Shown: piece after piece, positions 1 to 64,000 of the stretch
How the letters are laid out: every line of letters starts with the position of its first letter
Position numbering within the stretch: the stretch's first letter is position 1
From: Bacillota bacterium
GTDB taxonomy: Bacteria > Bacillota > JAAYKD01
Assembly: GCA_963666425.2 (NCBI GenBank)
Contig: OY762825.2
Location: 2,816,001-2,880,000 of the forward strand
Length of the DNA stretch: 64,000 nucleotides
Direction of reading: 5' to 3'
Program-made: the position numbers and the translations under genes
Notes under the pieces: model-generated
Databases searched by the model: none
Told to the model about the DNA's origin: nothing
What the model saw: only the letters and a program-made list of their open reading frames with translations

Positions 1-1
1 G

Positions 2-859
2 GACCATATGCTGGATATGGGTTTTATCCATGACGTTAAAAAAATCATCGCGAGAATTCCTGCAAAAAGGCAGACGCTGCTCTTTTCTGCCACAATACCG
101 CTTGAAATTTTGAAAATGGCGAACTCTATCTTAGTCAACCCTGTCAAAATAGCCGTGACACCGGAATCCCCTGCCGTTGAGATGATTCAGCAGTCTCTTT
201 ATTTTGTTGATAAGAAAAACAAAATGGATTTACTACTGCATATTTTGCAGGATAAATCGGTTACTTCTGCCTTGGTGTTTTCCCGGACAAAGCATGGAGC
301 AAACAAGATTGTGCAAGAATTAACCTATGCTCATATTAAAGCGGATGCAATTCACGGCAACAAGTCTCAAAATGCGCGTCAATTAGCACTGGATAATTTT
401 AAAAGTAAATTGACGCGTGTGTTGGTGGCAACCGACATTGCAGCACGTGGAATTGATATCGATGAGCTCTCCCATGTAATTAATTATGAACTGCCCAATA
501 TTCCGGAGACATATATCCATCGCATCGGGCGAACCGGCAGAGCAGGGCTTGGCGGTGTAGCACTTTCTTTTTGTGATATCGAAGAGAAGCCCTTCCTCGC
601 GGCGATTGAAAAATTAACCGGTAAGAATATCACTGTGGTGACGGATCACCCGTATCCCATGCTGATTACAACGGCCCCTCCCAAGGCTGCTAAGCCCAGG
701 TATATACCACGGGAAACGGGAGTTGCTGCGCATCCAATGCGCGCAAGAATTTCAAACGGAGTGAAAACCGAACAGAAACATACTGAAATAAAAGCGGACC
801 AGGGTAAAAAAGGCATCGACCCTACAAAAAAGAAATTTCATAATTACTATAAAGGTTAA
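2..859 (+). CDS. DEAD-box RNA helicase (RhlE-like), 5'-partial
   Basis: DHMLDMGF, SAT, HGNKSQ, ATDIAARGID and HRIGRTGRAG motifs; the frame runs off the left edge. Confidence 0.93.
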   Translation, partial: DHMLDMGFIHDVKKIIARIPAKRQTLLFSATIPLEILKMANSILVNPVKIAVTPESPAVEMIQQSLYFVDKKNKMDLLLHILQDKSVTSALVFSRTKHGANKIVQELTYAHIKADAIHGNKSQNARQLALDNFKSKLTRVLVATDIAARGIDIDELSHVINYELPNIPETYIHRIGRTGRAGLGGVALSFCDIEEKPFLAAIEKLTGKNITVVTDHPYPMLITTAPPKAAKPRYIPRETGVAAHPMRARISNGVKTEQKHTEIKADQGKKGIDPTKKKFHNYYKG

Positions 860-882
860 GTTTTGTTATTTATAACGATCTA

Positions 883-927
883 AGCTACGATATTACGATT
901 ACAACTCCGGTGGAGATGTTCGCGAGG
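883..927 (+). pseudogene. Degenerate rlmD/rumA 3'-end remnant
   Basis: Translates SYDITITTPVEMFAR, resembling RlmD GYE...PVDMFPR. Confidence 0.5.
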
Positions 928-1068
928 AGAAGCATTTTTTGTGTGCCATGCAAACCGAGCCATTATATTCGTGAAGCAAGTACTATCAGATTTTTAGACA
1001 TTTCAAGGGAGAATGAAAACCCTAGAGAGAAACGATATAATGGAATTTTAGAGAAGGAGGCAGTAGTT

Positions 1069-1938
1069 ATGATGGATTTGGAACAGTATCAACTGATTCT
1101 TGAGTCTTCACCAAATATGATATGGAGGGCTAATCTAAGTACAGAATGTGATTACTTTAATAAAACATGGCTTAGATTCACCGGACGCACGATGGAAGAG
1201 GAGTATGGATTTGGATGGGCTAAAGGTGTGCATCCGGACGATTATGACAAATGTGTAAAAATTTATCTTGATAATTTTAAACTTCAGCATCCATTTGAAA
1301 TGGATTATCGTCTGAAAAGATATGATGGTCAATACAGATGGATTAATGATCTCGGGGTCCCTTTTTATGATAAGAATAATAATTTTATTGGCTTCATCGG
1401 CAGCTGCATGGATGTTACAGAGAAAATTGAAGGTCAACTACTCAAGGAGATGGCACAAAATGACAGCTTGTGCCAAACATATAACCGGCAGTATTCTCTC
1501 CAATTACTATCAGAGGTTTTCAACGAAGCGCTCAAAGCCGGGTTGCCACTTTGCGTTTTATTGATGGATATAGACGGATTTAAAATCATTAATGATAATT
1601 ATGGACATAGTTCTGGAGATATAGTTCTCGCAAAAGTTGCAGCCATAGCAAAAAGCGAGATGCGTGAATTTGATATTCTTGGGCGTTATGGTGGAGATGA
1701 ATTTGTAATTGGGTTGGTTCATACGAATTTTGAAGCAGCACTTATGCTCGCTGAACGTATCAGGACTGCAATTGCAGATGCTGAGATAGCTGTTCTTAAT
1801 ATAGCACCCATTAAGGTTAGTGTAAGCATCGGAGTGAGGTGTCTTCAGAGTGAAATGACTCTTGATGAACTCATCAACAATGCTGATAAAAAGTTATATG
1901 AGGCAAAATCAAAAGGTAAGAATACAGTCAAGGGATAA
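1069..1938 (+). CDS. PAS-domain diguanylate cyclase
   Basis: RBS AAGGAGG before ATG 1069; PAS (VHPDD) plus RYGGDEF. Confidence 0.92.
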   Translation: MMDLEQYQLILESSPNMIWRANLSTECDYFNKTWLRFTGRTMEEEYGFGWAKGVHPDDYDKCVKIYLDNFKLQHPFEMDYRLKRYDGQYRWINDLGVPFYDKNNNFIGFIGSCMDVTEKIEGQLLKEMAQNDSLCQTYNRQYSLQLLSEVFNEALKAGLPLCVLLMDIDGFKIINDNYGHSSGDIVLAKVAAIAKSEMREFDILGRYGGDEFVIGLVHTNFEAALMLAERIRTAIADAEIAVLNIAPIKVSVSIGVRCLQSEMTLDELINNADKKLYEAKSKGKNTVKG

Positions 1939-1940
1939 TA

Positions 1941-1970
1941 TGTTCCAGGGGGACGGGGGTGTTGGCACAG
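1941..1970 (+). repeat. 30-bp G-rich core repeat, copy 1 (consensus)
   Basis: tgttccagggggacgggggtgttggcacag, 2 nt after the GGDEF gene stop. Confidence 0.97.
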
Positions 1971-2264
1971 AGTTTCGGTAGCCTCGTTATGCTGAAAATC
2001 GAAAACACCGTCAGTATCAAACCTACAATTTGGTTAAACATGTCTCAGCAAGAAGATTAGGAACATTTAAACGTGCGCGTCTTCGATCAGGCTCGGCGTT
2101 TTTTAGCCAACCTCTGATCTATATCAGCTGCAGCCAGAGCATAAAGGTGTGCGACGTTGCCTTCTGCATGAGCCAGGTTAAAGTGGTCACCAACCATGCA
2201 GTGGTATGTTCTTATGACGACACATGCGGAGTAAGCCGTATTGATGTCAAGGGTGCAGCGATAA
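1971..2264 (+). pseudogene. Decayed rlmD/rumA C-terminal remnant following the repeat
   Basis: Frameshifted translation VFDQARR..LIYISCSQS..CDVAF..HAE..AVLMSRVQR*. Confidence 0.75.
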
Positions 2265-2303
2265 TTGGCATTCGTAAAATAGATAATAAGGGTGCGGTAA
2301 CAG

Positions 2304-3157
2304 ATGGATAGATATTTTGAGATAAAGAAACGCTTATTAAGTATTTGTATTAGCGATGACAACGTTTGTGCAGTAATTGCCATTGGTTCGTCTGTCAGAA
2401 ATTATTCAAGGCAGATGAGTATTCCGATATGGATTTGATTCTTGCGTGTAAAAACCCAGATGAATGGCTTTTTGGCGAACAGTCTGCTAAACTCGGAAAG
2501 ATCAAAATATCGTTTGTCGAACCAACACTCGGTGGAGGGTTGGAGCGAAGAATATTATTTGACGGTTCACTTGATGTTGACCTAATTGTATTTACTCCCG
2601 AACAGCTTGAAACAGCAATAATAAACGGAGTTGCCTCCGAAGTTATGAACCGAGGATATTCCGTGCTATATGACAATATTGGTATTACTGAAATCATTGA
2701 TGACAATGTTGAGATATGTGTTCCTCATGCTGTTATGACCGAAAACGAGTTTATTAATATGGTAGGTGATTTCTGGTTTCATACCATATGGTCATCGAAG
2801 AAAATACTTCGTGGGGAGTTATGGGCAGCAAAAATGTGCATTGACTCATATTTAAAGAACTATCTTCTGAAAATTATCGAACTATACGAAACTTCTTCTA
2901 AACAAAGCGATGTATGGCACAACGGTAGATTTCTTGAAAAATGGGCAGGAGAAGAAATAATTGAAGCGCTTGGTGCGTGTTTTGCTCACTATGAAAAAGA
3001 AGATATTGTTTCAGCACTTATAAACACGGCAATGCTTTTTGGTAAAATTGCTCGCAATGCAGCAGAACTATGCTGTTACGTTTATCCAGCTGAGTCTGAA
3101 GATTATGCCTGCTCGCTTTTGGAAGAGTATTTTCATCATACTGTAAATATCGTCTAG
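2304..3157 (+). pseudogene. Aminoglycoside 6-adenylyltransferase-like nucleotidyltransferase, frameshifted near 2410
   Basis: MDRYF..IAIGSSVR in one frame continues as ADEYSDMDL in another; KKILRGELW and WHNGRFLEKW motifs. Confidence 0.75.
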
Positions 3158-3160
3158 CAA

Positions 3161-3190
3161 TGTTCCAGGGGGACGGGGGTGTTGGCACAG
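3161..3190 (+). repeat. 30-bp core repeat, copy 2 (consensus)
   Basis: Exact consensus, 3 nt after TAG 3157. Confidence 0.97.
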
Positions 3191-3429
3191 ATTTTCGGTA
3201 GCCTGGTTATGCCGAAAATCGAAAACACCGTCAGCATCAAACCCGCAATTTGGCTAAATATGTCTTAGCAAGAAGATCAGGAACATTTAAACATGCAAGC
3301 AGAGTAAAAAAGCACGCGACGATGCACCTTTGCGTGGGCTTGGTTAAAATAGTCACCGGCCAGGTAGTGGGTATGTTCCCCATGAAGATATATGTGGAGT
3401 ATGTAAAATTAATGTCGACGGTAGATAAC
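3191..3429 (+). pseudogene. Decayed rlmD/rumA C-terminal remnant
   Basis: Tail similar to 1971-2090; ends GQVVGMFPMKIYVEYVKLMSTVD. Confidence 0.75.
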
Positions 3430-3613
3430 ATAAAAAAAGGAATTTGCAGTCTTTAGCAAGAACAAGAACAAAGCAATATTTCGATACTGGTAAGATCGTA
3501 ACCTGTTCAGTAGTGTTCTAATGGAATCTTCTTGTACTACAGATTAGTAATGGAGGTGAAATTGAGCAGCGGTATATCGGTATTGATAAGCACAAAAACA
3601 AAGGGGGAGCAAA

Positions 3614-5251
3614 ATGTCCAATAAAGACGAATTTAACAAAAACCAACAAATTGCTGTGGATTTTTTAAAGAGCAGTGAGACCAAGGAAAAATTAGCAGAA
3701 ATCAATGATGCAATTTGGTCTTATGCGGAATTAGGATTAGAGGAATTTAATACCGCAAACCTACTCGTAAATTATCTGGAAAAAGAAGGATTCAAAGTTG
3801 AAAAAGGAATCGCCGGAATGCCAACAGCCTTCCTTGCTTCTTTTTCTAACGGCCCTGGGCCAACAATTGGCATATTGGGTGAGCTGGATGCACTGCCAAT
3901 GCTGTCTCAAGAAGCAGGCAACCCTGCGCACGCACCCATGACAGAAATAAAAGGTGCCATAGCACCGGGCCATGGTTGTACCCACAATACAATGGGTACT
4001 GCGGCTGCCGGTACGGTGGTAGCAGTTAAGAAAGCGATGGAAGCCGGCGGATTTACAGGAACGATTAAAATGTTTGGCAGCCCCGCTGAAGAAACAGTCA
4101 TCAGCCGTCCTTTCATGGTTTATGCCGGATTATTTGATGATGTAGATGTTGTCATCGATAACCATGGCGGAGATGGCTTTGGCACCTCTTTTGGAGTAGG
4201 CAGCAATACCAATTGGTCCTTCTCCGTTACCTTCCGCGGAAAAACAGCCCACTCTGCCGGAGCCCCTTGGGTTGGAAGATCTGCCCTAGACGCAGCTCAA
4301 ATCATGAACATCAGTACCGAATACCTGCGTGAACATTTACACTACACCTCCAGATTGCATTATGTCATGACCGAAGGTGGAGAAGGCCCGAACGTCGTTC
4401 CGGATAGATCAACCACCTGGTATTATGTAAGAAATTCCGATAAATTAATCAAATCCGATTTCGAAAGAGTGCTAAACTGTGCAAAAGCGGCTGCCCTTGC
4501 CACAGATACTCAAATGGAAATTACCCCCTATACTGCAATCCATCAATGCTATAGAAATGAAACTTTAGCCAATATGGTTCAGGAAAATATTAAAAGGGTG
4601 GGAATGCCTGCCTGGACTGAGCAAGAGCAAGTATTCATCAAAGAATTACAAAAAGGTGTAGGCGCAGAAGAAAAAGGCTTGCCTGATGATTCGGCAATTG
4701 AGGATAAACCCAAAGGAGAAGCCGCGGTATTTGTGGGCGGTGGCTCTTCCGACATTGGTGAAGTTTCTTTAGTTGTGCCTTTGACATCTCTGCGTTTCCC
4801 AACTTCTGCCCCGGGAGCCATTGGCCATCACTGGACGACAACTGCAGTAACCGGTTCCACGGTTGCTCATAAAGGTGTGATCGCGGGAGCCCAAGTCATG
4901 GCGATCAGTGCCATTGAACTTTTGACCAATCCTGATAAAGTAGCTGAGATCAAAAAAGATTTCAGAAAGATGCAGGAAGAGCATTTCTATAACTACAAGA
5001 ATGACGGCAAGGCTTTAATACTGGATGAGAACGGTAAGGCACAATTTGAATCTTACCTGCCCTATCTATTTGGTAAAGCAGGAAAATACGAATATGATCC
5101 TAAAAACGGAAAATTCTTTGTTGCGGAAGGCAAAGAAGTTGCTCCGCCTGTAGGATTCTTAAGTGAACAAATGTCTAAATATCGCCGTCAAATGGCGAAA
5201 CATTACCAGACACCGGCGTGGTATGATGGACCCGAGATGATAAAGGAATAG
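3614..5251 (+). CDS. M20 amidohydrolase, p-aminobenzoyl-glutamate hydrolase subunit B (AbgB)-like
   Basis: ELGLEEF, GELDALP, GHGCTHN, PAEE, GRSALDA and GSSDIG motifs. Confidence 0.85.
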   Translation: MSNKDEFNKNQQIAVDFLKSSETKEKLAEINDAIWSYAELGLEEFNTANLLVNYLEKEGFKVEKGIAGMPTAFLASFSNGPGPTIGILGELDALPMLSQEAGNPAHAPMTEIKGAIAPGHGCTHNTMGTAAAGTVVAVKKAMEAGGFTGTIKMFGSPAEETVISRPFMVYAGLFDDVDVVIDNHGGDGFGTSFGVGSNTNWSFSVTFRGKTAHSAGAPWVGRSALDAAQIMNISTEYLREHLHYTSRLHYVMTEGGEGPNVVPDRSTTWYYVRNSDKLIKSDFERVLNCAKAAALATDTQMEITPYTAIHQCYRNETLANMVQENIKRVGMPAWTEQEQVFIKELQKGVGAEEKGLPDDSAIEDKPKGEAAVFVGGGSSDIGEVSLVVPLTSLRFPTSAPGAIGHHWTTTAVTGSTVAHKGVIAGAQVMAISAIELLTNPDKVAEIKKDFRKMQEEHFYNYKNDGKALILDENGKAQFESYLPYLFGKAGKYEYDPKNGKFFVAEGKEVAPPVGFLSEQMSKYRRQMAKHYQTPAWYDGPEMIKE

Positions 5252-5305
5252 TTTTTGGTTAATCAGAAGACCTAAAAAAAATAGCAGATTGCGAAGCAAA
5301 CAGAT

Positions 5306-5341
5306 AAAAAGACTTTTCCTCTCGAGGGAAGAGTCTTTTTT
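5306..5341 (+). terminator. Rho-independent terminator
   Basis: aaaaagacttttcctc-tc-gagggaagagtcttttt hairpin with T-run after the amidohydrolase gene. Confidence 0.8.
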
Positions 5342-5484
5342 ATTGTGAGCGTAGCCAATTTATGACGCGAAGCGCCAAGTCATTCATCATCGGAGGACTG
5401 AGATGATAGATGGTATGGCATCAGATAATTTATTATGTGTTGGTCAAACATATAACGATGCATTGAAAGAAAAACTGAATGACC

Positions 5485-5570
5485 TAGTGGTAGTCGCAAA
5501 ATTCGCGACAACCCAGGGGCAAAACTTATCAAGAAGATAATTATGCTCTGGATATGATTATCTCTGTAAT
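5485..5570 (+). pseudogene. RhuM virulence-protein-family fragment
   Basis: VVAKFATT..GKTYQ..NYALDMIISV across a frameshift. Confidence 0.55.
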
Positions 5571-6699
5571 GATTTCCGAGTCAAGACCGGGAGAAAAGGA
5601 AATGATGATAAGCGTTATATGAATTGTTTGATGTAGAATAGCAAATTTGATTTTTATCTTACCAAGCACAGATTTACGAAGCAAAAAAAGAAGAAGTGGT
5701 GGAGAGGCTAAAACGAGCCTTTTTACCGCTTCTCATTATTTTGGATTATTCTGGAATTGACAAGGGATTACTAACTTTATTATAAGTGAGTTAATTTTAA
5801 AAATAAACCCGTAAATTACGCGAGTCTTCATAATGTTACAATTTTGTTAACAATACAGAACAATAAAATTTAAAGAATCGTAATGACGGTAAATTTAGAT
5901 GAAAAAGAAAAATAGTTCGCGAAATAAAGCAAAAGCACAGAGAGCACATAAGATTTAATATGCATAAATGTCGTAATATGTTGTAATGGAATGATCGTTT
6001 TGAATTACAACTAGGTTTTAATACTTATTGTTTCCTAAGGTTGAAAGGGGAAATCCTTAGTTTGTTGAAATATTTGAATGAAAATATTGTATTTCCCAAA
6101 GCGGTTGTACGTCGTGGTTATGAATAAAATTGAACTTTAGGGAACAACTGGATTTTGGAAATGTATTGGAGCCATGAGCTTGAAGCCATGGAGGCAGAGT
6201 ATTGGCTCACACTGTATAACACTGAAATCTAGATTAAAATTAATCAACCGCATAATTCGATTAAATAGGCTTCTTACAAGAATGTCAGGAAAAACAATTC
6301 ATCTTTCATATTGTTAGGTAATATTCCGCGAAATCTCATCGGTCGCAGTCAAAGGTGCGGAAAAGTTTTGTAGAAACAAGTAATCAATGCTGTTTTTAAG
6401 CCACCAAGACAATGTCTAGCTCAAATTCCTGTAGATAACCGCTAAAGCCGGAATCGAAACATTAGTACGCTTGCAATAAAAATACAATGCATATGGCATT
6501 ATATTAGTCTATCCTCAAACCAACGCTGTTAGTAGAATCGATATCAAATACACCTCCGACAACAATGTTAAGCTTGATATTTCATTCGTTGATCTTAGAA
6601 ATGTGGACAATAGTATTGCTAAGTTGTCGGCGGAGGTGTGGAGTTGATATCAAAAATAATCGATAAAACCGCTTACGAAGTTATTCGGAGGTTATCACA

Positions 6700-9459
6700 A
6701 TGTCTTTGAAGATTGATCAGCAAATAAAAATTATCGATAAAGCAATTTGCCGACACATCAGCCATTTCAAGGTTTCTGGCAGAGGTGCGGCCTCTCAAGA
6801 CATTTTAAAGGAATTAAGAGATTTTGTTGAGCATATAATGCTGAAAGTCTATGCTCAAGGTGGTGATATAAAGGATGATTGGGAGATCATTTGTGAAGCT
6901 ATTAAATATGTTAAACCGCTATCAAAATGGAAAAGCCTCACACGCTTCCACGATCTTTTGCAGATCTCTGTTTCGCATTATACACCCGATGAGGAAAGCT
7001 CAGAGCGGTTGATGTTGAAATATTATATGCATTTGCTGAAAATAAAGGACATTATACACGATAGGTTTTCGCTTGACGTGCTTACTAACCTTGATAAATT
7101 CCCATTGAATACTGATACCACCCTGCAAGAGTATTACAGTAAAATTGCCAAAAAGGTAGATGCCTATCCATTCCAGAGAAATCTGATTGCTGACAAATAC
7201 TACATCAGGAAGATTAAGCCTTTCTTTGTTAGTGGAAAAGTATACTACGAAGTTACATTTACACCTGCAAACGATTATGCGAGCAAATTTGAAAGAGTAA
7301 TTGCTTTCACAAGTTTGGAGGTAACTGATTTCTACGCTATAAGATTTGCCTTTATCAACAGTAGCATTGACATTCTTGGCAAAACAATGCCTATTCTCAT
7401 TATAACAGGCTGGGAAGTGGCTATCCGTGATTGTGAGTTTTATAACTTCACAAGACTTATCAGGGGTAACAAAGCAGAAACTGGTTATCTAGAGCAAAAA
7501 GGCATAACAAGGTTTTTAACCTCAACTGGTTTTAGTCTAGTAGAACTCATCGAATTTTCCGATGATGATTTCTTAAAGGTTAAAGCGGCCGCAACACAAA
7601 GAACTAAGGTAGCTATTTTCTTTCAAGACTTGGAACGGTGCCGAGAGATAATTAAGACGAATGCGCTAGGGAGTAATCTCTTGCGGTATTTGTTATATCA
7701 TATGAACAACAAGGTAATGAAAGCGCAATACAATTCTGAGGCCAACACTTTATTGTCCGGGCTTTTTGTCCAGTATGGCAGCATTCCTTTCGATCGTATA
7801 CCGTTTAATTTCAATCCGCGAGAATGTAAGCCGCGATTGCATGATTTGTTTGCTTGCATACCTATCAGCGGGCGTGAACACGAACTGCTTGCACGGTTTG
7901 TGAGAAATAATACTGAAATAAACGGGCAGCTTTTTACCCCAATCAGTGAGGCAAAAATGCGCTTCGGAGATGATATTGAATCATTAGTTACTGCATATTA
8001 TAACGCTTTATATTACAAACATCGCCAAAATAGCAAACTGGTAATTGAAAATGGCCACATATTCATTAATGAATACAAGAATGATGTCCGTTACATCATC
8101 GATGAATTTGCAAAGTTGGCAAAAAATGGTATTCTGAATTATTCCGAAGCGGTAAGAGTGTGGTTGAACGAGCCAAACAATGGTGTTGACTGTGAACAGA
8201 AAAAAATCGCACTTACCCAAATGTTCGAAAATTCGAGGGTTGCTCTGGTTTACGGTTCGGCTGGAACAGGTAAATCTACATTGATAAACCATATTGCACA
8301 GTTCTTTGACAAAAAGAAAAAGCTTTTTTTAGCACATACTAACCCTGCAGTTGAGAACCTTAAACGGCGAGTAAAATCTTCGGAATGCACCTTCTCAACG
8401 ATAACAAAATTTCTAAAACCGAGCCGCAACATTCTGGATTACGACATTATTGTTGTTGATGAGTGCAGTACCGTCAGCAACAGCAATATGAGGGGGATTC
8501 TCGAAAGCTTGTTCACAAAGGTGGTTACAGACGGATATAAACTCTTGGTCTTGGTCGGGGATACATACCAGATAGATTCCATTGAGTTCGGAAATTGGTT
8601 TGATATTGCCAGAAAATTTGTCCCTGATGCTTCGGTTTGCGAATTGACGATACCATGGCGTAGTAGAGAAATGGGTTTATTGCAACTTTGGGAAAGAGTC
8701 AGGGGGATGGATGGTAAGGGACTTGATGCTGTTCTTGAGTCCTTAACCCATCAAGGTTATACTGCGAATTTGGATGATTCGATTTTTTCTGCTTCCAAAG
8801 TTGACGAGATAATCCTATGTCTCAATTACGATGGGCTTTACGGTATTAACAACATCAACTGTTTCTTGCAAGAGAATAATCCAAGCACCGCGATAACTTG
8901 GGGTATTTTGCAGTATAAAGTCAACGACCCAATTCTGTTTAATGATTCAGATCGCTTCAGTCCCGTGATTTATAACAATATGAAGGGACGGATTAAGGGT
9001 ATCGAAATTCTCGATAAAAGCGCTGTCACAGAACGCATACAGTTTGACATAGAATTGGACGTGGTATTGATGAGTACTGACACCTTTGGACAATCCTTTC
9101 AGTTGCAACCTAATGCACCTAGCGGGAACTCTGTTATTCGTTTTGTAGTAACTAAAAGAAAAAGTGCGGATGAGGATAATCCCAGAAGTCGTTCTTCAAA
9201 AGAAGATATTGTACCTTTCCAAATTGCTTATGCCGTGTCTATTCATAAAGCACAGGGCTTAGAATATGATTCGGTTAAAATTGTCATCACAGATGAGATT
9301 GATGAATTGATAACACACAATATTTTCTACACAGCAATTACCCGTACGAGAAACAAGCTAAAAATCTACTGGACACCAGAAGTGGAAAAGAAAGTGCTTG
9401 AAAGCATAAAGCCTAAGGATATTAGTAGAGATGTATCCCTACTGCGGAACTATCTGTGA
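6700..9459 (+). CDS. RecD-like SF1 helicase with long uncharacterised N-terminus
   Basis: GSAGTGKS, VVDECS, LVGDTYQ, AYAVSIHKAQGLEYD and YTAITR motifs. Confidence 0.88.
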   Translation: MSLKIDQQIKIIDKAICRHISHFKVSGRGAASQDILKELRDFVEHIMLKVYAQGGDIKDDWEIICEAIKYVKPLSKWKSLTRFHDLLQISVSHYTPDEESSERLMLKYYMHLLKIKDIIHDRFSLDVLTNLDKFPLNTDTTLQEYYSKIAKKVDAYPFQRNLIADKYYIRKIKPFFVSGKVYYEVTFTPANDYASKFERVIAFTSLEVTDFYAIRFAFINSSIDILGKTMPILIITGWEVAIRDCEFYNFTRLIRGNKAETGYLEQKGITRFLTSTGFSLVELIEFSDDDFLKVKAAATQRTKVAIFFQDLERCREIIKTNALGSNLLRYLLYHMNNKVMKAQYNSEANTLLSGLFVQYGSIPFDRIPFNFNPRECKPRLHDLFACIPISGREHELLARFVRNNTEINGQLFTPISEAKMRFGDDIESLVTAYYNALYYKHRQNSKLVIENGHIFINEYKNDVRYIIDEFAKLAKNGILNYSEAVRVWLNEPNNGVDCEQKKIALTQMFENSRVALVYGSAGTGKSTLINHIAQFFDKKKKLFLAHTNPAVENLKRRVKSSECTFSTITKFLKPSRNILDYDIIVVDECSTVSNSNMRGILESLFTKVVTDGYKLLVLVGDTYQIDSIEFGNWFDIARKFVPDASVCELTIPWRSREMGLLQLWERVRGMDGKGLDAVLESLTHQGYTANLDDSIFSASKVDEIILCLNYDGLYGINNINCFLQENNPSTAITWGILQYKVNDPILFNDSDRFSPVIYNNMKGRIKGIEILDKSAVTERIQFDIELDVVLMSTDTFGQSFQLQPNAPSGNSVIRFVVTKRKSADEDNPRSRSSKEDIVPFQIAYAVSIHKAQGLEYDSVKIVITDEIDELITHNIFYTAITRTRNKLKIYWTPEVEKKVLESIKPKDISRDVSLLRNYL

Positions 9460-9792
9460 GATATTAAGAGGTTAGGATTTTAACTCAATCATTTATGTGC
9501 TCTTTCCGGGAACAGGTTGAGTTATATTACTACAACTTGGACGTTTTAACGCACCAGTGTGCCCATAAAATCACGTTCAATCTATTACATTGCACGGAAA
9601 ATCAGTATAAACATACCAAACATCGTCTGCACCCCCACTGGTCAACATTTAGATTAGCATATACAACGAATTGAAGAAAACTATTTTCATTATGCTATTC
9701 TTATCATAATTCAGCAAGAATTGCCAGCATAATGAGGTTGTGTTCAAGAAATATACAAGCTGATAGATATGTTTAAAAATAATCCGGAGATA

Positions 9793-9830
9793 AATGCAAA
9801 ATATACTGTATTTTGCATTATCAGTATAAT
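9793..9830 (+). promoter_or_regulatory. Perfect 11-bp inverted repeat (operator-like) next to TATAAT
   Basis: aatgcaaaata-tactg-tattttgcatt followed by tataat at 9825, upstream of ATG 9854. Confidence 0.5.
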
Positions 9831-9853
9831 TTACTCTTTTGTGAGGTGAAAAT

Positions 9854-12800
9854 ATGCCCGACTATGATTTCCAAAATTTACTTGAACCAATGGAGTTTCA
9901 AGATTTAGTTTGTGATATTGTCCAACTGCGAGACAGTATTTTTTTAGAAACTTATAGGGAAGGCAGAGATTCGGGTATTGACGGTTCATATACTGACAAT
10001 ACCAAAAAGATAATTGTTCAGGCTAAACGTTATCAACAGGATTTTAAAAAACTATACTATGATTTGCAGCATATTGAGTTACCTAAAGTAATAAAATTGA
10101 AACCTGATCGATATATCCTGGGCGTTTCATTGGATTTTGAACCTGAGCAAAAAGAGAAAATCGTAAGTCTTTTTGAGGGGTATATTACTAATACTCGTGA
10201 TATTCTAAGTAGAAAGGATATAAATCGTCTTCTACGGGAACCAGCATATAAACGAATCGTGCTTGCATATACGAAACTCTGGATACCCAATCTTCCTGTA
10301 TTTGAAAAAACACTAAAAGAATCTGTTAATCGGGCTATCTACAAAGAGTCAGCAGAGGAACTTAAAGAAGCTCTTAGAACATCGAAGGTATTCGTCCAAA
10401 CGAGAATTTATCGCAAGGCATTACATGCGTGGTCCAGGAATAATGTAATTATAATCTCAGGGGAGCCTGGTGTAGGAAAGACAACAATGGCCTACCTTCT
10501 GGCATTGGCGTATTTACAACCAGATAATTTGGAAGGGTTTATTTGGGCGAACTCACTTAACGATGTATATACTTTGTGGGAAGAAGAGCAAAAACAAGTT
10601 ATAATATTGGATGATTTTTGGGGAAGTGTCTTTAATGATGACTATACACGAAGAAATGATGAAAATCGATTGGATAAACTAATAAAACGTATTATAGAGC
10701 TGAATGGAAAAAAGCGTTTAGTTCTCACGACGAGAGAATATATTCTTCAACAAGGTTTATTTAGACATCCTGCACTAAAAGAAACATTGGATCGATTTGC
10801 GCTAATTTGTACAATGGACGATTATGGAGAAGATGAGAAGGCTAGTATTTTGTTTCGCCATCTCTATGCATCAAATCTTGAATATGAATATGTTGCTTAC
10901 TTGTTTCGTAATTGTGATTGGATTATAAAACATGACAATTATAACCCCCGGGTATTAGCTATTTTTCTGGACAAGGGGCTCGATAAAGAATATTCTCCGC
11001 AGGAATATCTTAAGAAATTACGCAACTATTTTGATAGCCCTGGTTCTTTCTGGAAATCAATCTTTATTGATTTATCTCGAGAAGCGCAGATTGTAGCGAT
11101 CCTATTGTTAATTTCGTCGACACCTATGAGTTTTTCAGATATGAATCGCTGTTATGAAAAATATATGCATTGTAATCCTTATCAAACAACAGTAAAAAAC
11201 TTAAGTAACATTCTGATAGAACTTGAAAAAACGCTGATTAAATCATTTAGTAATTTAGGAAAAGAAGAAATTCTATTAAAATTCAGCTTTCCAGCTGTAC
11301 AGGATTTTCTATATCAATACATTGAAGAAAATAGTGAGCAATGTATTCCGCTGATTTTACAATGCTGTACTTTCTATAACCAATTGCAATTTCTTTTTGA
11401 GCATCAATCATCGAAATGCAGTAACAGTGTTTTGAATCTTATAGTGGAGCAATGCATTTTACATTATCAAGATTATGGTGATAGTTACCTCGATAACGAT
11501 GGCAGTTGGAATTGGGATATCGATATATTTGAGAGATATAGGCATGGATATCTTGACAGGTTTTTCCATTTGGTTAACTGTTGCGTACCTGATAGGCATC
11601 CTATGCTTTTTCGTTTTTTAGATACAGAAATAAAGGAATATTGCTTAACAATGGGCGATGGGGATATGGTGGACCAATATACAGATCTTCATAATTTACC
11701 AGACATCATTGTTCGATGTATAAAAAAAGGAATGAGTTTCAATGGCAAAGATATTATCAGCAAGTATTATGAAGAAGCTTTCAGCGCTTTACATTACCTA
11801 GCAATGGAAGAATTTCGAGAAGTGTTTCCAGAAGAGTATGGTGTATTCTATGAAACATATTATCCACAGGTAAAAAAAAGTATAAGAAGTATTATCCTTT
11901 CTGAGTTAGATTTCCTTGAAGAGTATTCGATGGACTTCGAAATGGATATATTGATTGATTCCATACCAGAAATTCTTGAAAAATTCGATTTGCGTTATAC
12001 AAAGGGATTCGGTCAGAAAATACTAGACTTATGCGGCAGAAAACCGATCGTTTTTTTTGATAAAAAAGCATATAAGTATGAAAATCCATCTGATGATGAA
12101 GTTGAACAAGAAGAACGGGAAATCGGCGCTGTTAAAGAAGATGCTGAGAACTGGCTTTTTGGGCAAAACGAAACATATTTGGATGATGATCAGATTACTG
12201 AAATAATCGCTAAAAGTAACCTTAATTCGGAACTGAAAACAGAATTAGTAAGAGTAGTTGATACTAGTATTCCACATTACATCTATGATTTTCTGCAGAT
12301 AAAAAAATCCAGTAAAGTACTGATTACAGCATTATACGATCCAGAGAATAATATTCTCAAATCGGAAAGCAGCCTTTATTTAATAGCATTATGGCAAATG
12401 AGCCATGGTGATCAAGAATTAATGAAAAGACTTATAAGTTTTTGTTCTGAAAACTTTACCTTGTTCATGTATCGAGAAGAACCCGTGCTGCGCACAAATC
12501 AATTTTTATCAAGTGATGTATATACACGTTATTTGAAATGTGATGCTGAATTTTGTAAAGTTATTAATGAAAATTTCATTGCACGAGATGAACAATGGAT
12601 ACGATTTCTTAATATACCCATATTCATTTTCTGTTATGTCTTTACTATGATTATGGGGCGTGAAGATAGAGAAACAGAAGAATATTATCGGAATATATGG
12701 GGTGAAAAATTTAACAAACTTAAGCAAATATTATGGTGTGATCAGAAGAATTATTACAATGTTTATTTTGCTGATATCGGGATATACAATTTTAAAAGGT

Positions 12801-13291
12801 ATGAGTGGGAAGGGTGCATGTATAGGGTTTTTGAAGAGTTGCACCCAAATCATTTTAACCGGTTCTATGTAGAACCTATGTTGAAGAGTTATCTGGATGA
12901 ACTAGGTAATGGGAATGATGATAGTAAAGTACTAAAACATATATCACTTTGTAGAGTTGAGATTGAATATACTTATGAAGGTATTCTTGGAACTACGAGT
13001 TACCAGGTTCATGATGGTTTGTCCATGATTGAACATTTATCAATTGCCGAAGATTGGAATGTATTCTCAAATTCGATAAAGATGAGCAGATTAAAAAAAC
13101 TTCAAAAAGATGAAACAGTTTGCCGAGAAGCTAATGGTAAATGGAGTATACTATTATATAAAATTGAGGATGTTATACTGTTAAAAGAACTTGGGATTTA
13201 TAATAGTGTATTAAAGTTTATAAATGATGTTAAAAGTACATACTCGAATTTTTTGGAAGCAAACTATTCGCAAATAAAAAAGTTCAAATAA
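9854..13291 (+). CDS. Restriction endonuclease-like (PD-(D/E/Q)xK) domain fused to STAND (nSTAND3-like) NTPase; putative defence protein
   Basis: GRDSGIDG..IIVQAKRY; GEPGVGKTT, ILDDFWG, LVLTTREYIL, YNPR. Confidence 0.78.
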   Translation: MPDYDFQNLLEPMEFQDLVCDIVQLRDSIFLETYREGRDSGIDGSYTDNTKKIIVQAKRYQQDFKKLYYDLQHIELPKVIKLKPDRYILGVSLDFEPEQKEKIVSLFEGYITNTRDILSRKDINRLLREPAYKRIVLAYTKLWIPNLPVFEKTLKESVNRAIYKESAEELKEALRTSKVFVQTRIYRKALHAWSRNNVIIISGEPGVGKTTMAYLLALAYLQPDNLEGFIWANSLNDVYTLWEEEQKQVIILDDFWGSVFNDDYTRRNDENRLDKLIKRIIELNGKKRLVLTTREYILQQGLFRHPALKETLDRFALICTMDDYGEDEKASILFRHLYASNLEYEYVAYLFRNCDWIIKHDNYNPRVLAIFLDKGLDKEYSPQEYLKKLRNYFDSPGSFWKSIFIDLSREAQIVAILLLISSTPMSFSDMNRCYEKYMHCNPYQTTVKNLSNILIELEKTLIKSFSNLGKEEILLKFSFPAVQDFLYQYIEENSEQCIPLILQCCTFYNQLQFLFEHQSSKCSNSVLNLIVEQCILHYQDYGDSYLDNDGSWNWDIDIFERYRHGYLDRFFHLVNCCVPDRHPMLFRFLDTEIKEYCLTMGDGDMVDQYTDLHNLPDIIVRCIKKGMSFNGKDIISKYYEEAFSALHYLAMEEFREVFPEEYGVFYETYYPQVKKSIRSIILSELDFLEEYSMDFEMDILIDSIPEILEKFDLRYTKGFGQKILDLCGRKPIVFFDKKAYKYENPSDDEVEQEEREIGAVKEDAENWLFGQNETYLDDDQITEIIAKSNLNSELKTELVRVVDTSIPHYIYDFLQIKKSSKVLITALYDPENNILKSESSLYLIALWQMSHGDQELMKRLISFCSENFTLFMYREEPVLRTNQFLSSDVYTRYLKCDAEFCKVINENFIARDEQWIRFLNIPIFIFCYVFTMIMGREDRETEEYYRNIWGEKFNKLKQILWCDQKNYYNVYFADIGIYNFKRYEWEGCMYRVFEELHPNHFNRFYVEPMLKSYLDELGNGNDDSKVLKHISLCRVEIEYTYEGILGTTSYQVHDGLSMIEHLSIAEDWNVFSNSIKMSRLKKLQKDETVCREANGKWSILLYKIEDVILLKELGIYNSVLKFINDVKSTYSNFLEANYSQIKKFK

Positions 13292-13324
13292 TAAGAGCTA
13301 AGAGGACAGGGTGTTTGCAAGATT

Positions 13325-15055
13325 GGGGATTATATCGATATTTATGACATGACTAGAGCGGTGGAAGATGGAACAACGGTTAAGATCTATTATGAAAGCA
13401 GAATTGCGAAACTGGAACTGCCGGAGGAACTGAAACCCAAAGTAGATAAAGAATACGATGAGATCACCGAATATCAGGAATACAGCCAAAAAGAAAAATT
13501 GAAGAGCAAATGGGCCAGGCTGGAAGCAATTGTAGGTGCGCGCGAACGAATCAAGCAGATTGCCAAGGACATTGTTGAGCATTTTGAAAAACGAGATCAG
13601 GCACAGGAATATGAAGGCGGCAAAGCGATGATTGTTGCCATGAGCCGAAGGATTGCAATTGATCTCTACAAGGAAATTGTGGTATTGCGTCCAAACTGGC
13701 ACAGTGATGATTTGCAGGCAGGGAAAATTAAAGTCGTCATGACAGGAGCATCTTCCGATCCGGCTGAATGGCAGAAGTTTATTGGCACAAAGGCAAGCCG
13801 CGAAGCATTGGCAAAACGGATGAAAGACAAAAATGAGGAGTTGAAACTTGTCATTGTGCGAGACATGTGGCTGACCGGTTTTGATGTACCTACTCTGCAT
13901 ACCATGTATCTGGATAAACCGATGCAAGGGCATAATCTGATGCAGGCGATTGCCAGAGTCAACCGCGTATTCAAAGACAAACAAGGCGGCTTGATTGTTG
14001 ACTATATCGGTATTGCTGAGAAATTGAAAGAAGCACTTGCGCAATATACTGAAAATGATAAGAAAACAGCCGGTATTGATACGGAAGTCGCAGCAGAGGT
14101 TCTGCTTGAAAAATATGATCTGGTCAAAGAATTGCTGTATGGGCATGATTATAGCAAATTCTTCACGGGTAAACCGAGTGAGAAAATGTATGCAATTGTG
14201 GAAACCATGGATTATATAATCGGTCTTCGTGATCATAGAAAGAACGACTACATTCAGCTGGTAACCGAAATGACCAGAGCCTATTCTCTCTGTGCAACAA
14301 CGGAAGTGGCAGAAAGCCTGAATGTTGAGGTTGGTTTCCATAAAGCGGTGAAGGCAAGCCTGATTAAAATAGCCAGTGATGACAGCAAGAAAAAAACAAC
14401 TTCACAACTTGACAGCGAATTGAACCAGTTGATTTCAAGATCGATTTCTTCGAATGAAGTAATTGACATCTTGGGTTCGGTTGGACTTTCCAAGCCGAAT
14501 ATCGCCATCCTTTCGGATGAGTTCCTGGAAGAAGTAAAAGGGATGAAGCAGAAGAACCTTGCGGTTGAACTCCTGAACAGATTACTGAAAGGCAGTATCA
14601 AGACTTTTTCCAGACGCAATCTTGTGCAGTCAAAAAAATCCTCGGAGCTATTGGAAAATGCGCTCAGAAAATATCAGAACCGCGCCATTGAGACAACGCA
14701 AGTGATCATGGAGCTCATTGAACTGGCGAAACAAATTAGTAAAGCAGCAAAGCGCGGAGAGAGTTCAAGCTTAACACCGGATGAATTGGCCTTTTATGAT
14801 GCCCTGGCGGATAATCAATCCGCAAAAGAAATTATGGGTGAAGAGATCTTGAAGCAGATTGCGCGCGATCTGACACGGTCCATAAAAAATAATATTAGTG
14901 TGGACTGGGCAATTCGTGATAGTGTTCAGGCAAAGATGAAAATGACGATTAAACGTATGTTAAAGAAATATGGCTATCCGCCCGATAAGACGGCGAAAGC
15001 GATTGACACTGTAATGGAACAGACCAAATTAATGTGCCAAAACGAGGACAGGTAA
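13325..15055 (+). pseudogene. hsdR: Type I restriction enzyme R subunit, C-terminal half only
   Basis: [46 protein letters not shown]; nuclease domain and Walker A are missing. Confidence 0.88.
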
Positions 15056-15060
15056 CCAAT

Positions 15061-15090
15061 ACGGGGTTGAGTAAATGAACTCAACCCCGT
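15061..15090 (+). terminator. Hairpin / probable terminator
   Basis: acggggttgagt-aaatga-actcaaccccgt perfect stem after hsdR. Confidence 0.65.
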
Positions 15091-15171
15091 TAACCGGAAC
15101 GAGAAAGAAACGAGATACGTTTATTTATCATTTTACGGAATTGATTATAAGTAGAAGACAGAGGAAGAAAT

Positions 15172-15849
15172 ATGAGAATTGTTTCATGGAATTGCAACGG
15201 AAAATTTCGAGAGAAGTATAAGACCATAAAGGAGTTGGATGCGGATGTTTATGTGATTCAGGAATGCGAAGACCCAGCGTTCAGCAAACAAAGTGAATAT
15301 AGAGAATTTGCTTCAAATTCGCTTTGGGTAGGTGCTGCTCCCAATAAGGGATTGGGGATATTTGCGAAAGAATATGTTGACTTAAGAAATAATAACTAGG
15401 ATGCCTCTAAGCTAAGAAATTTTCTCTCAGTCAATATCAATGGTAAATTTGATCTATTAGGTGTTTGGGCAATGAGCCCTTATATTGAAGTGCACTATGA
15501 TTATCAGACAATCAACATAGATAAATTACGAGAAAATTCTGTAATCATCGGGGATTTCAACAGCAATGTCATTTGGGATAAAAAGAATAATGAACGGAAT
15601 CATTCATCATTAAATAGGAAATTCAATGATATCGGTCTTCATAGCGCGTATCACTGTGTGAACAATGAACCGCAAGGTCAAGAAAGTGCAGCAACATTTT
15701 ATCTTTATCGTAAAATAGAAAAGCCATATCATATCGATTATTGCTATATAGGCAGAGACAATTTGAGGCGCTTTGCGATAGGAGATTATGAGAAATGGAT
15801 CAAGTACAGTGACCACATGCCGCTGCTTGTTGAAACAGCCAAGATTTGA
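15172..15849 (+). pseudogene. Exonuclease/endonuclease/phosphatase (EEP) family gene with an in-frame TAG at 15397
   Basis: MRIVSWNCNG, IQECE, GDFNSN, HIDYC, SDHMP; both halves are in the same frame. Confidence 0.85.
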
Positions 15850-16672
15850 ACAAAGATGCTAGCTGTGGTAGGTTTATTTGTCAGGTAGGTTCTTTCGTTG
15901 CCGGCAAATGTCATAATCCGCATCAACGGAGGCGTGCCAAGAGTCTGCAATAAGATTAGAGGAGGATACACCATGCCATGGGAAGACCGTAGTGTAAACC
16001 TAGCACAGCCGCAGAGAATTTCCGCTTTGCTTTGCGCATTCAAGAGGTGGACGAGAACGAGGTTAGCCTCACAGCCTATTTTCATCCCGAAGTCTATATG
16101 CCCGAATTATGCGCCTTGATTTCTTCATAGAAGAGGAATGCATTGCCATTGTTGCGCAAATGGAAGACGAATTTAAGGTTTTTATGGAGCTGATCGCAGA
16201 AAGAACGCCGGAACTCTTTGGGCGTGATGACAGAAGCATGCGACCCGGTAAAATATATGAGAAAAATCATGGCACATATGATTAACAAAATATTATTAAA
16301 TACCTGTGCCACCATAAGCCTAGGCGCTAGAGTGATAGACCAAGTCAAATAAGCCAAATAATGCTAAGATTACTTGTACGTAAGTATTTTTTATGGAATT
16401 GTTTAAGGGGTGTTTTGATATTAAAACAGTAGTCAATTATTTTTCGGATCATGATTTTTCCAGGGATTTTTCTATGATAATAACCGGACTTTCTGATGAT
16501 TTTTCCTGATACTTTTTGTTTATATTAAGCAGCCACCGATAGTCAGTTTTTATGAATTAATATCGTCGTAACTTTCTGACACCAAAAGGTGTCACAGGGA
16601 GCAGCTTTAAAAATAGCTTGTTGAGGAACATATTAATAATAAGATTTACTCACGGGATTGGAAGGAGCTTAA

Positions 16673-19063
16673 ATGATTACAAAAATCAAAGCAATTAGTA
16701 ATTTTGCAGTTTTCGACAATTTTGCCTGGGATACCAGCGTCCTTGATAAAAACGGACAACCTCTGGTGTTTAGTAAACTCAATATTTTATATGGCCGTAA
16801 CTATTCTGGAAAGACAACTTTATCTAGGATTTTTAGAGCATTGGAAACGCACCTACTACCTGAAAAATATGATAGTCCGCAGTTTGAGGTTGTAACTGAA
16901 AACGGTCAAAGTATAAAGCAAGATAATCTTGCTTCGATTAATTTAAGCGTTCGTGTTTTTAACGAGGATTTTATCCGTGCAAACCTGCGTTTTCTTATTG
17001 ACCCTGATAGTGAAATTGCGCCTTTTGCAATACTCGGTGCTGACAATGCTGAAACTGAAAAAGCTATTAAAGATTTAGAAGTTGAGATTGGTTCTGATAT
17101 AGATACGCATGAAACCGGATTATACAAAAAGCTGAAAGAATTAAAAGCGGCAGCACAAAAGGCGCAGAAAGACTATTCTACTGATTTTAATAGTTTGGAA
17201 TCCAAGTTATCTGATAAAGCGACGAATAAGCGTACGGGAATAAAGTACAATGTCAACAGATATGGTGACCAGAACTATAACATTGCAAAAATAAAACAAG
17301 AAATCGCCGTGGTGACTGCTTCAACATATACTCATCTTTCTGCCGATAAAAAGGTCGAATACGAGAGCACAATTTTAGAGCAAGAAAAATCGGACATTCA
17401 ATCTTTAAGCATTCCATCGCTATTATTAAATAGTTATTGTCAAAGAGCATCTGTATTACTTTCGCAACAAATCGGAGCATCAAATAAAATTCCAGAATTA
17501 TTGCTAAATGTAGCATTAAACGATTGGGTAAAACAAGGCGCAAATATCCTTAAGGGACAAAAAATATGTGCTTTTTGTGGTAGTCCGATTACCGATGAGC
17601 GATGGGTAGTTATTCATGCGCACTTTGATGAAGAATCAAAGAAGCTCGAAAGCGAAATAGATGATCTTGTTTCACAGATAAATTTGGAAAAGGCACTATT
17701 GCACAAACCTTTACAAATTGATAAAAGCACGTTTTATACAAAATATTGCCAAAAAATAGATGATTATTTAAAAACATGGGAGGAGGCGGTTCAACAATAT
17801 TGTCAATCGCTTGATAAAATCTTTGAACGACTACAAGATCGTAAATCTCAGATTACTGTTCCGATCCAGTTTATATTTCCAGAAGATAATTCAGCAATAC
17901 TGAGAAAAGCAATTAATGAATTTAATGCAATTATTAAGGAGAACAATGAGTTCTCAAGTAAATTGGCTTCAGCAAAAACAGTAGCTTACAAAGCGTTAAG
18001 ATTGCAAGAAGTTGCTGATTATTGTGCCACAATTGAATATGAAAAAATAATTAAACAAATATCCATTTTGGAAAGCAAGCATGACAAAGCCAACGAGACT
18101 GCCAGTACGGAAGAAGAGACGCTTAGTATTAAAAAGCAGAAATTGCAGGAAAAACGCCGTCAACTGAATGATGAAGAAGAAGGTGCACGGCGTGTTAATA
18201 AATATCTTAACGACTATTTCGGACATAATTTCGTTACATTAGAGGCCGAAAAAGTAACCGAAGGTGAAAAGCGTATTAAGTTTAAGATTATGCGTAACGG
18301 GAAACCAGCGTACAATCTGAGTGGCGGAGAATGCAGTCTTATTTCGTTCTGCTATTTCATGGCAAAACTTGATGATATAAACACGCAAGGAACTAAGCCA
18401 ATAATTTGGATTGATGACCCAATTTCGAGTTTAGATGGAAATCATATTTACTTTATGTATAGCTTGATAGTTGCACGAATTGCGAAAACGGGAAACTTTG
18501 AACAATTATTCATTTCAACGCATAACCTTGATTTCTTGAAATATTTGAAACGACTAAATTCGTATCAACCTAATACAAAAAATGAAATGAAGGCTTTATC
18601 TAAGCAGTACTTTCTCATTGAACGAGAAGGTAAACTCTCAAAGCTTCTCAAAATGCCGAATTATCTTGCGAGGAATGCCACCGAGTTTAATTACTTATTT
18701 TCAATCATCTACAAATGCTCAAAATGCGAAAATGTTACAGATGATAATTATGATATGCTATATGGTTTTGGAAATAGCGCAAGAAAATTCTTGGAAATGT
18801 TGTTGTACTTTCAATTCCCTGATGATTCAGAGGAACTGTTGCCGAAGCTGAAACGCTTTTTTAAAGACGAAGAAATACCCCCTATCCTTATGGATAGAAT
18901 GTTTAATGAAGATTCTCATGGTTCATCGCCAGAGCGATCATTAAAAGTGGATGTTGACCCTGAGACAATACCAGTTGCGAAGAAAGTCATTGAAAAACTT
19001 CAAGAAAATAAGGCTCAATTCAATGCTTTACTAAATAGCATTGGAGAAACACCATCGCCATAA
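16673..19063 (+). CDS. RloC-like AAA_13 ABC ATPase with zinc hook and probable HEPN-like C-terminus
   Basis: GRNYSGKTT, CAFC hook within coiled coil, LSGGE, DDPISSLD, STHN, C-terminal RMFNEDSH. Confidence 0.78.
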   Translation: MITKIKAISNFAVFDNFAWDTSVLDKNGQPLVFSKLNILYGRNYSGKTTLSRIFRALETHLLPEKYDSPQFEVVTENGQSIKQDNLASINLSVRVFNEDFIRANLRFLIDPDSEIAPFAILGADNAETEKAIKDLEVEIGSDIDTHETGLYKKLKELKAAAQKAQKDYSTDFNSLESKLSDKATNKRTGIKYNVNRYGDQNYNIAKIKQEIAVVTASTYTHLSADKKVEYESTILEQEKSDIQSLSIPSLLLNSYCQRASVLLSQQIGASNKIPELLLNVALNDWVKQGANILKGQKICAFCGSPITDERWVVIHAHFDEESKKLESEIDDLVSQINLEKALLHKPLQIDKSTFYTKYCQKIDDYLKTWEEAVQQYCQSLDKIFERLQDRKSQITVPIQFIFPEDNSAILRKAINEFNAIIKENNEFSSKLASAKTVAYKALRLQEVADYCATIEYEKIIKQISILESKHDKANETASTEEETLSIKKQKLQEKRRQLNDEEEGARRVNKYLNDYFGHNFVTLEAEKVTEGEKRIKFKIMRNGKPAYNLSGGECSLISFCYFMAKLDDINTQGTKPIIWIDDPISSLDGNHIYFMYSLIVARIAKTGNFEQLFISTHNLDFLKYLKRLNSYQPNTKNEMKALSKQYFLIEREGKLSKLLKMPNYLARNATEFNYLFSIIYKCSKCENVTDDNYDMLYGFGNSARKFLEMLLYFQFPDDSEELLPKLKRFFKDEEIPPILMDRMFNEDSHGSSPERSLKVDVDPETIPVAKKVIEKLQENKAQFNALLNSIGETPSP

Positions 19064-19447
19064 CTATATAAGCGAATGCGCTGTTACCTCAGAGATTGAT
19101 GAAAATGTCCTTTTACTTTTTACTGAGATGGTGTAGATTACATCTTTAGAACTCCGCACCCTCGGTTAGCTCAAACTGCTCCAGTATACTCAGAGTTTTA
19201 TTTTGATTAGCTATAAGAATGAAGTCAATATTCATATGCTTCTTAAGAAGGGATCTCAACTGAAAACATGTAGAATTTTCCAATAAAATGCGGTATACTG
19301 CGAATAATTGATAATAAGCAATAGTACCTTAGGTCATTCAAACATGAGAAGATAAGAGATGGGCGTAGCCAAATGTTATGCCTATTGGTAAGACGACTAA
19401 ACACTAAATTATGACACGGTTAAATTTCAAAGGAGGCTCTAAAAAAA

Positions 19448-20332
19448 GTGAATAGCAGCATGAATATTCAAAAACCTAATGATATAGATCCCCTGAAAAA
19501 AAACGAACGTGATCGGTCTAATTTCGTCCGAGAATTGGTACAATCCCAACTCAATAAACCAGTTCAAGCGTTCGCCACGCACATAGTGCCACCACCTAAA
19601 CGTATTGTACAATTCTGGGATGACCTTGATCGATTGCCCCTGGATGTTAAGGAGTGTATGGCTTCATGGAAAATACTCGAACAATCGGGATTCGAACTCC
19701 AGGTTTTTGATGAAAACTCAACGAGGGAATTTATACGAGTTCATTTGGGTTCAAGATATGAAAAAGCTTTTGACAAGTGCTATCACCCCTCTATGAAGTC
19801 AGATTATTTCCGTTACAGCTACATTTATATAATGGGTGGCTTTTATATTGACGCAGACGACATATATCATGGCGAGAGAATAGATAACCTCTTCATTGAT
19901 GGAAGGTTGAAACTTCAACCGTTCTGCTACGACATTGTAACTGCCCAAATGGTTCCACCTTCAGTTTTTGTCAGTATAGGGGAAGTCAACCTTAACTGGA
20001 TTCATTATTTCAATACCACGCCTATGATAGCAGGTCCCAATCACCCTATTATAGAGCGTGCACTACGGAACGCGACGGAAGCCCTTGAACAGGAATTATA
20101 CGGAGAATTGCCTGAAGTCCAAGCAACCACAGGCCCAGGTAATCTCACAAGGTCTATATTTGAGGTAGTCAGCGAGGGATGTTGCTCTGAGGAAACGATA
20201 ATGGTTGTGCACGATTGGGAGAAAATTTCTACGAGTAAATGGCCACTCAGTTATCGAAATGATAAGAGAAACTGGAGACTGTCAAATCAGCAAACCTATC
20301 AAGTGTCACGGGATACGGAGGAGGAGAAATGA
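19448..20332 (+). CDS. GT32 / DxD glycosyltransferase
   Basis: PKRIVQFW, SDYFRY, GGFYIDADD and TTGPG motifs. Confidence 0.8.
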   Translation: MNSSMNIQKPNDIDPLKKNERDRSNFVRELVQSQLNKPVQAFATHIVPPPKRIVQFWDDLDRLPLDVKECMASWKILEQSGFELQVFDENSTREFIRVHLGSRYEKAFDKCYHPSMKSDYFRYSYIYIMGGFYIDADDIYHGERIDNLFIDGRLKLQPFCYDIVTAQMVPPSVFVSIGEVNLNWIHYFNTTPMIAGPNHPIIERALRNATEALEQELYGELPEVQATTGPGNLTRSIFEVVSEGCCSEETIMVVHDWEKISTSKWPLSYRNDKRNWRLSNQQTYQVSRDTEEEK

Positions 20333-22518
20333 ACCTAACGCCCCCATCGAAAGCAATAACCACAAGTATTTTCCGATTCTGGTTGACTCTTCGACGGTTA
20401 CTACCTAATCGGAAGTGTAAAACATTTTCTGTCCAAAGTTCGAGTAAATTCCCTGCAATTGATAAAATCTATGTCATCAACCTTGATCGTGAACAGGCGC
20501 GCTGGTCTAGAATGAAGCAAGAGCTTAAGTACATTTTGGACTCATCGGGAGCTGAAATACTAAAACTCACTGAGCGCTATAGTGCGGTCGATGCCAAACA
20601 ATTCTCCTATGAGCGAGAGAAGGATGACGAAATTGATCCGTATTATACGCTTAGTGATCAACTTTTTGTAGAACCCCAACCCTTAGCTATCCCAACCCAT
20701 CTCGAGTTAAACACCCCAATTCGGATGAGTCGACCGGAGATTGCAGTCGCTCAGTCACATATCAATGTCTGGAAAAAGATTGCAACAGGTAATAATGAGC
20801 AAGTACTTATTCTAGAAGACGATACATGGTTTCATTCTAGTTTTGCTAAACAAATGGATCAGGCATGGACGGAAATTGTAGAAGAAAATAATGTGAAAGA
20901 CGAATTCGATGTTCTTTATGTATCGTATCTTGAAGTAAAACACGGTGCTCCCAAAAGTTTCCTATCGAATAATCTATTCCGACCAGTGCGTGGACTCTGG
21001 CATATGTCCGGATATGTTCTATCACGAAAAGGTGCAGAAAAGCTTCTTCGCCTGCTTCCTTGTCGTGGTCCTATCGACCTTTGGATAAATCATCATTTCG
21101 AAGATTTAGATGTATTTGCAACAAAAAACTCACTTATAAGCCAACGACGTGATATAACATCATCAAATTCATATTCTATCCTCCCTGCACTCACTAAAAT
21201 TGGTGCAATTAATAGTGAAGGCGCATCCTTATTCAATATTCGCCCAATTGAGTATCCTGTGTTTGCCTTTGGTCCGGAAGGTTCCGGTCAAACATCGCTT
21301 GCGATGGCATTGTCTATGCTAGGATACAGATGCTGCAGTGATTTTGATAATTTACCCGCTTCTGAGATGGAACGGCTTCTTGCAGGAAAAAAAGATCGGG
21401 TTTTTAACGCGTACGTAAACATCGGATCTTTGAGGGCAAAGGTCAAGATACTCAAAAGTTGTTACCCCAAAGCCAAATTCATTATTACCGCTATGAACGA
21501 TACTACTGTAGATCACGCAGTCCATAGTCTTGAGGAGGATTTGAATGGTGCCGATATCGTTGTACTTCACTTAAATGAACTAAATAAGTGGAATGTCATT
21601 TGCCAACATCTTAGGAGTGCTCCGCCTACATGTTGTTTCCCGGTACTTAAGGACCTGAGTCAAAGACCAATTCTTGCTGAAATTACCAAACTAGATCATG
21701 TTAATGAATTAAAAATACCAAGACATGATAATTCACCATGGTTAGTTAAATCTCGGAGTTGGTGGAAAGGTATTAGTGTTGTCCAACAAAAAGATGAGCA
21801 GAGAGAAAATGAAATGTTAGTTAAGATCTCCGACCGTTTAGAACATCTTGACACTCACCGCTGGCTATTGAGGAGTGATACTTTTACGGACAATTTAGCG
21901 TTATTTTGTCCGACTAACGTTGAGTTCTGTCCAGGAATCGGGGCATTATTTTCAATTAAAAAGGAATCACTTGGCGTTCGAGACTATTCCGCTGCATCTC
22001 TGTGCAGTCAAGATCAATATTTGTTCGGTAAATTCGAAGCATCCATTCAAGCCTCAAATGTGCCTGGCGTTGTAACTGGAATGTTTTTGCATCGTAATTC
22101 ACCGAGACAAGAAATAGATATCGAGATTGCGGGTAATCACACAAATCGCATTTTAGTCAATGTTTTCTATAACCCAGGTGACGAAGGAGCGAATTTTGAT
22201 TATGGTTATAGAGGTTCGCCAACCTATATAGAGCTTGGGTTTGACGCATCTAAAGAATGTCATCGTTTTACAATTGAATGGAGTCCATGCGAGGTTCTAT
22301 GGTTAGTTGACGATAAGATAGTTCATAGACGTGGGATTTGGGATCCGACACCAATTCCGAATCTTCCAATGAAATTCCATATCAACAGTTGGCTAACTCG
22401 TTCGATTCAACTTGCTGGACGAATTAACGACAGACGGCTTCCTACAATGGCAATACTAGGTGGCATCACTTTGGAGGCAAATTTCGTTGTTGGTTCTTCC
22501 AGACCTGATGAACAATAA
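20329..22518 (+). CDS. GT25 glycosyltransferase + P-loop/sulfotransferase-like middle domain + GH16 glycoside hydrolase fusion
   Basis: YVINLDR, SHINVW, ILEDD (GT25); GSGQTSLAMALSMLGY; QEIDIEIAG (GH16 catalytic motif). Confidence 0.8.
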   Translation: MNLTPPSKAITTSIFRFWLTLRRLLPNRKCKTFSVQSSSKFPAIDKIYVINLDREQARWSRMKQELKYILDSSGAEILKLTERYSAVDAKQFSYEREKDDEIDPYYTLSDQLFVEPQPLAIPTHLELNTPIRMSRPEIAVAQSHINVWKKIATGNNEQVLILEDDTWFHSSFAKQMDQAWTEIVEENNVKDEFDVLYVSYLEVKHGAPKSFLSNNLFRPVRGLWHMSGYVLSRKGAEKLLRLLPCRGPIDLWINHHFEDLDVFATKNSLISQRRDITSSNSYSILPALTKIGAINSEGASLFNIRPIEYPVFAFGPEGSGQTSLAMALSMLGYRCCSDFDNLPASEMERLLAGKKDRVFNAYVNIGSLRAKVKILKSCYPKAKFIITAMNDTTVDHAVHSLEEDLNGADIVVLHLNELNKWNVICQHLRSAPPTCCFPVLKDLSQRPILAEITKLDHVNELKIPRHDNSPWLVKSRSWWKGISVVQQKDEQRENEMLVKISDRLEHLDTHRWLLRSDTFTDNLALFCPTNVEFCPGIGALFSIKKESLGVRDYSAASLCSQDQYLFGKFEASIQASNVPGVVTGMFLHRNSPRQEIDIEIAGNHTNRILVNVFYNPGDEGANFDYGYRGSPTYIELGFDASKECHRFTIEWSPCEVLWLVDDKIVHRRGIWDPTPIPNLPMKFHINSWLTRSIQLAGRINDRRLPTMAILGGITLEANFVVGSSRPDEQ

Positions 22519-22561
22519 ATACAAGATAGATAGAGAATATCAATTCAAGCGAGGTGGAATA

Positions 22562-24172
22562 ATGAAAATATTGTCATTCAATCCGGGTCATGACGGAGCA
22601 TTTGCTTATATTGAGGATGCACATTTAATTACTTCCATTGAAGCCGAAAAACACTCTCGTTATCGTTACTCACCGCTGTCTATTCCAGATATGTTTAGCA
22701 TTCTTGGCGAACTCAAAGAAGTTCCTGATGTGGTTTGTAGAAGTGGCTGGTGGCCGAGTGATGCGAATCAGTCTGAGCAGCGTCTTAATGCTGGATATCA
22801 TGGTGTCAGTTACAGTGACATAATCGTTGGAGAACAACGGCTTTTAGGGAAGACTCCTAGATACTTCTCATCTTCTCACGAACGTTCACATCTTCTCTGT
22901 GCATTTGGCATGTCGAATTTACCCAAAGGCACACCTTGTTATGCATTGCTTTGGGAAGGGGTAATCGGATCTTTTTACAAAATAGACGCTACGTTAAATT
23001 TGATTAAGCTTGCCGATGTCATGCCCGAACCTGGTCATCGTTATGCCCTTCTCTACGGTCTAGCAGATCCAACTTTTGACAAAAGAGTTGCTGAATTCTC
23101 AAGATTTTCTGATGCTGGAAAACTCATGGCTTTGGCTTCATTTTCTAAGCGGTCCAAGCCGTCGGATGAAGAGGAGAAAATAATCGCGTTTCTAATGCAG
23201 GACTGCCTGCACCTTAAGCCCAAGGAGTGTGAAATCCTAAAACATAGCAAACACTACAATGTAGGACTTGATGATCAAGAGTTTCGAAACTTCGCAGGTA
23301 TCGTCAGTAATAGAATATTCGATCGCTTTTATCAATATGCAGAGTCAAATATGACGAGAGGTATGCCGTTGTTGATTTCAGGAGGATGTGGATTAAACTG
23401 TGACTGGAACACTATGTGGAGGGAAACTAATTTTTTTTCAGAGGTGTTTGTACCACCAGTTGCCAATGATTCAGGATCGGCTATCGGAACAGCAATTGAT
23501 GCCCAATTCTATTTTACAGGAAATCCAAAGATAGATTGGAGTGTCTATTCTGGTCAAGAATTTATTACCAATGACGCGTTCGATATATCTTTGTTTGATA
23601 CATACGAAACGAATTACGCGATGATTGCTGACATGTTGGCTAACAATTTAATCATCAGCTGGGTTAATGGAAAATATGAAATAGGACCTCGTGCTTTGGG
23701 GAATCGTTCGATTCTTGCTTCCCCATTTCATGAAAAAACGAGAGTGCGACTAAATGAGATTAAACAGCGCGAACAGTTTCGACCAATAGCGCCTGTTTGC
23801 CTGGAGGAAGATGCCAAAAGATGGTTTGGCTGTAATCAGCCAAGTCCATTTATGCTATACACTCAGCTCGTTTCTACGGATGCACTAGCTGCGGTAACCC
23901 ATATCAATGGGACAGCACGCATTCAAACAGTGTCCTCGGCAAGTAACAACCACCTGTATAAACTACTTGTAGCATTCAAAGCGCGTACCGGTTACGGCGT
24001 TTTGTGTAATACCTCCCTGAATTTTAAGGGACGAGGATTTATAAACAGTATAGGGGATCTGTCTGCTTATACGATAGAGCGAAATTTAGATGGTTTTGTA
24101 ATTGAAGGCAAAGCCTATTTGTTGAAATCATCTCCTAATTACCAAGCGTACTTGAGCATACAAAGTCTATAG
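22562..24172 (+). CDS. NodU/CmcH-family carbamoyltransferase
   Basis: GHDGA, HERSH, GGCGLNC, PPVANDSG, EIGPRALGNRS, FRPIAP and NTSLN motifs. Confidence 0.9.
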   Translation: MKILSFNPGHDGAFAYIEDAHLITSIEAEKHSRYRYSPLSIPDMFSILGELKEVPDVVCRSGWWPSDANQSEQRLNAGYHGVSYSDIIVGEQRLLGKTPRYFSSSHERSHLLCAFGMSNLPKGTPCYALLWEGVIGSFYKIDATLNLIKLADVMPEPGHRYALLYGLADPTFDKRVAEFSRFSDAGKLMALASFSKRSKPSDEEEKIIAFLMQDCLHLKPKECEILKHSKHYNVGLDDQEFRNFAGIVSNRIFDRFYQYAESNMTRGMPLLISGGCGLNCDWNTMWRETNFFSEVFVPPVANDSGSAIGTAIDAQFYFTGNPKIDWSVYSGQEFITNDAFDISLFDTYETNYAMIADMLANNLIISWVNGKYEIGPRALGNRSILASPFHEKTRVRLNEIKQREQFRPIAPVCLEEDAKRWFGCNQPSPFMLYTQLVSTDALAAVTHINGTARIQTVSSASNNHLYKLLVAFKARTGYGVLCNTSLNFKGRGFINSIGDLSAYTIERNLDGFVIEGKAYLLKSSPNYQAYLSIQSL

Positions 24173-24345
24173 CTGGGTAGATACGAATAATGTTGATATC
24201 CATACTGAAGATATTTTGAATAAATCGATTTTCCGCCAAGGGGGGTAGCAGAGTAACACGACCTCTTTTTTACTGCTACAAGCCGCATGGAGACTGCCGT
24301 GTTGATGTGTGCATAAGTGATTTTTTATGCAGTAAGGAGAAACAA

Positions 24346-24825
24346 ATGGAACAAATTTTTATGAGCTTTCTAAACACGGTTCCCGAACACTTAAGACCTT
24401 TCGTGAGCGAAATCGACGCTTATCTGCTAGACAAAAACTGCAAAAGAAGCATTAAGCCCGCGGCAAAAGGATACCTGGTTTCCTATGCGTTGCCGGTTTC
24501 AAAGAAAACGCTGCTCAATTTTGTATTTAGGAAAGGCTGTGTCAAGGCAAGAATTTATGCGACGCATGTAACAGAATATGAAGAACTGGTCAGTGGATTT
24601 CCCGAAGCAACAAAGAAAGAGATAGCGGCCGCCCTTGAATGCAAAAAGCTGACCGGACTGACCTGCAGCCCGACCTGCCCTGCCGGATATCAATTTGTGA
24701 TGGACGGTGTGGAATACAAGAAATGCCGCAGTATGGCTTTTCTTCCCATACTGAATGAGGAAAATAACCCTTTCATAAGAAAAATGATCGAAGCAGAAGT
24801 TTGTTGTTCAATGACGGACAGATAA
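24346..24825 (+). CDS. Hypothetical Cys-motif protein (copy A)
   Basis: RBS AAGGAG; CKKL..CSPTC..KKCR; duplicated at 30834. Confidence 0.8.
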   Translation: MEQIFMSFLNTVPEHLRPFVSEIDAYLLDKNCKRSIKPAAKGYLVSYALPVSKKTLLNFVFRKGCVKARIYATHVTEYEELVSGFPEATKKEIAAALECKKLTGLTCSPTCPAGYQFVMDGVEYKKCRSMAFLPILNEENNPFIRKMIEAEVCCSMTDR

Positions 24826-24857
24826 ACCTTAATTTGGATTATGCCGAGGTGCAGAGA

Positions 24858-25406
24858 ATGGTTATTTACAGAGAGTTGACAGAGTGTGATATCCTTGATG
24901 CTGCCATGTTGAAAGCATCATGCTGGGATGAAGAAACTGCAGGCACATCAAGCGAAAAACCTGATATTGTTAAAGAGCATACTTCATTTGTTAAGTGGAT
25001 GAAGACAGCGGATGAAAATGCTGATGTCCGTTTGTTATATGGTGCTTTTGATGACGAAAAGATGGTTGGCACAGTTTTTGCCAGCTTTGTCGAGTCTAAA
25101 GATGCTCCCGAACACGGATTTGAGTTGAATGGACTCTGGGTGGATCAGGGGTATCGCCGTCGGGGGATAGCATTGACTTTGCTGAAAAAAGTATGCGAAG
25201 AGTTTAGAAAACTAGGAGCAAAGAAAATGATTGTCTACAATTATCACATTGCTCCGTCAAACAGTTTTTACCTTAAATTTGGGTGTAATGTCATCTCTAC
25301 GGAATATCAAACAAAAGATAGGCTGCAAACCGATATCATCGAAGGAAATATTGAAGATCTGATCACGAGATTATCCGTGTCGCTTCAGAAAGTGGTCTCG
25401 AGATAA
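24858..25406 (+). CDS. GNAT acetyltransferase (copy A)
   Basis: LWVDQGYRRRGIA, FYLKFG. Confidence 0.85.
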   Translation: MVIYRELTECDILDAAMLKASCWDEETAGTSSEKPDIVKEHTSFVKWMKTADENADVRLLYGAFDDEKMVGTVFASFVESKDAPEHGFELNGLWVDQGYRRRGIALTLLKKVCEEFRKLGAKKMIVYNYHIAPSNSFYLKFGCNVISTEYQTKDRLQTDIIEGNIEDLITRLSVSLQKVVSR

Positions 25407-25456
25407 TTGTTCCATCGAAAACAATGCGATAAGTCCAATTCGCCTGGCCATCAGTA

Positions 25457-25485
25457 TGTTCCAAGGGGACGGGGTGCTGGCACAG
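25457..25485 (+). repeat. Core repeat, copy 3 (variant)
   Basis: tgttccaaggggacggggtgctggcacag. Confidence 0.92.
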
Positions 25486-25774
25486 ACTCACAAATTATCG
25501 ATTTATTCTCCGGATAAGGTTTCGTCTTACTTGCAGTAAAACTTTGATCTGATAAGCAAAAACATAAATTTTTTGACAAACCCAAGAATGCAGATCATTG
25601 GTTTATTGCAGCATTGCACATTCTAAATATCATGGACAAATTAGATGTCATCGAAAGCTTTTCACCTCCGGGTAGTCAACTGTATTTTATCAAGAAGAAA
25701 TCCCTGAAATTATCAAGATAAATTCCCGAAAAGAATCAAAGGTAATCCCGGGAAGAATCATAGAGGTTATTTTG

Positions 25775-25950
25775 TAGTTTGGCGCATCAAAGCATGAATT
25801 ATTCGGTAGCTTTGGCCCTTAAAAATCAGATGATGACCATTGTGACCAAACGGTCAGTCATGGCAGCGGCCATCCACTCATCAGTGAAAATACCACCCCA
25901 TTTGGAAAATTCGATGACCGTTGTGAGAATCAAGCTCTTCTTCTCGTAGT
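25775..25950 (-). pseudogene. IS21-family IstB C-terminal fragment
   Basis: YEKKSLILTT.EFSKWGGIFTDEWMAAAMTDRLV..GHHLIFKGQSYR. Confidence 0.8.
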
Positions 25951-26359
25951 TGTGCTTTTCCCATGAGTGCCAGTTCTTCCATCTCTCCATTTAGTTATAC
26001 ATCGATTGATTTGGATTAGCAAAAGCGCAAACTATTTTACAATACCTTCTTGCTTATGCAAAGAAGATTGTCAGTTCAAACCTGCTTACCTAAAAGCCTG
26101 TAATATTTGCTGTCAAATTACGGCCAAAAATTCCTGTCAGTTTGCGGCCAAAGCACTTGGCAGCAACGAAATGGTCTGGACGCATTCAAGATTGGAAGCA
26201 TATTCTCTTACAATTATCGATTTATTTTCCGTATAAGATTTCATCCCACTTGCAGTAATGCTTGTTCTGGTAAGCAAAAGCACAAAACTCTTGACAGACC
26301 CAATGCGGCAGCTTTCAGAACAAAAAAATAAACAAGTGGAAGTTTGATTTGGAGGATTT

Positions 26360-27247
26360 ATGGGAAAGAACATTTTCAAAAAAAGAATAATATTGTACTT
26401 AGCTCTTATTTATTCCTTTCTTTTTATCGGGTGGTTGTCAATATTGGCATTTTCAAATGCGTATATAATAGTATGGGGACTTTTTAGTATATTTCCAATT
26501 ATAGCAACTATTATTACCAAGAAGATTACCAAAGATCAATTCCCATGGCTTCTAAAACCAAATTTTAAGAAAAATCGGAAAATCTATTTGTTTTCAGCGT
26601 TTGCTCCGGGACTTGCCATATTCATTGGAGCAATGGCGTTTTATTTGTTATTTCCAAATGATCTGGATTTCAGTGGCAGGTATATAGTTGAAAATTATTC
26701 ACAGTATGGAGCTCCTGCTGCTCTGCATCTCACGATTGGGAATATAGTTACTATTGGCATTGGCGCAATAATAATTTCACCTTTCATTCTGCCAGTACAC
26801 ATTTTTGCTTTAGGAGAAGAAATCGGTTGGAGGGGATATTTATTACCACTTCTTCTGCAAATCACAAGTACAAAAAAAGCAGTTTTACTTCATGGATTCC
26901 TTTGGGGGATTGCTCATGCTGCATTGATATACTTTGGTTTTAATTATTCTATGGATTACTGGGGAGCTCCTTATTCTGGCATGATTATGATGATATTTGT
27001 ATGCGTGGTGTTAGGTATTTGGCTTGCTTATGTTACCATAAAATCAGGAAGCATTATTCCAGCGACCATACTACATGGAGCATCAAATGTTATTGGTGAG
27101 TTACCTATAATGGTATCCTTATTAAGTGTGAGCCGATTACTAGGCCCTAATCCAACAGGGATTATTGGTTTGAGTGGTTTGATATTGGGAGCAGTGCTTT
27201 TATTACAGAGAATGCCAAAAAATAATGATAAATTCGGAATGCCATAA
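26360..27247 (+). CDS. CPBP (CAAX/Abi) intramembrane metalloprotease
   Basis: GEEIGWRG, WGIAH, HGASN and multiple transmembrane segments. Confidence 0.88.
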   Translation: MGKNIFKKRIILYLALIYSFLFIGWLSILAFSNAYIIVWGLFSIFPIIATIITKKITKDQFPWLLKPNFKKNRKIYLFSAFAPGLAIFIGAMAFYLLFPNDLDFSGRYIVENYSQYGAPAALHLTIGNIVTIGIGAIIISPFILPVHIFALGEEIGWRGYLLPLLLQITSTKKAVLLHGFLWGIAHAALIYFGFNYSMDYWGAPYSGMIMMIFVCVVLGIWLAYVTIKSGSIIPATILHGASNVIGELPIMVSLLSVSRLLGPNPTGIIGLSGLILGAVLLLQRMPKNNDKFGMP

Positions 27248-27487
27248 ATCAAGATAGCAACGTTGAGTGAAATTGATACTTACTCTCTAGAATGGGCATT
27301 CCGGTTTTCAGCGAAAATCCGATAAACCGCTCTGGTTTCAACCCTCGCTGATGCAAAACGAAGCCAAGCTGTGGTAAAAGTTCTTTCCTTACAATTTTTG
27401 TATGCATACGATGGACGAGTGCAACGAGATTCTTACAGTGAAAGGCTTTGACAAACTAGTCGGTAGAAACAAAGGGGGTTTGATATT

Positions 27488-29671
27488 ATGACGCAAGAGG
27501 AATTTTCTGAGAAATTCCTGTCACATCTGAATAAACAGCAAAAAGAAGCGATCCAGGCAGTCGATGGTGCAGTACTTCTGCTTGCTGTTCCCGGGAGCGG
27601 AAAAACGACAGTGCTGGTGACCCGGCTTGGTTATATGGTCTACTGCCGTGATATTGCCCCGCGTAGCATTTTGACAATGACATACACTGTAGCCGCCACC
27701 AAGGAAATGCAGCAGCGTTTTTCCTCTATGTTCGGCAGTGAATACGCCGAGATTTTAGAGTTTCGCACCATCAACGGCTTGTCCGCAAAAATCATAAATT
27801 ACTACAGCCGGAACTACGGAAAAGGGAGCCCTTTTGAATTGCTCGATAATGGTGGCGAATTGGCACGAATGGTAGGACGGATTTATCAAGAAATTAATGA
27901 CGAGTACGCTACCGAGAGTACAATCAAAGATATCCGTTCTAGCATCACCTACATCAAAAATATGATGCTCACAAAAGAAGGAATAGATTCTCTCGATGTA
28001 GGCATTCTGCAGATGCCGCAGATATACAATCAATACTGTTCGGAACTTAAGCAGAGAAGACTCATGGATTACGATGACCAGATGTCGTATGCGCTTAACA
28101 TTCTCAAATCAGTCCCTGCAGTCCTTGAGCACTTTCAAGAAAAGTATCGCTACATCTGCGTTGATGAAGCTCAGGACACATCAAAAATACAGCATACCAT
28201 TATCCACCTGTTAGCACAAAAATACAGCAACATCTTTATGGTCGGTGATGAGGATCAGAGTATTTACGGTTTCCGTGCTGCCTACCCTGATGCACTAATG
28301 AGCTTCAGCAAGAACTACCCCAAGGCAAAGGTGCTGCTGATAGAGTATAACTATCGCTCTACAAAAGAAATCGTGACTGTGGCGAATGCGTTTGTGTTAA
28401 AAAATAAATTTCGCTATAAAAAAGTCATCAAACCAACCCGTGGCAACGGACTCCCAATACAGGTAATCCAGGCCGCTGATCGTTCAACGCAGTATAAATA
28501 TCTTTTTACTGTTGCACAGACCTGTGAAACCGAAACCGCTGTCTTGTTCCGCAATAATGACAGCGCCTTACCGCTCATTGATATGCTTGAGCGCAACAGC
28601 ATTCCTTACAATTACAGACAACTTGATGGAGTCTTCTTCTCCAATCGTATCGTTGTCGATATAACAGACATTATAAACTTTGCATATAACCCGCATGATG
28701 CAGATGCCTTCATGCGTGTATACTATAAATTCGGCAAGTATTTGAACAAAATAGCGGCTATCTATGCTTGTGAACAGAGCAAACGCTCTGGAAAGCCGAT
28801 TCTTGACGAACTGATCAATTTTCCGGAACTGAGCAGCTTTGCCAAGGAAGGTGTAATCAGTCTTCTGGCACTTCTGCCGATGATAACAAAAAGCAACGGT
28901 ATTAAAGCCGTCCAGCTGATATGGAATACGTCAGGTTATGGCCAGTATGTAACTGCCAATAAGCTAGATGCAGGAAAGTTTGCAACCCTATGTATGCTCG
29001 GTGAAAACGAGGCAAGCCCACGCGACCTACTTCGTAGACTAAAAGAGCTGCGAGACATCATCCAAAATCATAAAAACAGCAACTCCAATCAATTCATACT
29101 GTCCACGATTCACTCAAGCAAAGGGCTGGAGTATGATCGAGTGTTTCTGCTCGATATCTTTGACGGAATATTGCCGTCAAAGGCTGACCCGGACGTGGCA
29201 TCCCAAGAGGAGATCAAACAATACGAGGAAGATCGCAGGCTCTATTATGTAGGTATGACCCGTGCCAGGAATGAGTTGTATCTCTTCAACTGCCGCAATA
29301 CCAATTCTGCTTTTACGAGCGAAGTGCTGCGCTCTCTCCCAAGGGTAATCAAAGCCGCAGGCAGCGCTAGTTCTATATCTAAACGAAGCTTTGGTGATAA
29401 AACCTATACACACAAAGATGAAGCCGCTCCCAAACGAAAGTCCACGAACTTGCAGGGACACATAGAGGAAAAAGAGAAAGCGCGCCAAACTCAAGAACTA
29501 GAAAGTTTGCTGTTGAAGATGACCGCTGGCGGGGCTGTAACGCATAGAGTATTCGGCAAAGGTGTGATTACGGAAAATGACGGAACTTATGTTACCATCC
29601 GTTTTAGATCAGTTGGAGAAAAGAAATTCAACCTGATAATGGCAGTGCAGCATGGAGTAATTGAGATATAA
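27488..29671 (+). CDS. UvrD/PcrA-family DNA helicase
   Basis: AVPGSGKTT, VDEAQD, VGDEDQSIYGFR, TIHSSKGLEY, RLYYVGMTRA. Confidence 0.92.
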   Translation: MTQEEFSEKFLSHLNKQQKEAIQAVDGAVLLLAVPGSGKTTVLVTRLGYMVYCRDIAPRSILTMTYTVAATKEMQQRFSSMFGSEYAEILEFRTINGLSAKIINYYSRNYGKGSPFELLDNGGELARMVGRIYQEINDEYATESTIKDIRSSITYIKNMMLTKEGIDSLDVGILQMPQIYNQYCSELKQRRLMDYDDQMSYALNILKSVPAVLEHFQEKYRYICVDEAQDTSKIQHTIIHLLAQKYSNIFMVGDEDQSIYGFRAAYPDALMSFSKNYPKAKVLLIEYNYRSTKEIVTVANAFVLKNKFRYKKVIKPTRGNGLPIQVIQAADRSTQYKYLFTVAQTCETETAVLFRNNDSALPLIDMLERNSIPYNYRQLDGVFFSNRIVVDITDIINFAYNPHDADAFMRVYYKFGKYLNKIAAIYACEQSKRSGKPILDELINFPELSSFAKEGVISLLALLPMITKSNGIKAVQLIWNTSGYGQYVTANKLDAGKFATLCMLGENEASPRDLLRRLKELRDIIQNHKNSNSNQFILSTIHSSKGLEYDRVFLLDIFDGILPSKADPDVASQEEIKQYEEDRRLYYVGMTRARNELYLFNCRNTNSAFTSEVLRSLPRVIKAAGSASSISKRSFGDKTYTHKDEAAPKRKSTNLQGHIEEKEKARQTQELESLLLKMTAGGAVTHRVFGKGVITENDGTYVTIRFRSVGEKKFNLIMAVQHGVIEI

Positions 29672-29888
29672 ATTTACTGACCATGTTGCGGGCATACGCC
29701 AAGCGGCAGTAATGAAAACCGGATGTCAAGGTGACCGATATGCGGCACAGATAGGCCATCAGATTCTGTTCTCTGAGCGGAACGCTTCGCTGACCGAGAA
29801 CAACATAGGGCATTGATTCGTGGAGCAGTACACAGCTTATATGGACGTTACCCCAAAACACACGCGACAATCAAAATAAATAACATGC

Positions 29889-29936
29889 TTGATTTTCACC
29901 ACTTAAAGCATTATAATTGCTTTAGGTGGTGAAAAT
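29889..29936 (+). promoter_or_regulatory. Promoter/operator of the AbiE-like operon
   Basis: TTGATT-17 nt-TATAAT inside inverted repeat ttttcaccacttaaagca / tgctttaggtggtgaaaa. Confidence 0.75.
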
Positions 29937-30539
29937 ATGATAAAGACGATAGCGATGTTAATGGCTGAACTGAAAGAGTATGTGAATCCAACAGCTAAGA
30001 TCCGGCGGCTCGTGGATGAAGGGAAATTGATTCCCGTTGTCAGAGGTTTGTACGAAACAGATGGGAGCATACCAGGATACTATCTTGCTCCAATTATTTA
30101 CGGACCTTCATATTTGTCTTTTGAATTTGCATTGGCATACTACTCGCTTATTCCAGAAGCGGTATACAGTTTTACATCAGCAACTTTTGAAAAGAAAAAA
30201 GCAAAGCAATATACAACACCCTATGGTACATTTACTTATCGTGATGTTCCAAGCGAAGCATATCCTGCTGGTATTGTTCTGCATTCTGAGAACGGGTATG
30301 GGTTTCAAATTGCGACTCCTGAGAAAGCCATCTGCGATGAACTCTACAAAATTTCTCCTCTAAAGAACAGTGGCGATTTGGAACGCCTTTTATTCGAAGA
30401 CCTAAGAATTGACAAGGAAGAATTCTATCATCTGAAACTATCGGATTTACTTGAAATAGCGGCTCTTTATCACACGCAGAATCACAAGCTGCTGCAGGCT
30501 TATCTCAGAAGGGGAATAAAAAATGGATCAAATTATTGA
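29937..30539 (+). CDS. Type IV toxin-antitoxin AbiEi-like antitoxin
   Basis: VRGLYE, PSYLSFEFALAYYSLIPE and IATPEKAICD motifs. Confidence 0.85.
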   Translation: MIKTIAMLMAELKEYVNPTAKIRRLVDEGKLIPVVRGLYETDGSIPGYYLAPIIYGPSYLSFEFALAYYSLIPEAVYSFTSATFEKKKAKQYTTPYGTFTYRDVPSEAYPAGIVLHSENGYGFQIATPEKAICDELYKISPLKNSGDLERLLFEDLRIDKEEFYHLKLSDLLEIAALYHTQNHKLLQAYLRRGIKNGSNY

Positions 30540-30558
30540 GCAAATGTTGACGCAATAG
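30523..30558 (+). pseudogene. 11-codon stub of probable AbiEii toxin, cut off at the core repeat
   Basis: MDQIIEQMLTQ* overlapping the antitoxin 3' end, preceded by an RBS-like GGGGA. Confidence 0.6.
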
Positions 30559-30559
30559 A

Positions 30560-30589
30560 TGTTCCAGGGGGACGGGGGTGTTGGCACGG
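30560..30589 (+). repeat. Core repeat, copy 4
   Basis: One mismatch to consensus. Confidence 0.96.
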
Positions 30590-30804
30590 AGTTGGATAAT
30601 CCAGTTTTACTGAGATCCCAAAACGCTTTATGTATCATATGCGCAACTTGATCAGATAAGTTACTTTTCAGCTGTAATCCGAACACCCTGATGCGCGAGG
30701 CTGCCTTTCTGCGTGAGCTGGGCTCTGAAGTGGTCATTGGTCAGGCAGTGGATAGGTTCCCCATGACAATGCACATGGAGACTGCCGTGTTGATGTGTGC
30801 ATAA
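30590..30804 (+). pseudogene. Best-preserved rlmD/rumA C-terminal remnant
   Basis: 30667-30804 reads FSCNPNTLMREAAFLRELGSEVVIGQAVDRFPMTMHMETAVLMCA* in one frame. Confidence 0.88.
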
Positions 30805-30833
30805 GTGAATTTTTATGCATTAAGGAGAAACAA

Positions 30834-31313
30834 ATGGAACAGATTTTTATGAGCTTTCTAGACACGGTTCCCGAACACTTAAGACCATTCGTGAGCGAAA
30901 TCGACGCTTATCTGCTAGACAAAAACTGCAAAAGAAGCATTAAGCCCGCGGCAAAAGGATACCTGGTTTCCTATGCGTTGCCGGTTTCAAAGAAAACGCT
31001 GCTCAATTTCGTATTTAGGAAAGGCTGCGTGAAGGCAAGGATTTATGCGGCACATGTAACAGAATATGAGGACCTCGTCAGTGGATTTCCCGAAGCAACA
31101 AAGAAAGAGATAGCGGCCGCCCTTGAATGCAAAAAGTTGACCGGACTTACCTGCAGCCCGACCTGCCCTGCTGGATATACATTTGTAATGGACGGTGTGG
31201 AATACAAGAAATGTCGCAGTATGGCTTTTCTTCCCATACTGAATGAGGAAAATAACCCTTTCATAAGAAAAATGATCGAAGCAGAAGTTTGTTGTTCAAT
31301 GACGGATAGATAA
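30834..31313 (+). CDS. Hypothetical Cys-motif protein (copy B)
   Basis: Near-identical to 24346-24825. Confidence 0.8.
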   Translation: MEQIFMSFLDTVPEHLRPFVSEIDAYLLDKNCKRSIKPAAKGYLVSYALPVSKKTLLNFVFRKGCVKARIYAAHVTEYEDLVSGFPEATKKEIAAALECKKLTGLTCSPTCPAGYTFVMDGVEYKKCRSMAFLPILNEENNPFIRKMIEAEVCCSMTDR

Positions 31314-31345
31314 ACCTTAATTTGGATTATGCCGAGGTGCAGAGA

Positions 31346-31894
31346 ATGGTTATTTACAGAGAGTTGACAGAGTGTGATATCCTTGATGCTGCCAGGTTGA
31401 AAGCATCATGCTGGGATGAAGAAACTGCAGGCACATCAAGCGAAAAACCTGATATTGTTAAAGAGCATACTTCATTTGTTAAGTGGATGAAGACAGCGGA
31501 TGAAAATGCTGATGTCCGTTTGTTATATGGTGCTTTTGATGACGAAAAGATGGTTGGCACAGTTTTTGCCAGCTTTGTCGAGTCTAAAGATGCTCCCGAA
31601 CACGGATTTGAGTTGAATGGACTCTGGGTGGATCAGGGGTATCGCCGTCGGGGGATAGCATTGACTTTGCTGAAAAAAGTATGCGAAGAGTTTAGAAAAC
31701 TAGGAGCAAAGAAAATGATTGTCTACAATTATCACATTGCTCCGTCAAACAGTTTTTACCTTAAATTTGGGTGTAATGTCATCTCTACGGAATATCAAAC
31801 AAAAGATAGGCTGCAAACCGATATCATCGAAGGAAATATTGAAGATCTGATCACGAGATTATCCGTGTCGCTTCAGAGAGTGGTCTTGAGATAA
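31346..31894 (+). CDS. GNAT acetyltransferase (copy B)
   Basis: Near-identical to 24858-25406. Confidence 0.85.
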   Translation: MVIYRELTECDILDAARLKASCWDEETAGTSSEKPDIVKEHTSFVKWMKTADENADVRLLYGAFDDEKMVGTVFASFVESKDAPEHGFELNGLWVDQGYRRRGIALTLLKKVCEEFRKLGAKKMIVYNYHIAPSNSFYLKFGCNVISTEYQTKDRLQTDIIEGNIEDLITRLSVSLQRVVLR

Positions 31895-31944
31895 TTGTTC
31901 CATCGAAAACAATGCGATAAGTCCAATTCGCCTGGCCATCAGTA

Positions 31945-31973
31945 TGTTCCAAGGGGACGGGGTGCTGGCACAG
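31945..31973 (+). repeat. Core repeat, copy 5 (same variant as copy 3)
   Basis: tgttccaaggggacggggtgctggcacag. Confidence 0.92.
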
Positions 31974-31998
31974 ACTTGCTGTCACCCACTCAACTCAA

Positions 31999-32160
31999 TT
32001 ATCTGTATAGAGTATCTCGTACAATTCCCATATTTCTCGTAATATTATCCTTCATGCGAATCTCTTCCACACGAGTGGCCTCAGCCAGACTCAAATCCAG
32101 AGCTTTTTGCCATGCGCACATCAATGAACGTGAGGCATTAACAATGGCTCCCATGCCATC
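31999..32160 (-). pseudogene. pyrF: 3' fragment of pyrF
   Basis: Diverged copy of about 37890-38050 (GMGAIVNASRSLMCAWQK...). Confidence 0.9.
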
Positions 32161-32381
32161 GGCTAGCGGACTTTGAACCTATTTGTAACGGTTTGGCAGT
32201 GAAACGCGGCAGGCCGTCGGATTCTATCCAGAGCAGATCTGGGGCTGCGCTGTCGTAAAGCAGCGTGACTTTACGGTGTTCTCATTAACGCTAGATACCA
32301 AAATTGGCTCCGGGTATCAATTTGATAGAATCGTGCCATCCAGTAAATATTATCATATCCATATCGATCACTCGACCTATA

Positions 32382-32441
32382 GTAGTGGACATGTTTCCGC
32401 GAACGAACGAAAGTGAAAATACCATCATGACATCAAGTTGA
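32382..32441 (+). pseudogene. rlmD/rumA 3'-end remnant without a core repeat
   Basis: VVDMFPRTNESENTIMTSS*. Confidence 0.65.
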
Positions 32442-32596
32442 GTCTCTCGTTCCAAGTGGAGTGTGGGGAGTATGTCTCGTTAAATTGCAAAAGGTTTATT
32501 ACCTCGTGCATTAATCCATTTTTTCGAATTACGAATCGGGTTCAATTTAAGGTTATTGGTAGTATCCACTTAGTAAGTGTGGGGGAGGTTAATGTT

Positions 32597-33319
32597 GTGA
32601 AGCAAAACTATGAGTTACATGAAATAATTAAGCGGAATATTGATAATTCATTTGGCATAAAGAATGAATTTGTCGAATTATATAACAGAGAAACTAAATC
32701 GGAATTAGAAGTAAGCAAATTAAGTAGTAACGACAAAGAGAAACTGTATGATTTCTTCAATAGTATTTTTGCAGAAGATATAGAGGCTATGATGTTACAA
32801 ACGTATAAAAAAGAGTTAAAGCAAACCTCAAATATATTTTTGGGCTTAGCTGAGAAATATAATTATTTATCACAATATCATTGCCCTTTATGTGGAAATT
32901 CTTTACCCGTTCATATATTGATACTTAGAATTAAAACTCAATCAAAGCAAGCATTAACGAAGGATAAACGCAAGAACTTTGAAGCAGCTATTAAAAAGTG
33001 GTGTGCTGGAAGATCTAATATCGAAAAGTTTAGAAGGCAAGAAGCGAAAATTTGTATTTTTATATTGTTTGCTTTGAGTAAAACATCCCGCAACAAAGAT
33101 TTGGATAATATGACAAAAGCATTGGTAGATGGACTAAAAGGTAATTTGTTCTATGATGATATAAATATCGACCATCTAAATATAATGAAAGTATTTCATT
33201 CTGATACAGAGGACTTTATATTTATAAATATACGAGAATCTAACCTGAATTCACACGAAGATGTCGTTTTTGATATTTTGAAACATAAGTTTGCATGTGG
33301 AGAATTTATCGACATTTAG
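32597..33319 (+). CDS. Protein with RusA-like resolvase C-terminal domain
   Basis: RBS GGGGAGG plus GTG; CPLC; KDLDNMTKALVDGL..FYDDINI. Confidence 0.65.
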   Translation: MKQNYELHEIIKRNIDNSFGIKNEFVELYNRETKSELEVSKLSSNDKEKLYDFFNSIFAEDIEAMMLQTYKKELKQTSNIFLGLAEKYNYLSQYHCPLCGNSLPVHILILRIKTQSKQALTKDKRKNFEAAIKKWCAGRSNIEKFRRQEAKICIFILFALSKTSRNKDLDNMTKALVDGLKGNLFYDDINIDHLNIMKVFHSDTEDFIFINIRESNLNSHEDVVFDILKHKFACGEFIDI

Positions 33320-33639
33320 CCCAAAAGTCTACTATCAAGAACAGATCAGTGGACAGCTTTTGAGAATTTTGCTCTAATCTACAAATACTATTCTTTCGCT
33401 ATTGTCGGTGTGTAAATTCACTTCGCTCGGGCAAATTGATTAGACTGTCACATATCTTAGCTGTCACCAGAAGACTAATGTTGAGAGTATAGACCTGATG
33501 ACGAAATATAATCAGAAAATTAGAAAAAACAGACCGAAAAATAGGAGCGTAAAATAGTATGCACTTTTACTAATCCAAATCAATAGATGTATAATTGAAT
33601 GGAGAAATAAAAGAAATTGCTCTTATAGGAAAATATAAC

Positions 33640-33790
33640 TACAAGAATTTATCAAAGAGAACAACTTGAGAACCACAGAAGATGTTCAGAATACTCTCAA
33701 AGGAATGTTCAAGAGCACACTGGAAGAAATGCTAGAAGCAGAACTCAGTGACAGCCTTGACTATGACAAAAATGACTGCAAAAAAGACCA
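33640..33790 (+). pseudogene. IS256-family transposase N-terminal fragment
   Basis: EFIKENNLRTTEDVQNTLKGMFKSTLEEMLEAELSDSLDYDK. Confidence 0.75.
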
Positions 33791-34324
33791 ACAATCATCT
33801 AAATGCAAACTCTGGTTAAAATATGCAAGATCTTAGATTGTAATGTTGGAGATATTGTAGACTTTATCAAAGAAGAGGGGGGTATCCCATGAAAAAATCG
33901 ATTGAAGAAGATATTAAACATCGATGTATCAAGTCAGCCATTGAGGAGGTTGTTTGGGTCAAGGTTCAAGACCTGAAGGAATATTTTTCACGGATGGGTA
34001 ATTACTTGTTAGGGGCAATAGTGTTAGAAGAGGAAAACGCAAGAAAGCAGATTATCTTCTAACACATAAGAATGAACTGATACTAATACTCGCGCGGTTC
34101 AAGCCTATGCTGTTAAGCTGTTAGATTTCGCGGTAGTTGGTCATTTATTTGATCCCGGTTTATAGACTACACTGGGCTCCGATCTGACTGCACTAACTTT
34201 CCGATCCAGCTGCACAGTTTCAGCCGACGTAATCAACTACCAAGCTCCTGCAAAAGTTTATCAACCAGTTCTATTGAAAAAGAGCGCCTGATCCACCACC
34301 GACCTTGACGATGCTAGTATAAAT

Positions 34325-34421
34325 GTTTCGGCTTTCTTGCGGGCGAGACGGGGTTATGATTTACCAATATCTGGTCCATTAAGAAATATTTTTTGTGTAT
34401 CTTGCAAACCGAGCTTTTATA
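34325..34421 (+). repeat. Second dispersed repeat family (also 935-968 and 51881-51907 + 54350-54418)
   Basis: ggctttcttgc.ggcgagac..ggtta.gatt.accaatatctgg..cattaa...tttgtgt..tgcaaaccgagc. Confidence 0.8.
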
Positions 34422-34440
34422 GAAACTAGAGATATTGAAC

Positions 34441-34600
34441 TGGGTTCAGGGCAGCAAATTTACAAGTCATGATTACACCAGCTTTCTAAAAGCAAACCAG
34501 ATTCAGATTAGCACAGATGGAAAAGGCCGCTGGGTGGACAATATTTTAATAGAACGATGGTTTCGCACGCTGAAGTATGAAGAGGTTTATCTGAAGAAGA
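34441..34600 (+). pseudogene. IS3-family integrase-core fragment
   Basis: QGSKFTS..DGKGRWVDNILIERWFRTLKYEEVYLK. Confidence 0.85.
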
Positions 34601-34708
34601 AAGAACGAAAAGAAGTAACGTCGTTACGGACAATGACGGTATTCATCGTAGCAGTAAGAAATATAGTTCGAAGACAGATAAGAAATCATTATTTGATGAG
34701 GTGAAGTC

Positions 34709-35263
34709 ATGATTGAAACAGAAAGATTGGTTCTGCGTCCTTTTCTTGAGAGCGATGCGGCAGATGTATTGGAATATTTGAGAGAACCAACGGTAAACTG
34801 CTTTGCCAGTATGAAACTGAACTCACTTGAGGAAGCCATAGCAAAAATGAAAAATCGAGTCAGTGAAACTGAATACTATTTCGCCATCGTTCTGAAAGAG
34901 ACGAGAAAGGTCATCGGAGAGATAGATGCCTATCCCGAGCGTAGCGAACCTCACGTTACAAGCTCGCGGTTGGATACCTTCAGCCCATGCTGGATGCTGA
35001 ACGGAGATTATCAAGGCAAAGGCTATGCACATGAAGCAGCTCACGCTTTTTTTGATTATCTGTTCCGTGAGAAAGGTGCAAGGCGCATCTACGCCTTTAC
35101 CGAGGATTATAATTTGTCGAGCCAGCACCTTTGTGAAAAACTCGGTATGCGCCGGGAAGGATTATTTATGGAATTCGTATCCTTCGTCAATAACCCAGAC
35201 GGCTCACCTCACTATGAAAACACTATGCAGTATGCCATTCTGAAAAAAGAATGGTGTGGGTAA
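34709..35263 (+). CDS. GNAT acetyltransferase (RimJ/RimL-like)
   Basis: IETERLVLRPF, YQGKGYA, NLSSQHLCEKLGMRREG. Confidence 0.88.
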   Translation: MIETERLVLRPFLESDAADVLEYLREPTVNCFASMKLNSLEEAIAKMKNRVSETEYYFAIVLKETRKVIGEIDAYPERSEPHVTSSRLDTFSPCWMLNGDYQGKGYAHEAAHAFFDYLFREKGARRIYAFTEDYNLSSQHLCEKLGMRREGLFMEFVSFVNNPDGSPHYENTMQYAILKKEWCG

Positions 35264-35379
35264 GTTTCCGTTTGCTAAGTATAAAAAGCAAATAACCTAT
35301 TTACGTGAGACAATAGATTAGATGTCAAGAAATGGATTGTTCATTAAAATACCTTTAAAATCAAGCTGGCGTTTAATCA

Positions 35380-35620
35380 GGATGAAATCAATCAACTATA
35401 TATTCATAATGACTATCAAAGAAAAGGATTGGGCACAAAATTTCTTGAGATTGCTAAAAGCAATTCTAATGGTAGGTCGTTCCTCTATACTTTCGAAATT
35501 AATCGTAAAGCACAACTGTTTTACGAAATGAATGAATTCAAAATCCTTAGCAGAGACAATGCTAAAGAAGAGAATCTGAATGATATCAAATACGAATGGG
35601 CTGAAAACGGTGAAAATTAG
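35380..35620 (+). pseudogene. GNAT fragment
   Basis: INQLYIHNDYQRKGLGTKFL..TFEINRKAQLFYE. Confidence 0.7.
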
Positions 35621-35680
35621 GAAGTGGATATTTTCTCTATAGAATACACATGTTGAATCCATAAAGCAGCTTTCGGTGTC
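35621..35680 (+). pseudogene. rlmD/rumA 3'-end remnant
   Basis: EVDIFS..THVESIKQLS across a frameshift; marks the start of a duplicated block. Confidence 0.55.
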
Positions 35681-35794
35681 AGTTTCAACAATACATTGCA
35701 CCTTACGGTGAAATGCATTATTATAATGGAAGAGGAGTTTGCGTTATCACGAACTCATTTCAGAAAATTTAAACCAAAAAGGAAGTAATACAAA

Positions 35795-35926
35795 ATGGCA
35801 AACAAGAATATTAGAAAAGAAACAAAAAAACCTAAGAAATCGGCAAAGGCACCGAGTGTATCATCAACACCACAACCAATTATGGTTCAACCTGAATTAA
35901 TCAAAAAGGTAAAAAAGCCTCAATGA
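35795..35926 (+). CDS. 43-aa Lys/Pro-rich small protein (copy 1)
   Basis: RBS AAGGAAG; MANKNIRKETKKPKK...; mostly synonymous differences from 39386-39517. Confidence 0.8.
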   Translation: MANKNIRKETKKPKKSAKAPSVSSTPQPIMVQPELIKKVKKPQ

Positions 35927-36009
35927 TTTTCTCTGATTGCTAAAGAATTGGACATTTGGGAAAATGTCGCAATGGCAAATACTGCTTATTTTTTAAGGGA
36001 GATTTTATT

Positions 36010-37344
36010 ATGACAACAAAAATCGCAGAAAAAAAAGAAGCCTCCCTCGGCCTGAAAAAAAGCCTGGGTGTCTTCGAAGCTGTTGCTATGGTTATAGGAA
36101 TGGTTATCGGTTCCGGTATATTCTTCAAACCCTCTATCGTTTATCAGAATGCGGGTTCCTTTGGAATGGGAATACTCGCATGGATCGTCGGAGGCATTAT
36201 CACCATGGCTGCTGGACTCACCGTGGCTGAAATTGCTTCCGCAATACCGAAAACTGGAGGTCTTTTTGCTTATCTTCGGGAGCTCTATGGGGAAAAGCTG
36301 GCTTTCCTTTTAGGATGGGTGCAGACGATTATTTATGTACCTGGGTCTACTGCCGCTCTTGCTGTGGTTTTTGCTACCCAAGCAACTTATTTTATCCCTA
36401 TGAGTCCCACTACACAAAAGGCATTAGCCATATTCATGATTTTCACGATTGTGGTAATTAACTGCATCTCTGCAAAATTTGGTGGTATTGTTCAATCGGT
36501 TTCAACCATTGGGAAACTGATTCCTATTTCTATCATCATTGGGTTTGGATTTATCTTTGGCAAAAACCCTGCTTTTGCGCCACCAACTGCCATTATTCAT
36601 GGGGCCGGTTTTGGAGCCGCTATACTTGGAACTCTTTGGGCCTATGATGGATGGATTTCTGTGGGAAATATGGCCGGTGAACTTAAAAATCCTCAAAAAG
36701 ATCTTCCACGATCAATAATCGTTGGACTTTCAGTGGTTATCGCCACCTATGTATTAGTAAACATCGCAGTAATCAAGGTGCTTCCGATAGGGGCTATCAT
36801 CTCCTCTCCTAAAGCGACTTCAGATGCAGCCGTCATCTTATTTGGTAACTTTGGAGCTACATTGATTTCTGCTGGGATATTAATCTCTATTTACGGGGCA
36901 TTAAATGGCTACCTCATGACTGGTGCCAGAATACCTTATGCTATGGGAACGGATAAAATCTTACCCATGAGTGCTCAGTTTGCAAAGGTAAACAAAGCCC
37001 AAAGTCCATATTTCGCCTTGATTTTTGAATTTGCCCTTGCATGCATTTATGCGCTGTCAGGTTCATTTAATACCCTTACCGATCTGGTGGTCTTTGTCCT
37101 TTGGATTTTCTTTGTATTAGCCGTGGCAGGAGTATTTATTCTGAGAAGACGCAAAGATCTGGTTGCTACCTATAAAGTCCCACTGTACCCATTGGTGCCT
37201 ATTATTGGTATCGTTGGTGGCTTATATATCATCATTAATACGATCATGACCAGTACCATAAATTCTCTTGTGGGAATCGGAATTACGTTGGTGGGGCTTC
37301 CGGTTTATTACTTCATGGAAAAGAAAAAAACAAAAATCAACTAA
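36010..37344 (+). CDS. APC-family amino acid permease (SteT-like)
   Basis: IGSGIFF, GGLFAYL, WAYDGW and about 12 transmembrane segments. Confidence 0.92.
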   Translation: MTTKIAEKKEASLGLKKSLGVFEAVAMVIGMVIGSGIFFKPSIVYQNAGSFGMGILAWIVGGIITMAAGLTVAEIASAIPKTGGLFAYLRELYGEKLAFLLGWVQTIIYVPGSTAALAVVFATQATYFIPMSPTTQKALAIFMIFTIVVINCISAKFGGIVQSVSTIGKLIPISIIIGFGFIFGKNPAFAPPTAIIHGAGFGAAILGTLWAYDGWISVGNMAGELKNPQKDLPRSIIVGLSVVIATYVLVNIAVIKVLPIGAIISSPKATSDAAVILFGNFGATLISAGILISIYGALNGYLMTGARIPYAMGTDKILPMSAQFAKVNKAQSPYFALIFEFALACIYALSGSFNTLTDLVVFVLWIFFVLAVAGVFILRRRKDLVATYKVPLYPLVPIIGIVGGLYIIINTIMTSTINSLVGIGITLVGLPVYYFMEKKKTKIN

Positions 37345-37363
37345 GAACAAAGAGTGGGAATAG

Positions 37364-37834
37364 AGTAAAAGCAACCGTATACAAGTATAAGTGCATTGAA
37401 AACGAGCAGACATTCACAATTGAACCTGATGTCACGGTTTTGGTGGGTATGAATGAGTCGGGGAAAACTAGCCTGCTTGAAGCATTAGCTACAGCTGAAA
37501 ATCACAGGCGATAAGTATATCCCTGTATTCACAGGCGTAAATAATGCTGCAAGCTTTGATGCAGCAATTACTGACTTAAAAACTACTGGCGAGAGTGCGG
37601 AATGTCTCGAAACACTCAAGAAACTCAAACCATATTTCATAAATGAGAATAACTGGGCTAGTCCAATTCAGGATTATGTCTGGCGGGTTCATATTAAACC
37701 TAATATTCCTAAATTCATGTATTATGATGATTATTATATGCTCCCATCCAGGATATCAATTGACAAGATTAACAAAAAGCAGCTTTTAGATAATTCAGAG
37801 AAAACTGCTCGAGCTTTATTGGAATTGGCAGACA
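37364..37834 (+). pseudogene. OLD-family/AAA ATPase remnant truncated at the core repeat
   Basis: YKCIEN..VTVLVGMNESGKTSLLEALA then IPKFMYYDDYYMLPSRISI..ALLELAD runs into the repeat. Confidence 0.7.
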
Positions 37835-37864
37835 TGTTCCAGGGGGACGGGGGTGTTGGCACAG
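37835..37864 (+). repeat. Core repeat, copy 6 (consensus)
   Basis: Exact consensus. Confidence 0.97.
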
Positions 37865-37889
37865 ACTTGCTGTCACCCACTCAACTCAA

Positions 37890-38825
37890 TTATCTGTATA
37901 GAGCATCTCGTACAATTCCCATATTTCCCGTAATATCATCCTTCATGTGAATCGCTTCCACACGGGTAGCTTCAGCCAGACTCAAATCCGGAGCTTTTTG
38001 CCATGCGCACATCAATGAACGTGAGGCATTCACAATGGCTCCCATACCATTTTTGTCGAATGCTCCGGCAATGCTCTTGCCACCTCCGCCTTGTGCGCCA
38101 TAACCGGGAACCAGAAAGAACAATTTCGGGAATTTTTGACGTAATTCTATCAACTGTTCGGGATAGGTAGCACCTACTACCACGCCAACACCATTATAAC
38201 CATAATTGCCCGGCAAGGTTGCCCCCCATTGTTCACAAAGAGCAGCCATAATATTATAGACAGTCTCCCCGTTAATTTTCAAATCCTGCAGTTCGCCTGA
38301 AGATGGATTTGATGTTTTTGCAAGTACAAAAATACCTTTGTCCTCTCTTTGACAGACCTTGATTAAAGGATTAATACCATCTGTGCCCAAATACCCGTTC
38401 ACAGTCAGAGCATCAGCACCGAAAGGAGCAAAGGATGTGTCTTCTACCTCGGTAGACCCCAACCATCCTTCAGCATATGCTTCCATGGTAGATCCAATAT
38501 CTCCACGTTTCGCATCAACGATTACAAACATTCCTTTGGATTGCGCATAAGTAATTGTCTCCGTCAACGCACGGACACCTGGCCAACCATACAATTCATA
38601 AAATGCGGCTTGCGGCTTTACGGCAGGTATTATGTCGTATACCGCATCAATTAGTGCCTTATTAAAACGCAAAATCGCATCAGCAGCCCCCTCGAGTGTT
38701 TTACCATGCACACGATAGGCTTCCTCTTTTAAATTTGCAGGGATGTACTCAATTCTGGGGTCAAGACCGAGTACAGTGGGATTTTGAGTAGCCATTATTC
38801 TTGAAATTAAACGGTCAAACGACAT
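37890..38825 (-). CDS. pyrF: Orotidine-5'-phosphate decarboxylase
   Basis: LGLDP, KPQAAFYE, DAKRGDIGST, KTSNPSS and LVPGYGAQGG motifs. Confidence 0.95.
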   Translation of the reverse strand: MSFDRLISRIMATQNPTVLGLDPRIEYIPANLKEEAYRVHGKTLEGAADAILRFNKALIDAVYDIIPAVKPQAAFYELYGWPGVRALTETITYAQSKGMFVIVDAKRGDIGSTMEAYAEGWLGSTEVEDTSFAPFGADALTVNGYLGTDGINPLIKVCQREDKGIFVLAKTSNPSSGELQDLKINGETVYNIMAALCEQWGATLPGNYGYNGVGVVVGATYPEQLIELRQKFPKLFFLVPGYGAQGGGGKSIAGAFDKNGMGAIVNASRSLMCAWQKAPDLSLAEATRVEAIHMKDDITGNMGIVRDALYR

Positions 38826-39045
38826 ATAAATCTCTCCTTTTGGGTTCGTTTTGATTTTTATGAATGAATTCCAATCTGTGTGAATATGGGATCACTGATA
38901 AGTTGCACGCTGTTTTTAACAGATGTATAAGATATCAAGCGCCAATGTTTGTATTCTACTATCGATTCCCATAATATTCAATACTGATTTTCTGATTTTA
39001 TAATAACCTAACACTTCAGACATCAGAATTAGCCTATCGTTTCAT

Positions 39046-39262
39046 CGGGTGTTGATACAGAGTTGAAAAATCTAGTTATGCTGAAAACTAAAAACGCTCT
39101 CACAACCGTATGCACAACTCAATCCAATTAGCTTCTTTTCAGTTGCGATCCAAATAGACAGTGCGTGTCATTGCGCTCCTGCGTGAATTGGACTATATAG
39201 TGGCCATTAGTTAGGTATTGGTCATGCTCTCTATAGAATACACATGTTGAACCCATAATGTC
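39046..39262 (+). pseudogene. Partial core repeat plus rlmD remnant
   Basis: cgggtgttgatacag, then shared tail, then FSCDPN..IALLRELDY..THVEPIM. Confidence 0.75.
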
Positions 39263-39385
39263 CTTAGGCGTCGGTTTCAACAATGCATTGCGCATTTCGG
39301 TAACATGCCTTATAATAGTAGAACACGCATTGTGTCATCACGAATCATTTCAAGAAATCTAAAATCGAAAAGGAAGTAATACAAA

Positions 39386-39517
39386 ATGGCAAACAAAAAT
39401 ATTAGAAAAGAAGCAAAAAAACCGAAGAAATCGGCAAAAGCGCCTAGTGTATCATCAGCACCGCAACCCATTATGGTTCAACCTGAGTTAATCAAAAAAG
39501 TAAAAAAACCTCAATAA
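39386..39517 (+). CDS. 43-aa Lys/Pro-rich small protein (copy 2)
   Basis: 41 of 43 aa identical to copy 1. Confidence 0.8.
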   Translation: MANKNIRKEAKKPKKSAKAPSVSSAPQPIMVQPELIKKVKKPQ

Positions 39518-39573
39518 TATTCTCTGATTGCTACAACGGCAGGGCAATTAGAATTTAAAGGGGAGTTAAGAAT

Positions 39574-40083
39574 ATGTCGATTAATCAACAGAGAACAGAT
39601 TTAATCAAGTTAATTCTTGAAGATGAAACCATCGCAGCCGAAGAAGATGAAATTTTGCACATGCTGCTAATGGAGCAAGTTTCTAAAGATCCTGTAGCTG
39701 TTAATAAAGAGAATGTCACATTTGGTCAAAAAGCAGCAGACAATCTTGCTAAATTTGCAGGCAGCTGGGTTTTCATCATAATATTTTTTGCGATATTGGC
39801 TTCCTGGATTATATTGAACACAGTAATATTAACAAAAGCGTATGATATTTACCCGTTTATACTGCTTAATTTAATTTTATCATGTCTCGCTGCAATTCAG
39901 GCACCCATTATAATGATGAGCCAGAATCGTCAAGAAGAAAAAGACAGATTAAGAGGCATAAATGATTATAAAGTAAACCTAAAAACGGAGATTATGATTG
40001 AGGATATTCACGAGAAATTAGATTCAATTATAGAAAACCAACAAGAACTTTTCGAAAGAATCAATTCTTTAGAGAATAAATAA
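39574..40083 (+). CDS. DUF1003 membrane protein
   Basis: FAGSWVF, YPFILLNL, IQAPIIMMSQNRQ. Confidence 0.9.
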   Translation: MSINQQRTDLIKLILEDETIAAEEDEILHMLLMEQVSKDPVAVNKENVTFGQKAADNLAKFAGSWVFIIIFFAILASWIILNTVILTKAYDIYPFILLNLILSCLAAIQAPIIMMSQNRQEEKDRLRGINDYKVNLKTEIMIEDIHEKLDSIIENQQELFERINSLENK

Positions 40084-40140
40084 CATGCTTGATTTACACC
40101 ACCTAGAGCATTATAATTGCTTTAGGTGGTGTAAATATAA
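40081..40140 (+). promoter_or_regulatory. Orphan copy of the AbiE-like promoter/operator
   Basis: Matches 29881-29940; the ATG is replaced by ATA and the core repeat follows. Confidence 0.85.
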
Positions 40141-40170
40141 CGTTCCAGGGGGACGGGGGTGTTGGCACAG
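40141..40170 (+). repeat. Core repeat, copy 7
   Basis: cgttccagggggacgggggtgttggcacag. Confidence 0.96.
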
Positions 40171-40306
40171 ATTTGGGTAACCAAGTTATACTGTGATATA
40201 AAAACACCTTCAGAATCAGACCGGAAATTTGGCTTGAGTATGTCTAAGCAAGATAAAGATATGATTTGATAAATATTCTAGGGATGCTAAGAGTGGGAGT
40301 GACAAT

Positions 40307-40903
40307 ATGAAAATAGATGCAGGCAGAAAATTATATTCATTGAGAGAGATATATATGATCGTATATAACGGGATACGTTCTGCCCCGTACATGTCAAAGG
40401 CAAAGCGAAATAACGAACTTAATTCTGAATTCATTGAAAGAATAATGCTTGCCGTTACCGAAGTAAACGGCTGTGAGTTATGTTCATACGCACATACAAA
40501 AATGGCTTTAGAGGCTGGAATGAGCAGCGAAGAGATTCAACATATGCTTTTAGGGGTTATGACAGAAGTTCCATCAAACGAGCTGCAGGCTATCATGTTT
40601 GCGCAGCATTATGCAGACAGCAGAGGAAAACCATCCAAGGAAACATGGGATCGCATCATCGAAAGCTATGGCTTGACTAAATCGTATGGTATACTTGGCG
40701 CAATTCGGATCATTATGATTGGAAACGTTTATGGAATTCCATGGGGTTCATTTTTTAATCGATTCAAAGGCAAACCGGATAAAAGAAGTTCAATGCTGTA
40801 TGAAGCTTTAATAATAATTCCGGGAAGTATCCTCATCCCTTTCGCTATTTTGCACGCCATTATAGCTTCATTGCTGCGATTCAAGATAATTGATTTTTCA
40901 TAA
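40307..40903 (+). CDS. Carboxymuconolactone decarboxylase/AhpD-like protein
   Basis: ERIMLAVTEVNGCELCSYAH. Confidence 0.85.
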   Translation: MKIDAGRKLYSLREIYMIVYNGIRSAPYMSKAKRNNELNSEFIERIMLAVTEVNGCELCSYAHTKMALEAGMSSEEIQHMLLGVMTEVPSNELQAIMFAQHYADSRGKPSKETWDRIIESYGLTKSYGILGAIRIIMIGNVYGIPWGSFFNRFKGKPDKRSSMLYEALIIIPGSILIPFAILHAIIASLLRFKIIDFS

Positions 40904-40990
40904 CGAGCATCTGAGAAGCTAATTTCTGAAGTAGGCCTATCACACGATTGTTTTTATATTTTAGTGGAAACAAAGGAAGGAGGAATTTAA

Positions 40991-41662
40991 ATGGCAAAAT
41001 TAGTCTGTTCCGTTTGTGGCTACATTTATGATGAGTCAAAGGGTATTCCAGCAGCGGGCATAGCTCCCGGTACAACATGGGAAAATATCACTAACAACTG
41101 GGTTTGCCCACTTTGCGGTGCTCCTAAATCTGCATTTGAAAAACAGGATGAATCTGCAGCATCTCCGGAAAAAATAACGATGTCTGTGACGGAGTCGCCT
41201 GCTGATCTGAAGGAGATGTCTGCATTGGAGATCAGTGCGCTATGCACGAATCTGGCGCGCGGCTGTGAAAAACAATATCAGCTGGATGAAGCAGCTCTCT
41301 TTCGGGAATTAGCCGGATATTTCAGAACAGCATCAGCGCCTGCAAAGGATCCAGATCATGGCAAGCTCATGGCTCTCATTGAAAAAGATCTTAAGGAAGG
41401 TTTCCCAAGCGCTCATACTGTGGCGTCGGAGGCAAATGATCGAGGTGCACTCCGTGCTCTGGTCTGGAGCGAGAAGGTTACGCGCCTTTTGAAATCCCTT
41501 TTAACTCAATATCAGATAAAAGGCGAATCCATGTATGAAAATACGGACGTATATGTCTGTACGATCTGCGGATTTATCTTTGTAGGGAACAACCTGCCGG
41601 ACATATGCCCTGTATGCAAAGTGCCTAATTGGAAGTTCGAAAAGATTGAAGGGAAGCAGTAA
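40991..41662 (+). CDS. Rubredoxin-domain protein
   Basis: CSVCGY..WVCPLCG at the N-terminus; CTICG..CPVC at the C-terminus. Confidence 0.88.
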
Positions 41663-41663
41663 A

Positions 41664-42140
41664 ATGGCTGATAAATATGCGGTAAGAAATATACGTTTGT
41701 GTACAAAAGACTGCTTATGCCTATATGTCTGCCCCACCGGTGCGACAGATACAGAGAATAGTATCATTGATATTGCGAAGTGTATCGGGTGCGGCGACTG
41801 TGCAGACGCCTGCCCGGCCGGTGCGATTTCTATGGTGCCAAAGGTATATCCAAAGCAACAGGACAAAACTGAGCCGGTTATGAATGCACTCAAAACATTG
41901 ATGCACAGCAAATCGGAACAAGAGAGTATAGCTGCTGGATTGCCTGGGAAATTGGCTCTCGCAATTGAAAAATCCAATCACATCATGGCGGAGGACATTA
42001 TCCGTGAAGCGGGATATATGCTGCCGCAAAGCGAAAATACTCAGAAATTTTTAGAAGCACTGCTTGATCAAGATCATCCACAAGAATTTCCTAAAGAGGC
42101 TGTGAAGAAATTATTAGAAGCTTTCAATAAAATAGAGTAG
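41664..42140 (+). CDS. 4Fe-4S ferredoxin-domain protein
   Basis: CTKDCLCLYVCP and CIGCGDCADACP. Confidence 0.88.
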   Translation: MADKYAVRNIRLCTKDCLCLYVCPTGATDTENSIIDIAKCIGCGDCADACPAGAISMVPKVYPKQQDKTEPVMNALKTLMHSKSEQESIAAGLPGKLALAIEKSNHIMAEDIIREAGYMLPQSENTQKFLEALLDQDHPQEFPKEAVKKLLEAFNKIE

Positions 42141-42142
42141 CA

Positions 42143-42170
42143 TGTTCCAAGGGGACTGGGGAGCCGGGTA
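42143..42170 (+). repeat. Core repeat, copy 8 (degenerate 3' half)
   Basis: tgttccaaggggactggggag, 2 nt after TAG 42140. Confidence 0.8.
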
Positions 42171-42203
42171 AGTTGAATTAGAATTTGCAGAGGTGTTTTG
42201 TAA

Positions 42204-42737
42204 TTGATTGAAATCAGAAGGATTGCTGAAACTACTAAAAATGATATTAATATTCCGAATGAACCTTTTACCTTGTGGGGAAAAATGATACCAACCTACG
42301 ATGGCAATAAATGGGCGTACACAACCGAGAAATTTGATGAGAATAAAACCAGTGAGATGGTATTTCCCGATGAAAACTACGATTTTGATCTACTAAAAAA
42401 AGAGTGCTTCTTTGTTGGAGCCTATAATGAGTGCGGAAAGTGTGTAGGACTTGCGATTTACAGGCGGGATTTGCTTAAATATTTATATCTTGATGATTTA
42501 AAAGTATGTAAGGAGTATCGAAGCCGCGGAATCGGTATGCGATTGCTGGATGAGGGTAAGAAAATTGCTGCCGAAAATGGTTATCAAGGCATTTTTACAA
42601 TCGGTCAAGACAACAATCTTTCAGCATGTCTATTCTATATAAAATCCGGATTTGCAATAGGTGGATTTAATACACACCTCTATCGAGGAACCAAGCAAGC
42701 CAACAAGAGTAATGTTTATTTTTACATCGATGTCTAA
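42204..42737 (+). CDS. GNAT, streptothricin acetyltransferase-like
   Basis: YRSRGIG, QDNNLSACLFY..GFAIGG..HLY. Confidence 0.75.
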   Translation: MIEIRRIAETTKNDINIPNEPFTLWGKMIPTYDGNKWAYTTEKFDENKTSEMVFPDENYDFDLLKKECFFVGAYNECGKCVGLAIYRRDLLKYLYLDDLKVCKEYRSRGIGMRLLDEGKKIAAENGYQGIFTIGQDNNLSACLFYIKSGFAIGGFNTHLYRGTKQANKSNVYFYIDV

Positions 42738-42867
42738 ATTTTACACTGCTTCAGTATAGCGATGAATTCCAGTTTGCTGTTGTGTTTTCATACTGGCACT
42801 GCCGGAGAAGGTAAAGTGAGTAATCTATTTAAGTAAGAAGCGTTTATATTGTGTGAGGAGGATTTAT

Positions 42868-43785
42868 ATGAAAGCAATTGTGGAGATGCTAAATAAGAAC
42901 TATCCCTTTGAGATAGACCGCATTGAATTACTGCGTGATATGGGGAGTACGTCTTACACCGCATTTTCCGGCAGCAATAAATACTTCTTGCGCGCAATTA
43001 AGCCTGCGCTTCTTGACACAGCGGTTATCGGTACCAACATTCAAGTGTTTTTGCAAAAGCAAGGCTTTCCGGTGCCGCCGATTATCTTTACAAATGATGA
43101 CTTACATTATGTAAAAGATGAAAACGGACTGTTCATTCTATATGAGTTTATTGAGGGTAACGACTGCAATCCGGAGCAGGACGCGGAAGCCATCGGAGCG
43201 CTGGTGGGCAGGCTTCACAAAGAAATGAAAATCTATACCGGTGAGCTTGTTCAACGGGACAAGCATTTTTACATTGGAAGATATATTGAAATTCTGCGGA
43301 AAAAAGGATATCCCAGAATAGATGAATACTCAAAATATGGTGATGATCTTTGGGACGAAATCAAGGAATTGCCACGAGGATATTGCCATGGCGATCTGTA
43401 TGAGGGTAATATACGAAAAGGATCTGACGGTAAGTTATATATACATGATTTTGATACCTCCTGCGAAGGTTTTCCGATGTATGACCCAACTTTGATCTGT
43501 GATATGACCAAATATTTTGATTTTGATGAGAGCAATTTTGATCGGTCAAACAAAGTGTTTTCCAGGTTTCTATCAGAATACAAAAAATACATTCCCCTTA
43601 GTCAAGCGGAAATAGATGCCTTTCATGCCTTGATTGCCATACAACATTTCTCTACCCAAGCTACGGTGATGGAGATATTTGGCATTGATTGTATTGTCGC
43701 TACAGATATGGACAATCAACTTGAGTGGCTGTACCGGTGGCGCCAACAATGTGCCAGGGGAACGGGGGTATTGGCACAGAGTTGA
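42868..43785 (+). CDS. APH/homoserine-kinase-like phosphotransferase
   Basis: CHGDLYEGN, HDFD; the last 11 aa come from the repeat and the 3 nt after it. Confidence 0.85.
   Translation: MKAIVEMLNKNYPFEIDRIELLRDMGSTSYTAFSGSNKYFLRAIKPALLDTAVIGTNIQVFLQKQGFPVPPIIFTNDDLHYVKDENGLFILYEFIEGNDCNPEQDAEAIGALVGRLHKEMKIYTGELVQRDKHFYIGRYIEILRKKGYPRIDEYSKYGDDLWDEIKELPRGYCHGDLYEGNIRKGSDGKLYIHDFDTSCEGFPMYDPTLICDMTKYFDFDESNFDRSNKVFSRFLSEYKKYIPLSQAEIDAFHALIAIQHFSTQATVMEIFGIDCIVATDMDNQLEWLYRWRQQCARGTGVLAQS
43750..43779 (+). repeat. Core repeat, copy 9
   Basis: tgtgccaggggaacgggggtattggcacag. Confidence 0.92.
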
Positions 43786-43975
43786 AAAGTCTCGGTTTAT
43801 GCTGAGATTCGCAACATCATCAGTATCTGGATTGCATCCCGATCAAACATGTTTCTTTTCAGCTGCAACCCGAATCCGCTGTCAATCGGCACCGTACTTC
43901 TGCGCGGATTGGGTTATCAAGTGTCACTGGCCAACCGATTGATCTGGTTCCATGATGACGCAGGTTGTAACAGTG
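43780..43975 (+). pseudogene. rlmD/rumA C-terminal remnant
   Basis: FSCNPNPLSIGTVLLRGLGYQVSL..QPIDLVP..MTQVVTV. Confidence 0.8.
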
Positions 43976-44297
43976 AATAAGGAAATATGGATTAGAATCC
44001 TGAAAAACTATAATCTGGTGCATCCGGAGGATGTGAAACCGGCTTATCCGAAAAAAAGAAAAAGCGATGAAAGAGGCACCTGAGCATTTTAGAACGATTT
44101 ATAAAAATATAATAATCAATATAGGATATGGCTTTATTGAATTTTCAATAAGGTTTAATTCCGTAATAGAATATAATTAATCTAGTTTTGGTAAATAGCC
44201 TAATTTTCTGTGCTGATGCGAGAGAATATATGATATTTCTTTCTATGCAACGTGCTGGATATAGCAGAGATTTTATATAGATCAGAAGGAGTCTTAA

Positions 44298-44990
44298 GTG
44301 ATAGAACTACTCAAAACAAAAAAAGCTATTTTCTTTGATGTGGGATATACGCTTGATTATCCCGCTTCGGGCGATTGGATGTTTACAAATAAATTCTACG
44401 AACTGGCGGGCGAGAAGTATTATAAGTACGGCGAAGCTGAAATACAAAACGCGAGGAACAGAAGCTTTGAATATCTCGAAAAAAACCATCTTGTGAGGAG
44501 TCTTGAAGAGGAATATAATCAGTTTGCATATTTCTATGGCGAGATATCTCGAATTCTCGACCTTGGACTTACAGAAATTGAGATAAGAGAGATTGCTCAC
44601 GATCGTACTTACAATATGAAAAATTACATATTCTATCCAAATGTTGCTGAAATATTGGAAACACTTAGTAAAACGCATAAGCTCGGTGTTATTTCAGATA
44701 CTTGGCCGAGTATAGAGCAGCAGCTTCAATCGATTGGTATTCTTGACTATTTTTCAGTAAGCACTTATAGCTGTTTCGTCGGAGCTTTCAAACCCGATAA
44801 ACGCATGTACCTAGATGCCCTTGGGAAAATGGGATTTCCCGCTGAGGATACAGTATTTATTGACGACAGTCGACAAAATCTAGAGAGTGCCGCGGCGTTC
44901 GGTATAACGCCTATACTAATCGCTGCAAACCCTGCTTCAGACATTGATGTACCTTTTTTGAAAATTCATTCTCTTAAAGAGCTTTTGTAA
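44298..44990 (+). CDS. HAD-family hydrolase
   Basis: FFDVGYTL, FKPD, FIDD. Confidence 0.88.
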   Translation: MIELLKTKKAIFFDVGYTLDYPASGDWMFTNKFYELAGEKYYKYGEAEIQNARNRSFEYLEKNHLVRSLEEEYNQFAYFYGEISRILDLGLTEIEIREIAHDRTYNMKNYIFYPNVAEILETLSKTHKLGVISDTWPSIEQQLQSIGILDYFSVSTYSCFVGAFKPDKRMYLDALGKMGFPAEDTVFIDDSRQNLESAAAFGITPILIAANPASDIDVPFLKIHSLKELL

Positions 44991-45374
44991 TTAAAGAAAT
45001 CCCTTCCGAATCGATCAAAGGTTCAGGAAAAGCAAGGCGAGAAAGCCAAAAAGAATTATGAGATCACTTATTTATCTTCATAACCAGTGTCATACGCGAC
45101 GTGGATTTATGAGGGTGTTAGGTGTACTATGGAGTAAATGGGAGAAAATGAAAATGAGAAATGTTGTATCTTTGGAGAATTTGACAAGGAGATTTGGTCA
45201 ATCTGTAATATATATAACAATAAATAGAACTAATGATTTATAGATACGAATATGTATATGTCATTTATTAATTCAAACATTTATCTCATGGGTTTTTAAC
45301 CCAATTCCTGAATTCCTGCATTATCAAACTGTTATAGTTGATAATGGATTTTTAAAAAAAGGTGAAACAAAAAG

Positions 45375-45937
45375 ATGGAAAGCATAGAGTGGAAAAAACA
45401 GAAGCACCACATACTGAAAGGTGAGACAATTGAACTTGTTCCAGTGCAAAAGAAGATATGGGTTTTATCTGTATTGAAGAAACTGATACAAAATTATGGC
45501 AATATGAAGAATATATAGAAACCGACAAAAAATGCATTCTGAAAAAGTTTACTGATAGAATTGATCAAGATAATGTTTTTGATTTTATTGTTAAACTCAA
45601 TGTAGATGGTCAAGCAATAGGAATAGTATATATATGGAAATATAGTTTGAACCGAAAGAGTTGGGAAATTGGATATGCTATATTACCTGAATATCAAGGT
45701 AATGGATATTGTTTAGAAAGTGTAAAGCGATTATTATCATTTGCTTTTGATGAATTGGATGCCCATAAAGTGGTAGGTATGTGCCATAGTGATAATATTA
45801 AATCGGCTTCAGTAATGCAAAAAGCAGGAATGTCAAAACAAGGAATATTTAGAGAAGAATATTTATGTCAAGGCAAGTGGGTAGACCAATTCTATTTTAG
45901 TATTTTAGAACGAGAATATGATAATAATCGAATTTAG
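45375..45937 (+). pseudogene. RimJ-like GNAT with a frameshift near 45450
   Basis: MESIE..LKGETIELVPVQ continues in another frame as EDMGF..EIGYAILPEYQGNGY. Confidence 0.65.
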
Positions 45938-46217
45938 TTTTTAATCTACAGGATCCGTCAAAAGTTTTGCGCTTTTTCTAGCTGTTATTACGAAACCGAG
46001 TCGTTTTCATACAAACAGTGCTGCGATCCTGTCATACTGCTTAATTCCGCATTTCAAATTACATTAACGCCTTTGCAACGGGATTTGCTGCTGGACGGAG
46101 AATGGAAGAAACCGATTATACAGGTTTGGAACAGGATACCGGGTTTTCCTTTGATGATTACGCGCCGCGTAGAGCGAAGTGGTTTCCGCAGCCGCTTTGC
46201 GTGAAAGAGAGGAAGTT

Positions 46218-47024
46218 ATGAAGAAACTCGTTTTTATCGAAGGGGTATCAGGTGTAGGCAAATCCACCACGGTAATGAAGCTTTGTGATGCTTTGAATGG
46301 CCACGGCTTTCGGTCTGTCTGTCATTTGGAAGGCGATACGGATAATCCTGTGGATTTCTTTCACTGTGCTTATTTGACAAAAATAGAGTTTTCTCAGTTG
46401 TTGCAGAATTATCCGAGCGATACATGCGTGCTGAAGAATAACAGCATTTCAGAAGCCGATTATGTGCTTGTCCGTTATGGTAACCGCAACACAACCTATT
46501 TCACCCCACCGCTTTTCGATGTATTAAAAATGTATGAGGGGTTTTATAAACCCATAAAGCTGATTGCCATTGAACAATATACAAAAGTTTTTACTGACAG
46601 TTGGCGACGATTTTTACGGCAAGATCAAGGTAACACAGACTTTGTGATTGTTGACGGCAGCTTTCTCTATCATCGTGCCAATGATCTGATACAGAATTAC
46701 AATGCTACTGATGAAATGATTGCTGCACACCTGAAAACATTGCTTTCGGCGATGTTGCCATACACTCCGCTTCTCTTCTACCTTTCTTCAAATGATGTCG
46801 GTGCGCAGCTGATTCGAGCGCGAGAAAGCCGCGGACAAGCTACGGCAACCAAAGCTCAAATTGCTTTTGAGACAGTGAGAAAAAACCGGCAAACTCAAGT
46901 ATTGAAATTGCTGCCTATACATGCACATATCATCGACATCTCAGACGGTTGGGAAAACGCGATTAATGATATGCTGGGTATTATCTTGTGCCAAGGGGAC
47001 GGGGGTGTTGGCACAACTGGATAA
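46218..47024 (+). CDS. P-loop nucleotide-kinase-like protein
   Basis: FIEGVSGVGKST; C-terminus CQGDGGVGTTG comes from the repeat. Confidence 0.78.
   Translation: MKKLVFIEGVSGVGKSTTVMKLCDALNGHGFRSVCHLEGDTDNPVDFFHCAYLTKIEFSQLLQNYPSDTCVLKNNSISEADYVLVRYGNRNTTYFTPPLFDVLKMYEGFYKPIKLIAIEQYTKVFTDSWRRFLRQDQGNTDFVIVDGSFLYHRANDLIQNYNATDEMIAAHLKTLLSAMLPYTPLLFYLSSNDVGAQLIRARESRGQATATKAQIAFETVRKNRQTQVLKLLPIHAHIIDISDGWENAINDMLGIILCQGDGGVGTTG
46987..47016 (+). repeat. Core repeat, copy 10
   Basis: tgtgccaaggggacgggggtgttggcacaa (perfect 8-bp stem). Confidence 0.94.
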
Positions 47025-47161
47025 GCTAGGCTTAAATTGAGATTCGTGTCATCTGCAGAATCCGGATTGCAACTCGTGACGCGAAGTGTCTAGGTATCCA
47101 TCATAACCTTGTATAGGCCGGGTAATGATGATGATAAACTTGAATTTATGGGAGATGTGTT

Positions 47162-47620
47162 ATGAGCAGTTATATTATGGACCTGAGAAAGAGGATAGGA
47201 CATCAGACAATTATCATGTGTGGAGCAAGCATCATTATTGTTGATCAAAATGGGCAAATGCTTCTGGGAAAAAGAACCGACAATCATCAATGGGGATACT
47301 TTGGCGGTTCCGTAGAAATTGATGAAAAGGTTGAAGAGTGTGCGAAGCGTGAACTTTATGAGGAAACAGGGTTAACAGCGGATTCGCTGGAGTATTTTAT
47401 GGTTAACTCAGGCCCTGAAGCACATTATCGATATCCAAATGGTGATGAGGTTGCCAATGTTGAAATTGTGTATATATGTAGGAATTATCATGGTGAACTG
47501 AAGCAACAGGATGAAGAAATAGAGAAATTAAAGTTTTTTGCAATAACTGAAATAAAAATTGACGAAATATCTCCGCCAATTCGACCGGTTATAAGAAAGT
47601 ATATTGAAACATACAAATAG
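47162..47620 (+). CDS. NUDIX hydrolase
   Basis: GGSVEIDEKVEECAKRELYEETGL Nudix box. Confidence 0.92.
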   Translation: MSSYIMDLRKRIGHQTIIMCGASIIIVDQNGQMLLGKRTDNHQWGYFGGSVEIDEKVEECAKRELYEETGLTADSLEYFMVNSGPEAHYRYPNGDEVANVEIVYICRNYHGELKQQDEEIEKLKFFAITEIKIDEISPPIRPVIRKYIETYK

Positions 47621-47737
47621 CAGTATCTTTTCAAAAGTAGGCGCGAAGCGGCTGATGGTTTTTCTTTGACGAGAACCTGATATACTTTCATAATATACAG
47701 TAAAATGTATTTGAAGTGGAATAGGGCACTACCTGCT

Positions 47738-47770
47738 ATGGAGACGGTTTGCGTGACCGCCAAGCGATAG
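47738..47770 (+). pseudogene. Short rlmD-end-like remnant
   Basis: METVCVTAKR* just before the next gene's RBS. Confidence 0.4.
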
Positions 47771-47793
47771 AATAGATAGTTGGAGGCTGAACA

Positions 47794-48351
47794 ATGCCAA
47801 GAGGAATCGTGATTTTTGGTTCTGCCGGTTCGGGAAAGACAACACTCGGCAAGATGGCAGCCCAAGCGCTGTCTTTTCCGTATTTCGATCTTGACGACTA
47901 TATCTGGAGAAAAGATACTGCCGAGCCTTATACGGTTATGTATTCGCGTGAGGAGAAAGCCAGTCGGCTGATGGAAGCTATCTCAAGAGACGAACATTTT
48001 GTCATGGCTGGATCGATGGATAGTTTTCATGCTCCGTTCGACCCACTGTTTGAGCTTGCGGTTCACTTAACAGCCGATCAGGATATCCGCCTTGCTCGTG
48101 TCAATCAGCGGGCACAGGAACAATTCGGTGATAGGATTCTTGAAGGAGGAGATCTCTTTCAAAATCATCTGCGTTTTCTAGACAGTGTAGCCCGCTACGA
48201 TACGGACGGTTCGCCGAATCTGAAAACCCATACCGAGTGGGCAAATACGCTTGTATGCGAGGTCCTTCGGCTGAACGGTGCAAGCCAGCTCACAAAAAAC
48301 TGTGACATCATTGTCAAGGCGTATCATCGGATAGTGAATTCTAAGATATAA
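47794..48351 (+). CDS. Adenylate/shikimate-kinase-like P-loop protein
   Basis: GSAGSGKTT, FDLDDYIW. Confidence 0.82.
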   Translation: MPRGIVIFGSAGSGKTTLGKMAAQALSFPYFDLDDYIWRKDTAEPYTVMYSREEKASRLMEAISRDEHFVMAGSMDSFHAPFDPLFELAVHLTADQDIRLARVNQRAQEQFGDRILEGGDLFQNHLRFLDSVARYDTDGSPNLKTHTEWANTLVCEVLRLNGASQLTKNCDIIVKAYHRIVNSKI

Positions 48352-48386
48352 ACAAAGATAAATAATAACAGGCCAAAGGAGTATGA

Positions 48387-48833
48387 ATGATAGAGATTTT
48401 TGCAATAACGCAGGAGCATAGATTATGGAAAGATACGATTGAATTTGCGGATCATTGTTCTTGGAAGGCCGGAGCCTTTTTGGCAGCGAAGATGAGAGAA
48501 AATGCGTTTTGTGCCTGGGAAAGAGTCTTTATCTCTTGCGTCGATGGGAAAATAGTTGGTTTTTCTACATTGGCTGCAAAGGATGAGCTTCCGGAAGGCT
48601 TTGAATTTACCCCCTTTATTGGATTTATATTTGTTGATGAGAAGTATCGTGGCCACAGATTATCAAAATTAATGATTGATACCGCTGCTGAATATGCTGA
48701 TGAATTAGGATATGAAAAAGTATATCTTATGAGCGGTGAAATTGGCTTGTACGAAAAATATGGCTTTGTAAAATTGGGAGATTATGAGACGATCTATGGT
48801 TCGGTTGACCAACTCTTTGTAAAATCAATCTGA
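48387..48833 (+). CDS. GNAT acetyltransferase
   Basis: FVDEKYRGHRLS, LYEKYGF; its stop TGA is the first 3 nt of the repeat. Confidence 0.87.
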   Translation: MIEIFAITQEHRLWKDTIEFADHCSWKAGAFLAAKMRENAFCAWERVFISCVDGKIVGFSTLAAKDELPEGFEFTPFIGFIFVDEKYRGHRLSKLMIDTAAEYADELGYEKVYLMSGEIGLYEKYGFVKLGDYETIYGSVDQLFVKSI

Positions 48834-48860
48834 GCCAAGGGGACGGGGGTATTGGCACAG
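48831..48860 (+). repeat. Core repeat, copy 11
   Basis: tgagccaaggggacgggggtattggcacag. Confidence 0.92.
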
Positions 48861-48949
48861 ATTGTCTCATACTGAGATTCAAAGAATAGATTAGCTTTTC
48901 AGGTTAGAGATCAGATTGAATGTAACTGCAATATGCAAGAGGAGATAAG

Positions 48950-49669
48950 ATGAGCTATCAAATACTTCTTTTCGATTTAGATGATACATTATTGGATTTT
49001 GAGGCGAATGAAACGGATTCGTTAAATCAATTGTTTCTGCAAAACGGTTCTGTCTTTTCGGAAGAGCTGTTCCAACTCTATCATTCTGTTAACAAACAAT
49101 TATGGGCTGCGTATGAAAACGGAACTATTGCCCTAGAAGACGTACTAAACTCCAGGTTTTCTAAAACCATGTCACTATTAGGGAAAGATGTAAATGGCAT
49201 AGAATGGGAAAGTCAATATCGGGAGCTGCTGGGAAATGGCTGTCAGCTGATCGATGGAGCCTTTGAGATATGCCAGAGCTTATCCACAAGCCATAGATTG
49301 TTTATCGTCACGAACGGTGTAACCAAAACACAAATAAAACGATTGAAGCACTCGGGTTTATATGGGTTTTTTGAGGATATTTTTACTTCACAGAACATTG
49401 GATTCCAAAAGCCTTCAAAAGAATATTTTGAATATGTTAAGAGTCATATTCAGAATTTTTGTCTCGAAAAGGCACTCTTGATTGGAGATTCGCTGAATAG
49501 CGATATCAAAGGCGGGCTTCTGGCGGGAATGGACACCTGTTGGCTGAACAGAAAGGCACAAAAATGCTCCGCGGATATTCACAGTACTTACACGATCACA
49601 AGCTTAGCGGAACTATATCCCATCTGTGCGTGTACCAGGGGGACGGGGTGTTGGCACAAAGTTGGATAA
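48950..49669 (+). CDS. YjjG-family HAD nucleotidase
   Basis: FDLDDTLLDF, VTNG, QKP, IGDSLNSDIKGG; C-terminus comes from the repeat. Confidence 0.88.
   Translation: MSYQILLFDLDDTLLDFEANETDSLNQLFLQNGSVFSEELFQLYHSVNKQLWAAYENGTIALEDVLNSRFSKTMSLLGKDVNGIEWESQYRELLGNGCQLIDGAFEICQSLSTSHRLFIVTNGVTKTQIKRLKHSGLYGFFEDIFTSQNIGFQKPSKEYFEYVKSHIQNFCLEKALLIGDSLNSDIKGGLLAGMDTCWLNRKAQKCSADIHSTYTITSLAELYPICACTRGTGCWHKVG
49631..49659 (+). repeat. Core repeat, copy 12
   Basis: tgtaccagggggacggggtgttggcacaa. Confidence 0.92.
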
Positions 49670-49872
49670 TCTAGCTTTGTTTTGGGAACCAAAAAAACAC
49701 CTTCAGTATCCAACCTGCAATTTGACCGAATATATCTCAGCAAAAGAATCAGCAACATTTGACCGCGCTCGTTTTTCGTCACTGCTGCACTAATTTTCCA
49801 ATCCAACTGCACGGTTTCAGCCGATGTAATCAAAACAGGAAGTTGTAGGGAGGATTATTTAGATTTGATGAG

Positions 49873-50181
49873 GTGAACAAAATGAAAACTATAACAATTT
49901 GTGGTAGTATGAAATTTGCAGAGAAAATGAAACAGATAGCTTGGAGACTGGAGGTTGAAAAGGGGTTCAATGTACTTCAATGTATCTATAATGAGCAGAA
50001 TGAGCCTATAACTGACGAGGCACAGAAGCGTCTTGCTGCAGCACATTATAGAAAAATCGATATTTGTGATGCCATCTATATTGTTGATATTGATGGTTAT
50101 ATTGGCACATCGGTTACTGATGAAATTTTATATGCAAAAGAGAACGGAAAAGAACTTATTTTTCACAGCAGACAGTCTTAA
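49873..50181 (+). CDS. Small hypothetical protein (nucleoside deoxyribosyltransferase-like fold)
   Basis: ITICGSMKF, HYRKIDICDAIY..GYIGTSV..EI.YA. Confidence 0.7.
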   Translation: MNKMKTITICGSMKFAEKMKQIAWRLEVEKGFNVLQCIYNEQNEPITDEAQKRLAAAHYRKIDICDAIYIVDIDGYIGTSVTDEILYAKENGKELIFHSRQS

Positions 50182-50338
50182 ATAACTTCATGTAATGGGC
50201 ATAACACGAAGTTCACAAATGCCAAATTGAAGATGAGGGATAGTTTCGATACAAAGGAAGGAAAAATTTTTTTGCTTCAACCTTTGCAGAAAATCCTGAA
50301 TCAATAGCAGAATTGATCAATCTACGCTTTAAGACCTA

Positions 50339-50368
50339 TGTTCCAGGGGGACGGGGGTGTTGGCACAG
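50339..50368 (+). repeat. Core repeat, copy 13 (consensus)
   Basis: Exact consensus with the shared tail to about 50470. Confidence 0.97.
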
Positions 50369-50640
50369 AGTTAGATATAGTCTAGGTTATGCTGAGAGCC
50401 GAAAACACCTTCAGTATCCTATGCGAAACTCGATCAAAAAAGTTGCTTTTCAGCAGCAACCAAAATAGTAAGACGCGGCAAAGCGATTTAGGTGTGAGTG
50501 TTTCGTGAGTGGTCGGGTTCGCGAGTGGCCAATTTAGTTTTTTTACCGGGGTTGAGAGAACAGATTAGTTATTGTCGCGTATTTGTTTCTAACCAAGAAA
50601 TCTTAAAGCACCATAAGTCGATGAAAGAGGGCAGGCGATC

Positions 50641-51600
50641 ATGGATTATCAGAAGCTATTGGAATACAGCGATAATTGGTTGAAATATGCGATCCGGCTC
50701 AATTTACAATTTGAGCCTAAGGATAATCTGGTCGAACTCAGAGATGCAGCATTAGCGGATAGCCGCATCCAATACTATCTTAATAGTATTCAGGCCTTTC
50801 ATACAACGCTGGTAACAAATCATAAAAATCCAGATCTACCAATTCAAAAACTGCTGTTTTTACTTGACTTGGGATTCGGTGTTGACGTTCCGGAAATCAA
50901 AGCGGCTGTTGACGAAATTCTAAAACATCGGGATGAGCACGGTATTTATCAATCCATGACCAATGTGCCAAAGCATTATGGCGGTAGAGGCGAAGATGTA
51001 TTTAGTTGGTGCCTGTGTGATGCTCCTTTGCTATTGCTAGCTTTATTAAAGGCGGGCATGGATTATCAAGAATACATCAAACCCGGTGTTGATTACCTGG
51101 TATTAATAAATCGTGAGAACGGGTTTCCTTGTACAGTCTCCCCGGAACTAGGCAGATTTCGTGGTCCCGGGAAAAAAGACGACTGCTGTTCCTATGCAAC
51201 ACTGATAATGGCTGATTTATTATCAAATATACCGGAGTATCAGGACTCCCAAGTTGTGGCTTCCTCAGTAAATTCGCTGCTTGATTTATGGGAAAATAGT
51301 ATGGGACAACATCCCTATATGTTCTATATGGGAACAGACTTCCGAAAGCTGAAGGCACCGTCCTGTTGGTATGATATTGTAAGCGTAGCTGGAGTTTTAA
51401 GTAAACACCAGTTTGCAAGACGCGACTCACGTTTTATGGAAATGATAGCAATCATAAAAGACAAACAAGATAAAAGCGGCTTTTTCACGCCGGAATCGGC
51501 CTACCTGAAAATGAAAGATTGGGATTTTGGACAAAAGAAAACGCCGTCCCCATATTTGACCTATTTATGTCTTCGCATTTTCAAACGTTTAGAGCATTAA
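50641..51600 (+). CDS. Hypothetical alpha-helical protein (prenyltransferase-repeat-like)
   Basis: 319-aa ORF with RBS; GTDFRKLKAP.WYDI motif. Confidence 0.7.
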   Translation: MDYQKLLEYSDNWLKYAIRLNLQFEPKDNLVELRDAALADSRIQYYLNSIQAFHTTLVTNHKNPDLPIQKLLFLLDLGFGVDVPEIKAAVDEILKHRDEHGIYQSMTNVPKHYGGRGEDVFSWCLCDAPLLLLALLKAGMDYQEYIKPGVDYLVLINRENGFPCTVSPELGRFRGPGKKDDCCSYATLIMADLLSNIPEYQDSQVVASSVNSLLDLWENSMGQHPYMFYMGTDFRKLKAPSCWYDIVSVAGVLSKHQFARRDSRFMEMIAIIKDKQDKSGFFTPESAYLKMKDWDFGQKKTPSPYLTYLCLRIFKRLEH

Positions 51601-51630
51601 TGTTCCAGGGGGACGGGGGTGTTGGCACAG
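51601..51630 (+). repeat. Core repeat, copy 14 (consensus)
   Basis: Exact consensus, 0 nt after TAA 51600. Confidence 0.97.
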
Positions 51631-51638
51631 AGTTGAAT

Positions 51639-51879
51639 AATTTTTGGTTCTGCCGGTTCGGGGAAGACTACACTTGGCAAGATGGTAGCCACAGCGATGT
51701 CTTTTCCGTATTTCGATCTTGACGACTATATCTGGAGAAAAGATACTGCCGAACCCTATACTGTGATGTTTTCACGTGAAGAGAAAGCCAATCGGTTAAT
51801 GGAAGCGATCTCAGGAGAGGAGCATTTTGTTATGGCTGGATCGATGGATAGCTTCCATTCTCCGTTTGATCCGCTGTTT
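51639..51879 (+). pseudogene. Internal fragment of the 47794 kinase gene
   Basis: Diverged copy of about 47811-48050, lacking the start and the 3' half. Confidence 0.9.
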
Positions 51880-52029
51880 TGGCTTTCTTGCAGGCGAGAC
51901 AAGGTTATGTATATGCTAATCTAAATGTTGACCAGTTTAGCACCGAATGCTAAACGAAAAGTTGACCACCTTGAGCCCCTTTCCTGTTATGATGTATTTG
52001 CGAGAAACATCAAGCAGGAGGAAAGGAAA

Positions 52030-53499
52030 ATGTACAAGATGGTCGATAAAGAGTATATCAGAAAACTGTATTACATGGAAGACTGGCCCATCAGGAAAAT
52101 CAGTCGTCAGCTTCAGATATCACGTCAAGCCATCCGAAAAATGATAGAGGATACGGAAAAGCCAAAGTATGAAATTAAGAAAGAGCGGCCGGCACCGGTC
52201 ATGGATCAGTATTTGGAAATATTGCGGAAATGGATTGAAGAAGACGAGAAAGCTCCGAAAAAACAAAGGCATACTGCGATACGAATGTATGAACGCTTAA
52301 GGGATGAACATAATTTTACCGGTGGCAGTTCAACCGTGAGACAGAGCGTTGCCAAATTGAAAAACAAAGTACCGGAAGTATTTATACCTTTGACGGCAGC
52401 ACCGGGTGAACAGGTTCAGGTAGACTTCGGGCATGCACAAGTGGTGCTGGCCGGTCATGAACAGAAAGTAAATATCTTTTGCATGCGTTTGAAGCACAGT
52501 TCGGTACCCTTTGTTGTAGCTTTTCCAACAGAACGGCTGGAAGCCTTTTTGGAAGGACACGTTCAAGGTTTTGCTTACTTCGGTGGTGTGCCAAGAGAAG
52601 GTCTCTACGATAATGCGAAGACGCAGGTCGTGAAGATCTTAGAGGGGCCTTACCGCCAAGAACACGAGGATTTCTCAAGTTTACGCTCTCACTATTTGTT
52701 TAACAGTCTTTTTTGCCGACCGAGAAAAGGTAATGAGAAAGGAGCGGTAGAGGGTCTGGTGAAGCAAGTACGCAGCCAAGCAATGGTTCCCGTGCCGGAA
52801 TGCGAAAATTTGGAAGAACTTAACGCTTTATTACTGAATTGGTGTAAGAAAGAAAAATCAAGAAACCAAGAAAAGTGGTTAGCTGAACAGGCGCAATTAC
52901 GTCCTTTGCCAGTAGAACCATACTCGGCAGCAAAAATAGTGGCTGCGAAGGTGAGTTCTTACTCACTGGTGACCATTGACCGAAACCGTTACTCCGTTCC
53001 CACAGAGTTTGTAGGAGAAAACTTATTTGTTAAAGCTTATGTGAATCGCATAGAAGTTCTGCACCGTAACCATGTTATTGCGACTCACGATCGCTGCTAC
53101 GGTAGGAACCATACTTCTTTACAATTAGAGCATTATCTCAATGCCTTAGAGAAAAAACCACACGCGGTAACACATGCTACGGTGGTTCGCCAATTGCCTT
53201 TACCTTTTCAGCAGGTCAAAGAGAACATGGAGCAAGCGCACGGAACCGGCTACAAAGATTTTTTACGAGTTCTTTTGTTAACACACGAGTATCCGTTGAA
53301 TGAAATAGGTGCTGCGATTACCGACCTTGGGGCTTCTCGAGCCTGCGAAGAGACCCTGAGACACTATTTACAAAGTAAACGAAACCCATTAGAAGAACAG
53401 CGAGACCCACAAAGACAACTCCTCACCAATGGGATTCCCCTGATCACCATACAAGATACTCAACGCTATGATTTGTTGTTGCAGGGGGTGAGAGCATGA
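52030..53499 (+). CDS. istA: IS21 transposase
   Basis: QVDFG, LYDNAK, GNEKGAVE, NRYSVP. Confidence 0.95.
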   Translation: MYKMVDKEYIRKLYYMEDWPIRKISRQLQISRQAIRKMIEDTEKPKYEIKKERPAPVMDQYLEILRKWIEEDEKAPKKQRHTAIRMYERLRDEHNFTGGSSTVRQSVAKLKNKVPEVFIPLTAAPGEQVQVDFGHAQVVLAGHEQKVNIFCMRLKHSSVPFVVAFPTERLEAFLEGHVQGFAYFGGVPREGLYDNAKTQVVKILEGPYRQEHEDFSSLRSHYLFNSLFCRPRKGNEKGAVEGLVKQVRSQAMVPVPECENLEELNALLLNWCKKEKSRNQEKWLAEQAQLRPLPVEPYSAAKIVAAKVSSYSLVTIDRNRYSVPTEFVGENLFVKAYVNRIEVLHRNHVIATHDRCYGRNHTSLQLEHYLNALEKKPHAVTHATVVRQLPLPFQQVKENMEQAHGTGYKDFLRVLLLTHEYPLNEIGAAITDLGASRACEETLRHYLQSKRNPLEEQRDPQRQLLTNGIPLITIQDTQRYDLLLQGVRA

Positions 53500-54260
53500 G
53501 TCTTGATATAACCGAGGCTCAAATTGAGCTCTCTTGTAAACTTCTTCGCTTACCAGGCTTGAAACAACAGTTTCGCGCTCTGGTTCGCGAAGCAAACGAA
53601 AGGAACCTGAATTGTAGTCAATTCTTGAAACTGTGCTTAGAACAAGAAATTCACGATCGCCAGGTAAAGAAACAGCAAATTCTGCTTCGTCAGGCTAAAT
53701 TCCCGGCAAAGAAGACCTTGGCGGATTTCGATTTTACGAAAATCCCGCAACTGCCAAAGAACAAAATATTAAAGCTTGCCGATTCCGAATATGTTAAGCG
53801 TAAAGAAAATATTATTTGTATTGGCAGAGCTGGAACGGGAAAAAGTCATATTAGCATTGCCTTGGGAATGGAAGCTTTACAAAAGGGTTTTCGAGTTCGG
53901 TTCATTTCAGTGATGCAGCTTTTGCAGGAAATTCAATTGGCTGAAGCGGAATTCCGCTTACCCCGCTACTTAAAAGCATGGAACCGAGTCGATCTTGTTA
54001 TTCTTGATGAACTTGGTTATCTCCCACTTGGGGAACAGGGTAAACTACTATTTCATTTTATCTCTCAACGTTACGAAACAGGAAGCTTGATAATAACCTC
54101 TAACTTAGAGTTTTCCCGCTGGGTTGAAGTCTTGCATGACCCAGCATTAACTTCTGCCTTGCTAGACAGACTGACTCACCATTCTAATATTATCCTTTTC
54201 GATGGAGAATCGTATCGCTTTCGCGAAAGCCTGGCTCGCCAGGCGGTGGATTTGAATTAG
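53496..54260 (+). CDS. istB: IS21 helper ATPase
   Basis: GRAGTGKSH, ILDELGY, LLDRLTHH. Confidence 0.95.
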   Translation: MSLDITEAQIELSCKLLRLPGLKQQFRALVREANERNLNCSQFLKLCLEQEIHDRQVKKQQILLRQAKFPAKKTLADFDFTKIPQLPKNKILKLADSEYVKRKENIICIGRAGTGKSHISIALGMEALQKGFRVRFISVMQLLQEIQLAEAEFRLPRYLKAWNRVDLVILDELGYLPLGEQGKLLFHFISQRYETGSLIITSNLEFSRWVEVLHDPALTSALLDRLTHHSNIILFDGESYRFRESLARQAVDLN

Positions 54261-54548
54261 TTTTCACTAAGTTTTTATCTTATTTTTTTACGCCAAGGTG
54301 GTCAACTTTTCGAATAGCAAGGTGGTCAACTTTTCGATTGACAAATACAAGGTTAGGATTAACCAATATCTGGTTCATTAAAAAATACTATTTGTGTCAT
54401 GCAAACCGAGCCAATATACAGTAACATTAGCAATTATCTCGAGATGAAGGCTGAATCGACATTGACAATTCCGATTTTTTAAAGTAAATTATGCTGGAAG
54501 ACAAATTTTACTTTCTGTATTAGAAAAAGAAAAACGGAGGGAATCATC

Positions 54549-54926
54549 ATGATCAAACTACCAGAGACTGTTCTTAAAGCTTGGGAAAATCGAGAGAATG
54601 CTATTGTTTTAACTACCGTAGATGAGCAAGGACTACCGAATGCCATCTATGCAACCTGTGTCTCACTGTTTAATGACAGCACATTTGTCATTGCAGACAA
54701 TTTCTTTGACAAAACTCGTAAGAATATTTTGGCAAAGAGTGCGGGATCGCTTCTTTTTATTACAAAAGATGGTAAATCGTACCAGGTAAAAGGCACACTC
54801 ACCTATCATAAGGAAGGTGAAATCTTCGATAATATGAAGCAATGGAATCCTACAAGATTACCGGGTCACGCAGCTGCGGCATTAAATATTACAGAAGTTT
54901 ATTCAGGCTCTACTAAGCTTGCCTAA
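54549..54926 (+). CDS. Pyridoxamine 5'-phosphate oxidase-family protein
   Basis: LTTVDEQGLPN, DNFFDKTRKNI, YQVKG. Confidence 0.85.
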   Translation: MIKLPETVLKAWENRENAIVLTTVDEQGLPNAIYATCVSLFNDSTFVIADNFFDKTRKNILAKSAGSLLFITKDGKSYQVKGTLTYHKEGEIFDNMKQWNPTRLPGHAAAALNITEVYSGSTKLA

Positions 54927-54997
54927 CTAAATGGATTAAACTTCATAGAGATAGGCTTACGAAGTTTGCAAATGACCTCGGAAGCCTATTATTATAT

Positions 54998-55027
54998 TGT
55001 TCCAAGGGGACGGGGGTGTTGGCACAG
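54998..55027 (+). repeat. Core repeat, copy 15
   Basis: One mismatch; tail internally deleted. Confidence 0.95.
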
Positions 55028-55115
55028 CAGCAGACCCGCAATTCAATCAAATATGTCTCAGCAAGAAGCTTAGCAACATTAGGTAGCAATGAGATTAGAA
55101 TTAGGAGTTGATGAA

Positions 55116-56816
55116 ATGAATAAAAGATTTGTTGGCATGTGCATGCTGTTTTTTGCATTTAGTATAGCATTTATGAACCCGGTTTTTGCTGCAAATGGAT
55201 CAATCGACGTCATAACAACACTCCCAACTTTTAATGTTACTCTGAATGGTGTAGAAATTAACAACCATGCTAACCTGTATCCTTTACTGGTATATAAGGA
55301 CATTACTTATTTCCCATTGACATATAGTGACAGTAGATTTTTGGGCTTGGAATCCAACTGGAAGGGAATCCAAGAAGGTCTATCGATTGATTCGACAGAT
55401 ATTACTGCTGCGTATGATCTTCATCAAACAGAGGATAACTATGACAGTGGCTATCTGGCAACAATGCCATCCTTCCCAGTTATGATAAACGGGAAGTTAA
55501 TTGATAACAGTAGGGAAGAATATCCGATATTGTTATTTCGGAATATAACATATTTTCCAATCACCTGGCGGTTCGCGGTTGATGAATTTGATTGGGATTA
55601 TAGTTTTGATTTGAATAACGGTCTGTCGATCGAATCGAATAACATTCATTTGCTCCAAAGCTCAGTTCCCAATGACAGAGCGGAAGACTCAGAAGTAATG
55701 GCAATAGCAGGTGGGTATCTCTATTATGTCGGCGCAAATGGATGGATCATGCAATCCAAGATTCTTCCTGTCAGTACTATTGAACTTTTCCATGGTATGA
55801 ACGAAGCAACAATAGGCAAAGCAGTCTATCAACTCCCTTTTAACAGTCTAGGTGATGGTAAATCATATGTTTTACCCCGGTTATATTCAGAAAATGGAGA
55901 GGCTTATCTATCGTTTTATAATGGCGGAGCGACCATGGGAACGGATTATCTCTTTCACCTGAACGGTGATGGAGCCACACTGATCAATCATTCCAGAAAC
56001 GTTAATAAATCTTTTGGAGATAAAGAATTCCTTTGGTGGGTAGGATCTGCACCGGCTGCAGGAAATTTGTACATGAAAACCTCAAGTACGGTTAATACTG
56101 CGGACCCAACTTATCCCGGCTGGGAAAAAATAGGATCCCCAGATTACCTGTATGGCTGGAACTGGAGTATTGACGATTCGGTTGGCATTCCGGGCGTGAG
56201 TGAGGGTGGGTCCGGATCGAGCGACTGCTATCTGATTGGCGATAATTTATATATTCTTGCATTTGATACGCGGGCAGCTGCTGAATATATCAAAAACGGC
56301 GGTAGCAAACCGACAACCGGACTGTATCAGGTGAATATTAAGACGAATGAAACGAAAAGAATTAGCGAACAGGAAGTGACAGGATTTACTGTTGATGGTG
56401 ATTCTATTTACTATCATAATCGATATGTCGAGCTCTTCCGGTATCAAATATCGGAAAAGAAGGAATATCCATTACCGACAAAACTTGAGAGAGGTAACAA
56501 TTTCATTGAGCGCTTTGAAGTTCTGGGAGGTCAGATCTATTTTGAAAGCGGAGTGGATCACGGACTCTATCATCCTGCTTATGAGACGATCGGATGGAGT
56601 GTGCGCGAATTGAAACTGACCGGTTCCAATCAGGACTATGTAGCTTGTACGCTCTCGGGGAGTCCAGAGTTTCCCGACAGGATTGTTTTGTTTGATCGCA
56701 CAGGAAAAAAGGTCTTCAGATCATCGGATGAATCGCGCGCACTAACAGTTGAAGGTGACTATATTTACTATTTCAATCAAAGCACCAACACAATCTGCAT
56801 AGGAGACTTAAAGTGA
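55116..56816 (+). CDS. Secreted/surface protein (two YP.L.Y..ITYFP repeats plus beta-propeller-like C-terminus)
   Basis: Signal peptide ending VFA-A; its stop TGA begins a degenerate repeat. Confidence 0.75.
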   Translation: MNKRFVGMCMLFFAFSIAFMNPVFAANGSIDVITTLPTFNVTLNGVEINNHANLYPLLVYKDITYFPLTYSDSRFLGLESNWKGIQEGLSIDSTDITAAYDLHQTEDNYDSGYLATMPSFPVMINGKLIDNSREEYPILLFRNITYFPITWRFAVDEFDWDYSFDLNNGLSIESNNIHLLQSSVPNDRAEDSEVMAIAGGYLYYVGANGWIMQSKILPVSTIELFHGMNEATIGKAVYQLPFNSLGDGKSYVLPRLYSENGEAYLSFYNGGATMGTDYLFHLNGDGATLINHSRNVNKSFGDKEFLWWVGSAPAAGNLYMKTSSTVNTADPTYPGWEKIGSPDYLYGWNWSIDDSVGIPGVSEGGSGSSDCYLIGDNLYILAFDTRAAAEYIKNGGSKPTTGLYQVNIKTNETKRISEQEVTGFTVDGDSIYYHNRYVELFRYQISEKKEYPLPTKLERGNNFIERFEVLGGQIYFESGVDHGLYHPAYETIGWSVRELKLTGSNQDYVACTLSGSPEFPDRIVLFDRTGKKVFRSSDESRALTVEGDYIYYFNQSTNTICIGDLK

Positions 56817-56840
56817 GCCAGGGGGGCGGGGATGGCAAAG
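56814..56840 (+). repeat. Core repeat, copy 16 (degenerate)
   Basis: tgagccaggggggcggggatggcaaag. Confidence 0.72.
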
Positions 56841-57004
56841 CAATTTCTGGTTAGCTTTAGTGAAGTAGGTTTTCACTTGATGCAGCAGACGTGAAGACGA
56901 TGTATTCTAAACATGCGGGTGGAATGAGTGAGCTGAACTCTGCGTGGCTATGCCATAGTGTTGATTTTAGATAGAGATTGATTAGAATTTAATGAGGTAA
57001 GAAA

Positions 57005-57544
57005 ATGAATGCATTAATTATCAATTGCAGCCCCGTACGAACGGGGGCCACTGCTGAAATTGTCAGGATTGCTGCTGAAATCTTGAATGAGAAATATTGT
57101 ACAAAAGCGGTTTGTATAGATGATTACGATATTCGTTTTTGCACAGGATGTAGAAGTTGTCATACAACGGCTGAGTGTATCCAGCATGATGATGTAGCGC
57201 AAGTGATGGAGGAATTTGAATGGGCTGACGTTATTGTATCAGTAGCTCCTTCGTATTGGGCAGACATACCGGGGCAATTTAAAGCATTCATTGACAGATG
57301 CACTCCGTGGTGCGACACGCACCAACCTCATGCATCGATCAGTAGTGGAAAAAAAGGCTATACAATTGCATTGAGAACCGGTCCAAGTATGAGAGAATGC
57401 AATCGAGTAATAGAAAGCATTGAGCACTTCTACGGCCATTTGGCAATTGCGTGCTGCAATAAGCTTGGTTTATGTTCTATCGAGTGTAAAGACATGGTAG
57501 AACCAAGAAGGAATGAAATTATTGAATTTTGCAGAGGAATCTAA
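57005..57544 (+). CDS. Flavodoxin/iron-sulfur flavoprotein family
   Basis: SPVRTGAT, CTGCRSC..C, PSYW..KAFIDR. Confidence 0.87.
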   Translation: MNALIINCSPVRTGATAEIVRIAAEILNEKYCTKAVCIDDYDIRFCTGCRSCHTTAECIQHDDVAQVMEEFEWADVIVSVAPSYWADIPGQFKAFIDRCTPWCDTHQPHASISSGKKGYTIALRTGPSMRECNRVIESIEHFYGHLAIACCNKLGLCSIECKDMVEPRRNEIIEFCRGI

Positions 57545-57695
57545 CTCGGCAAAGTATGATGACTTATTTTCAAAAGGCAGCAAAATAAAGAAAGTGCTTA
57601 TCTTGCGCCTCCTGAAACTGCGCTCACCGATGGCACCGATTTTCAGGCTGAAATTGTCCGCCATGTTGTCTCAACTCTTCAAAAAGCATGAAAAA

Positions 57696-59516
57696 GGGGC
57701 TGTAGCAAAACAGCCTAAAAAAACAGAGCCAAGTGGCTGCGAAAAGCAGACACAAGGCTCTGTTTTTTTGGTATAATTGAATCGTGAAAAAACCACTACA
57801 CCGTGTCCATTATGGCACGAAAAAAAGAAATGTGCAACTAAAACTTGACGAATTTTTTGCTGAGAAAATAATTCCTGCAGATGACAGTGTGCGGCTCTTA
57901 GACGAAATAATGGAGGAGATGGATGAGACCCCGCTTTGGAGAGCATATCAACGCACAGGCCGTCGCCCGGCAACAAATCCCGTTACCATGCTGAAGCTAA
58001 TGGTATATGCCAGTATGCAAGGCATTTTTTCCAGCCGCGCCATCGCCATGGCATGTAAGCGAGATATCAATTTCATCTGGCTGCTCAATGGAAAAAAAGC
58101 ACCTAACCACAGCGAAATCGCGCGTTTTCGAAGTAAACGGCTGACAAAATGCGGTGAGGAGCTTTTCTACCAATTGGTGAAAAAGCTGGCAAACTTGAGT
58201 GAAATCAAGTTTGAGCATCTGTTTGTAGACGGGACAAAACTCGAAGCGAATGCGAACAAGTATAGCTTTGTCTGGAAAAAAAGCACGACGAAATATGAAA
58301 GCAGGCTACTTGACAAACTGTCGAAGTGGCTGCCTGAGCTGTCTGCAAAATACGGTATTCTGGCAGAAACGTCGGAAGATTTGCTGCAGATCCTCGAGCG
58401 CCGGATAACCGCACCGTTTGTCTACGGCAAGGGCAAGCGAAAAAGCGAGTTGCAAAGGGATATCGAGCAGCTTCGGGAACTGCTCGGCCGGAAAGAAAAG
58501 TATGCCGGATATCAAACGACCTTCCAAGGGCGGAATAGCTTCTCTAAAATTGATCCGGATGCGACTTTCATGCATATGAAAGACGATCATATGCGTAACG
58601 CGCAATTGAAACCGGGTTATAACATCCAACTTGGAGTGGAAGGTGAATATATTACAGGTGTCCAGGTTTCCAGTGAGCGCAGCGATCAGCTTACACTCAT
58701 ACCCTTGCTGGAAAATATGGAATCACATCTGGGGACAAGTTACGAAGATGTCACAGCGGATGCGGGTTATGAGAGCGAGGAAAATTACACCTTTTTTGAA
58801 AATAAAACCACACAGTGTTACATTAAGCCTCAAAATTATGAGCGGTCTAAAACGAAGAAATACAAGAGCAACATGGCGCTGAGGGAAAACATGGCCTATG
58901 ACAAGACACTGGATGAATACACCTGTCAGGCTGAAAAGAAGCTCAGAGCAGTTTATACAGGCAAACGTAAGAGCAAGTCTGGTTTTGAAAGTGAGATCAC
59001 CTACTACGCATGTGAGGATTGCGGAACGTGTCCCTATAAAAAGAAATGCACCCGATCGAAGGGAAACAGGAAACTGCAGGTCTCCAAGAAATTCATTGAG
59101 CAGCGTCAACAGTCACTGGAGCGGATCACCAGTGCCAAGGGGATCTTGCTGCGGATGAATCGTTCCATTCAGTCAGAAGGAGCCTTCGGCGTGATCAAGC
59201 AGGATTACGGCTTCCGTCAGTTCCTGCTCCGCGGCAATAAAAAGGTTTTGGCAGAGATTCTTTTGGTGGCAATGGGCTACAACATCAACAAATTACACAA
59301 CAAGATTCAACAAAATCGCACCGGCAGACAATTGTTTAAAAAACTTACGGCTTAACAATAGTAAAAATCAGAATATTTCCTGTATTTGGGTGAGATTTTA
59401 TCTGACCTTTATATTTCTGTCTGCTGTTTTTCGTATTAGCTTGTTTTTCGTTTGTGAAAAATGATACTGGAGCATCAAAAAGAGACTGTAGCAATTTTTC
59501 ATTTTGCTACAGCCCC
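57696..59516 (+). mobile_element. IS1182-family insertion sequence
   Basis: Terminal IR ggggctgtagcaaaa / ttttgctacagcccc around the transposase; target duplication not resolved. Confidence 0.9.
57784..59355 (+). CDS. IS1182-family transposase
   Basis: FVDGTKLEANANKY, DPDATFM, KPGYN, ADAGYESEEN, EGAFG. Confidence 0.93.
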   Translation: MKKPLHRVHYGTKKRNVQLKLDEFFAEKIIPADDSVRLLDEIMEEMDETPLWRAYQRTGRRPATNPVTMLKLMVYASMQGIFSSRAIAMACKRDINFIWLLNGKKAPNHSEIARFRSKRLTKCGEELFYQLVKKLANLSEIKFEHLFVDGTKLEANANKYSFVWKKSTTKYESRLLDKLSKWLPELSAKYGILAETSEDLLQILERRITAPFVYGKGKRKSELQRDIEQLRELLGRKEKYAGYQTTFQGRNSFSKIDPDATFMHMKDDHMRNAQLKPGYNIQLGVEGEYITGVQVSSERSDQLTLIPLLENMESHLGTSYEDVTADAGYESEENYTFFENKTTQCYIKPQNYERSKTKKYKSNMALRENMAYDKTLDEYTCQAEKKLRAVYTGKRKSKSGFESEITYYACEDCGTCPYKKKCTRSKGNRKLQVSKKFIEQRQQSLERITSAKGILLRMNRSIQSEGAFGVIKQDYGFRQFLLRGNKKVLAEILLVAMGYNINKLHNKIQQNRTGRQLFKKLTA

Positions 59517-59548
59517 TTAAAAGACGTTTATGGTCATCCTAATGATAA

Positions 59549-59992
59549 CTATTCGCTGGTTTCGCATTCGCTTTGCATTTTCTTTAACGCATTATTGAAT
59601 TCACTGGCAATTCTATTTTCGTTGATCCACATCACAAGATTTACGGTTAAATCTATTATGAAGATAGCAACACCAAGCGCTATCGTCATAGAGATATCGT
59701 TAAGCAGTCCAATGAAATAGAGAACTGACAGAATGATAGCTTCAAGCAAGATGAAGTGAAGAAGGTTTCTTATCGCTGCCTGCTTCAAAGACATCTCTCG
59801 TTTTGAGTATTTCACTAGTGTGGGAAGTGAAGCAGTCGCACCGAAGATTAATGGTGAAAAAAACGCTTCATAACCAAACCGAGTGTTGGGTTCGTAGAGC
59901 AAGCCAATCAGAGCCATAGCCAGGCAAATGCATGTAACCGATATAAAAAAGCTTATCATAACCTTTTTTATAAAAAAAGTTTTAAAGTCCAT
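59549..59992 (-). CDS. Four-TM membrane protein (DUF3021-like)
   Basis: Hydrophobic segments; coupled to the LytTR gene. Confidence 0.7.
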   Translation of the reverse strand: MDFKTFFIKKVMISFFISVTCICLAMALIGLLYEPNTRFGYEAFFSPLIFGATASLPTLVKYSKREMSLKQAAIRNLLHFILLEAIILSVLYFIGLLNDISMTIALGVAIFIIDLTVNLVMWINENRIASEFNNALKKMQSECETSE

Positions 59993-59993
59993 T

Positions 59994-60437
59994 TTATTTA
60001 CCTCCCATGACTGCGCGTTTTATTTCCGGCACATACTGCCTTGATATGATGATCTCTTCACCGTTTTTCATGTGAGCCGTAAATCGCCCGTTTAAAGCCG
60101 GGCTGATGCCCTCAAGCTTCATCAGGTTGAGAACAAAGGATTTAGAGCAGCGGACAAAATGTTTATCCGCATAAGCATTCTCAAGCTCATACAGACGGAT
60201 TTTGAGTTCATACGACCTGCTCTTTGTATAGGCAAACACCCGCTCGTCCACCGCCTCAAAATAGAAAACCTCGGAGAGATTAAACTGATAGATACGCTCG
60301 TCAACGTTTCCCGTTAATATTGTCCCCTTGGTGAGAGCATACGAGCGTATACTCTCGATATCGGGTGTTACCTCAACGCATTCTATAATCAGACACTCAT
60401 CGGCTTTTTCGCTGATTTGCTTGATACGTACTTTCAT
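59994..60437 (-). CDS. LytTR-family DNA-binding regulator
   Basis: YFEAVD, RLYELE, FVRCSKS, ISRQY. Confidence 0.9.
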   Translation of the reverse strand: MKVRIKQISEKADECLIIECVEVTPDIESIRSYALTKGTILTGNVDERIYQFNLSEVFYFEAVDERVFAYTKSRSYELKIRLYELENAYADKHFVRCSKSFVLNLMKLEGISPALNGRFTAHMKNGEEIIISRQYVPEIKRAVMGGK

Positions 60438-60439
60438 GA

Positions 60440-61741
60440 TTAATATTCCTTTGCGATTTTTACTTCTCCCGCGTTTTTTAAATAGCAGTTGAAAAATTCC
60501 AGCACAACTTTGTTCATTGTTTCAATACAATACCTTGCGTCAATCGTACCCACACCAAGCATTTTGGACAGTGTTGGAGAGAACAAGGGCAAATCGGTAA
60601 AGTTCAGATGCCCCGCATCTTGAAACACTGTCTCATAGGCACAGAGAGCATTCTGAGTCGCATGAAAGTTCTCATAGGCATCTCCAACAGATTCCTTTGC
60701 ATTTGTGTAATGATCCTCTGCATAGATGTTAAGCAGTGGCACCTGATAGGGCGTATCATTCAAAACAGCAGAGTTGTTTTCATATGCAATCTCTTCGCCC
60801 AGCATCGTTCCGTCCAGGACGATTACCGCATCTATATCATCCCGTGTTCTGCCAATTTGCGCAGACGAAGCACCACCAAGAGAATGTCCCATCAATCCGA
60901 TTTCTTCTGTGTTTATGATAGAAAATAACTCATCGGTATTACCTTTTCCGCAATCAGCTAGAATTGTATTAATAACGAAATTTTCATCATCTGTACGAAT
61001 CTTCATCCATTCACTGGTGGTAATATAAATTTCTTCTTCGTGACTTGTATCACGATCATTACTGATTTCAATTGCTGTATTGAGAAAATCAGTGTTTACT
61101 ATTGAAAGTTTACCGCTTGTGTCCATTGTATAGAACGCCTGATAGGTATGACCGATGCTTGCGACAACATATCCGTTTGAGGCAAGTTCCTCAAATGTAG
61201 AGTAATTACTGCCGCTGAAGCCAAACGCACCATGGGAAAAAACAACAAGCGGATAGGTCTGATCAGCGTTTTTGGGATACCAGAATTCAACCGTTAAAGC
61301 TCTGTTTTCACCAGATTTCGAGAATTCATCCATCCGGTTGGTATCAATCCAGGTATATTTTGCCATCGCTACTTCATATTCACCTGTAGTTTTCGGCTGC
61401 TGATATTGCGGGCATAGAATAGCAAGGAACAGAGCAAAGCTAAAGATGAAACAGTTCCTTACGAAACGAAAAATGTTTTTCCTCAGCCCATATTCCATTG
61501 CTCTTTTTCTGACGAGTATCACCGTGCCAACAAGCGCCTGTATCACCAGTACGAGTAATAACATCGTGTAGCGGAAGCTCCAATCATAAATGCCTGTGAT
61601 CAGCAACAAACAGAACAGCACCAGTAGGCCGATACTGATAATTGCTTTCTCTTCTCTGTGATTGTTTCTTGTGACGATTGACCATGCTAAAAAAAATGTC
61701 TCCAACGCGAGTAATAACACCAGTGTAAGAATTCCCATCAT
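60440..61741 (-). CDS. Membrane-anchored alpha/beta hydrolase (PAF-acetylhydrolase-like)
   Basis: FSHGAFG, LASNGYVV, GHSLGG, HLNFTD. Confidence 0.85.
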   Translation of the reverse strand: MMGILTLVLLLALETFFLAWSIVTRNNHREEKAIISIGLLVLFCLLLITGIYDWSFRYTMLLLVLVIQALVGTVILVRKRAMEYGLRKNIFRFVRNCFIFSFALFLAILCPQYQQPKTTGEYEVAMAKYTWIDTNRMDEFSKSGENRALTVEFWYPKNADQTYPLVVFSHGAFGFSGSNYSTFEELASNGYVVASIGHTYQAFYTMDTSGKLSIVNTDFLNTAIEISNDRDTSHEEEIYITTSEWMKIRTDDENFVINTILADCGKGNTDELFSIINTEEIGLMGHSLGGASSAQIGRTRDDIDAVIVLDGTMLGEEIAYENNSAVLNDTPYQVPLLNIYAEDHYTNAKESVGDAYENFHATQNALCAYETVFQDAGHLNFTDLPLFSPTLSKMLGVGTIDARYCIETMNKVVLEFFNCYLKNAGEVKIAKEY

Positions 61742-62057
61742 TTCACCCTCCAATTGATTTCTAACGCAACCATAACTGAAATCCACTTTGATATCAATCA
61801 ATTTTGGATGAAATGCGTTCTGGAAGGATGAGTTACGTTGAAGTGCTGGAGCTAAGTCAAAGAGGCCGCAAATGCTAAGATTGCCTGACCGAGCATTGTT
61901 TGGTATCATAGTTTAAAAGAGAAAAGGAAAGACACCCCTCAACAAGGAACTCAATCTGTAACCAGCAGCAGAGCCCAAGCGGTGTCCTACCAAAGCATGC
62001 TGATTGTATCAGACTTTACCTTTGAGCGCAAGAAGGGGCACAGAAAAATCTCACTAA

Positions 62058-62086
62058 TGTTCCAGGGGGACGGGGGTGTTGGCACA
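62058..62086 (+). repeat. Core repeat, copy 17
   Basis: 29-nt match to consensus, close after a TAA. Confidence 0.96.
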
Positions 62087-62305
62087 TTTTGACTGCACAG
62101 ATTTTGTTCTGGTCCGGCAGCCCTTTGAGACGGCCACGATTAGATCTAAAATTGAAGCAGATCAAAAGCGTTCCCCTAGATTGTTCATTAAGCTATTGTA
62201 ATCTCTGCTTTTGTGTGTAATGTCTTTGCGCATGGATAGATCAAGAAAATTTCATCATTCCCCTGGGTAACTTCATCCGGAATATACAATAATTAATACA
62301 TAAAA

Positions 62306-63109
62306 TTGAAAGTAAGTGGTTTCTTAGTGGACGTAAATTTGGAAAATTCTATTTTTGTTGAGGGCTTGCAGGGGAGCGGAAAAAGTACTCTTATCAACCG
62401 ATTGGCTGAAAAGTACCCCAGCAGCAAGGTGTACCATGAAGGTGATTACGCACTGACGGAACTGGCGTGGTGTGCTTATGTCGATGAAAATACTTATCGG
62501 CAAATTCTCAGGAAGTACCCAACGCTGCAGGAGAAAATTGAAGAGAATACAACGCGGGAAGAAGATTTCTGCGTTGTTACTTATACAAAAATCAGGACAG
62601 ACATCGTGGGGTTTCATCAAGATCTGGAGCAGTACGAAATTTATAATGGCAATCTATCCGAAGAAGCCTTTCAGAAAGTGGTTTTGTCCCGCTACGAACA
62701 ATGGAATGGAGAAGGGGAAATTTTCGAATGCGCTCTATTCCAAAACATCATAGAAAATATGATCTTGTATCTTCAGATGGAGGATGAGAAAATTCTGGAG
62801 TTTTATCGAAGACTATATCAAGTTATTGGTAAGAAAAAACTGACGATACTGTATCTTGACGCAGAGGATATTCGCACAAGTATTGAAGTGATAAAGAAAG
62901 AACGCTGCGACGAGAATGGAGTAGAATTGTGGTTCCAAATGATGGTTGAATATATAGAAGCCTCACCATATGGGAAGAAATGTGGGCTTGGTGGAATGGA
63001 AGGACTGCTAGCCCATCTGGAAAAAAGAAAAGCATTGGAACATCGAATTATATCGGAAGTATTTAACAAGGAAACGCAAATAGTAAAATCAAAGAAGTAT
63101 GAAATCTGA
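62306..63109 (+). CDS. P-loop nucleoside-kinase-like protein
   Basis: FVEGLQGSGKST; same family as 46218; start uncertain. Confidence 0.72.
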   Translation: MKVSGFLVDVNLENSIFVEGLQGSGKSTLINRLAEKYPSSKVYHEGDYALTELAWCAYVDENTYRQILRKYPTLQEKIEENTTREEDFCVVTYTKIRTDIVGFHQDLEQYEIYNGNLSEEAFQKVVLSRYEQWNGEGEIFECALFQNIIENMILYLQMEDEKILEFYRRLYQVIGKKKLTILYLDAEDIRTSIEVIKKERCDENGVELWFQMMVEYIEASPYGKKCGLGGMEGLLAHLEKRKALEHRIISEVFNKETQIVKSKKYEI

Positions 63110-63154
63110 ATTTATCGATGTGTTCCCGGCAATTATTCGCCTTCTCAAAGCATA

Positions 63155-63358
63155 TTGAAGGAAGTAGGAGCAACTAAACCAGAATTTGAAAAAATCAGCA
63201 GTTTTGGTAGAGTGATATTCTGGTCTGCTCCATTAAAAACATTCTCAAGGACACGCTGGTCTAAAATTGTTGGTGAATCTGTTTACAGTGAAATTACTAT
63301 CAGAAACGCAAATACCGTGAAAAACTTGGTGAAGTTGTGTCAGCAGCAGATGATTTGA
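63155..63358 (+). pseudogene. DUF1697 C-terminal fragment
   Basis: IFWSAP..SRTRWSKI..ITIRNANTV. Confidence 0.65.
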
Positions 63359-63409
63359 TGTTTGAAGCAGAAGTGATTCATGCAATTCTGATCATTGGAG
63401 GAAAAATAT

Positions 63410-63580
63410 ATGGAAAGAAAAATTAATCAACAGGTCAAAGGTTATCTAACAAAGGACGGAGCCGGCGTGAGTTTGGTCAGGGTATTGGGAAACGCTACGG
63501 TTCATGAATACGATCCGATTTTAATGCTTGATTCCTTTGACAGCACAAATCCGGCTGATTACACAGCGGGATTTCCTATG
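63410..63580 (+). pseudogene. Pirin N-terminal fragment
   Basis: DGAGVSLVRV, DPILMLD, AGFPM, then breaks before the HPH motif. Confidence 0.8.
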
Positions 63581-63642
63581 ACAGAAAAGAATTGTCCTGT
63601 CAGCAAGGATAAGGGGCTTTTTATCGTAGGGGGGAACTGAGC

Positions 63643-64000
63643 ATGATTGAAACAGTAAGGTGCCAGGTCAGGAAATTCACCGAAAATGATGTGGACGCCC
63701 TAGCCAGAATATTAGCAAATTCAAATGTTATGAAGTACATTGAGCCTTCTTATTCCTTAGAGCAGACACGCCAATTTTTGTGCACTGCGGGCTTGTCAGC
63801 CACCCCTCTTGTTTATGCGCTTGACCTCAAGGAAACCGGGCAACTGATCGGGCAGGTAATCTTTCATCCGTACCGCGAGGACTCCTATGAGATTGGTTGG
63901 ATTCTGGACGAATGCTGTTGGGGACAAGGATTGGCAGATGAGATTACTAAGGCGTTGATTGCATATGCCAAAGACGAAGGTATTGCACAACTAATGATGG
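63643..64000 (+). CDS. RimJ-like GNAT, 3'-partial
   Basis: MIETVRC..EIGWIL..WGQGLA; runs off the right edge. Confidence 0.8.
   Translation, partial: MIETVRCQVRKFTENDVDALARILANSNVMKYIEPSYSLEQTRQFLCTAGLSATPLVYALDLKETGQLIGQVIFHPYREDSYEIGWILDECCWGQGLADEITKALIAYAKDEGIAQLMM

Follow-up and report, generated by a model that had tools for sequence, protein, structure and literature searches.

Remnants of the rlmD 3′ end punctuate a compositionally foreign island in a Bacillota genome and suggest probable tandem accretion

Introduction

Cis-mobilizable elements (CIMEs) retain att sites, their mobility genes being gone. That ICEs and IMEs accrete in tandem and decay to CIMEs is well established, as described for the fda locus of ICESt1/ICESt3 and the tRNA-Lys locus of S. 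agalactiae (PMC5704250), and rlmD/rum has been reported as a hotspot (PMC5704250, PMC13651849). The streptococcal ICEs and IMEs that target rumA/rlmD, like CTn5 of C. difficile, rely on one serine integrase and leave 2–21-bp repeats; part of their integrase gene takes the place of the rumA 3′ part, so that the RumA C terminus is altered (PMC4701971). Prochlorococcus tycheposons target tRNA genes, and integrase-bearing elements have been found (bioRxiv 10.1101/2020.12.28.424599).

Here, we describe an island at the rlmD 3′ end of a Bacillota genome (G000), part of which fills the window, the whole 64,000-nt stretch of contig C1 that was analyzed. As in ICE/IME–CIME accretion, the 3′ end of a conserved gene appears to have been hit, the gene is intact, and direct repeats of its end bound successive units, which, like CIMEs, are devoid of integrase and transfer genes. 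Unlike the published arrays, in which two or three remnants are usually described, at least nine lie in a row here, there is no integration or conjugation gene in any unit and no cognate integrase in the assembly, the arms beside the remnants carry a REP also present in congener G001, and units are as small as 1.2 kb. The target gene family and, by nearest matches, the broad phylum are those of the rumA-targeting elements, but here 120–135 nt are repeated, the live gene end is normal, and there is no serine recombinase. A preliminary description of this DNA had called the rumA/rlmD 3′ end a known Firmicute ICE/IME site; the hotspot is indeed reported, although the published mechanism differs from the array here. 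As in tycheposon islands, newer elements would push older ones inward, partial target copies and degenerate elements are scattered, and the cargo is adaptive or defensive, but the target is the end of a protein-coding gene and no integrase was found.

Two other systems are similar in part. Like chromosomal integrons, the island is a long, one-orientation array of small cassettes, punctuated by repeats and rich in GNAT acetyltransferases and toxin-antitoxin or defence genes, beside a fixed anchor whose read-through transcription could drive the first cassette; unlike integrons, it has no adjacent intI and no attC-type palindrome, and its repeats come from the end of the anchor gene. As in REP/RAYT systems, a 27-nt hairpin repeat, often in inverted doublets, occurs genome-wide and a Y1-transposase gene is flanked by REPs, whereas the island REPs are single, all but one same-oriented, and fused to a longer arm abutting rlmD remnants.

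Results

The intact rlmD gene (G000:C1:2813062-2814519, + strand, 485 aa) lies just upstream of the window, where the preliminary description had predicted it, with its stop codon 1,481 nt before the first base. From this stop to the end of C1, a distance of at least 88 kb of which the window (1..64000, +) is part, GC content is 36–44%, compared with 50–53% upstream of rlmD; this 88-kb island is compositionally foreign. Its genes are almost all on the + strand, with accessory and defence-like content:

Enzyme-type genes: GNAT, ANT-like, APH-like, HAD, NUDIX, kinase
Defence candidates: PDC-S53, PDC-S73, type I REase fragment, PDC-S06, GajB-like, AbiEi
34435-34701, IS3 fragment within the island
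51925-54257, IS21 within the island
57784-59352, DDE IS within the island

The window holds eight same-strand copies of the last ~135 nt of rlmD, of which five are near full length (2114, 3294, 30660, 39131, 43850), two are truncated at the 5′ end (24286, 35617), and one is weak (50443). A ninth lies outside the window at 64915, and all nine C1 remnants are on the + strand, 3′ of rlmD.

2114..2252, + strand, tail remnant, 73% identical to the live tail, two frameshifts; homology from ..LIYISC
3294..3426, + strand, tail remnant, 69% identical, first ~14 nt missing; stop and frameshift
24278..24309, + strand, truncated tail reduced to the last ~30 nt, stop included; marks the left end of a duplicated cassette
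30661..30804, + strand, best-preserved tail remnant, 73% identical in nt and 71% in aa, reading frame uninterrupted up to its own stop; the following ORF begins at 30795
35617..35664, + strand, truncated tail, last ~48 nt, running on into a 275-nt leader common to the 39131 copy
39131..39262, + strand, tail remnant, 65% identical, several frame breaks
43850..43976, + strand, tail remnant, 64% identical, one frameshift
50443..50484, + strand, very degenerate tail start, 58% identity

When the last 80 aa of the host RlmD were used as a tblastn query against the whole genome, matches were obtained at 30670-30795 (E 5.9e-15, 71% over 42 aa), 43834-43923 (E 8e-4), 3243-3426 (E 0.003), 2114-2252 (E 0.66, split over two frames), 32331 (E 7.6) and 39164 (E 23). 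A single-query nhmmer search of the whole genome, using the last 200 nt of rlmD plus 30 nt, gave E values of 6.5e-18 (30664), 5.5e-11 (2112), 1.3e-10 (39121), 2.5e-9 (3312), 1.5e-6 (43846) and, outside the window, 5.5e-5 (64896). The iterated profile picked up 35617 (E 4e-6). It also returned 50443, with an E value of 0.12 over the genome and of 0.003 when the search covered an 89.6-kb region; this copy is credible mainly because it lies directly behind an A-type arm (see below). The 24286 tail alone has an E value of 28 and was accepted because it is paralogous, at 97.7%, to the end of the 30660 copy. Against PF05958, the best fragment, a very short piece, reached 20.4 bits (E 2.8e-4), which misses the 23-bit cut-off. 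Whole-genome nhmmer found no tail copy elsewhere on C1 (2.9 Mb; next C1 match, E 0.31), and the remaining copies are confined to C4, a 95–99% identical variant contig of the same locus.

Seven of the ten sites originally proposed are real, while those at 883, 32382 and 47738 are at chance level (no match or E ≥6.5); the copies at 50443 (weak) and 64915 (outside the window) are additions to that list. The earlier translation of 30667-30804 was reproduced exactly, and those beginning at 43858 and 2114 up to frameshifts.

The spacers had been described as decayed rlmD ends, which is correct for the tail part, but the junctions are composites of a REP hairpin, a conserved non-rlmD arm and the rlmD tail. 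The arms fall into two subtypes, A and B, with ~85 nt in common:

1939..2113, + strand, B-type arm, REP core at 1949-1968, then ~150 nt of conserved non-rlmD sequence up to the rlmD-like core; arm-profile nhmmer E 2e-12
3157..3293, + strand, B-type arm with REP, arm profile E 2.9e-12
30558..30660, + strand, A-type arm with REP, arm profile E 3.2e-15
39047..39130, + strand, A-type arm with degenerate REP part, by arm profile
40139..40230, + strand, B-type arm with REP, no tail after it, arm profile E 7.7e-10
43746..43849, + strand, A-type arm with REP, arm profile E 5.2e-11
49630..49731, + strand, B-type arm with REP, tail not recognisable, arm profile E 3.7e-9
50318..50442, + strand, A-type arm with REP, by arm profile

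There is no rlmD coding sequence 5′ of the homology start, and the Pfam alignment stops short of the arm. The start coincides in four A-type copies and lies 12 nt earlier in the B-type copies, and the homology runs to the stop codon. Since the majority of full copies begin within 12 nt of TCAGCTG (codons for ..SCNP), random duplication, which would not yield a common start, is disfavoured.

The REP is a 27-nt hairpin repeat with 110 copies genome-wide, 20 of which are in the array (3.0 expected, p 2e-11). All but one of these 20 are on the + strand and none forms an inverted doublet, compared with 34 of 90 elsewhere. It was found in G001, the only congener searched; a BLAST search with a 261-nt query found none in family genomes G002, G004 and G005, and the G003 match was only at its own rlmD end. 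As the REP is confined to G000 and G001 among the family genomes searched, the arms look home-grown rather than imported. No Rfam family matched the junctions, and folding was no better than for shuffled sequences in five of six (z −0.06 to −0.87 and +0.56), the sixth being at −2.2. Where contigs are joined in public runs, one REP meets another and the sides measure 20–31 letters, as expected of assembly-graph artefacts.

With rising distance from the live rlmD, tail identity to it is 73, 69, 73, 65, 65, 64, 58 and 63%, a drop (Spearman rho −0.88, p 0.004, n = 8 non-independent points) of the kind that the preliminary description had proposed looking for. The A-type tails are 58–73% identical to rlmD and 57–63% identical to one another; being nearer to rlmD than to each other, they fit a history in which each was displaced on its own from the live gene, not one of copying of copies. 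In the proximal copies (2114, 3294 and 30660), third codon positions hold an excess of the differences (p 0.02–0.04) that is absent in distal copies, which suggests that the proximal tails may have diverged partly while still coding.

Some copies are mutual duplicates. Positions 24278-25488 and 30766-31976 are 97.7% identical over 1,211 nt, a unit spanning from the tail interior to the last REP base, and 35617-35942 and 39211-39533 are 83.8% identical. The 35617 and 39131 tails are 82% alike, with their common 275-nt leader, and those at 2114 and 3294 are 72% alike (82% in C4). The claim of about ten serial events is therefore partly supported as to the serial model, but there were fewer than ten independent events, because three sites are at chance level and at least two pairs are duplicates (24286/30660 and 35617/39131).

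The likeness between C1 and C4 ends exactly at 30558, the first base of the REP-bearing A-type arm. Two of six C1/C4 breakpoints fall at a junction, one at a REP and one inside a tail, neither at the core, and two rearrangement breakpoints coincide exactly with REP edges. In G001, RlmD is 94% identical, with likeness stopping ~20 nt before the stop codon, and the first two array genes have just 35–41% paralogues. On a metagenome contig of an 83–86% identical relative, another rlmD remnant adjoins a gene of this array; it starts ~90 nt earlier (..DCAVFDPP), and the 64915 copy also extends further upstream.

Neither the window nor the 22.6 kb that follow it nor C4 yielded a tyrosine or serine integrase, and no unit retains any integration or conjugation gene, in agreement with the earlier remark that the units carry no recombinase. 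The assembly (98.5% complete) contains no serine recombinase, and its only full tyrosine recombinase, besides a 98-aa fragment, is Xer-like and lies at a distance of about 0.68 Mb; the genome has one REP-associated, RAYT-like (Y1/HUH) transposase, whose gene is flanked by REPs. Phage and plasmid collections yielded no integrase-bearing element with this arm. Nor was one present among the rlmD loci that two scans with the rlmD protein returned from genome and metagenome contigs; such scans see rlmD neighbours only.

Discussion

We favour, with a probability of roughly 0.55, a scenario in which elements accreted in tandem at the rlmD 3′ end, then decayed, and were later reshuffled at repeats. 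The rlmD 3′ end would be a long-used insertion hotspot: arriving elements would all have recombined at a single point within the final ~140 nt, near TCAGCTG, each supplying a replacement gene end that kept rlmD whole. The older end would have been displaced downstream, behind the element's conserved right arm, and repeated rounds would give a same-strand series of junctions (arm, core, old tail), newest beside rlmD and oldest farthest. The elements may then have lost their integration and transfer genes to become CIME-like units, later remodelled by IS insertion, unit duplication or truncation, and segment replacement at repeats. This reading brings together the observed copies, their strand, order, common start and arms, the identity gradient, foreign composition, recombinase absence and strain variability. 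The further remnant beside an array gene in the metagenome relative also speaks for it.

Which enzyme made the insertions? We infer a now-absent site-specific integrase, and only infer it, since the array has no integrase and the whole genome has a single Xer-like tyrosine recombinase and no serine recombinase. Homologous (Campbell-type) insertion gives the same topology. Non-uniform remnant starts, mutually duplicated copies, off-core breakpoints, home-grown-looking arms and the lack of an integrase all count against the accretion reading.

It is possible, if rather unlikely, that accretion proceeded without any integrase. Circles from a donor array, formed by tail × tail or REP × REP recombination and carrying one repeat plus cassettes, would enter by RecA-dependent Campbell-type recombination at the resident rlmD tail or another repeat, duplicating the homologous stretch, and unequal crossing-over would shuffle the units. 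Such a route accords with the lack of an integrase in array and genome, with breakpoints that avoid the core and fall inside tails or at the edge of a REP (24278-25488/30766-31976; C1/C4 at 30558), with the truncated tails at 24286 and 35617, with the differing remnant starts among relatives, and with an arm REP shared by G000 and G001 and not found in the other family genomes searched. REP, arm and tail together make 250–300 nt, enough for homologous recombination, and RecA-dependent integration of phage-ICE fragments is reported at such hotspots (PMC13651849). However, it leaves the origin of the first tail copy and the common TCAGCTG start unexplained, at 57–73% identity the present copies are too divergent to recombine efficiently by homology, and the closeness of A-type tails to rlmD and the rise of divergence with distance fit better with repeated entry at the live gene.

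We consider it improbable that REP, arm and core form a live, integron-like site at which a resident REP-associated HUH transposase or Xer-like recombinase, acting in trans, moves cassettes that lack a recombinase into and out of the rlmD end. The small, almost unidirectional cassettes, some with one gene (the 1.2-kb unit from 2114 to 3294 holds a single ANT-like gene), and the integron-type gene content would suit such a platform, as would the enrichment and single orientation of array REPs without inverted doublets, the REP-flanked RAYT-like gene and the two breakpoints at REP edges. Nonetheless, the activity is putative, insertion by an HUH or Xer enzyme would not duplicate 135 nt of target, and the shuffled-level folding in five of six junctions, lack of an Rfam match and artefact-like REP-to-REP joints speak against it.

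A purely local history, in which one ancient rlmD-end duplication was followed by tandem duplication of a REP-arm-tail module and unrelated genes came later between the copies via IS elements or illegitimate recombination, would explain the mutual copies (2114/3294, 35617/39131, 24286/30660) and the arms common to several junctions but is very unlikely, as the A-type tails are no closer to one another than to rlmD, the proximal third-codon bias implies time as coding sequence, all 88 kb are foreign in composition with first genes absent from the congener, and some 75 inserted genes, almost all pointing the same way, would need a separate and unexplained route.

Finally, we note that G036, a genome of the same phylum, has a 44-nt rlmD-end remnant 15 kb downstream of rlmD with a relaxase fragment between them; this resembles what a mobilisable element would leave on decaying at this very site and so favours the accretion reading.

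Results

The rlmD gene is intact and its 3′ end recurs as same-strand direct repeats

The preliminary description, which read the intergenic spacers as decayed copies of the rlmD/rumA 3′ end left by about ten serial integrations, predicted an intact rlmD upstream on the + strand. An ORF of 485 amino acids (C1, the main contig, 2813062-2814519, + strand) stops 1,481 nt short of the window, and a Pfam scan of the whole assembly found one full RlmD/TrmA-family gene just upstream of the window on this strand. The encoded protein matches PF05958 at 58 bits and is 94% identical to RlmD of G001, the one congener genome available. The target gene is intact at the proximal edge of the accessory stretch 3′ of rlmD, hereafter the island.

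When the whole genome was searched by tblastn with the last 80 residues of the host RlmD, 30670-30795 matched at E = 5.9e-15 (71% identity over 42 amino acids), 43834 at E = 8e-4 and 3243-3426 at E = 0.003, and 2114 gave weaker, split matches. The translation proposed for 30667-30804 is exact; those at 43858 and 2114 read as described only up to frameshifts. Besides this match to the host protein, the assignment of the remnants to the RlmD/TrmA C terminus is borne out by alignment to positions 311-354 of the 357 in PF05958, the best fragment, a piece of 45 amino acids, scoring 20.4-20.7 bits, below the 23-bit cut-off. Searches with nhmmer, using the last 200 nt of rlmD as a single-sequence query, were clearer, and the best further match elsewhere on C1 had an E-value of 0.31.

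Copies of the rlmD 3′ end (tails) on C1, by start in window coordinates
2112, + strand, rlmD tail match, nhmmer E = 5.5e-11
3312, + strand, rlmD tail match, nhmmer E = 2.5e-9
24286, + strand, last ~30 nt of the tail only, paralogous at 97.7% identity to the end of that at 30660
30664, + strand, rlmD tail match, nhmmer E = 6.5e-18
35617, + strand, partial tail copy, iterated nhmmer, E = 4e-6
39121, + strand, rlmD tail match, nhmmer E = 1.3e-10
43846, + strand, rlmD tail match, nhmmer E = 1.5e-6
50443, + strand, weak tail copy, iterated nhmmer
64896 (outside the window), + strand, rlmD tail match, nhmmer E = 5.5e-5

Seven of the ten sites first listed are real, and those at 883, 32382 and 47738 are at chance level; the searches added one weak copy within the window and one good copy just past it. 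All nine copies on C1 lie on the + strand and none occurs elsewhere on this contig; these same-strand direct repeats of the rlmD 3′ end delimit units. Chance or low complexity was rejected as their source, given the genome-wide E-values and the restriction to one strand and one locus. In the copies at 30660, 39131, 43850 and 50443, likeness to rlmD starts at TCAGCTG (codons ..SCNP), hereafter the core; in the 2114 copy and in those of C4, a variant contig of the same locus, it starts 12 nt earlier. In the aligned copies it extends to the stop codon. The core may be flanked by a 6-bp inverted repeat, but we attach no weight to it, since the 50443 copy alone has it in perfect form and the remaining A-type junctions have it in part.

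The tails are preceded by conserved arms that begin with a genome-wide repeat

The reading of the spacers as decayed rlmD ends holds for the tails but not for the preceding 100-175 nt. Upstream of the rlmD-like start, the copies resemble one another through a conserved arm of that length, which occurs in two types with the first ~85 nt in common.

Arms, by start in window coordinates
A-type: 30558, 39047, 43746, 50318
B-type: 1939, 3157, 40139, 49630

Decayed upstream rlmD sequence was considered as a source of the arm. Translating the 30660 copy with an X at its single stop left the Pfam match confined to the tail, and the arm is therefore not detectably rlmD-derived. Every arm begins with a 27-nt hairpin (GTGCCAAGGGGACGGGGGTGTTGGCAC) that is a genome-wide repeat (REP) of 110 copies; the DPPR-like look of its translation is unsupported. 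Since this dispersed hairpin accompanies a Y1-transposase gene with REPs on its flanks (C1:435.7 kb; PF01797 match; 78.1 bits, just under the cut-off of 80, on NF047646, the model for REP-associated tyrosine transposases), we take the two to form a REP/RAYT system. REP-flanked Y1/HUH transposase-like genes lie at C1:435359-436096 and C8:4493-4825, both outside the window.

Of the 110 REPs, 20 are in the island, as against 3.0 expected (p = 2e-11), and 19 of these are on the + strand. Inverted doublets include 34 of the 90 REPs elsewhere but not one of those in the island. Many of the REPs form inverted doublets or tandem runs, such as the four consecutive copies at C1:469065-469184. The REP-rich stretch at C1:435-484 kb, examined as a possible second array, has REP doublets of the usual intergenic kind on either side of the RAYT gene and no cassette array. 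The sole arm-like copy outside the island (C1:1208650-1208907, minus strand, between aminotransferase and MerR genes) is a REP followed by ~130 nt that mix A- and B-type parts, with no adjoining rlmD tail. No Rfam family matched the window at gathering level.

Divergence of the tails and the number of events

In line with serial insertion, remnant divergence rises with distance from rlmD: identity to the live tail runs 73, 69, 73, 65, 65, 64, 58 and 63% (rho = -0.88, p = 0.004; eight points that are not independent). The A-type tails are 58-73% identical to rlmD and 57-63% identical to one another; being nearer to rlmD than to each other, they fit separate displacement from the live gene. In the three proximal copies, unlike the distal ones, differences concentrate at third codon positions, and the 30660 copy has a frame open to its own stop, which together suggest that the proximal ends once served as coding gene ends.

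The estimate of about ten serial integrations fares less well. Some tails are related: those at 2114 and 3294 are 72% identical (82% in C4), those at 35617 and 39131 are 82% identical and have a ~275-nt leader in common, and the copies at 24286 and 30660 are a recent duplication. Because three pairs resemble or duplicate each other, independent events are nearer six than ten. Purely local duplication as the origin of the whole array is improbable: it would account for such pairs but not for A-type tails that are closer to the live gene than to one another.

The island carries accessory genes and no recombinase

The island begins at the rlmD stop and takes up the remaining 88 kb of C1, with nearly all ORFs on the + strand and a GC content of 36-44%, compared with 50-53% upstream of rlmD and a genome average of 47.2%. 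It encodes GNAT acetyltransferases, ANT-, APH- and Arr-like enzymes, HAD and NUDIX hydrolases and kinases, together with the defence candidates PDC-S53, PDC-S73/nSTAND3-Mrr, PDC-S06, a GajB-like helicase, AbiEi and a truncated type I restriction subunit. Its IS content is an IS21, a DDE IS and an IS3 fragment. Past the window, at C1:2894022-2894851 (window coordinates 78022-78851), a DUF4846 gene is split into ORFs of 110 and 161 amino acids and is probably a frameshifted pseudogene; on a metagenome contig (L080), its homologue has other genes behind it, starting at the stop codon.

The units indeed carry no recombinase: integrase and resolvase domains are absent from the window, the next 22.6 kb and C4 (Pfam, 80 window ORFs, 25 downstream C1 ORFs and 32 C4 ORFs; NCBIfam, 18 window ORFs), and IS transposases were the only candidates found in the units for integration or transfer functions. 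The whole assembly, which is 98.5% complete with 6.85% contamination and from which unbinned mobile elements may be missing, contains one full tyrosine recombinase, an Xer-like protein encoded among housekeeping genes at C1:2.137 Mb (92.5 bits on the integron-integrase model, cut-off 265), plus a 98-amino-acid fragment; for serine recombinases there were no matches to PF00239 or PF07508. C1 has twelve IS110-type genes (e.g., at 92951, 94971 and 1538929), none of them in the island. Ten are full-length (390-amino-acid frames) with identical Pfam-domain scores, and two are shorter.

A variant contig differs by block replacement

The 32 kb of C4 correspond, at 95-99% identity, to the first 37 kb of the island, with three segments replaced; this variant could reflect strain heterogeneity or a true second copy.

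Blocks of C1 replaced in C4 (window coordinates)
5309-13323
15861-24296

A type I restriction-modification system (hsdR, S, M, S) is complete in C4, its place in C1 being taken by PDC-S53, PDC-S73 and a truncated hsdR; C4 also carries a defence-like block (Hsp70-like, Mrr) where C1 has PDC-S06 with glycosyltransferase and carbamoyltransferase genes. The AbiEi antitoxin-like gene at 29937-30539 is an orphan in C1; C4 has its AbiEii partner where C1 has REP, arm, tail and cassette, starting exactly at the 30558 REP. One of the six C1/C4 breakpoints is exactly at that REP, one is inside the tail at 24296, and the rest are unrelated to junctions. The duplicated unit (24278-25488 and 30766-31976) starts within a tail, and its end coincides with the final base of a REP. 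Public runs, available as contigs only, contain joints from REP to REP (e.g., 40173 to 50339, 47017 to 48832 and 37863 to 48840) with sides of 20-31 letters; we take them as assembly-graph effects instead of excision. Metagenome rows with small shares were left out as evidence of habitat, and stretches lacking cover were left out of the interpretation.

Relatives

In G001, DNA likeness is lost ~20 nt short of the rlmD stop codon, and the contig itself runs out 1,056 nt past the gene; whole-genome BLAST and a profile search of five contigs found no extra tails there. For the two genes 3′ of rlmD in the host, G001 offers only paralogues of 35-41% identity. A relative that is 83-86% identical is represented by a 2.8-kb metagenome contig, on which a longer remnant of ~225 nt, with a single frameshift and a single stop, has a REP before it and a homologue of a gene at window position 78.5 kb nearby. 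In one of eleven more distant relatives (G036:C3, L099), a single significant 44-nt remnant of the rlmD end (E = 1.5e-4) lies 15 kb downstream of rlmD; the intervening stretch, with a truncated MobA/VirD2 relaxase, an IS200, an ABC transporter and response regulator, an AAA-subtilase pair and no integrase, resembles a mobilisable element that decayed at the rlmD end.

None of the eleven has the tail array. No integrase-bearing element was found at the rlmD end in G001, within the 1 kb that its contig covers, or in the eleven relatives, all of the same phylum, and phage and plasmid collections yielded neither a match to arm plus tail nor such an element. RlmD scans of genome and metagenome contigs returned mostly distant (34-39%) Lachnospiraceae-type loci, the near relatives being two short contigs. 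Of the 36 other genomes with an rlmD match, at least 7 have the 3′ end of the gene no more than ~300 nt from a contig end (G005, G006, G012, G022, G025, G029 and G032; for G006 the end was inferred from the locus range), which hints that the region past rlmD often breaks assemblies.

Discussion

The pattern of the island is that of tandem accretion at a gene 3′ end by elements that later decayed. Earlier reports describe such accretion and decay for tandems of ICEs, IMEs and CIMEs, the latter being cis-mobilisable elements without mobility genes (PMC5704250), phage-ICE tandems at rlmD/rum (PMC13651849), and a similar accretion pattern at tRNA targets in tycheposon islands (bioRxiv 10.1101/2020.12.28.424599). 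Like a CIME array, the island has an intact target gene, same-strand repeats of its 3′ end and units that lack integration and transfer genes. The streptococcal rumA-targeting elements use a serine integrase, have 2-21-bp repeats and change the RumA C terminus (PMC4701971); in contrast, our host genome lacks serine recombinases, the repeats are 120-135 nt long and the C terminus of the live RlmD is normal. What is unusual is the length of the series, the absence of a recombinase from the island and nearly so from the genome, and junctions that are fused to a REP shared with G001.

How did the units arrive? We favor integrase-driven insertion at the rlmD end, with a probability of roughly 0.55. 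We hold it no higher because Campbell-type insertion of circles carrying one repeat gives the same topology, and because breakpoints are seen at REP edges and inside tails, not at the core. Such homologous accretion and shuffling is a tentative second choice.

An unlikely alternative is that the array is a live, integron-like cassette platform of a Gram-positive anaerobe, served in trans, in which the rlmD end would be the docking site, the composite REP-arm-core site the cassette boundary, and read-through from rlmD would express the first cassette. The recombinase would be either of two resident enzymes, the HUH transposase associated with the REPs and the lone Xer-like protein, or else be encoded by an element outside the assembly. 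The host does have the dispersed palindromic repeat and REP-flanked Y1 gene of a REP/RAYT system. Unlike an integron, the array has no intI beside it, the lone full tyrosine recombinase being encoded far away at C1:2.137 Mb. As regards attC-type imperfect palindromes at cassette ends, the junctions fold no better than shuffled sequence in five of six cases, and the REPs of the array are single instead of paired.

If insertion followed by decay is the correct reading, the array would be an unusually long, clean and age-ordered fossil record of successive insertions into a single attachment site that lies in a protein-coding gene, from which insertions could be dated and the speed of mobility-gene loss gauged. 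It would also show REPs and gene-end repeats driving the reshuffling of defence and drug-modifying-like genes. In anaerobes that have been little studied, the rlmD end may be a place to seek islands of accessory and defence genes, and the locus raises the question of how a ~75-gene island turns over between strains in a genome nearly without site-specific recombinases.

Finally, we note that the ~275-nt leaders (35665-35942 and 39263-39533, 84% identical to each other and with no Rfam match) precede two unrelated genes, encoding an amino-acid permease and a DUF1003 protein. The leader has a sigma-70-like -35/-10 pair by eye and might represent a regulatory RNA or a promoter module common to both places.

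Follow-up and report, generated by a model that had tools for sequence, protein, structure and literature searches.

Among the described systems closest to the locus analysed here are REP sequences with their RAYT enzymes and the tandem accretion of elements at rumA. In the portion of the REP catalogue on which we draw, REPs are located mostly downstream of ORFs and their super-families are defined by GTAG or CGTC terminal tags, while Firmicutes go unmentioned in that portion of its main text (PMC3733652). In Clostridia only ‘Group 1’ RAYTs have been reported, and these are not REPIN-rich (PMC5581495). The sections of PMC3333891 used here describe TnpA-REP as cleaving both sides of the REP and transferring strands in vitro, and the Y1 HUH enzymes of IS200/IS605 as acting on hairpins in single-stranded DNA with a replication-linked strand bias. 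In streptococci rumA is a hot spot at which integrating elements accrete in tandem, according to the excerpt available (PMC7168690).

The window, a stretch of 64,000 nucleotides from a Negativicutes (Bacillota) MAG, contains a 30-mer that a first-pass annotation had described as present in 17 copies plus a half copy. This description is borne out: 15 copies are solid, two are degenerate and one is a half copy, and every one lies on the + strand as had been stated. At up to three mismatches the 30-mer gives 11 matches in the window, all on the + strand, whereas 100 shuffles give none. Searching with a profile of 15 window copies yields 16 sites, of which 15 have E <= 1.3e-8 and one, at 42143, scores weakly (E = 0.14). 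The site at 56814 is missed by this profile and is degenerate by eye; the half copy at 39046 is genuine, judged by repeat-family comparison and inspection. Five copies are exact (1941, 3161, 37835, 50339 and 51601), with the outermost pair 49.7 kb apart, in line with the 50 kb first given. Most copies are spaced 1–6 kb apart, as was also noted, with a full range of 0.7 to 22 kb. The genes between them lie chiefly on the + strand, again as first described, and include many GNATs as well as HAD, NUDIX, kinase, ANT(6)-like and APH-like genes. A conserved core followed by decaying sequence is likewise confirmed, since mean pairwise identity over 36 unit pairs falls from 0.93 in the 30-mer to 0.65 in the 75 nt after it. 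The features of the window are as follows.

1941..1970, +, REP, exact 30-mer, 3 nt past the stop of a GGDEF gene
1941 to ~2290, +, unit of REP, spacer and rlmD 3' pseudo-copy, headed by the REP at 1941
3161..3190, +, REP, exact, 4 nt past the stop of an ANT(6)-like gene
3161 to ~3430, +, unit headed by the REP at 3161, from the rlmD 3' comparison
24286..25488, +, two-ORF module (172 aa and GNAT) with the REP 25457–25486 at its end
29937..30559, +, 200-aa ORF followed by a second gene truncated after 12 codons
30560..30798, +, REP (1 mismatch), spacer and best-kept rlmD 3' pseudo-copy
31945..31974, +, REP closing the duplicated module
37835..37864, +, REP, exact, between convergent genes
39046..39300, +, half REP (5' part missing), spacer and rlmD 3' pseudo-copy
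40141..40253, +, REP (1 mismatch) and truncated spacer, without rlmD-like part
42143..42172, +, degenerate REP, weak in the profile search
43750..43925, +, REP (3 mismatches), spacer and rlmD 3' pseudo-copy
46987..47016, +, REP (3 mismatches), overlapping a 281-aa ORF at its end
48831..48860, +, REP at a GNAT gene stop, from the repeat family and profile
49631..49757, +, REP and spacer, with a short repeat in place of the rlmD-like part
50339..50600, +, REP (exact), spacer and most decayed rlmD-like stretch, the right-most such unit
51601..51630, +, REP, exact, with a truncated kinase copy starting 10 nt on
54998..55080, +, REP (1 mismatch) and the distal end only of the type-A spacer
56814..56843, +, degenerate REP-like sequence, missed by the profile
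62058..62087, +, REP (1 mismatch), without spacer

Several of these features mark the edges of duplicated or truncated DNA. The two-ORF block with its REP occurs twice, in different contexts: the module at 24286..25488 is duplicated at 30774–31976 with 97.9% identity, and the right edge of this homology is the REP 3' edge. The REP at 31945 recurs together with 185 nt downstream at 37834–38050, where the homology starts at the REP 5' edge. The pair at 29937..30559, which may be AbiEi/AbiEii-like, consists of a 200-aa ORF with no Pfam match and a second gene that is cut exactly at the start of the REP at 30560 and that continues in a variant contig, C4. The REP at 43750 carries the perfect 7-bp stem variant TGTGCCA/TGGCACA. 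The short repeat in unit 49631, probably an IS-end remnant, is also found at position 2032048 of C1, the 2.9-Mb contig that covers the entire island described below, and at the start of contig C47 of the sister species G001. The truncated kinase copy (51640–51879) matches 47812–48051 and ends beside an IS21-type ORF that starts at 51925.

The 30-mer is a REP/RAYT-family element of this genus, because copies occur genome-wide in both orientations and because a RAYT gene is flanked by inverted copies, with the same layout in G001. Readings of the repeat as private to the array or as an undescribed kind of site are thus not supported. At up to one mismatch the whole genome (G000) contains 102 copies, 44 forward and 58 reverse, and a reversed control pattern gives 0 matches in the same search. 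The 90 copies on C1 comprise 32 in inverted pairs, 10 in tandems and 48 single; 38 of the 90 begin -45 to +25 nt from the stop of an ORF on their own strand, as do 8.9% of random positions. The distribution is uneven, with copies concentrated in a small number of low-GC regions near the terminus. The repeat is present in 2 of the 41 genomes searched, both of this genus, and 15 of 27 REPs in the fetched stretches of G001 correspond in position, to within 50 bp, to a REP in G000; flanks at these shared positions are 77–99% identical and the cores are near consensus. Structurally, the REP consists of a 7-bp stem TGTGCCA / TGGCACA around a G-rich loop of 15–16 nt, the island subtype having TGTTCCA with one mismatch. 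A single 30-mer folds weakly (-2.2 kcal/mol, z = -0.5) and has no terminal GTAG or CGTC tag. The 22 profile-detected REPs of the island on C1 are atypical of their family, as all are singlets in one orientation while 32 of the 68 C1 copies outside the island are in inverted pairs.

The RAYT gene is single-copy and encodes a 245-aa Y1_Tnp protein (Pfam, 45.5 bits) that scores 78.1 bits against NCBIfam REP_Tyr_transpos, just below the cut-off of 80. In the PDB it matches E. coli TnpA-REP (4ER8) alone, in an alignment that pairs the HUH and Tyr motifs, and this homology suggests that the enzyme is active in spreading the REP. The first-pass annotation had proposed looking for a recombinase at the array ends; a Y1/RAYT enzyme does exist, but its gene, bracketed by inward-facing REPs, lies ~520 kb from the array, across a contig junction. 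The earlier statement that the window encodes no recombinase holds for the tyrosine, serine and HUH classes: a domain scan of 57 window ORFs identified none. The window also contains an IS21-type element (51925–54260) and an ORF with DDE transposase domains (57784–59355).

The array is anchored at an intact rlmD, a RumA-family rRNA methyltransferase gene that the first-pass annotation had suggested looking for at the array ends. An island of ~84 kb with low GC (0.42, vs 0.47 for the contig) starts at the rlmD stop codon. Synteny with G001, the one sister species compared and one whose contigs end at the rlmD locus, breaks in the last rlmD codons and resumes ~84 kb on; window bases 1–60000 have no DNA match in G001 besides REPs and a few short matches. 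At least five window REPs are fused to a ~100-nt spacer and a decayed, displaced rlmD 3' end, with a weak sixth case, and REP and spacer are joined at the identical base in at least eight units. Nucleotide identities of the rlmD 3' copies are 61, 51, 64, 56, 51 and 37%, not monotonic with distance from rlmD, the weak 37% alignment being that of unit 50339. The best pseudo-copy shares 70% identity with the RlmD of each species of the genus and no more than 53% with that of any other relative; 30670–30795 shows 71% identity over 42 aa to residues 440–481 of the resident RlmD, and 43834–43923 shows 50% over 30 aa. Among 61 genomes, G000 alone has more than two RlmD C-terminal matches. One breakpoint near RlmD codon 476 recurs, at the left edge of the duplicated module (24296/30784), at the C4 junction and at the point where G000 and G001 diverge.

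Gene content between REPs differs among co-assembled strain variants, as judged by one variant contig (C4) compared with C1, the kind of between-strain comparison that the first-pass annotation had called for. Breakpoints are enriched at REP edges: 8 of 26 homology junctions fall within 10 bp of one, while the null gives a mean of 0.5 and a maximum of 4 in 10,000 draws. The idea of a maintained cassette boundary therefore stands as far as breakpoints pile up at REP edges and content varies, but the boundary is not an integron site. Of the two observations that had been named as counting against it, the scatter of an ordinary REP was found, whereas identical content between repeats was not.

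We consider it fairly probable that the REP of this genus marks the joints of a strain-variable, rlmD-anchored island whose modules are shuffled at REP edges. The single-copy RAYT (HUH, Y1), acting in trans on single-stranded DNA, would spread the REP and keep its copies uniform. Window REPs decorate gene and operon 3' ends inside the island. The island would have grown as one gene module after another inserted at the rlmD 3' end, each leaving a displaced, now decaying rlmD 3' end behind a REP + spacer junction; all REPs would point in one direction because the modules are co-oriented with rlmD and the leading strand. Junction units (REP, spacer and rlmD 3' copy) and REPs would then act as portable homology and break-and-join hot spots, at whose REP edges modules may be duplicated, deleted or swapped between strains. 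We infer this order of insertion, and exchange probably proceeds for the most part by homologous or illegitimate recombination at repeats, not by a specialised site-specific reaction. Several observations count against this explanation. The genome's recombinase matches include no enzyme for rlmD insertion, the 30-mer has a weak fold and no GTAG/CGTC tag, and the RAYT score is under its cut-off. The island REPs are atypical, the decay of rlmD copies is non-monotonic, and the comparison covers one variant contig and one sister species whose contigs end at the locus. Passive decoration by REPs, moreover, does not explain a same-base REP + spacer joint in at least eight units with 0.93 vs 0.65 identity.

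An unlikely alternative is that small integrative elements with no integrase of their own (cis-mobilisable or satellite-like) accrete in tandem by site-specific insertion into the rlmD 3' end. A helper element absent from this genome would provide the tyrosine or serine integrase in trans. The joined REP, spacer and rlmD 3' copy would be a junction derived from attP, and the REP would be a passenger, having landed a single time in an ancestral arm. This would account for target-gene 3' ends as co-oriented direct repeats from the intact target onward and for the recurrent codon 476 breakpoint. It also agrees with rumA as a hot spot with tandem accretion in Bacillota, going by the part of PMC7168690 cited above, and with an rlmD that lies within ~650 bp of a contig end in nine relatives searched, as expected if variable DNA follows. 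The whole genome yielded neither an IntI nor a serine recombinase, however (PF00239, 0 matches at 98.5% completeness), and the two PF00589 matches are a fragment and one full gene, the sole full tyrosine recombinase of the assembly, 677 kb away. A passenger REP should also decay like the spacer, which it does not, many junctions lie at REP edges and not at the putative core, and about half of the island REPs have neither spacer nor rlmD copy.

We find it doubtful that the array is a true integron analogue in which the RAYT acts as the recombinase on the REP as its site, with segments between co-oriented REPs excised as single-stranded circles carrying one REP and re-inserted beside another REP or REP-like target to build or reshuffle the array. 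The RAYT is the only break-and-join enzyme of the genome tied to the repeat, and the in vitro cutting and joining by TnpA-REP would suit such a role. Homology stops exactly at REP 5' or 3' edges in the 8 junctions above, one of which truncates a gene intact in the variant contig; the REP hardly varies even as the flanking sequence decays, all array copies share one orientation, and REPs adjoin stop codons like attC sites. Yet neither circles nor empty-site junctions were seen in the public runs, available as contigs only, and the sides of their REP-to-REP joints measure 20–30 nt, no more than the repeat itself. Intervals hold from 1 to >10 genes, some on the opposite strand, both junctions of the C1/C4 swap have a REP on one side only, and no REP lies at the left edge of the duplicated module. 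We know of no RAYT that moves genes.

It is improbable that the REPs have no role in rearrangement and that the mosaic arises from mixed-strain assembly, with orientation merely following gene and replication direction. On each replichore most single REPs do lie on the strand bearing most long ORFs, so no special orientation mechanism is needed; the MAG has 6.85% contamination with variant contigs C4, C8, C16 and C17, and in public runs the k-mer contigs are interrupted at each REP. Contig C1 nevertheless spans the whole island, a C4-type junction recurs in run X15 from a different study (records 21 and 22), and the displaced rlmD ends do not depend on assembly. Nor is a repeat of 30 bp long enough to explain a 1.2-kb duplicate at 97.9% identity, and it cannot account for a gene truncated exactly at a REP edge.

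A classical integron or integrase-less attC cluster (CALIN) is hardly credible despite cassette-like, co-oriented cargo in low-GC DNA, and was rejected: the best integron integrase match reaches 86.7 bits where 265 are required, R''...R' box pairs number 0 on either strand (7.3 in shuffles), in 6 of 7 cases REP + extension folds do not surpass those of shuffles, compensatory change is seen in 0 of 12 consensus pairs, and unit ends read GTT...AAC, the reverse of attC.

Compared with known systems, the repeat resembles REP/REPIN sequences with a RAYT (TnpA-REP; E. coli REPtrons, Pseudomonas REPINs) in being a short imperfect palindrome of ~100 copies, mostly extragenic just 3' of ORFs, as singlets, inverted doublets and tandems, with a single-copy Y1 HUH gene between inverted copies and a genus-specific distribution in which many positions are common to both species. 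It differs in its Negativicutes host, in a tagless 30-mer with a short stem and a long, G-rich loop, in its terminus-proximal clustering, and in island copies that are all co-oriented singlets fused to spacer and displaced gene end.

Like the ICE/IME/CIME/prophage tandem accretion at rumA in Streptococcus suis, the array starts at an intact RumA-family gene and has co-oriented 3'-end duplicates between accessory blocks of strain-variable content; unlike it, the array has no integrase, relaxase or conjugation gene, its modules are small (1–22 kb) and its junctions bear a REP. The enzyme is of the Y1 HUH type seen in IS200/IS605 elements and transposase-less PATEs, but no left-end/right-end pair bounding a defined element was identified, and the enzyme gene lies outside the mobile units. 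With sedentary chromosomal integrons the island shares low-GC, co-oriented accessory genes of variable content, a stop-abutting repeat per block and cargo of acetyltransferases, NUDIX proteins, kinases and resistance-like enzymes; it lacks IntI, attI and attC (boxes or fold), its repeat occurs genome-wide in both orientations, and its intervals contain several genes, some on the opposite strand. The 30-mer is thus boundary-like between shuffled gene modules, though not an integron.

The window holds 11 matches to the 30-mer at up to three mismatches, all on the + strand and five of them exact, against none in any of 100 shuffles of the window at the same threshold. A profile made from 15 of the window copies picks up 16 sites, 15 with E ≤ 1.3e-8 and one (42143) with E = 0.14; site 56814 is degenerate by eye and is missed by the profile, and 39046 is a half copy. 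Pattern and profile searches together confirm the list of sites in the first-pass annotation, and its picture of a conserved core followed by decaying sequence is borne out over 36 pairs of units, the core having a mean pairwise identity of 0.93 and the 75 nt after it one of 0.65. Most window copies begin a few bases 3′ of the stop codon of a + strand ORF.

The same annotation had taken the repeat for an undescribed system, which it is not, since it occurs genome-wide on both strands as a repetitive extragenic palindromic element (REP) with its own associated Y1 HUH transposase (RAYT). In the whole 3.2-Mb assembly the profile finds 112 REPs at E < 1e-3, and a 25-nt core pattern with at most one mismatch finds 102 copies, 44 forward and 58 reverse, where the reversed control pattern has no match in the genome. 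The REP is a short imperfect palindrome, mainly extragenic, with a 7-bp stem (TGTGCCA/TGGCACA), and the predicted fold of a single REP is weak. On the main contig, C1, 38 of 90 REPs begin beside a same-strand stop codon; REPs within 15 nt of stop codons are reportedly a cause of ribosome stalling, as Liang and colleagues are said to have found in 2015, and this is not used as evidence here. Inverted tail-to-tail pairs, which form palindromes of ~60-135 bp, account for 32 of the 90, tandem runs for 10 and single copies for 48. None of the 22 C1 copies in the low-GC region behind rlmD (the island) is in an inverted pair or a tandem. A position mainly 3′ of ORFs and the formation of dimers are described for REPs in sections of Di Nocera et al. 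(PMC3733652). In some REPs the first 13-15 nt (ending ...GGGGACG) are duplicated in tandem, a duplication that one strain variant has and the other lacks (C1:438549 against C8:7308, C1:439809 against C8:8569; also C1:1318 and 798219). From its sequence the REP loop GGGGGACGGGGG, as at window 1948-1959, could form a two-quartet G-tetraplex, and tetraplex-prone REPs have been reported (in part of PMC4690160).

The Y1/RAYT recombinase that had been named as a candidate is present in the studied genome, flanked by REPs.

RAYT locus on C1
435297 and 435330, + strand: REPs on one side of the gene
435359-436096, − strand: single-copy Y1_Tnp (RAYT) gene
436291, − strand: inverted REP on the other side

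A second copy on contig C8 is the same locus in a variant contig, and the ortholog in the sister-species genome G001 (contig C30) has the same layout of flanking REPs. The 245-aa protein scores 45.5 bits against Pfam Y1_Tnp and 78.1 bits against NCBIfam NF047646 ("REP-associated tyrosine transposase"), just below the cut-off of 80. Its sole PDB match is E. coli TnpA-REP (4ER8, E = 3.2e-5), and the alignment sets HIH opposite HMH (the HUH motif) and YIHQNP opposite YIYINP (the YxxxNP tyrosine motif). The nearest named homologue (86%) is annotated "transposase [Negativicutes bacterium]", while remoter homologues carry the JGI name RayT. Judged by their sequences, the repeat and the Y1 gene are a REP/RAYT system. 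TnpA-REP binds single-stranded REPs, cleaves up- and downstream of them and transfers strands, according to the portions of Ton-Hoang et al. (PMC3333891) that deal with it. The main text of the REP catalogue paper, in the part available, does not mention Firmicutes or Clostridi (PMC3733652); excerpts of Bertels et al. (PMC5581495) place some "Group 1" RAYTs in Clostridia and high-copy flanking repeats only with RAYT Groups 2 and 3.

Among 41 genomes searched the repeat is present in two of the same genus, the studied genome (G000) and G001, the latter with 27 copies. In the G001 stretches fetched, 15 of 27 copies can be placed, through a flank of 100 nt or more, no further than 50 bp from a G000 copy; the mapped flanks are 77-99% identical, and the cores are at or near consensus. 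The exact pattern gave no loci in 185,579 species genomes, a set from which records of G000 itself or very near ones are possibly excluded.

A second REP-punctuated array, co-oriented on the − strand, lies at C1:468000-484100, on contig C17 and on G001:C17, downstream of a 3383-aa ORF with C-terminal repeats that resemble, in our reading, S-layer-homology repeats. Here a different conserved module of ~130 nt comes after each REP; it contains a promoter-like TTGTCG/TTGTCA box and, before a ribosome-binding site, a long hairpin (AGCACTGTAT...ATACAGTGCT).

The array in the window is not an integron, although the first-pass annotation had proposed an integron-like one. The integron integrase model TIGR02249 reaches at best 86.7 bits in the genome against a cut-off of 265, so that no protein passes. 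PF00589 (Phage_integrase) matches twice in the whole assembly, once a fragment and once the only full tyrosine recombinase of the genome (C1:2137373-2138290, at C1:2.137 Mb), and the assembly, 98.5% complete, has no match to resolvase/serine recombinases. Complementary pairs of attC boxes (RYYYAAC...GTTRRRY) number zero on both strands of the window against 7.3 in shuffles, in keeping with the earlier remark that the repeat is not attC-like in sequence. Folded as single-stranded DNA, REP plus extension gives z-scores from +0.6 to -2.3, one of seven below -2; none of the 12 pairs of the consensus fold has compensatory changes, and Rfam finds no family in the window or in the second array. Boxes, folds and covariation, together with the missing IntI, led to rejection of an attC reading. 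What stands of the proposal is that module breakpoints are enriched at REP edges.

By GC skew, replication starts near 1.66 Mb and ends near 0.2 Mb, so that the window (C1:2816001-2880000) lies ~220-290 kb from the terminus and its + strand is the leading strand. In the 2.8-2.9 Mb bin GC content is 0.42 (0.47 in the contig as a whole), long ORFs number 51 on the + strand and 8 on the − strand, and all 22 REPs are on the + strand. A family scan of the ORFs gives a gene content that is accessory in character.

Accessory genes of the window
Acetyltransferases: ~10 GNAT
Small enzymes: two HAD hydrolases, one NUDIX and several small kinases
Resistance-like enzymes: ANT(6)- and APH-like
6700-19063, defence-type genes: SF1 helicase, nSTAND3 with Mrr nuclease domain, C-terminal part of a type I restriction R subunit, AAA_13 ATPase
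Glycosyltransferases
Mobile elements: an IS21-type element and an ORF with DDE transposase domains

The defence-type run is partly exchanged for other DNA in C4, a strain-variant contig. Two copies of a 64-bp repeat (94% identity; 29875-29938 and 40075-40138) have TTGATT...TATAAT promoter-like boxes and a hairpin, one copy standing upstream of an ORF and the other directly adjoining a REP. Synteny with G001 (90% identity) ends at C1:2814489-2814498 and returns at ~C1:2898852-2900526, which makes the island ~84 kb long; the G001 contigs stop at both flanks, so the comparison concerns flanking DNA. Window bases 1-60000 match nothing in G001 DNA except REPs and a few short stretches.

The last gene syntenic with G001 before the island is rlmD, found intact at the array end, where the first-pass annotation had suggested looking for it. 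A translated search with RlmD finds extra C-terminal copies of 30-50 residues inside the island.

rlmD and its 3′ pseudo-copies
C1:2813062-2814519: intact rlmD (RumA/RlmD family, 485 aa), 1.5 kb left of the window
Window 30670-30795: pseudo-copy, 71% over 42 aa, E = 8.5e-12
Window 43834-43923: pseudo-copy, 50%
Window 3346-3426: pseudo-copy, 52%, weak
Contig C4: two pseudo-copies

Alignment reveals a common layout, or unit, in which the 30-nt REP is followed by a shared spacer of ~100 nt and then by a stretch resembling rlmD from codon ~433 through the stop codon. Full units are headed by REPs 1941, 3161, 30560, 39046 (the half REP) and 43750, and weakly by 50339, with nucleotide identities to the resident gene of 61%, 51%, 64%, 56%, 51% and 37% respectively; truncated units are found at 40141, 49631 and 54998. 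At E < 1e-3 a spacer profile matches only in the island, in C4, at one other C1 site and twice in C17. The best pseudo-copy is 70% identical to RlmD of G000 and G001 and at most 53% to that of other genomes among 61 searched, which points to the genus's own rlmD lineage as the source of the fragments; G000 alone among the 61 has more than two RlmD C-terminal matches. Co-oriented, decaying 3′ ends that begin at an intact gene are the mark of repeated insertion there. The decay of the copies was also tried as a means of dating the insertions and showed no monotonic gradient.

The spacer itself was considered as a piece of rlmD and rejected: across eight spacers aligned to the whole resident gene no local score went beyond those of shuffles; 17 and 22 of 300 shuffles equalled the two best alignments, and both of these lay away from a collinear place. 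A visible likeness of the spacer to the DPPR-motif codons (ACACCGTCAG / CCACCCCGTCAG) is unproven. One form of REP plus spacer, type A (137 bp; window 1940-2076, 3160-3296, 49631-49757 and 55025-55080), ends in GGAACAT, the inverse of its starting ATGTTCC, and so has, much as a miniature transposable element does, short inverted repeats at its termini. In nine of the relatives searched, no more than ~650 bp separate the rlmD 3′ end from a contig end, a hint that variable or repeated DNA often follows rlmD in Bacillota. Contigs C47 and C52 of G001 were discarded as carriers of sister-species units, neither having a REP or spacer match; the window-like stretch at the beginning of C47 belongs to a short repeat with other copies on C1, in our view an IS-end remnant.

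The 32-kb contig C4 covers window -1278 to 35786 in variant form, 95-99% identical apart from three segments that have been replaced, so that module content does differ between strain variants. At one of these segments the window reads A-REP-Z-B and C4 reads A-a′-REP-B, with homology ending 3 nt before REP 30560 and returning 1-2 nt past the REP of C4; A-a′ is one open reading frame in C4 and is cut after 12 codons in the window. A two-gene pair, which we take to be AbiEi/AbiEii-like, occurs at window 29937-30559 and C4:2420-1200, its second gene being cut exactly at the REP in C1 and continuing in C4. Both C4-type junctions are also present in Logan contigs of a public sequencing run (X15, records 21 and 22) from a study other than the likely source runs. 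By its sequence, window 24235-24255 is in our reading a putative remnant REP.

Within the window a 1.2-kb module of two ORFs and a REP is duplicated at 97.9% identity, its right homology edge being the REP 3′ edge, and a second duplicate starts at a REP 5′ edge. With blocks that consist only of REP plus spacer units and the contig ends of C4 set aside, the non-trivial homology blocks of the C4 and within-window comparisons have 26 junctions. Eight of these are at most 10 bp from a REP core edge, where random placement gives a mean of 0.5 and a maximum of 4 in 10,000. Four further junctions are ~103-106 or 185 nt from a REP, where in our placement the spacer or unit ends. Three points fall near RlmD codon 476-480, namely the left edge of the duplicated module, the C4 junction and the G000/G001 divergence point.

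These comparisons cover one island variant and one sister species, and G000, a MAG, is contaminated to 6.85% and includes several variant contigs. Contigs C3, C5, C7, C10, C12, C13 and C15 have GC contents of 0.22-0.63 against 0.47 for C1 and are probably from other organisms. Contigs from public runs break at each REP, and the REP-to-REP joints in these k-mer contigs, with sides of 20-30 nt that are the repeat itself, were not counted as deletions or circles; interpretation of these runs is confined to the covered parts. A metagenome scan gave 11 short contigs, nine of them matching G000 at 97-99.7% and eight of those end to end; nearly all match without rearrangement, and the single one in the window carries no information on cassette order.

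The most economical account of all the data is a genus-specific REP/RAYT family together with an accessory island grown behind rlmD. The REP/RAYT family is present genome-wide. Insertion after insertion behind rlmD would have built the island, whose joints carry REP, spacer and displaced rlmD end; modules would then be gained, lost and copied at REPs and unit joints. The uniform orientation of the REPs would arise because all modules are co-oriented with rlmD and replication. Elsewhere in each replichore most single REPs are also on the strand that carries most long ORFs, so orientation cannot tell mechanisms apart.

Two observations keep other readings alive: the REP-spacer joint falls at the identical base in at least eight units, yet only the REP stays uniform, and the genome (98.5% complete) has no enzyme that we could identify for insertion at rlmD. 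Neither is explained by growth of the island behind rlmD as just described. Insertion at rlmD may be driven in trans by an integrase from a helper element, for example in other strains, although none is encoded by the window ORFs or as a resident helper elsewhere in the assembly. The same two observations leave room for a reading, in our view improbable, in which RAYT, as a domesticated HUH transposase, is the recombinase and the REP its site of recombination, together forming a gene-cassette platform with rlmD as its anchor; modules bounded by co-oriented REPs would then, with as little likelihood, be excised and captured as single-stranded DNA. IS110-family elements target REPs elsewhere, but as agents here they are rejected, none of the ten copies being in the island or directly beside a REP. 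These ten near-identical transposase genes (390-aa frames) lie at C1:93527, 95547, 561261, 706487, 708295, 1538140, 1540411, 1590897 and 1592595 and at C17:12042, eight of them in pairs ~2 kb apart.

To our knowledge REP/RAYT systems, whose role for the host has been open since their first description, have been investigated nearly exclusively in Proteobacteria. In this Negativicutes genus a REP family is physically tied to the joints of a strain-variable array of accessory genes, with REP edges as the sites where modules are cut, duplicated and swapped. Since the genome offers no other candidate recombinase for these joints, a role of RAYT and REP in the flexible genome is directly testable. 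If the improbable cassette function of RAYT were true, the array would amount to an integron analogue based on an HUH enzyme and single-stranded DNA. An array that appears integron-like in raw sequence can in any case arise without IntI or attC, a caution for the detection of cassette arrays in Bacillota.

Compared with known systems, the array differs from integrons, in which a cassette holds one mostly promoterless ORF, in that each interval between REPs contains from 1 to >10 ORFs, some on the − strand. Catalogued REP super-families are defined, in the relevant part of PMC3733652, by a conserved GTAG or CGTC tag that stays unpaired at an end of the palindrome; the G000 REP has no such terminal tag, CGTC occurring only mid-loop on the complementary strand. 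Tandem accretion at a target gene, for which sections of PMC7168690 name rumA as an insertion hot spot in streptococci, usually comes with an element or helper integrase, unlike what the window ORFs and the whole assembly show here. Such accretion leaves co-oriented 3′-end duplicates beside an intact target, and the island does likewise. Of the traits of REP/RAYT systems, extragenic palindromes, inverted pairs with local tandems and a single-copy RAYT flanked by inverted REPs are present in G000.
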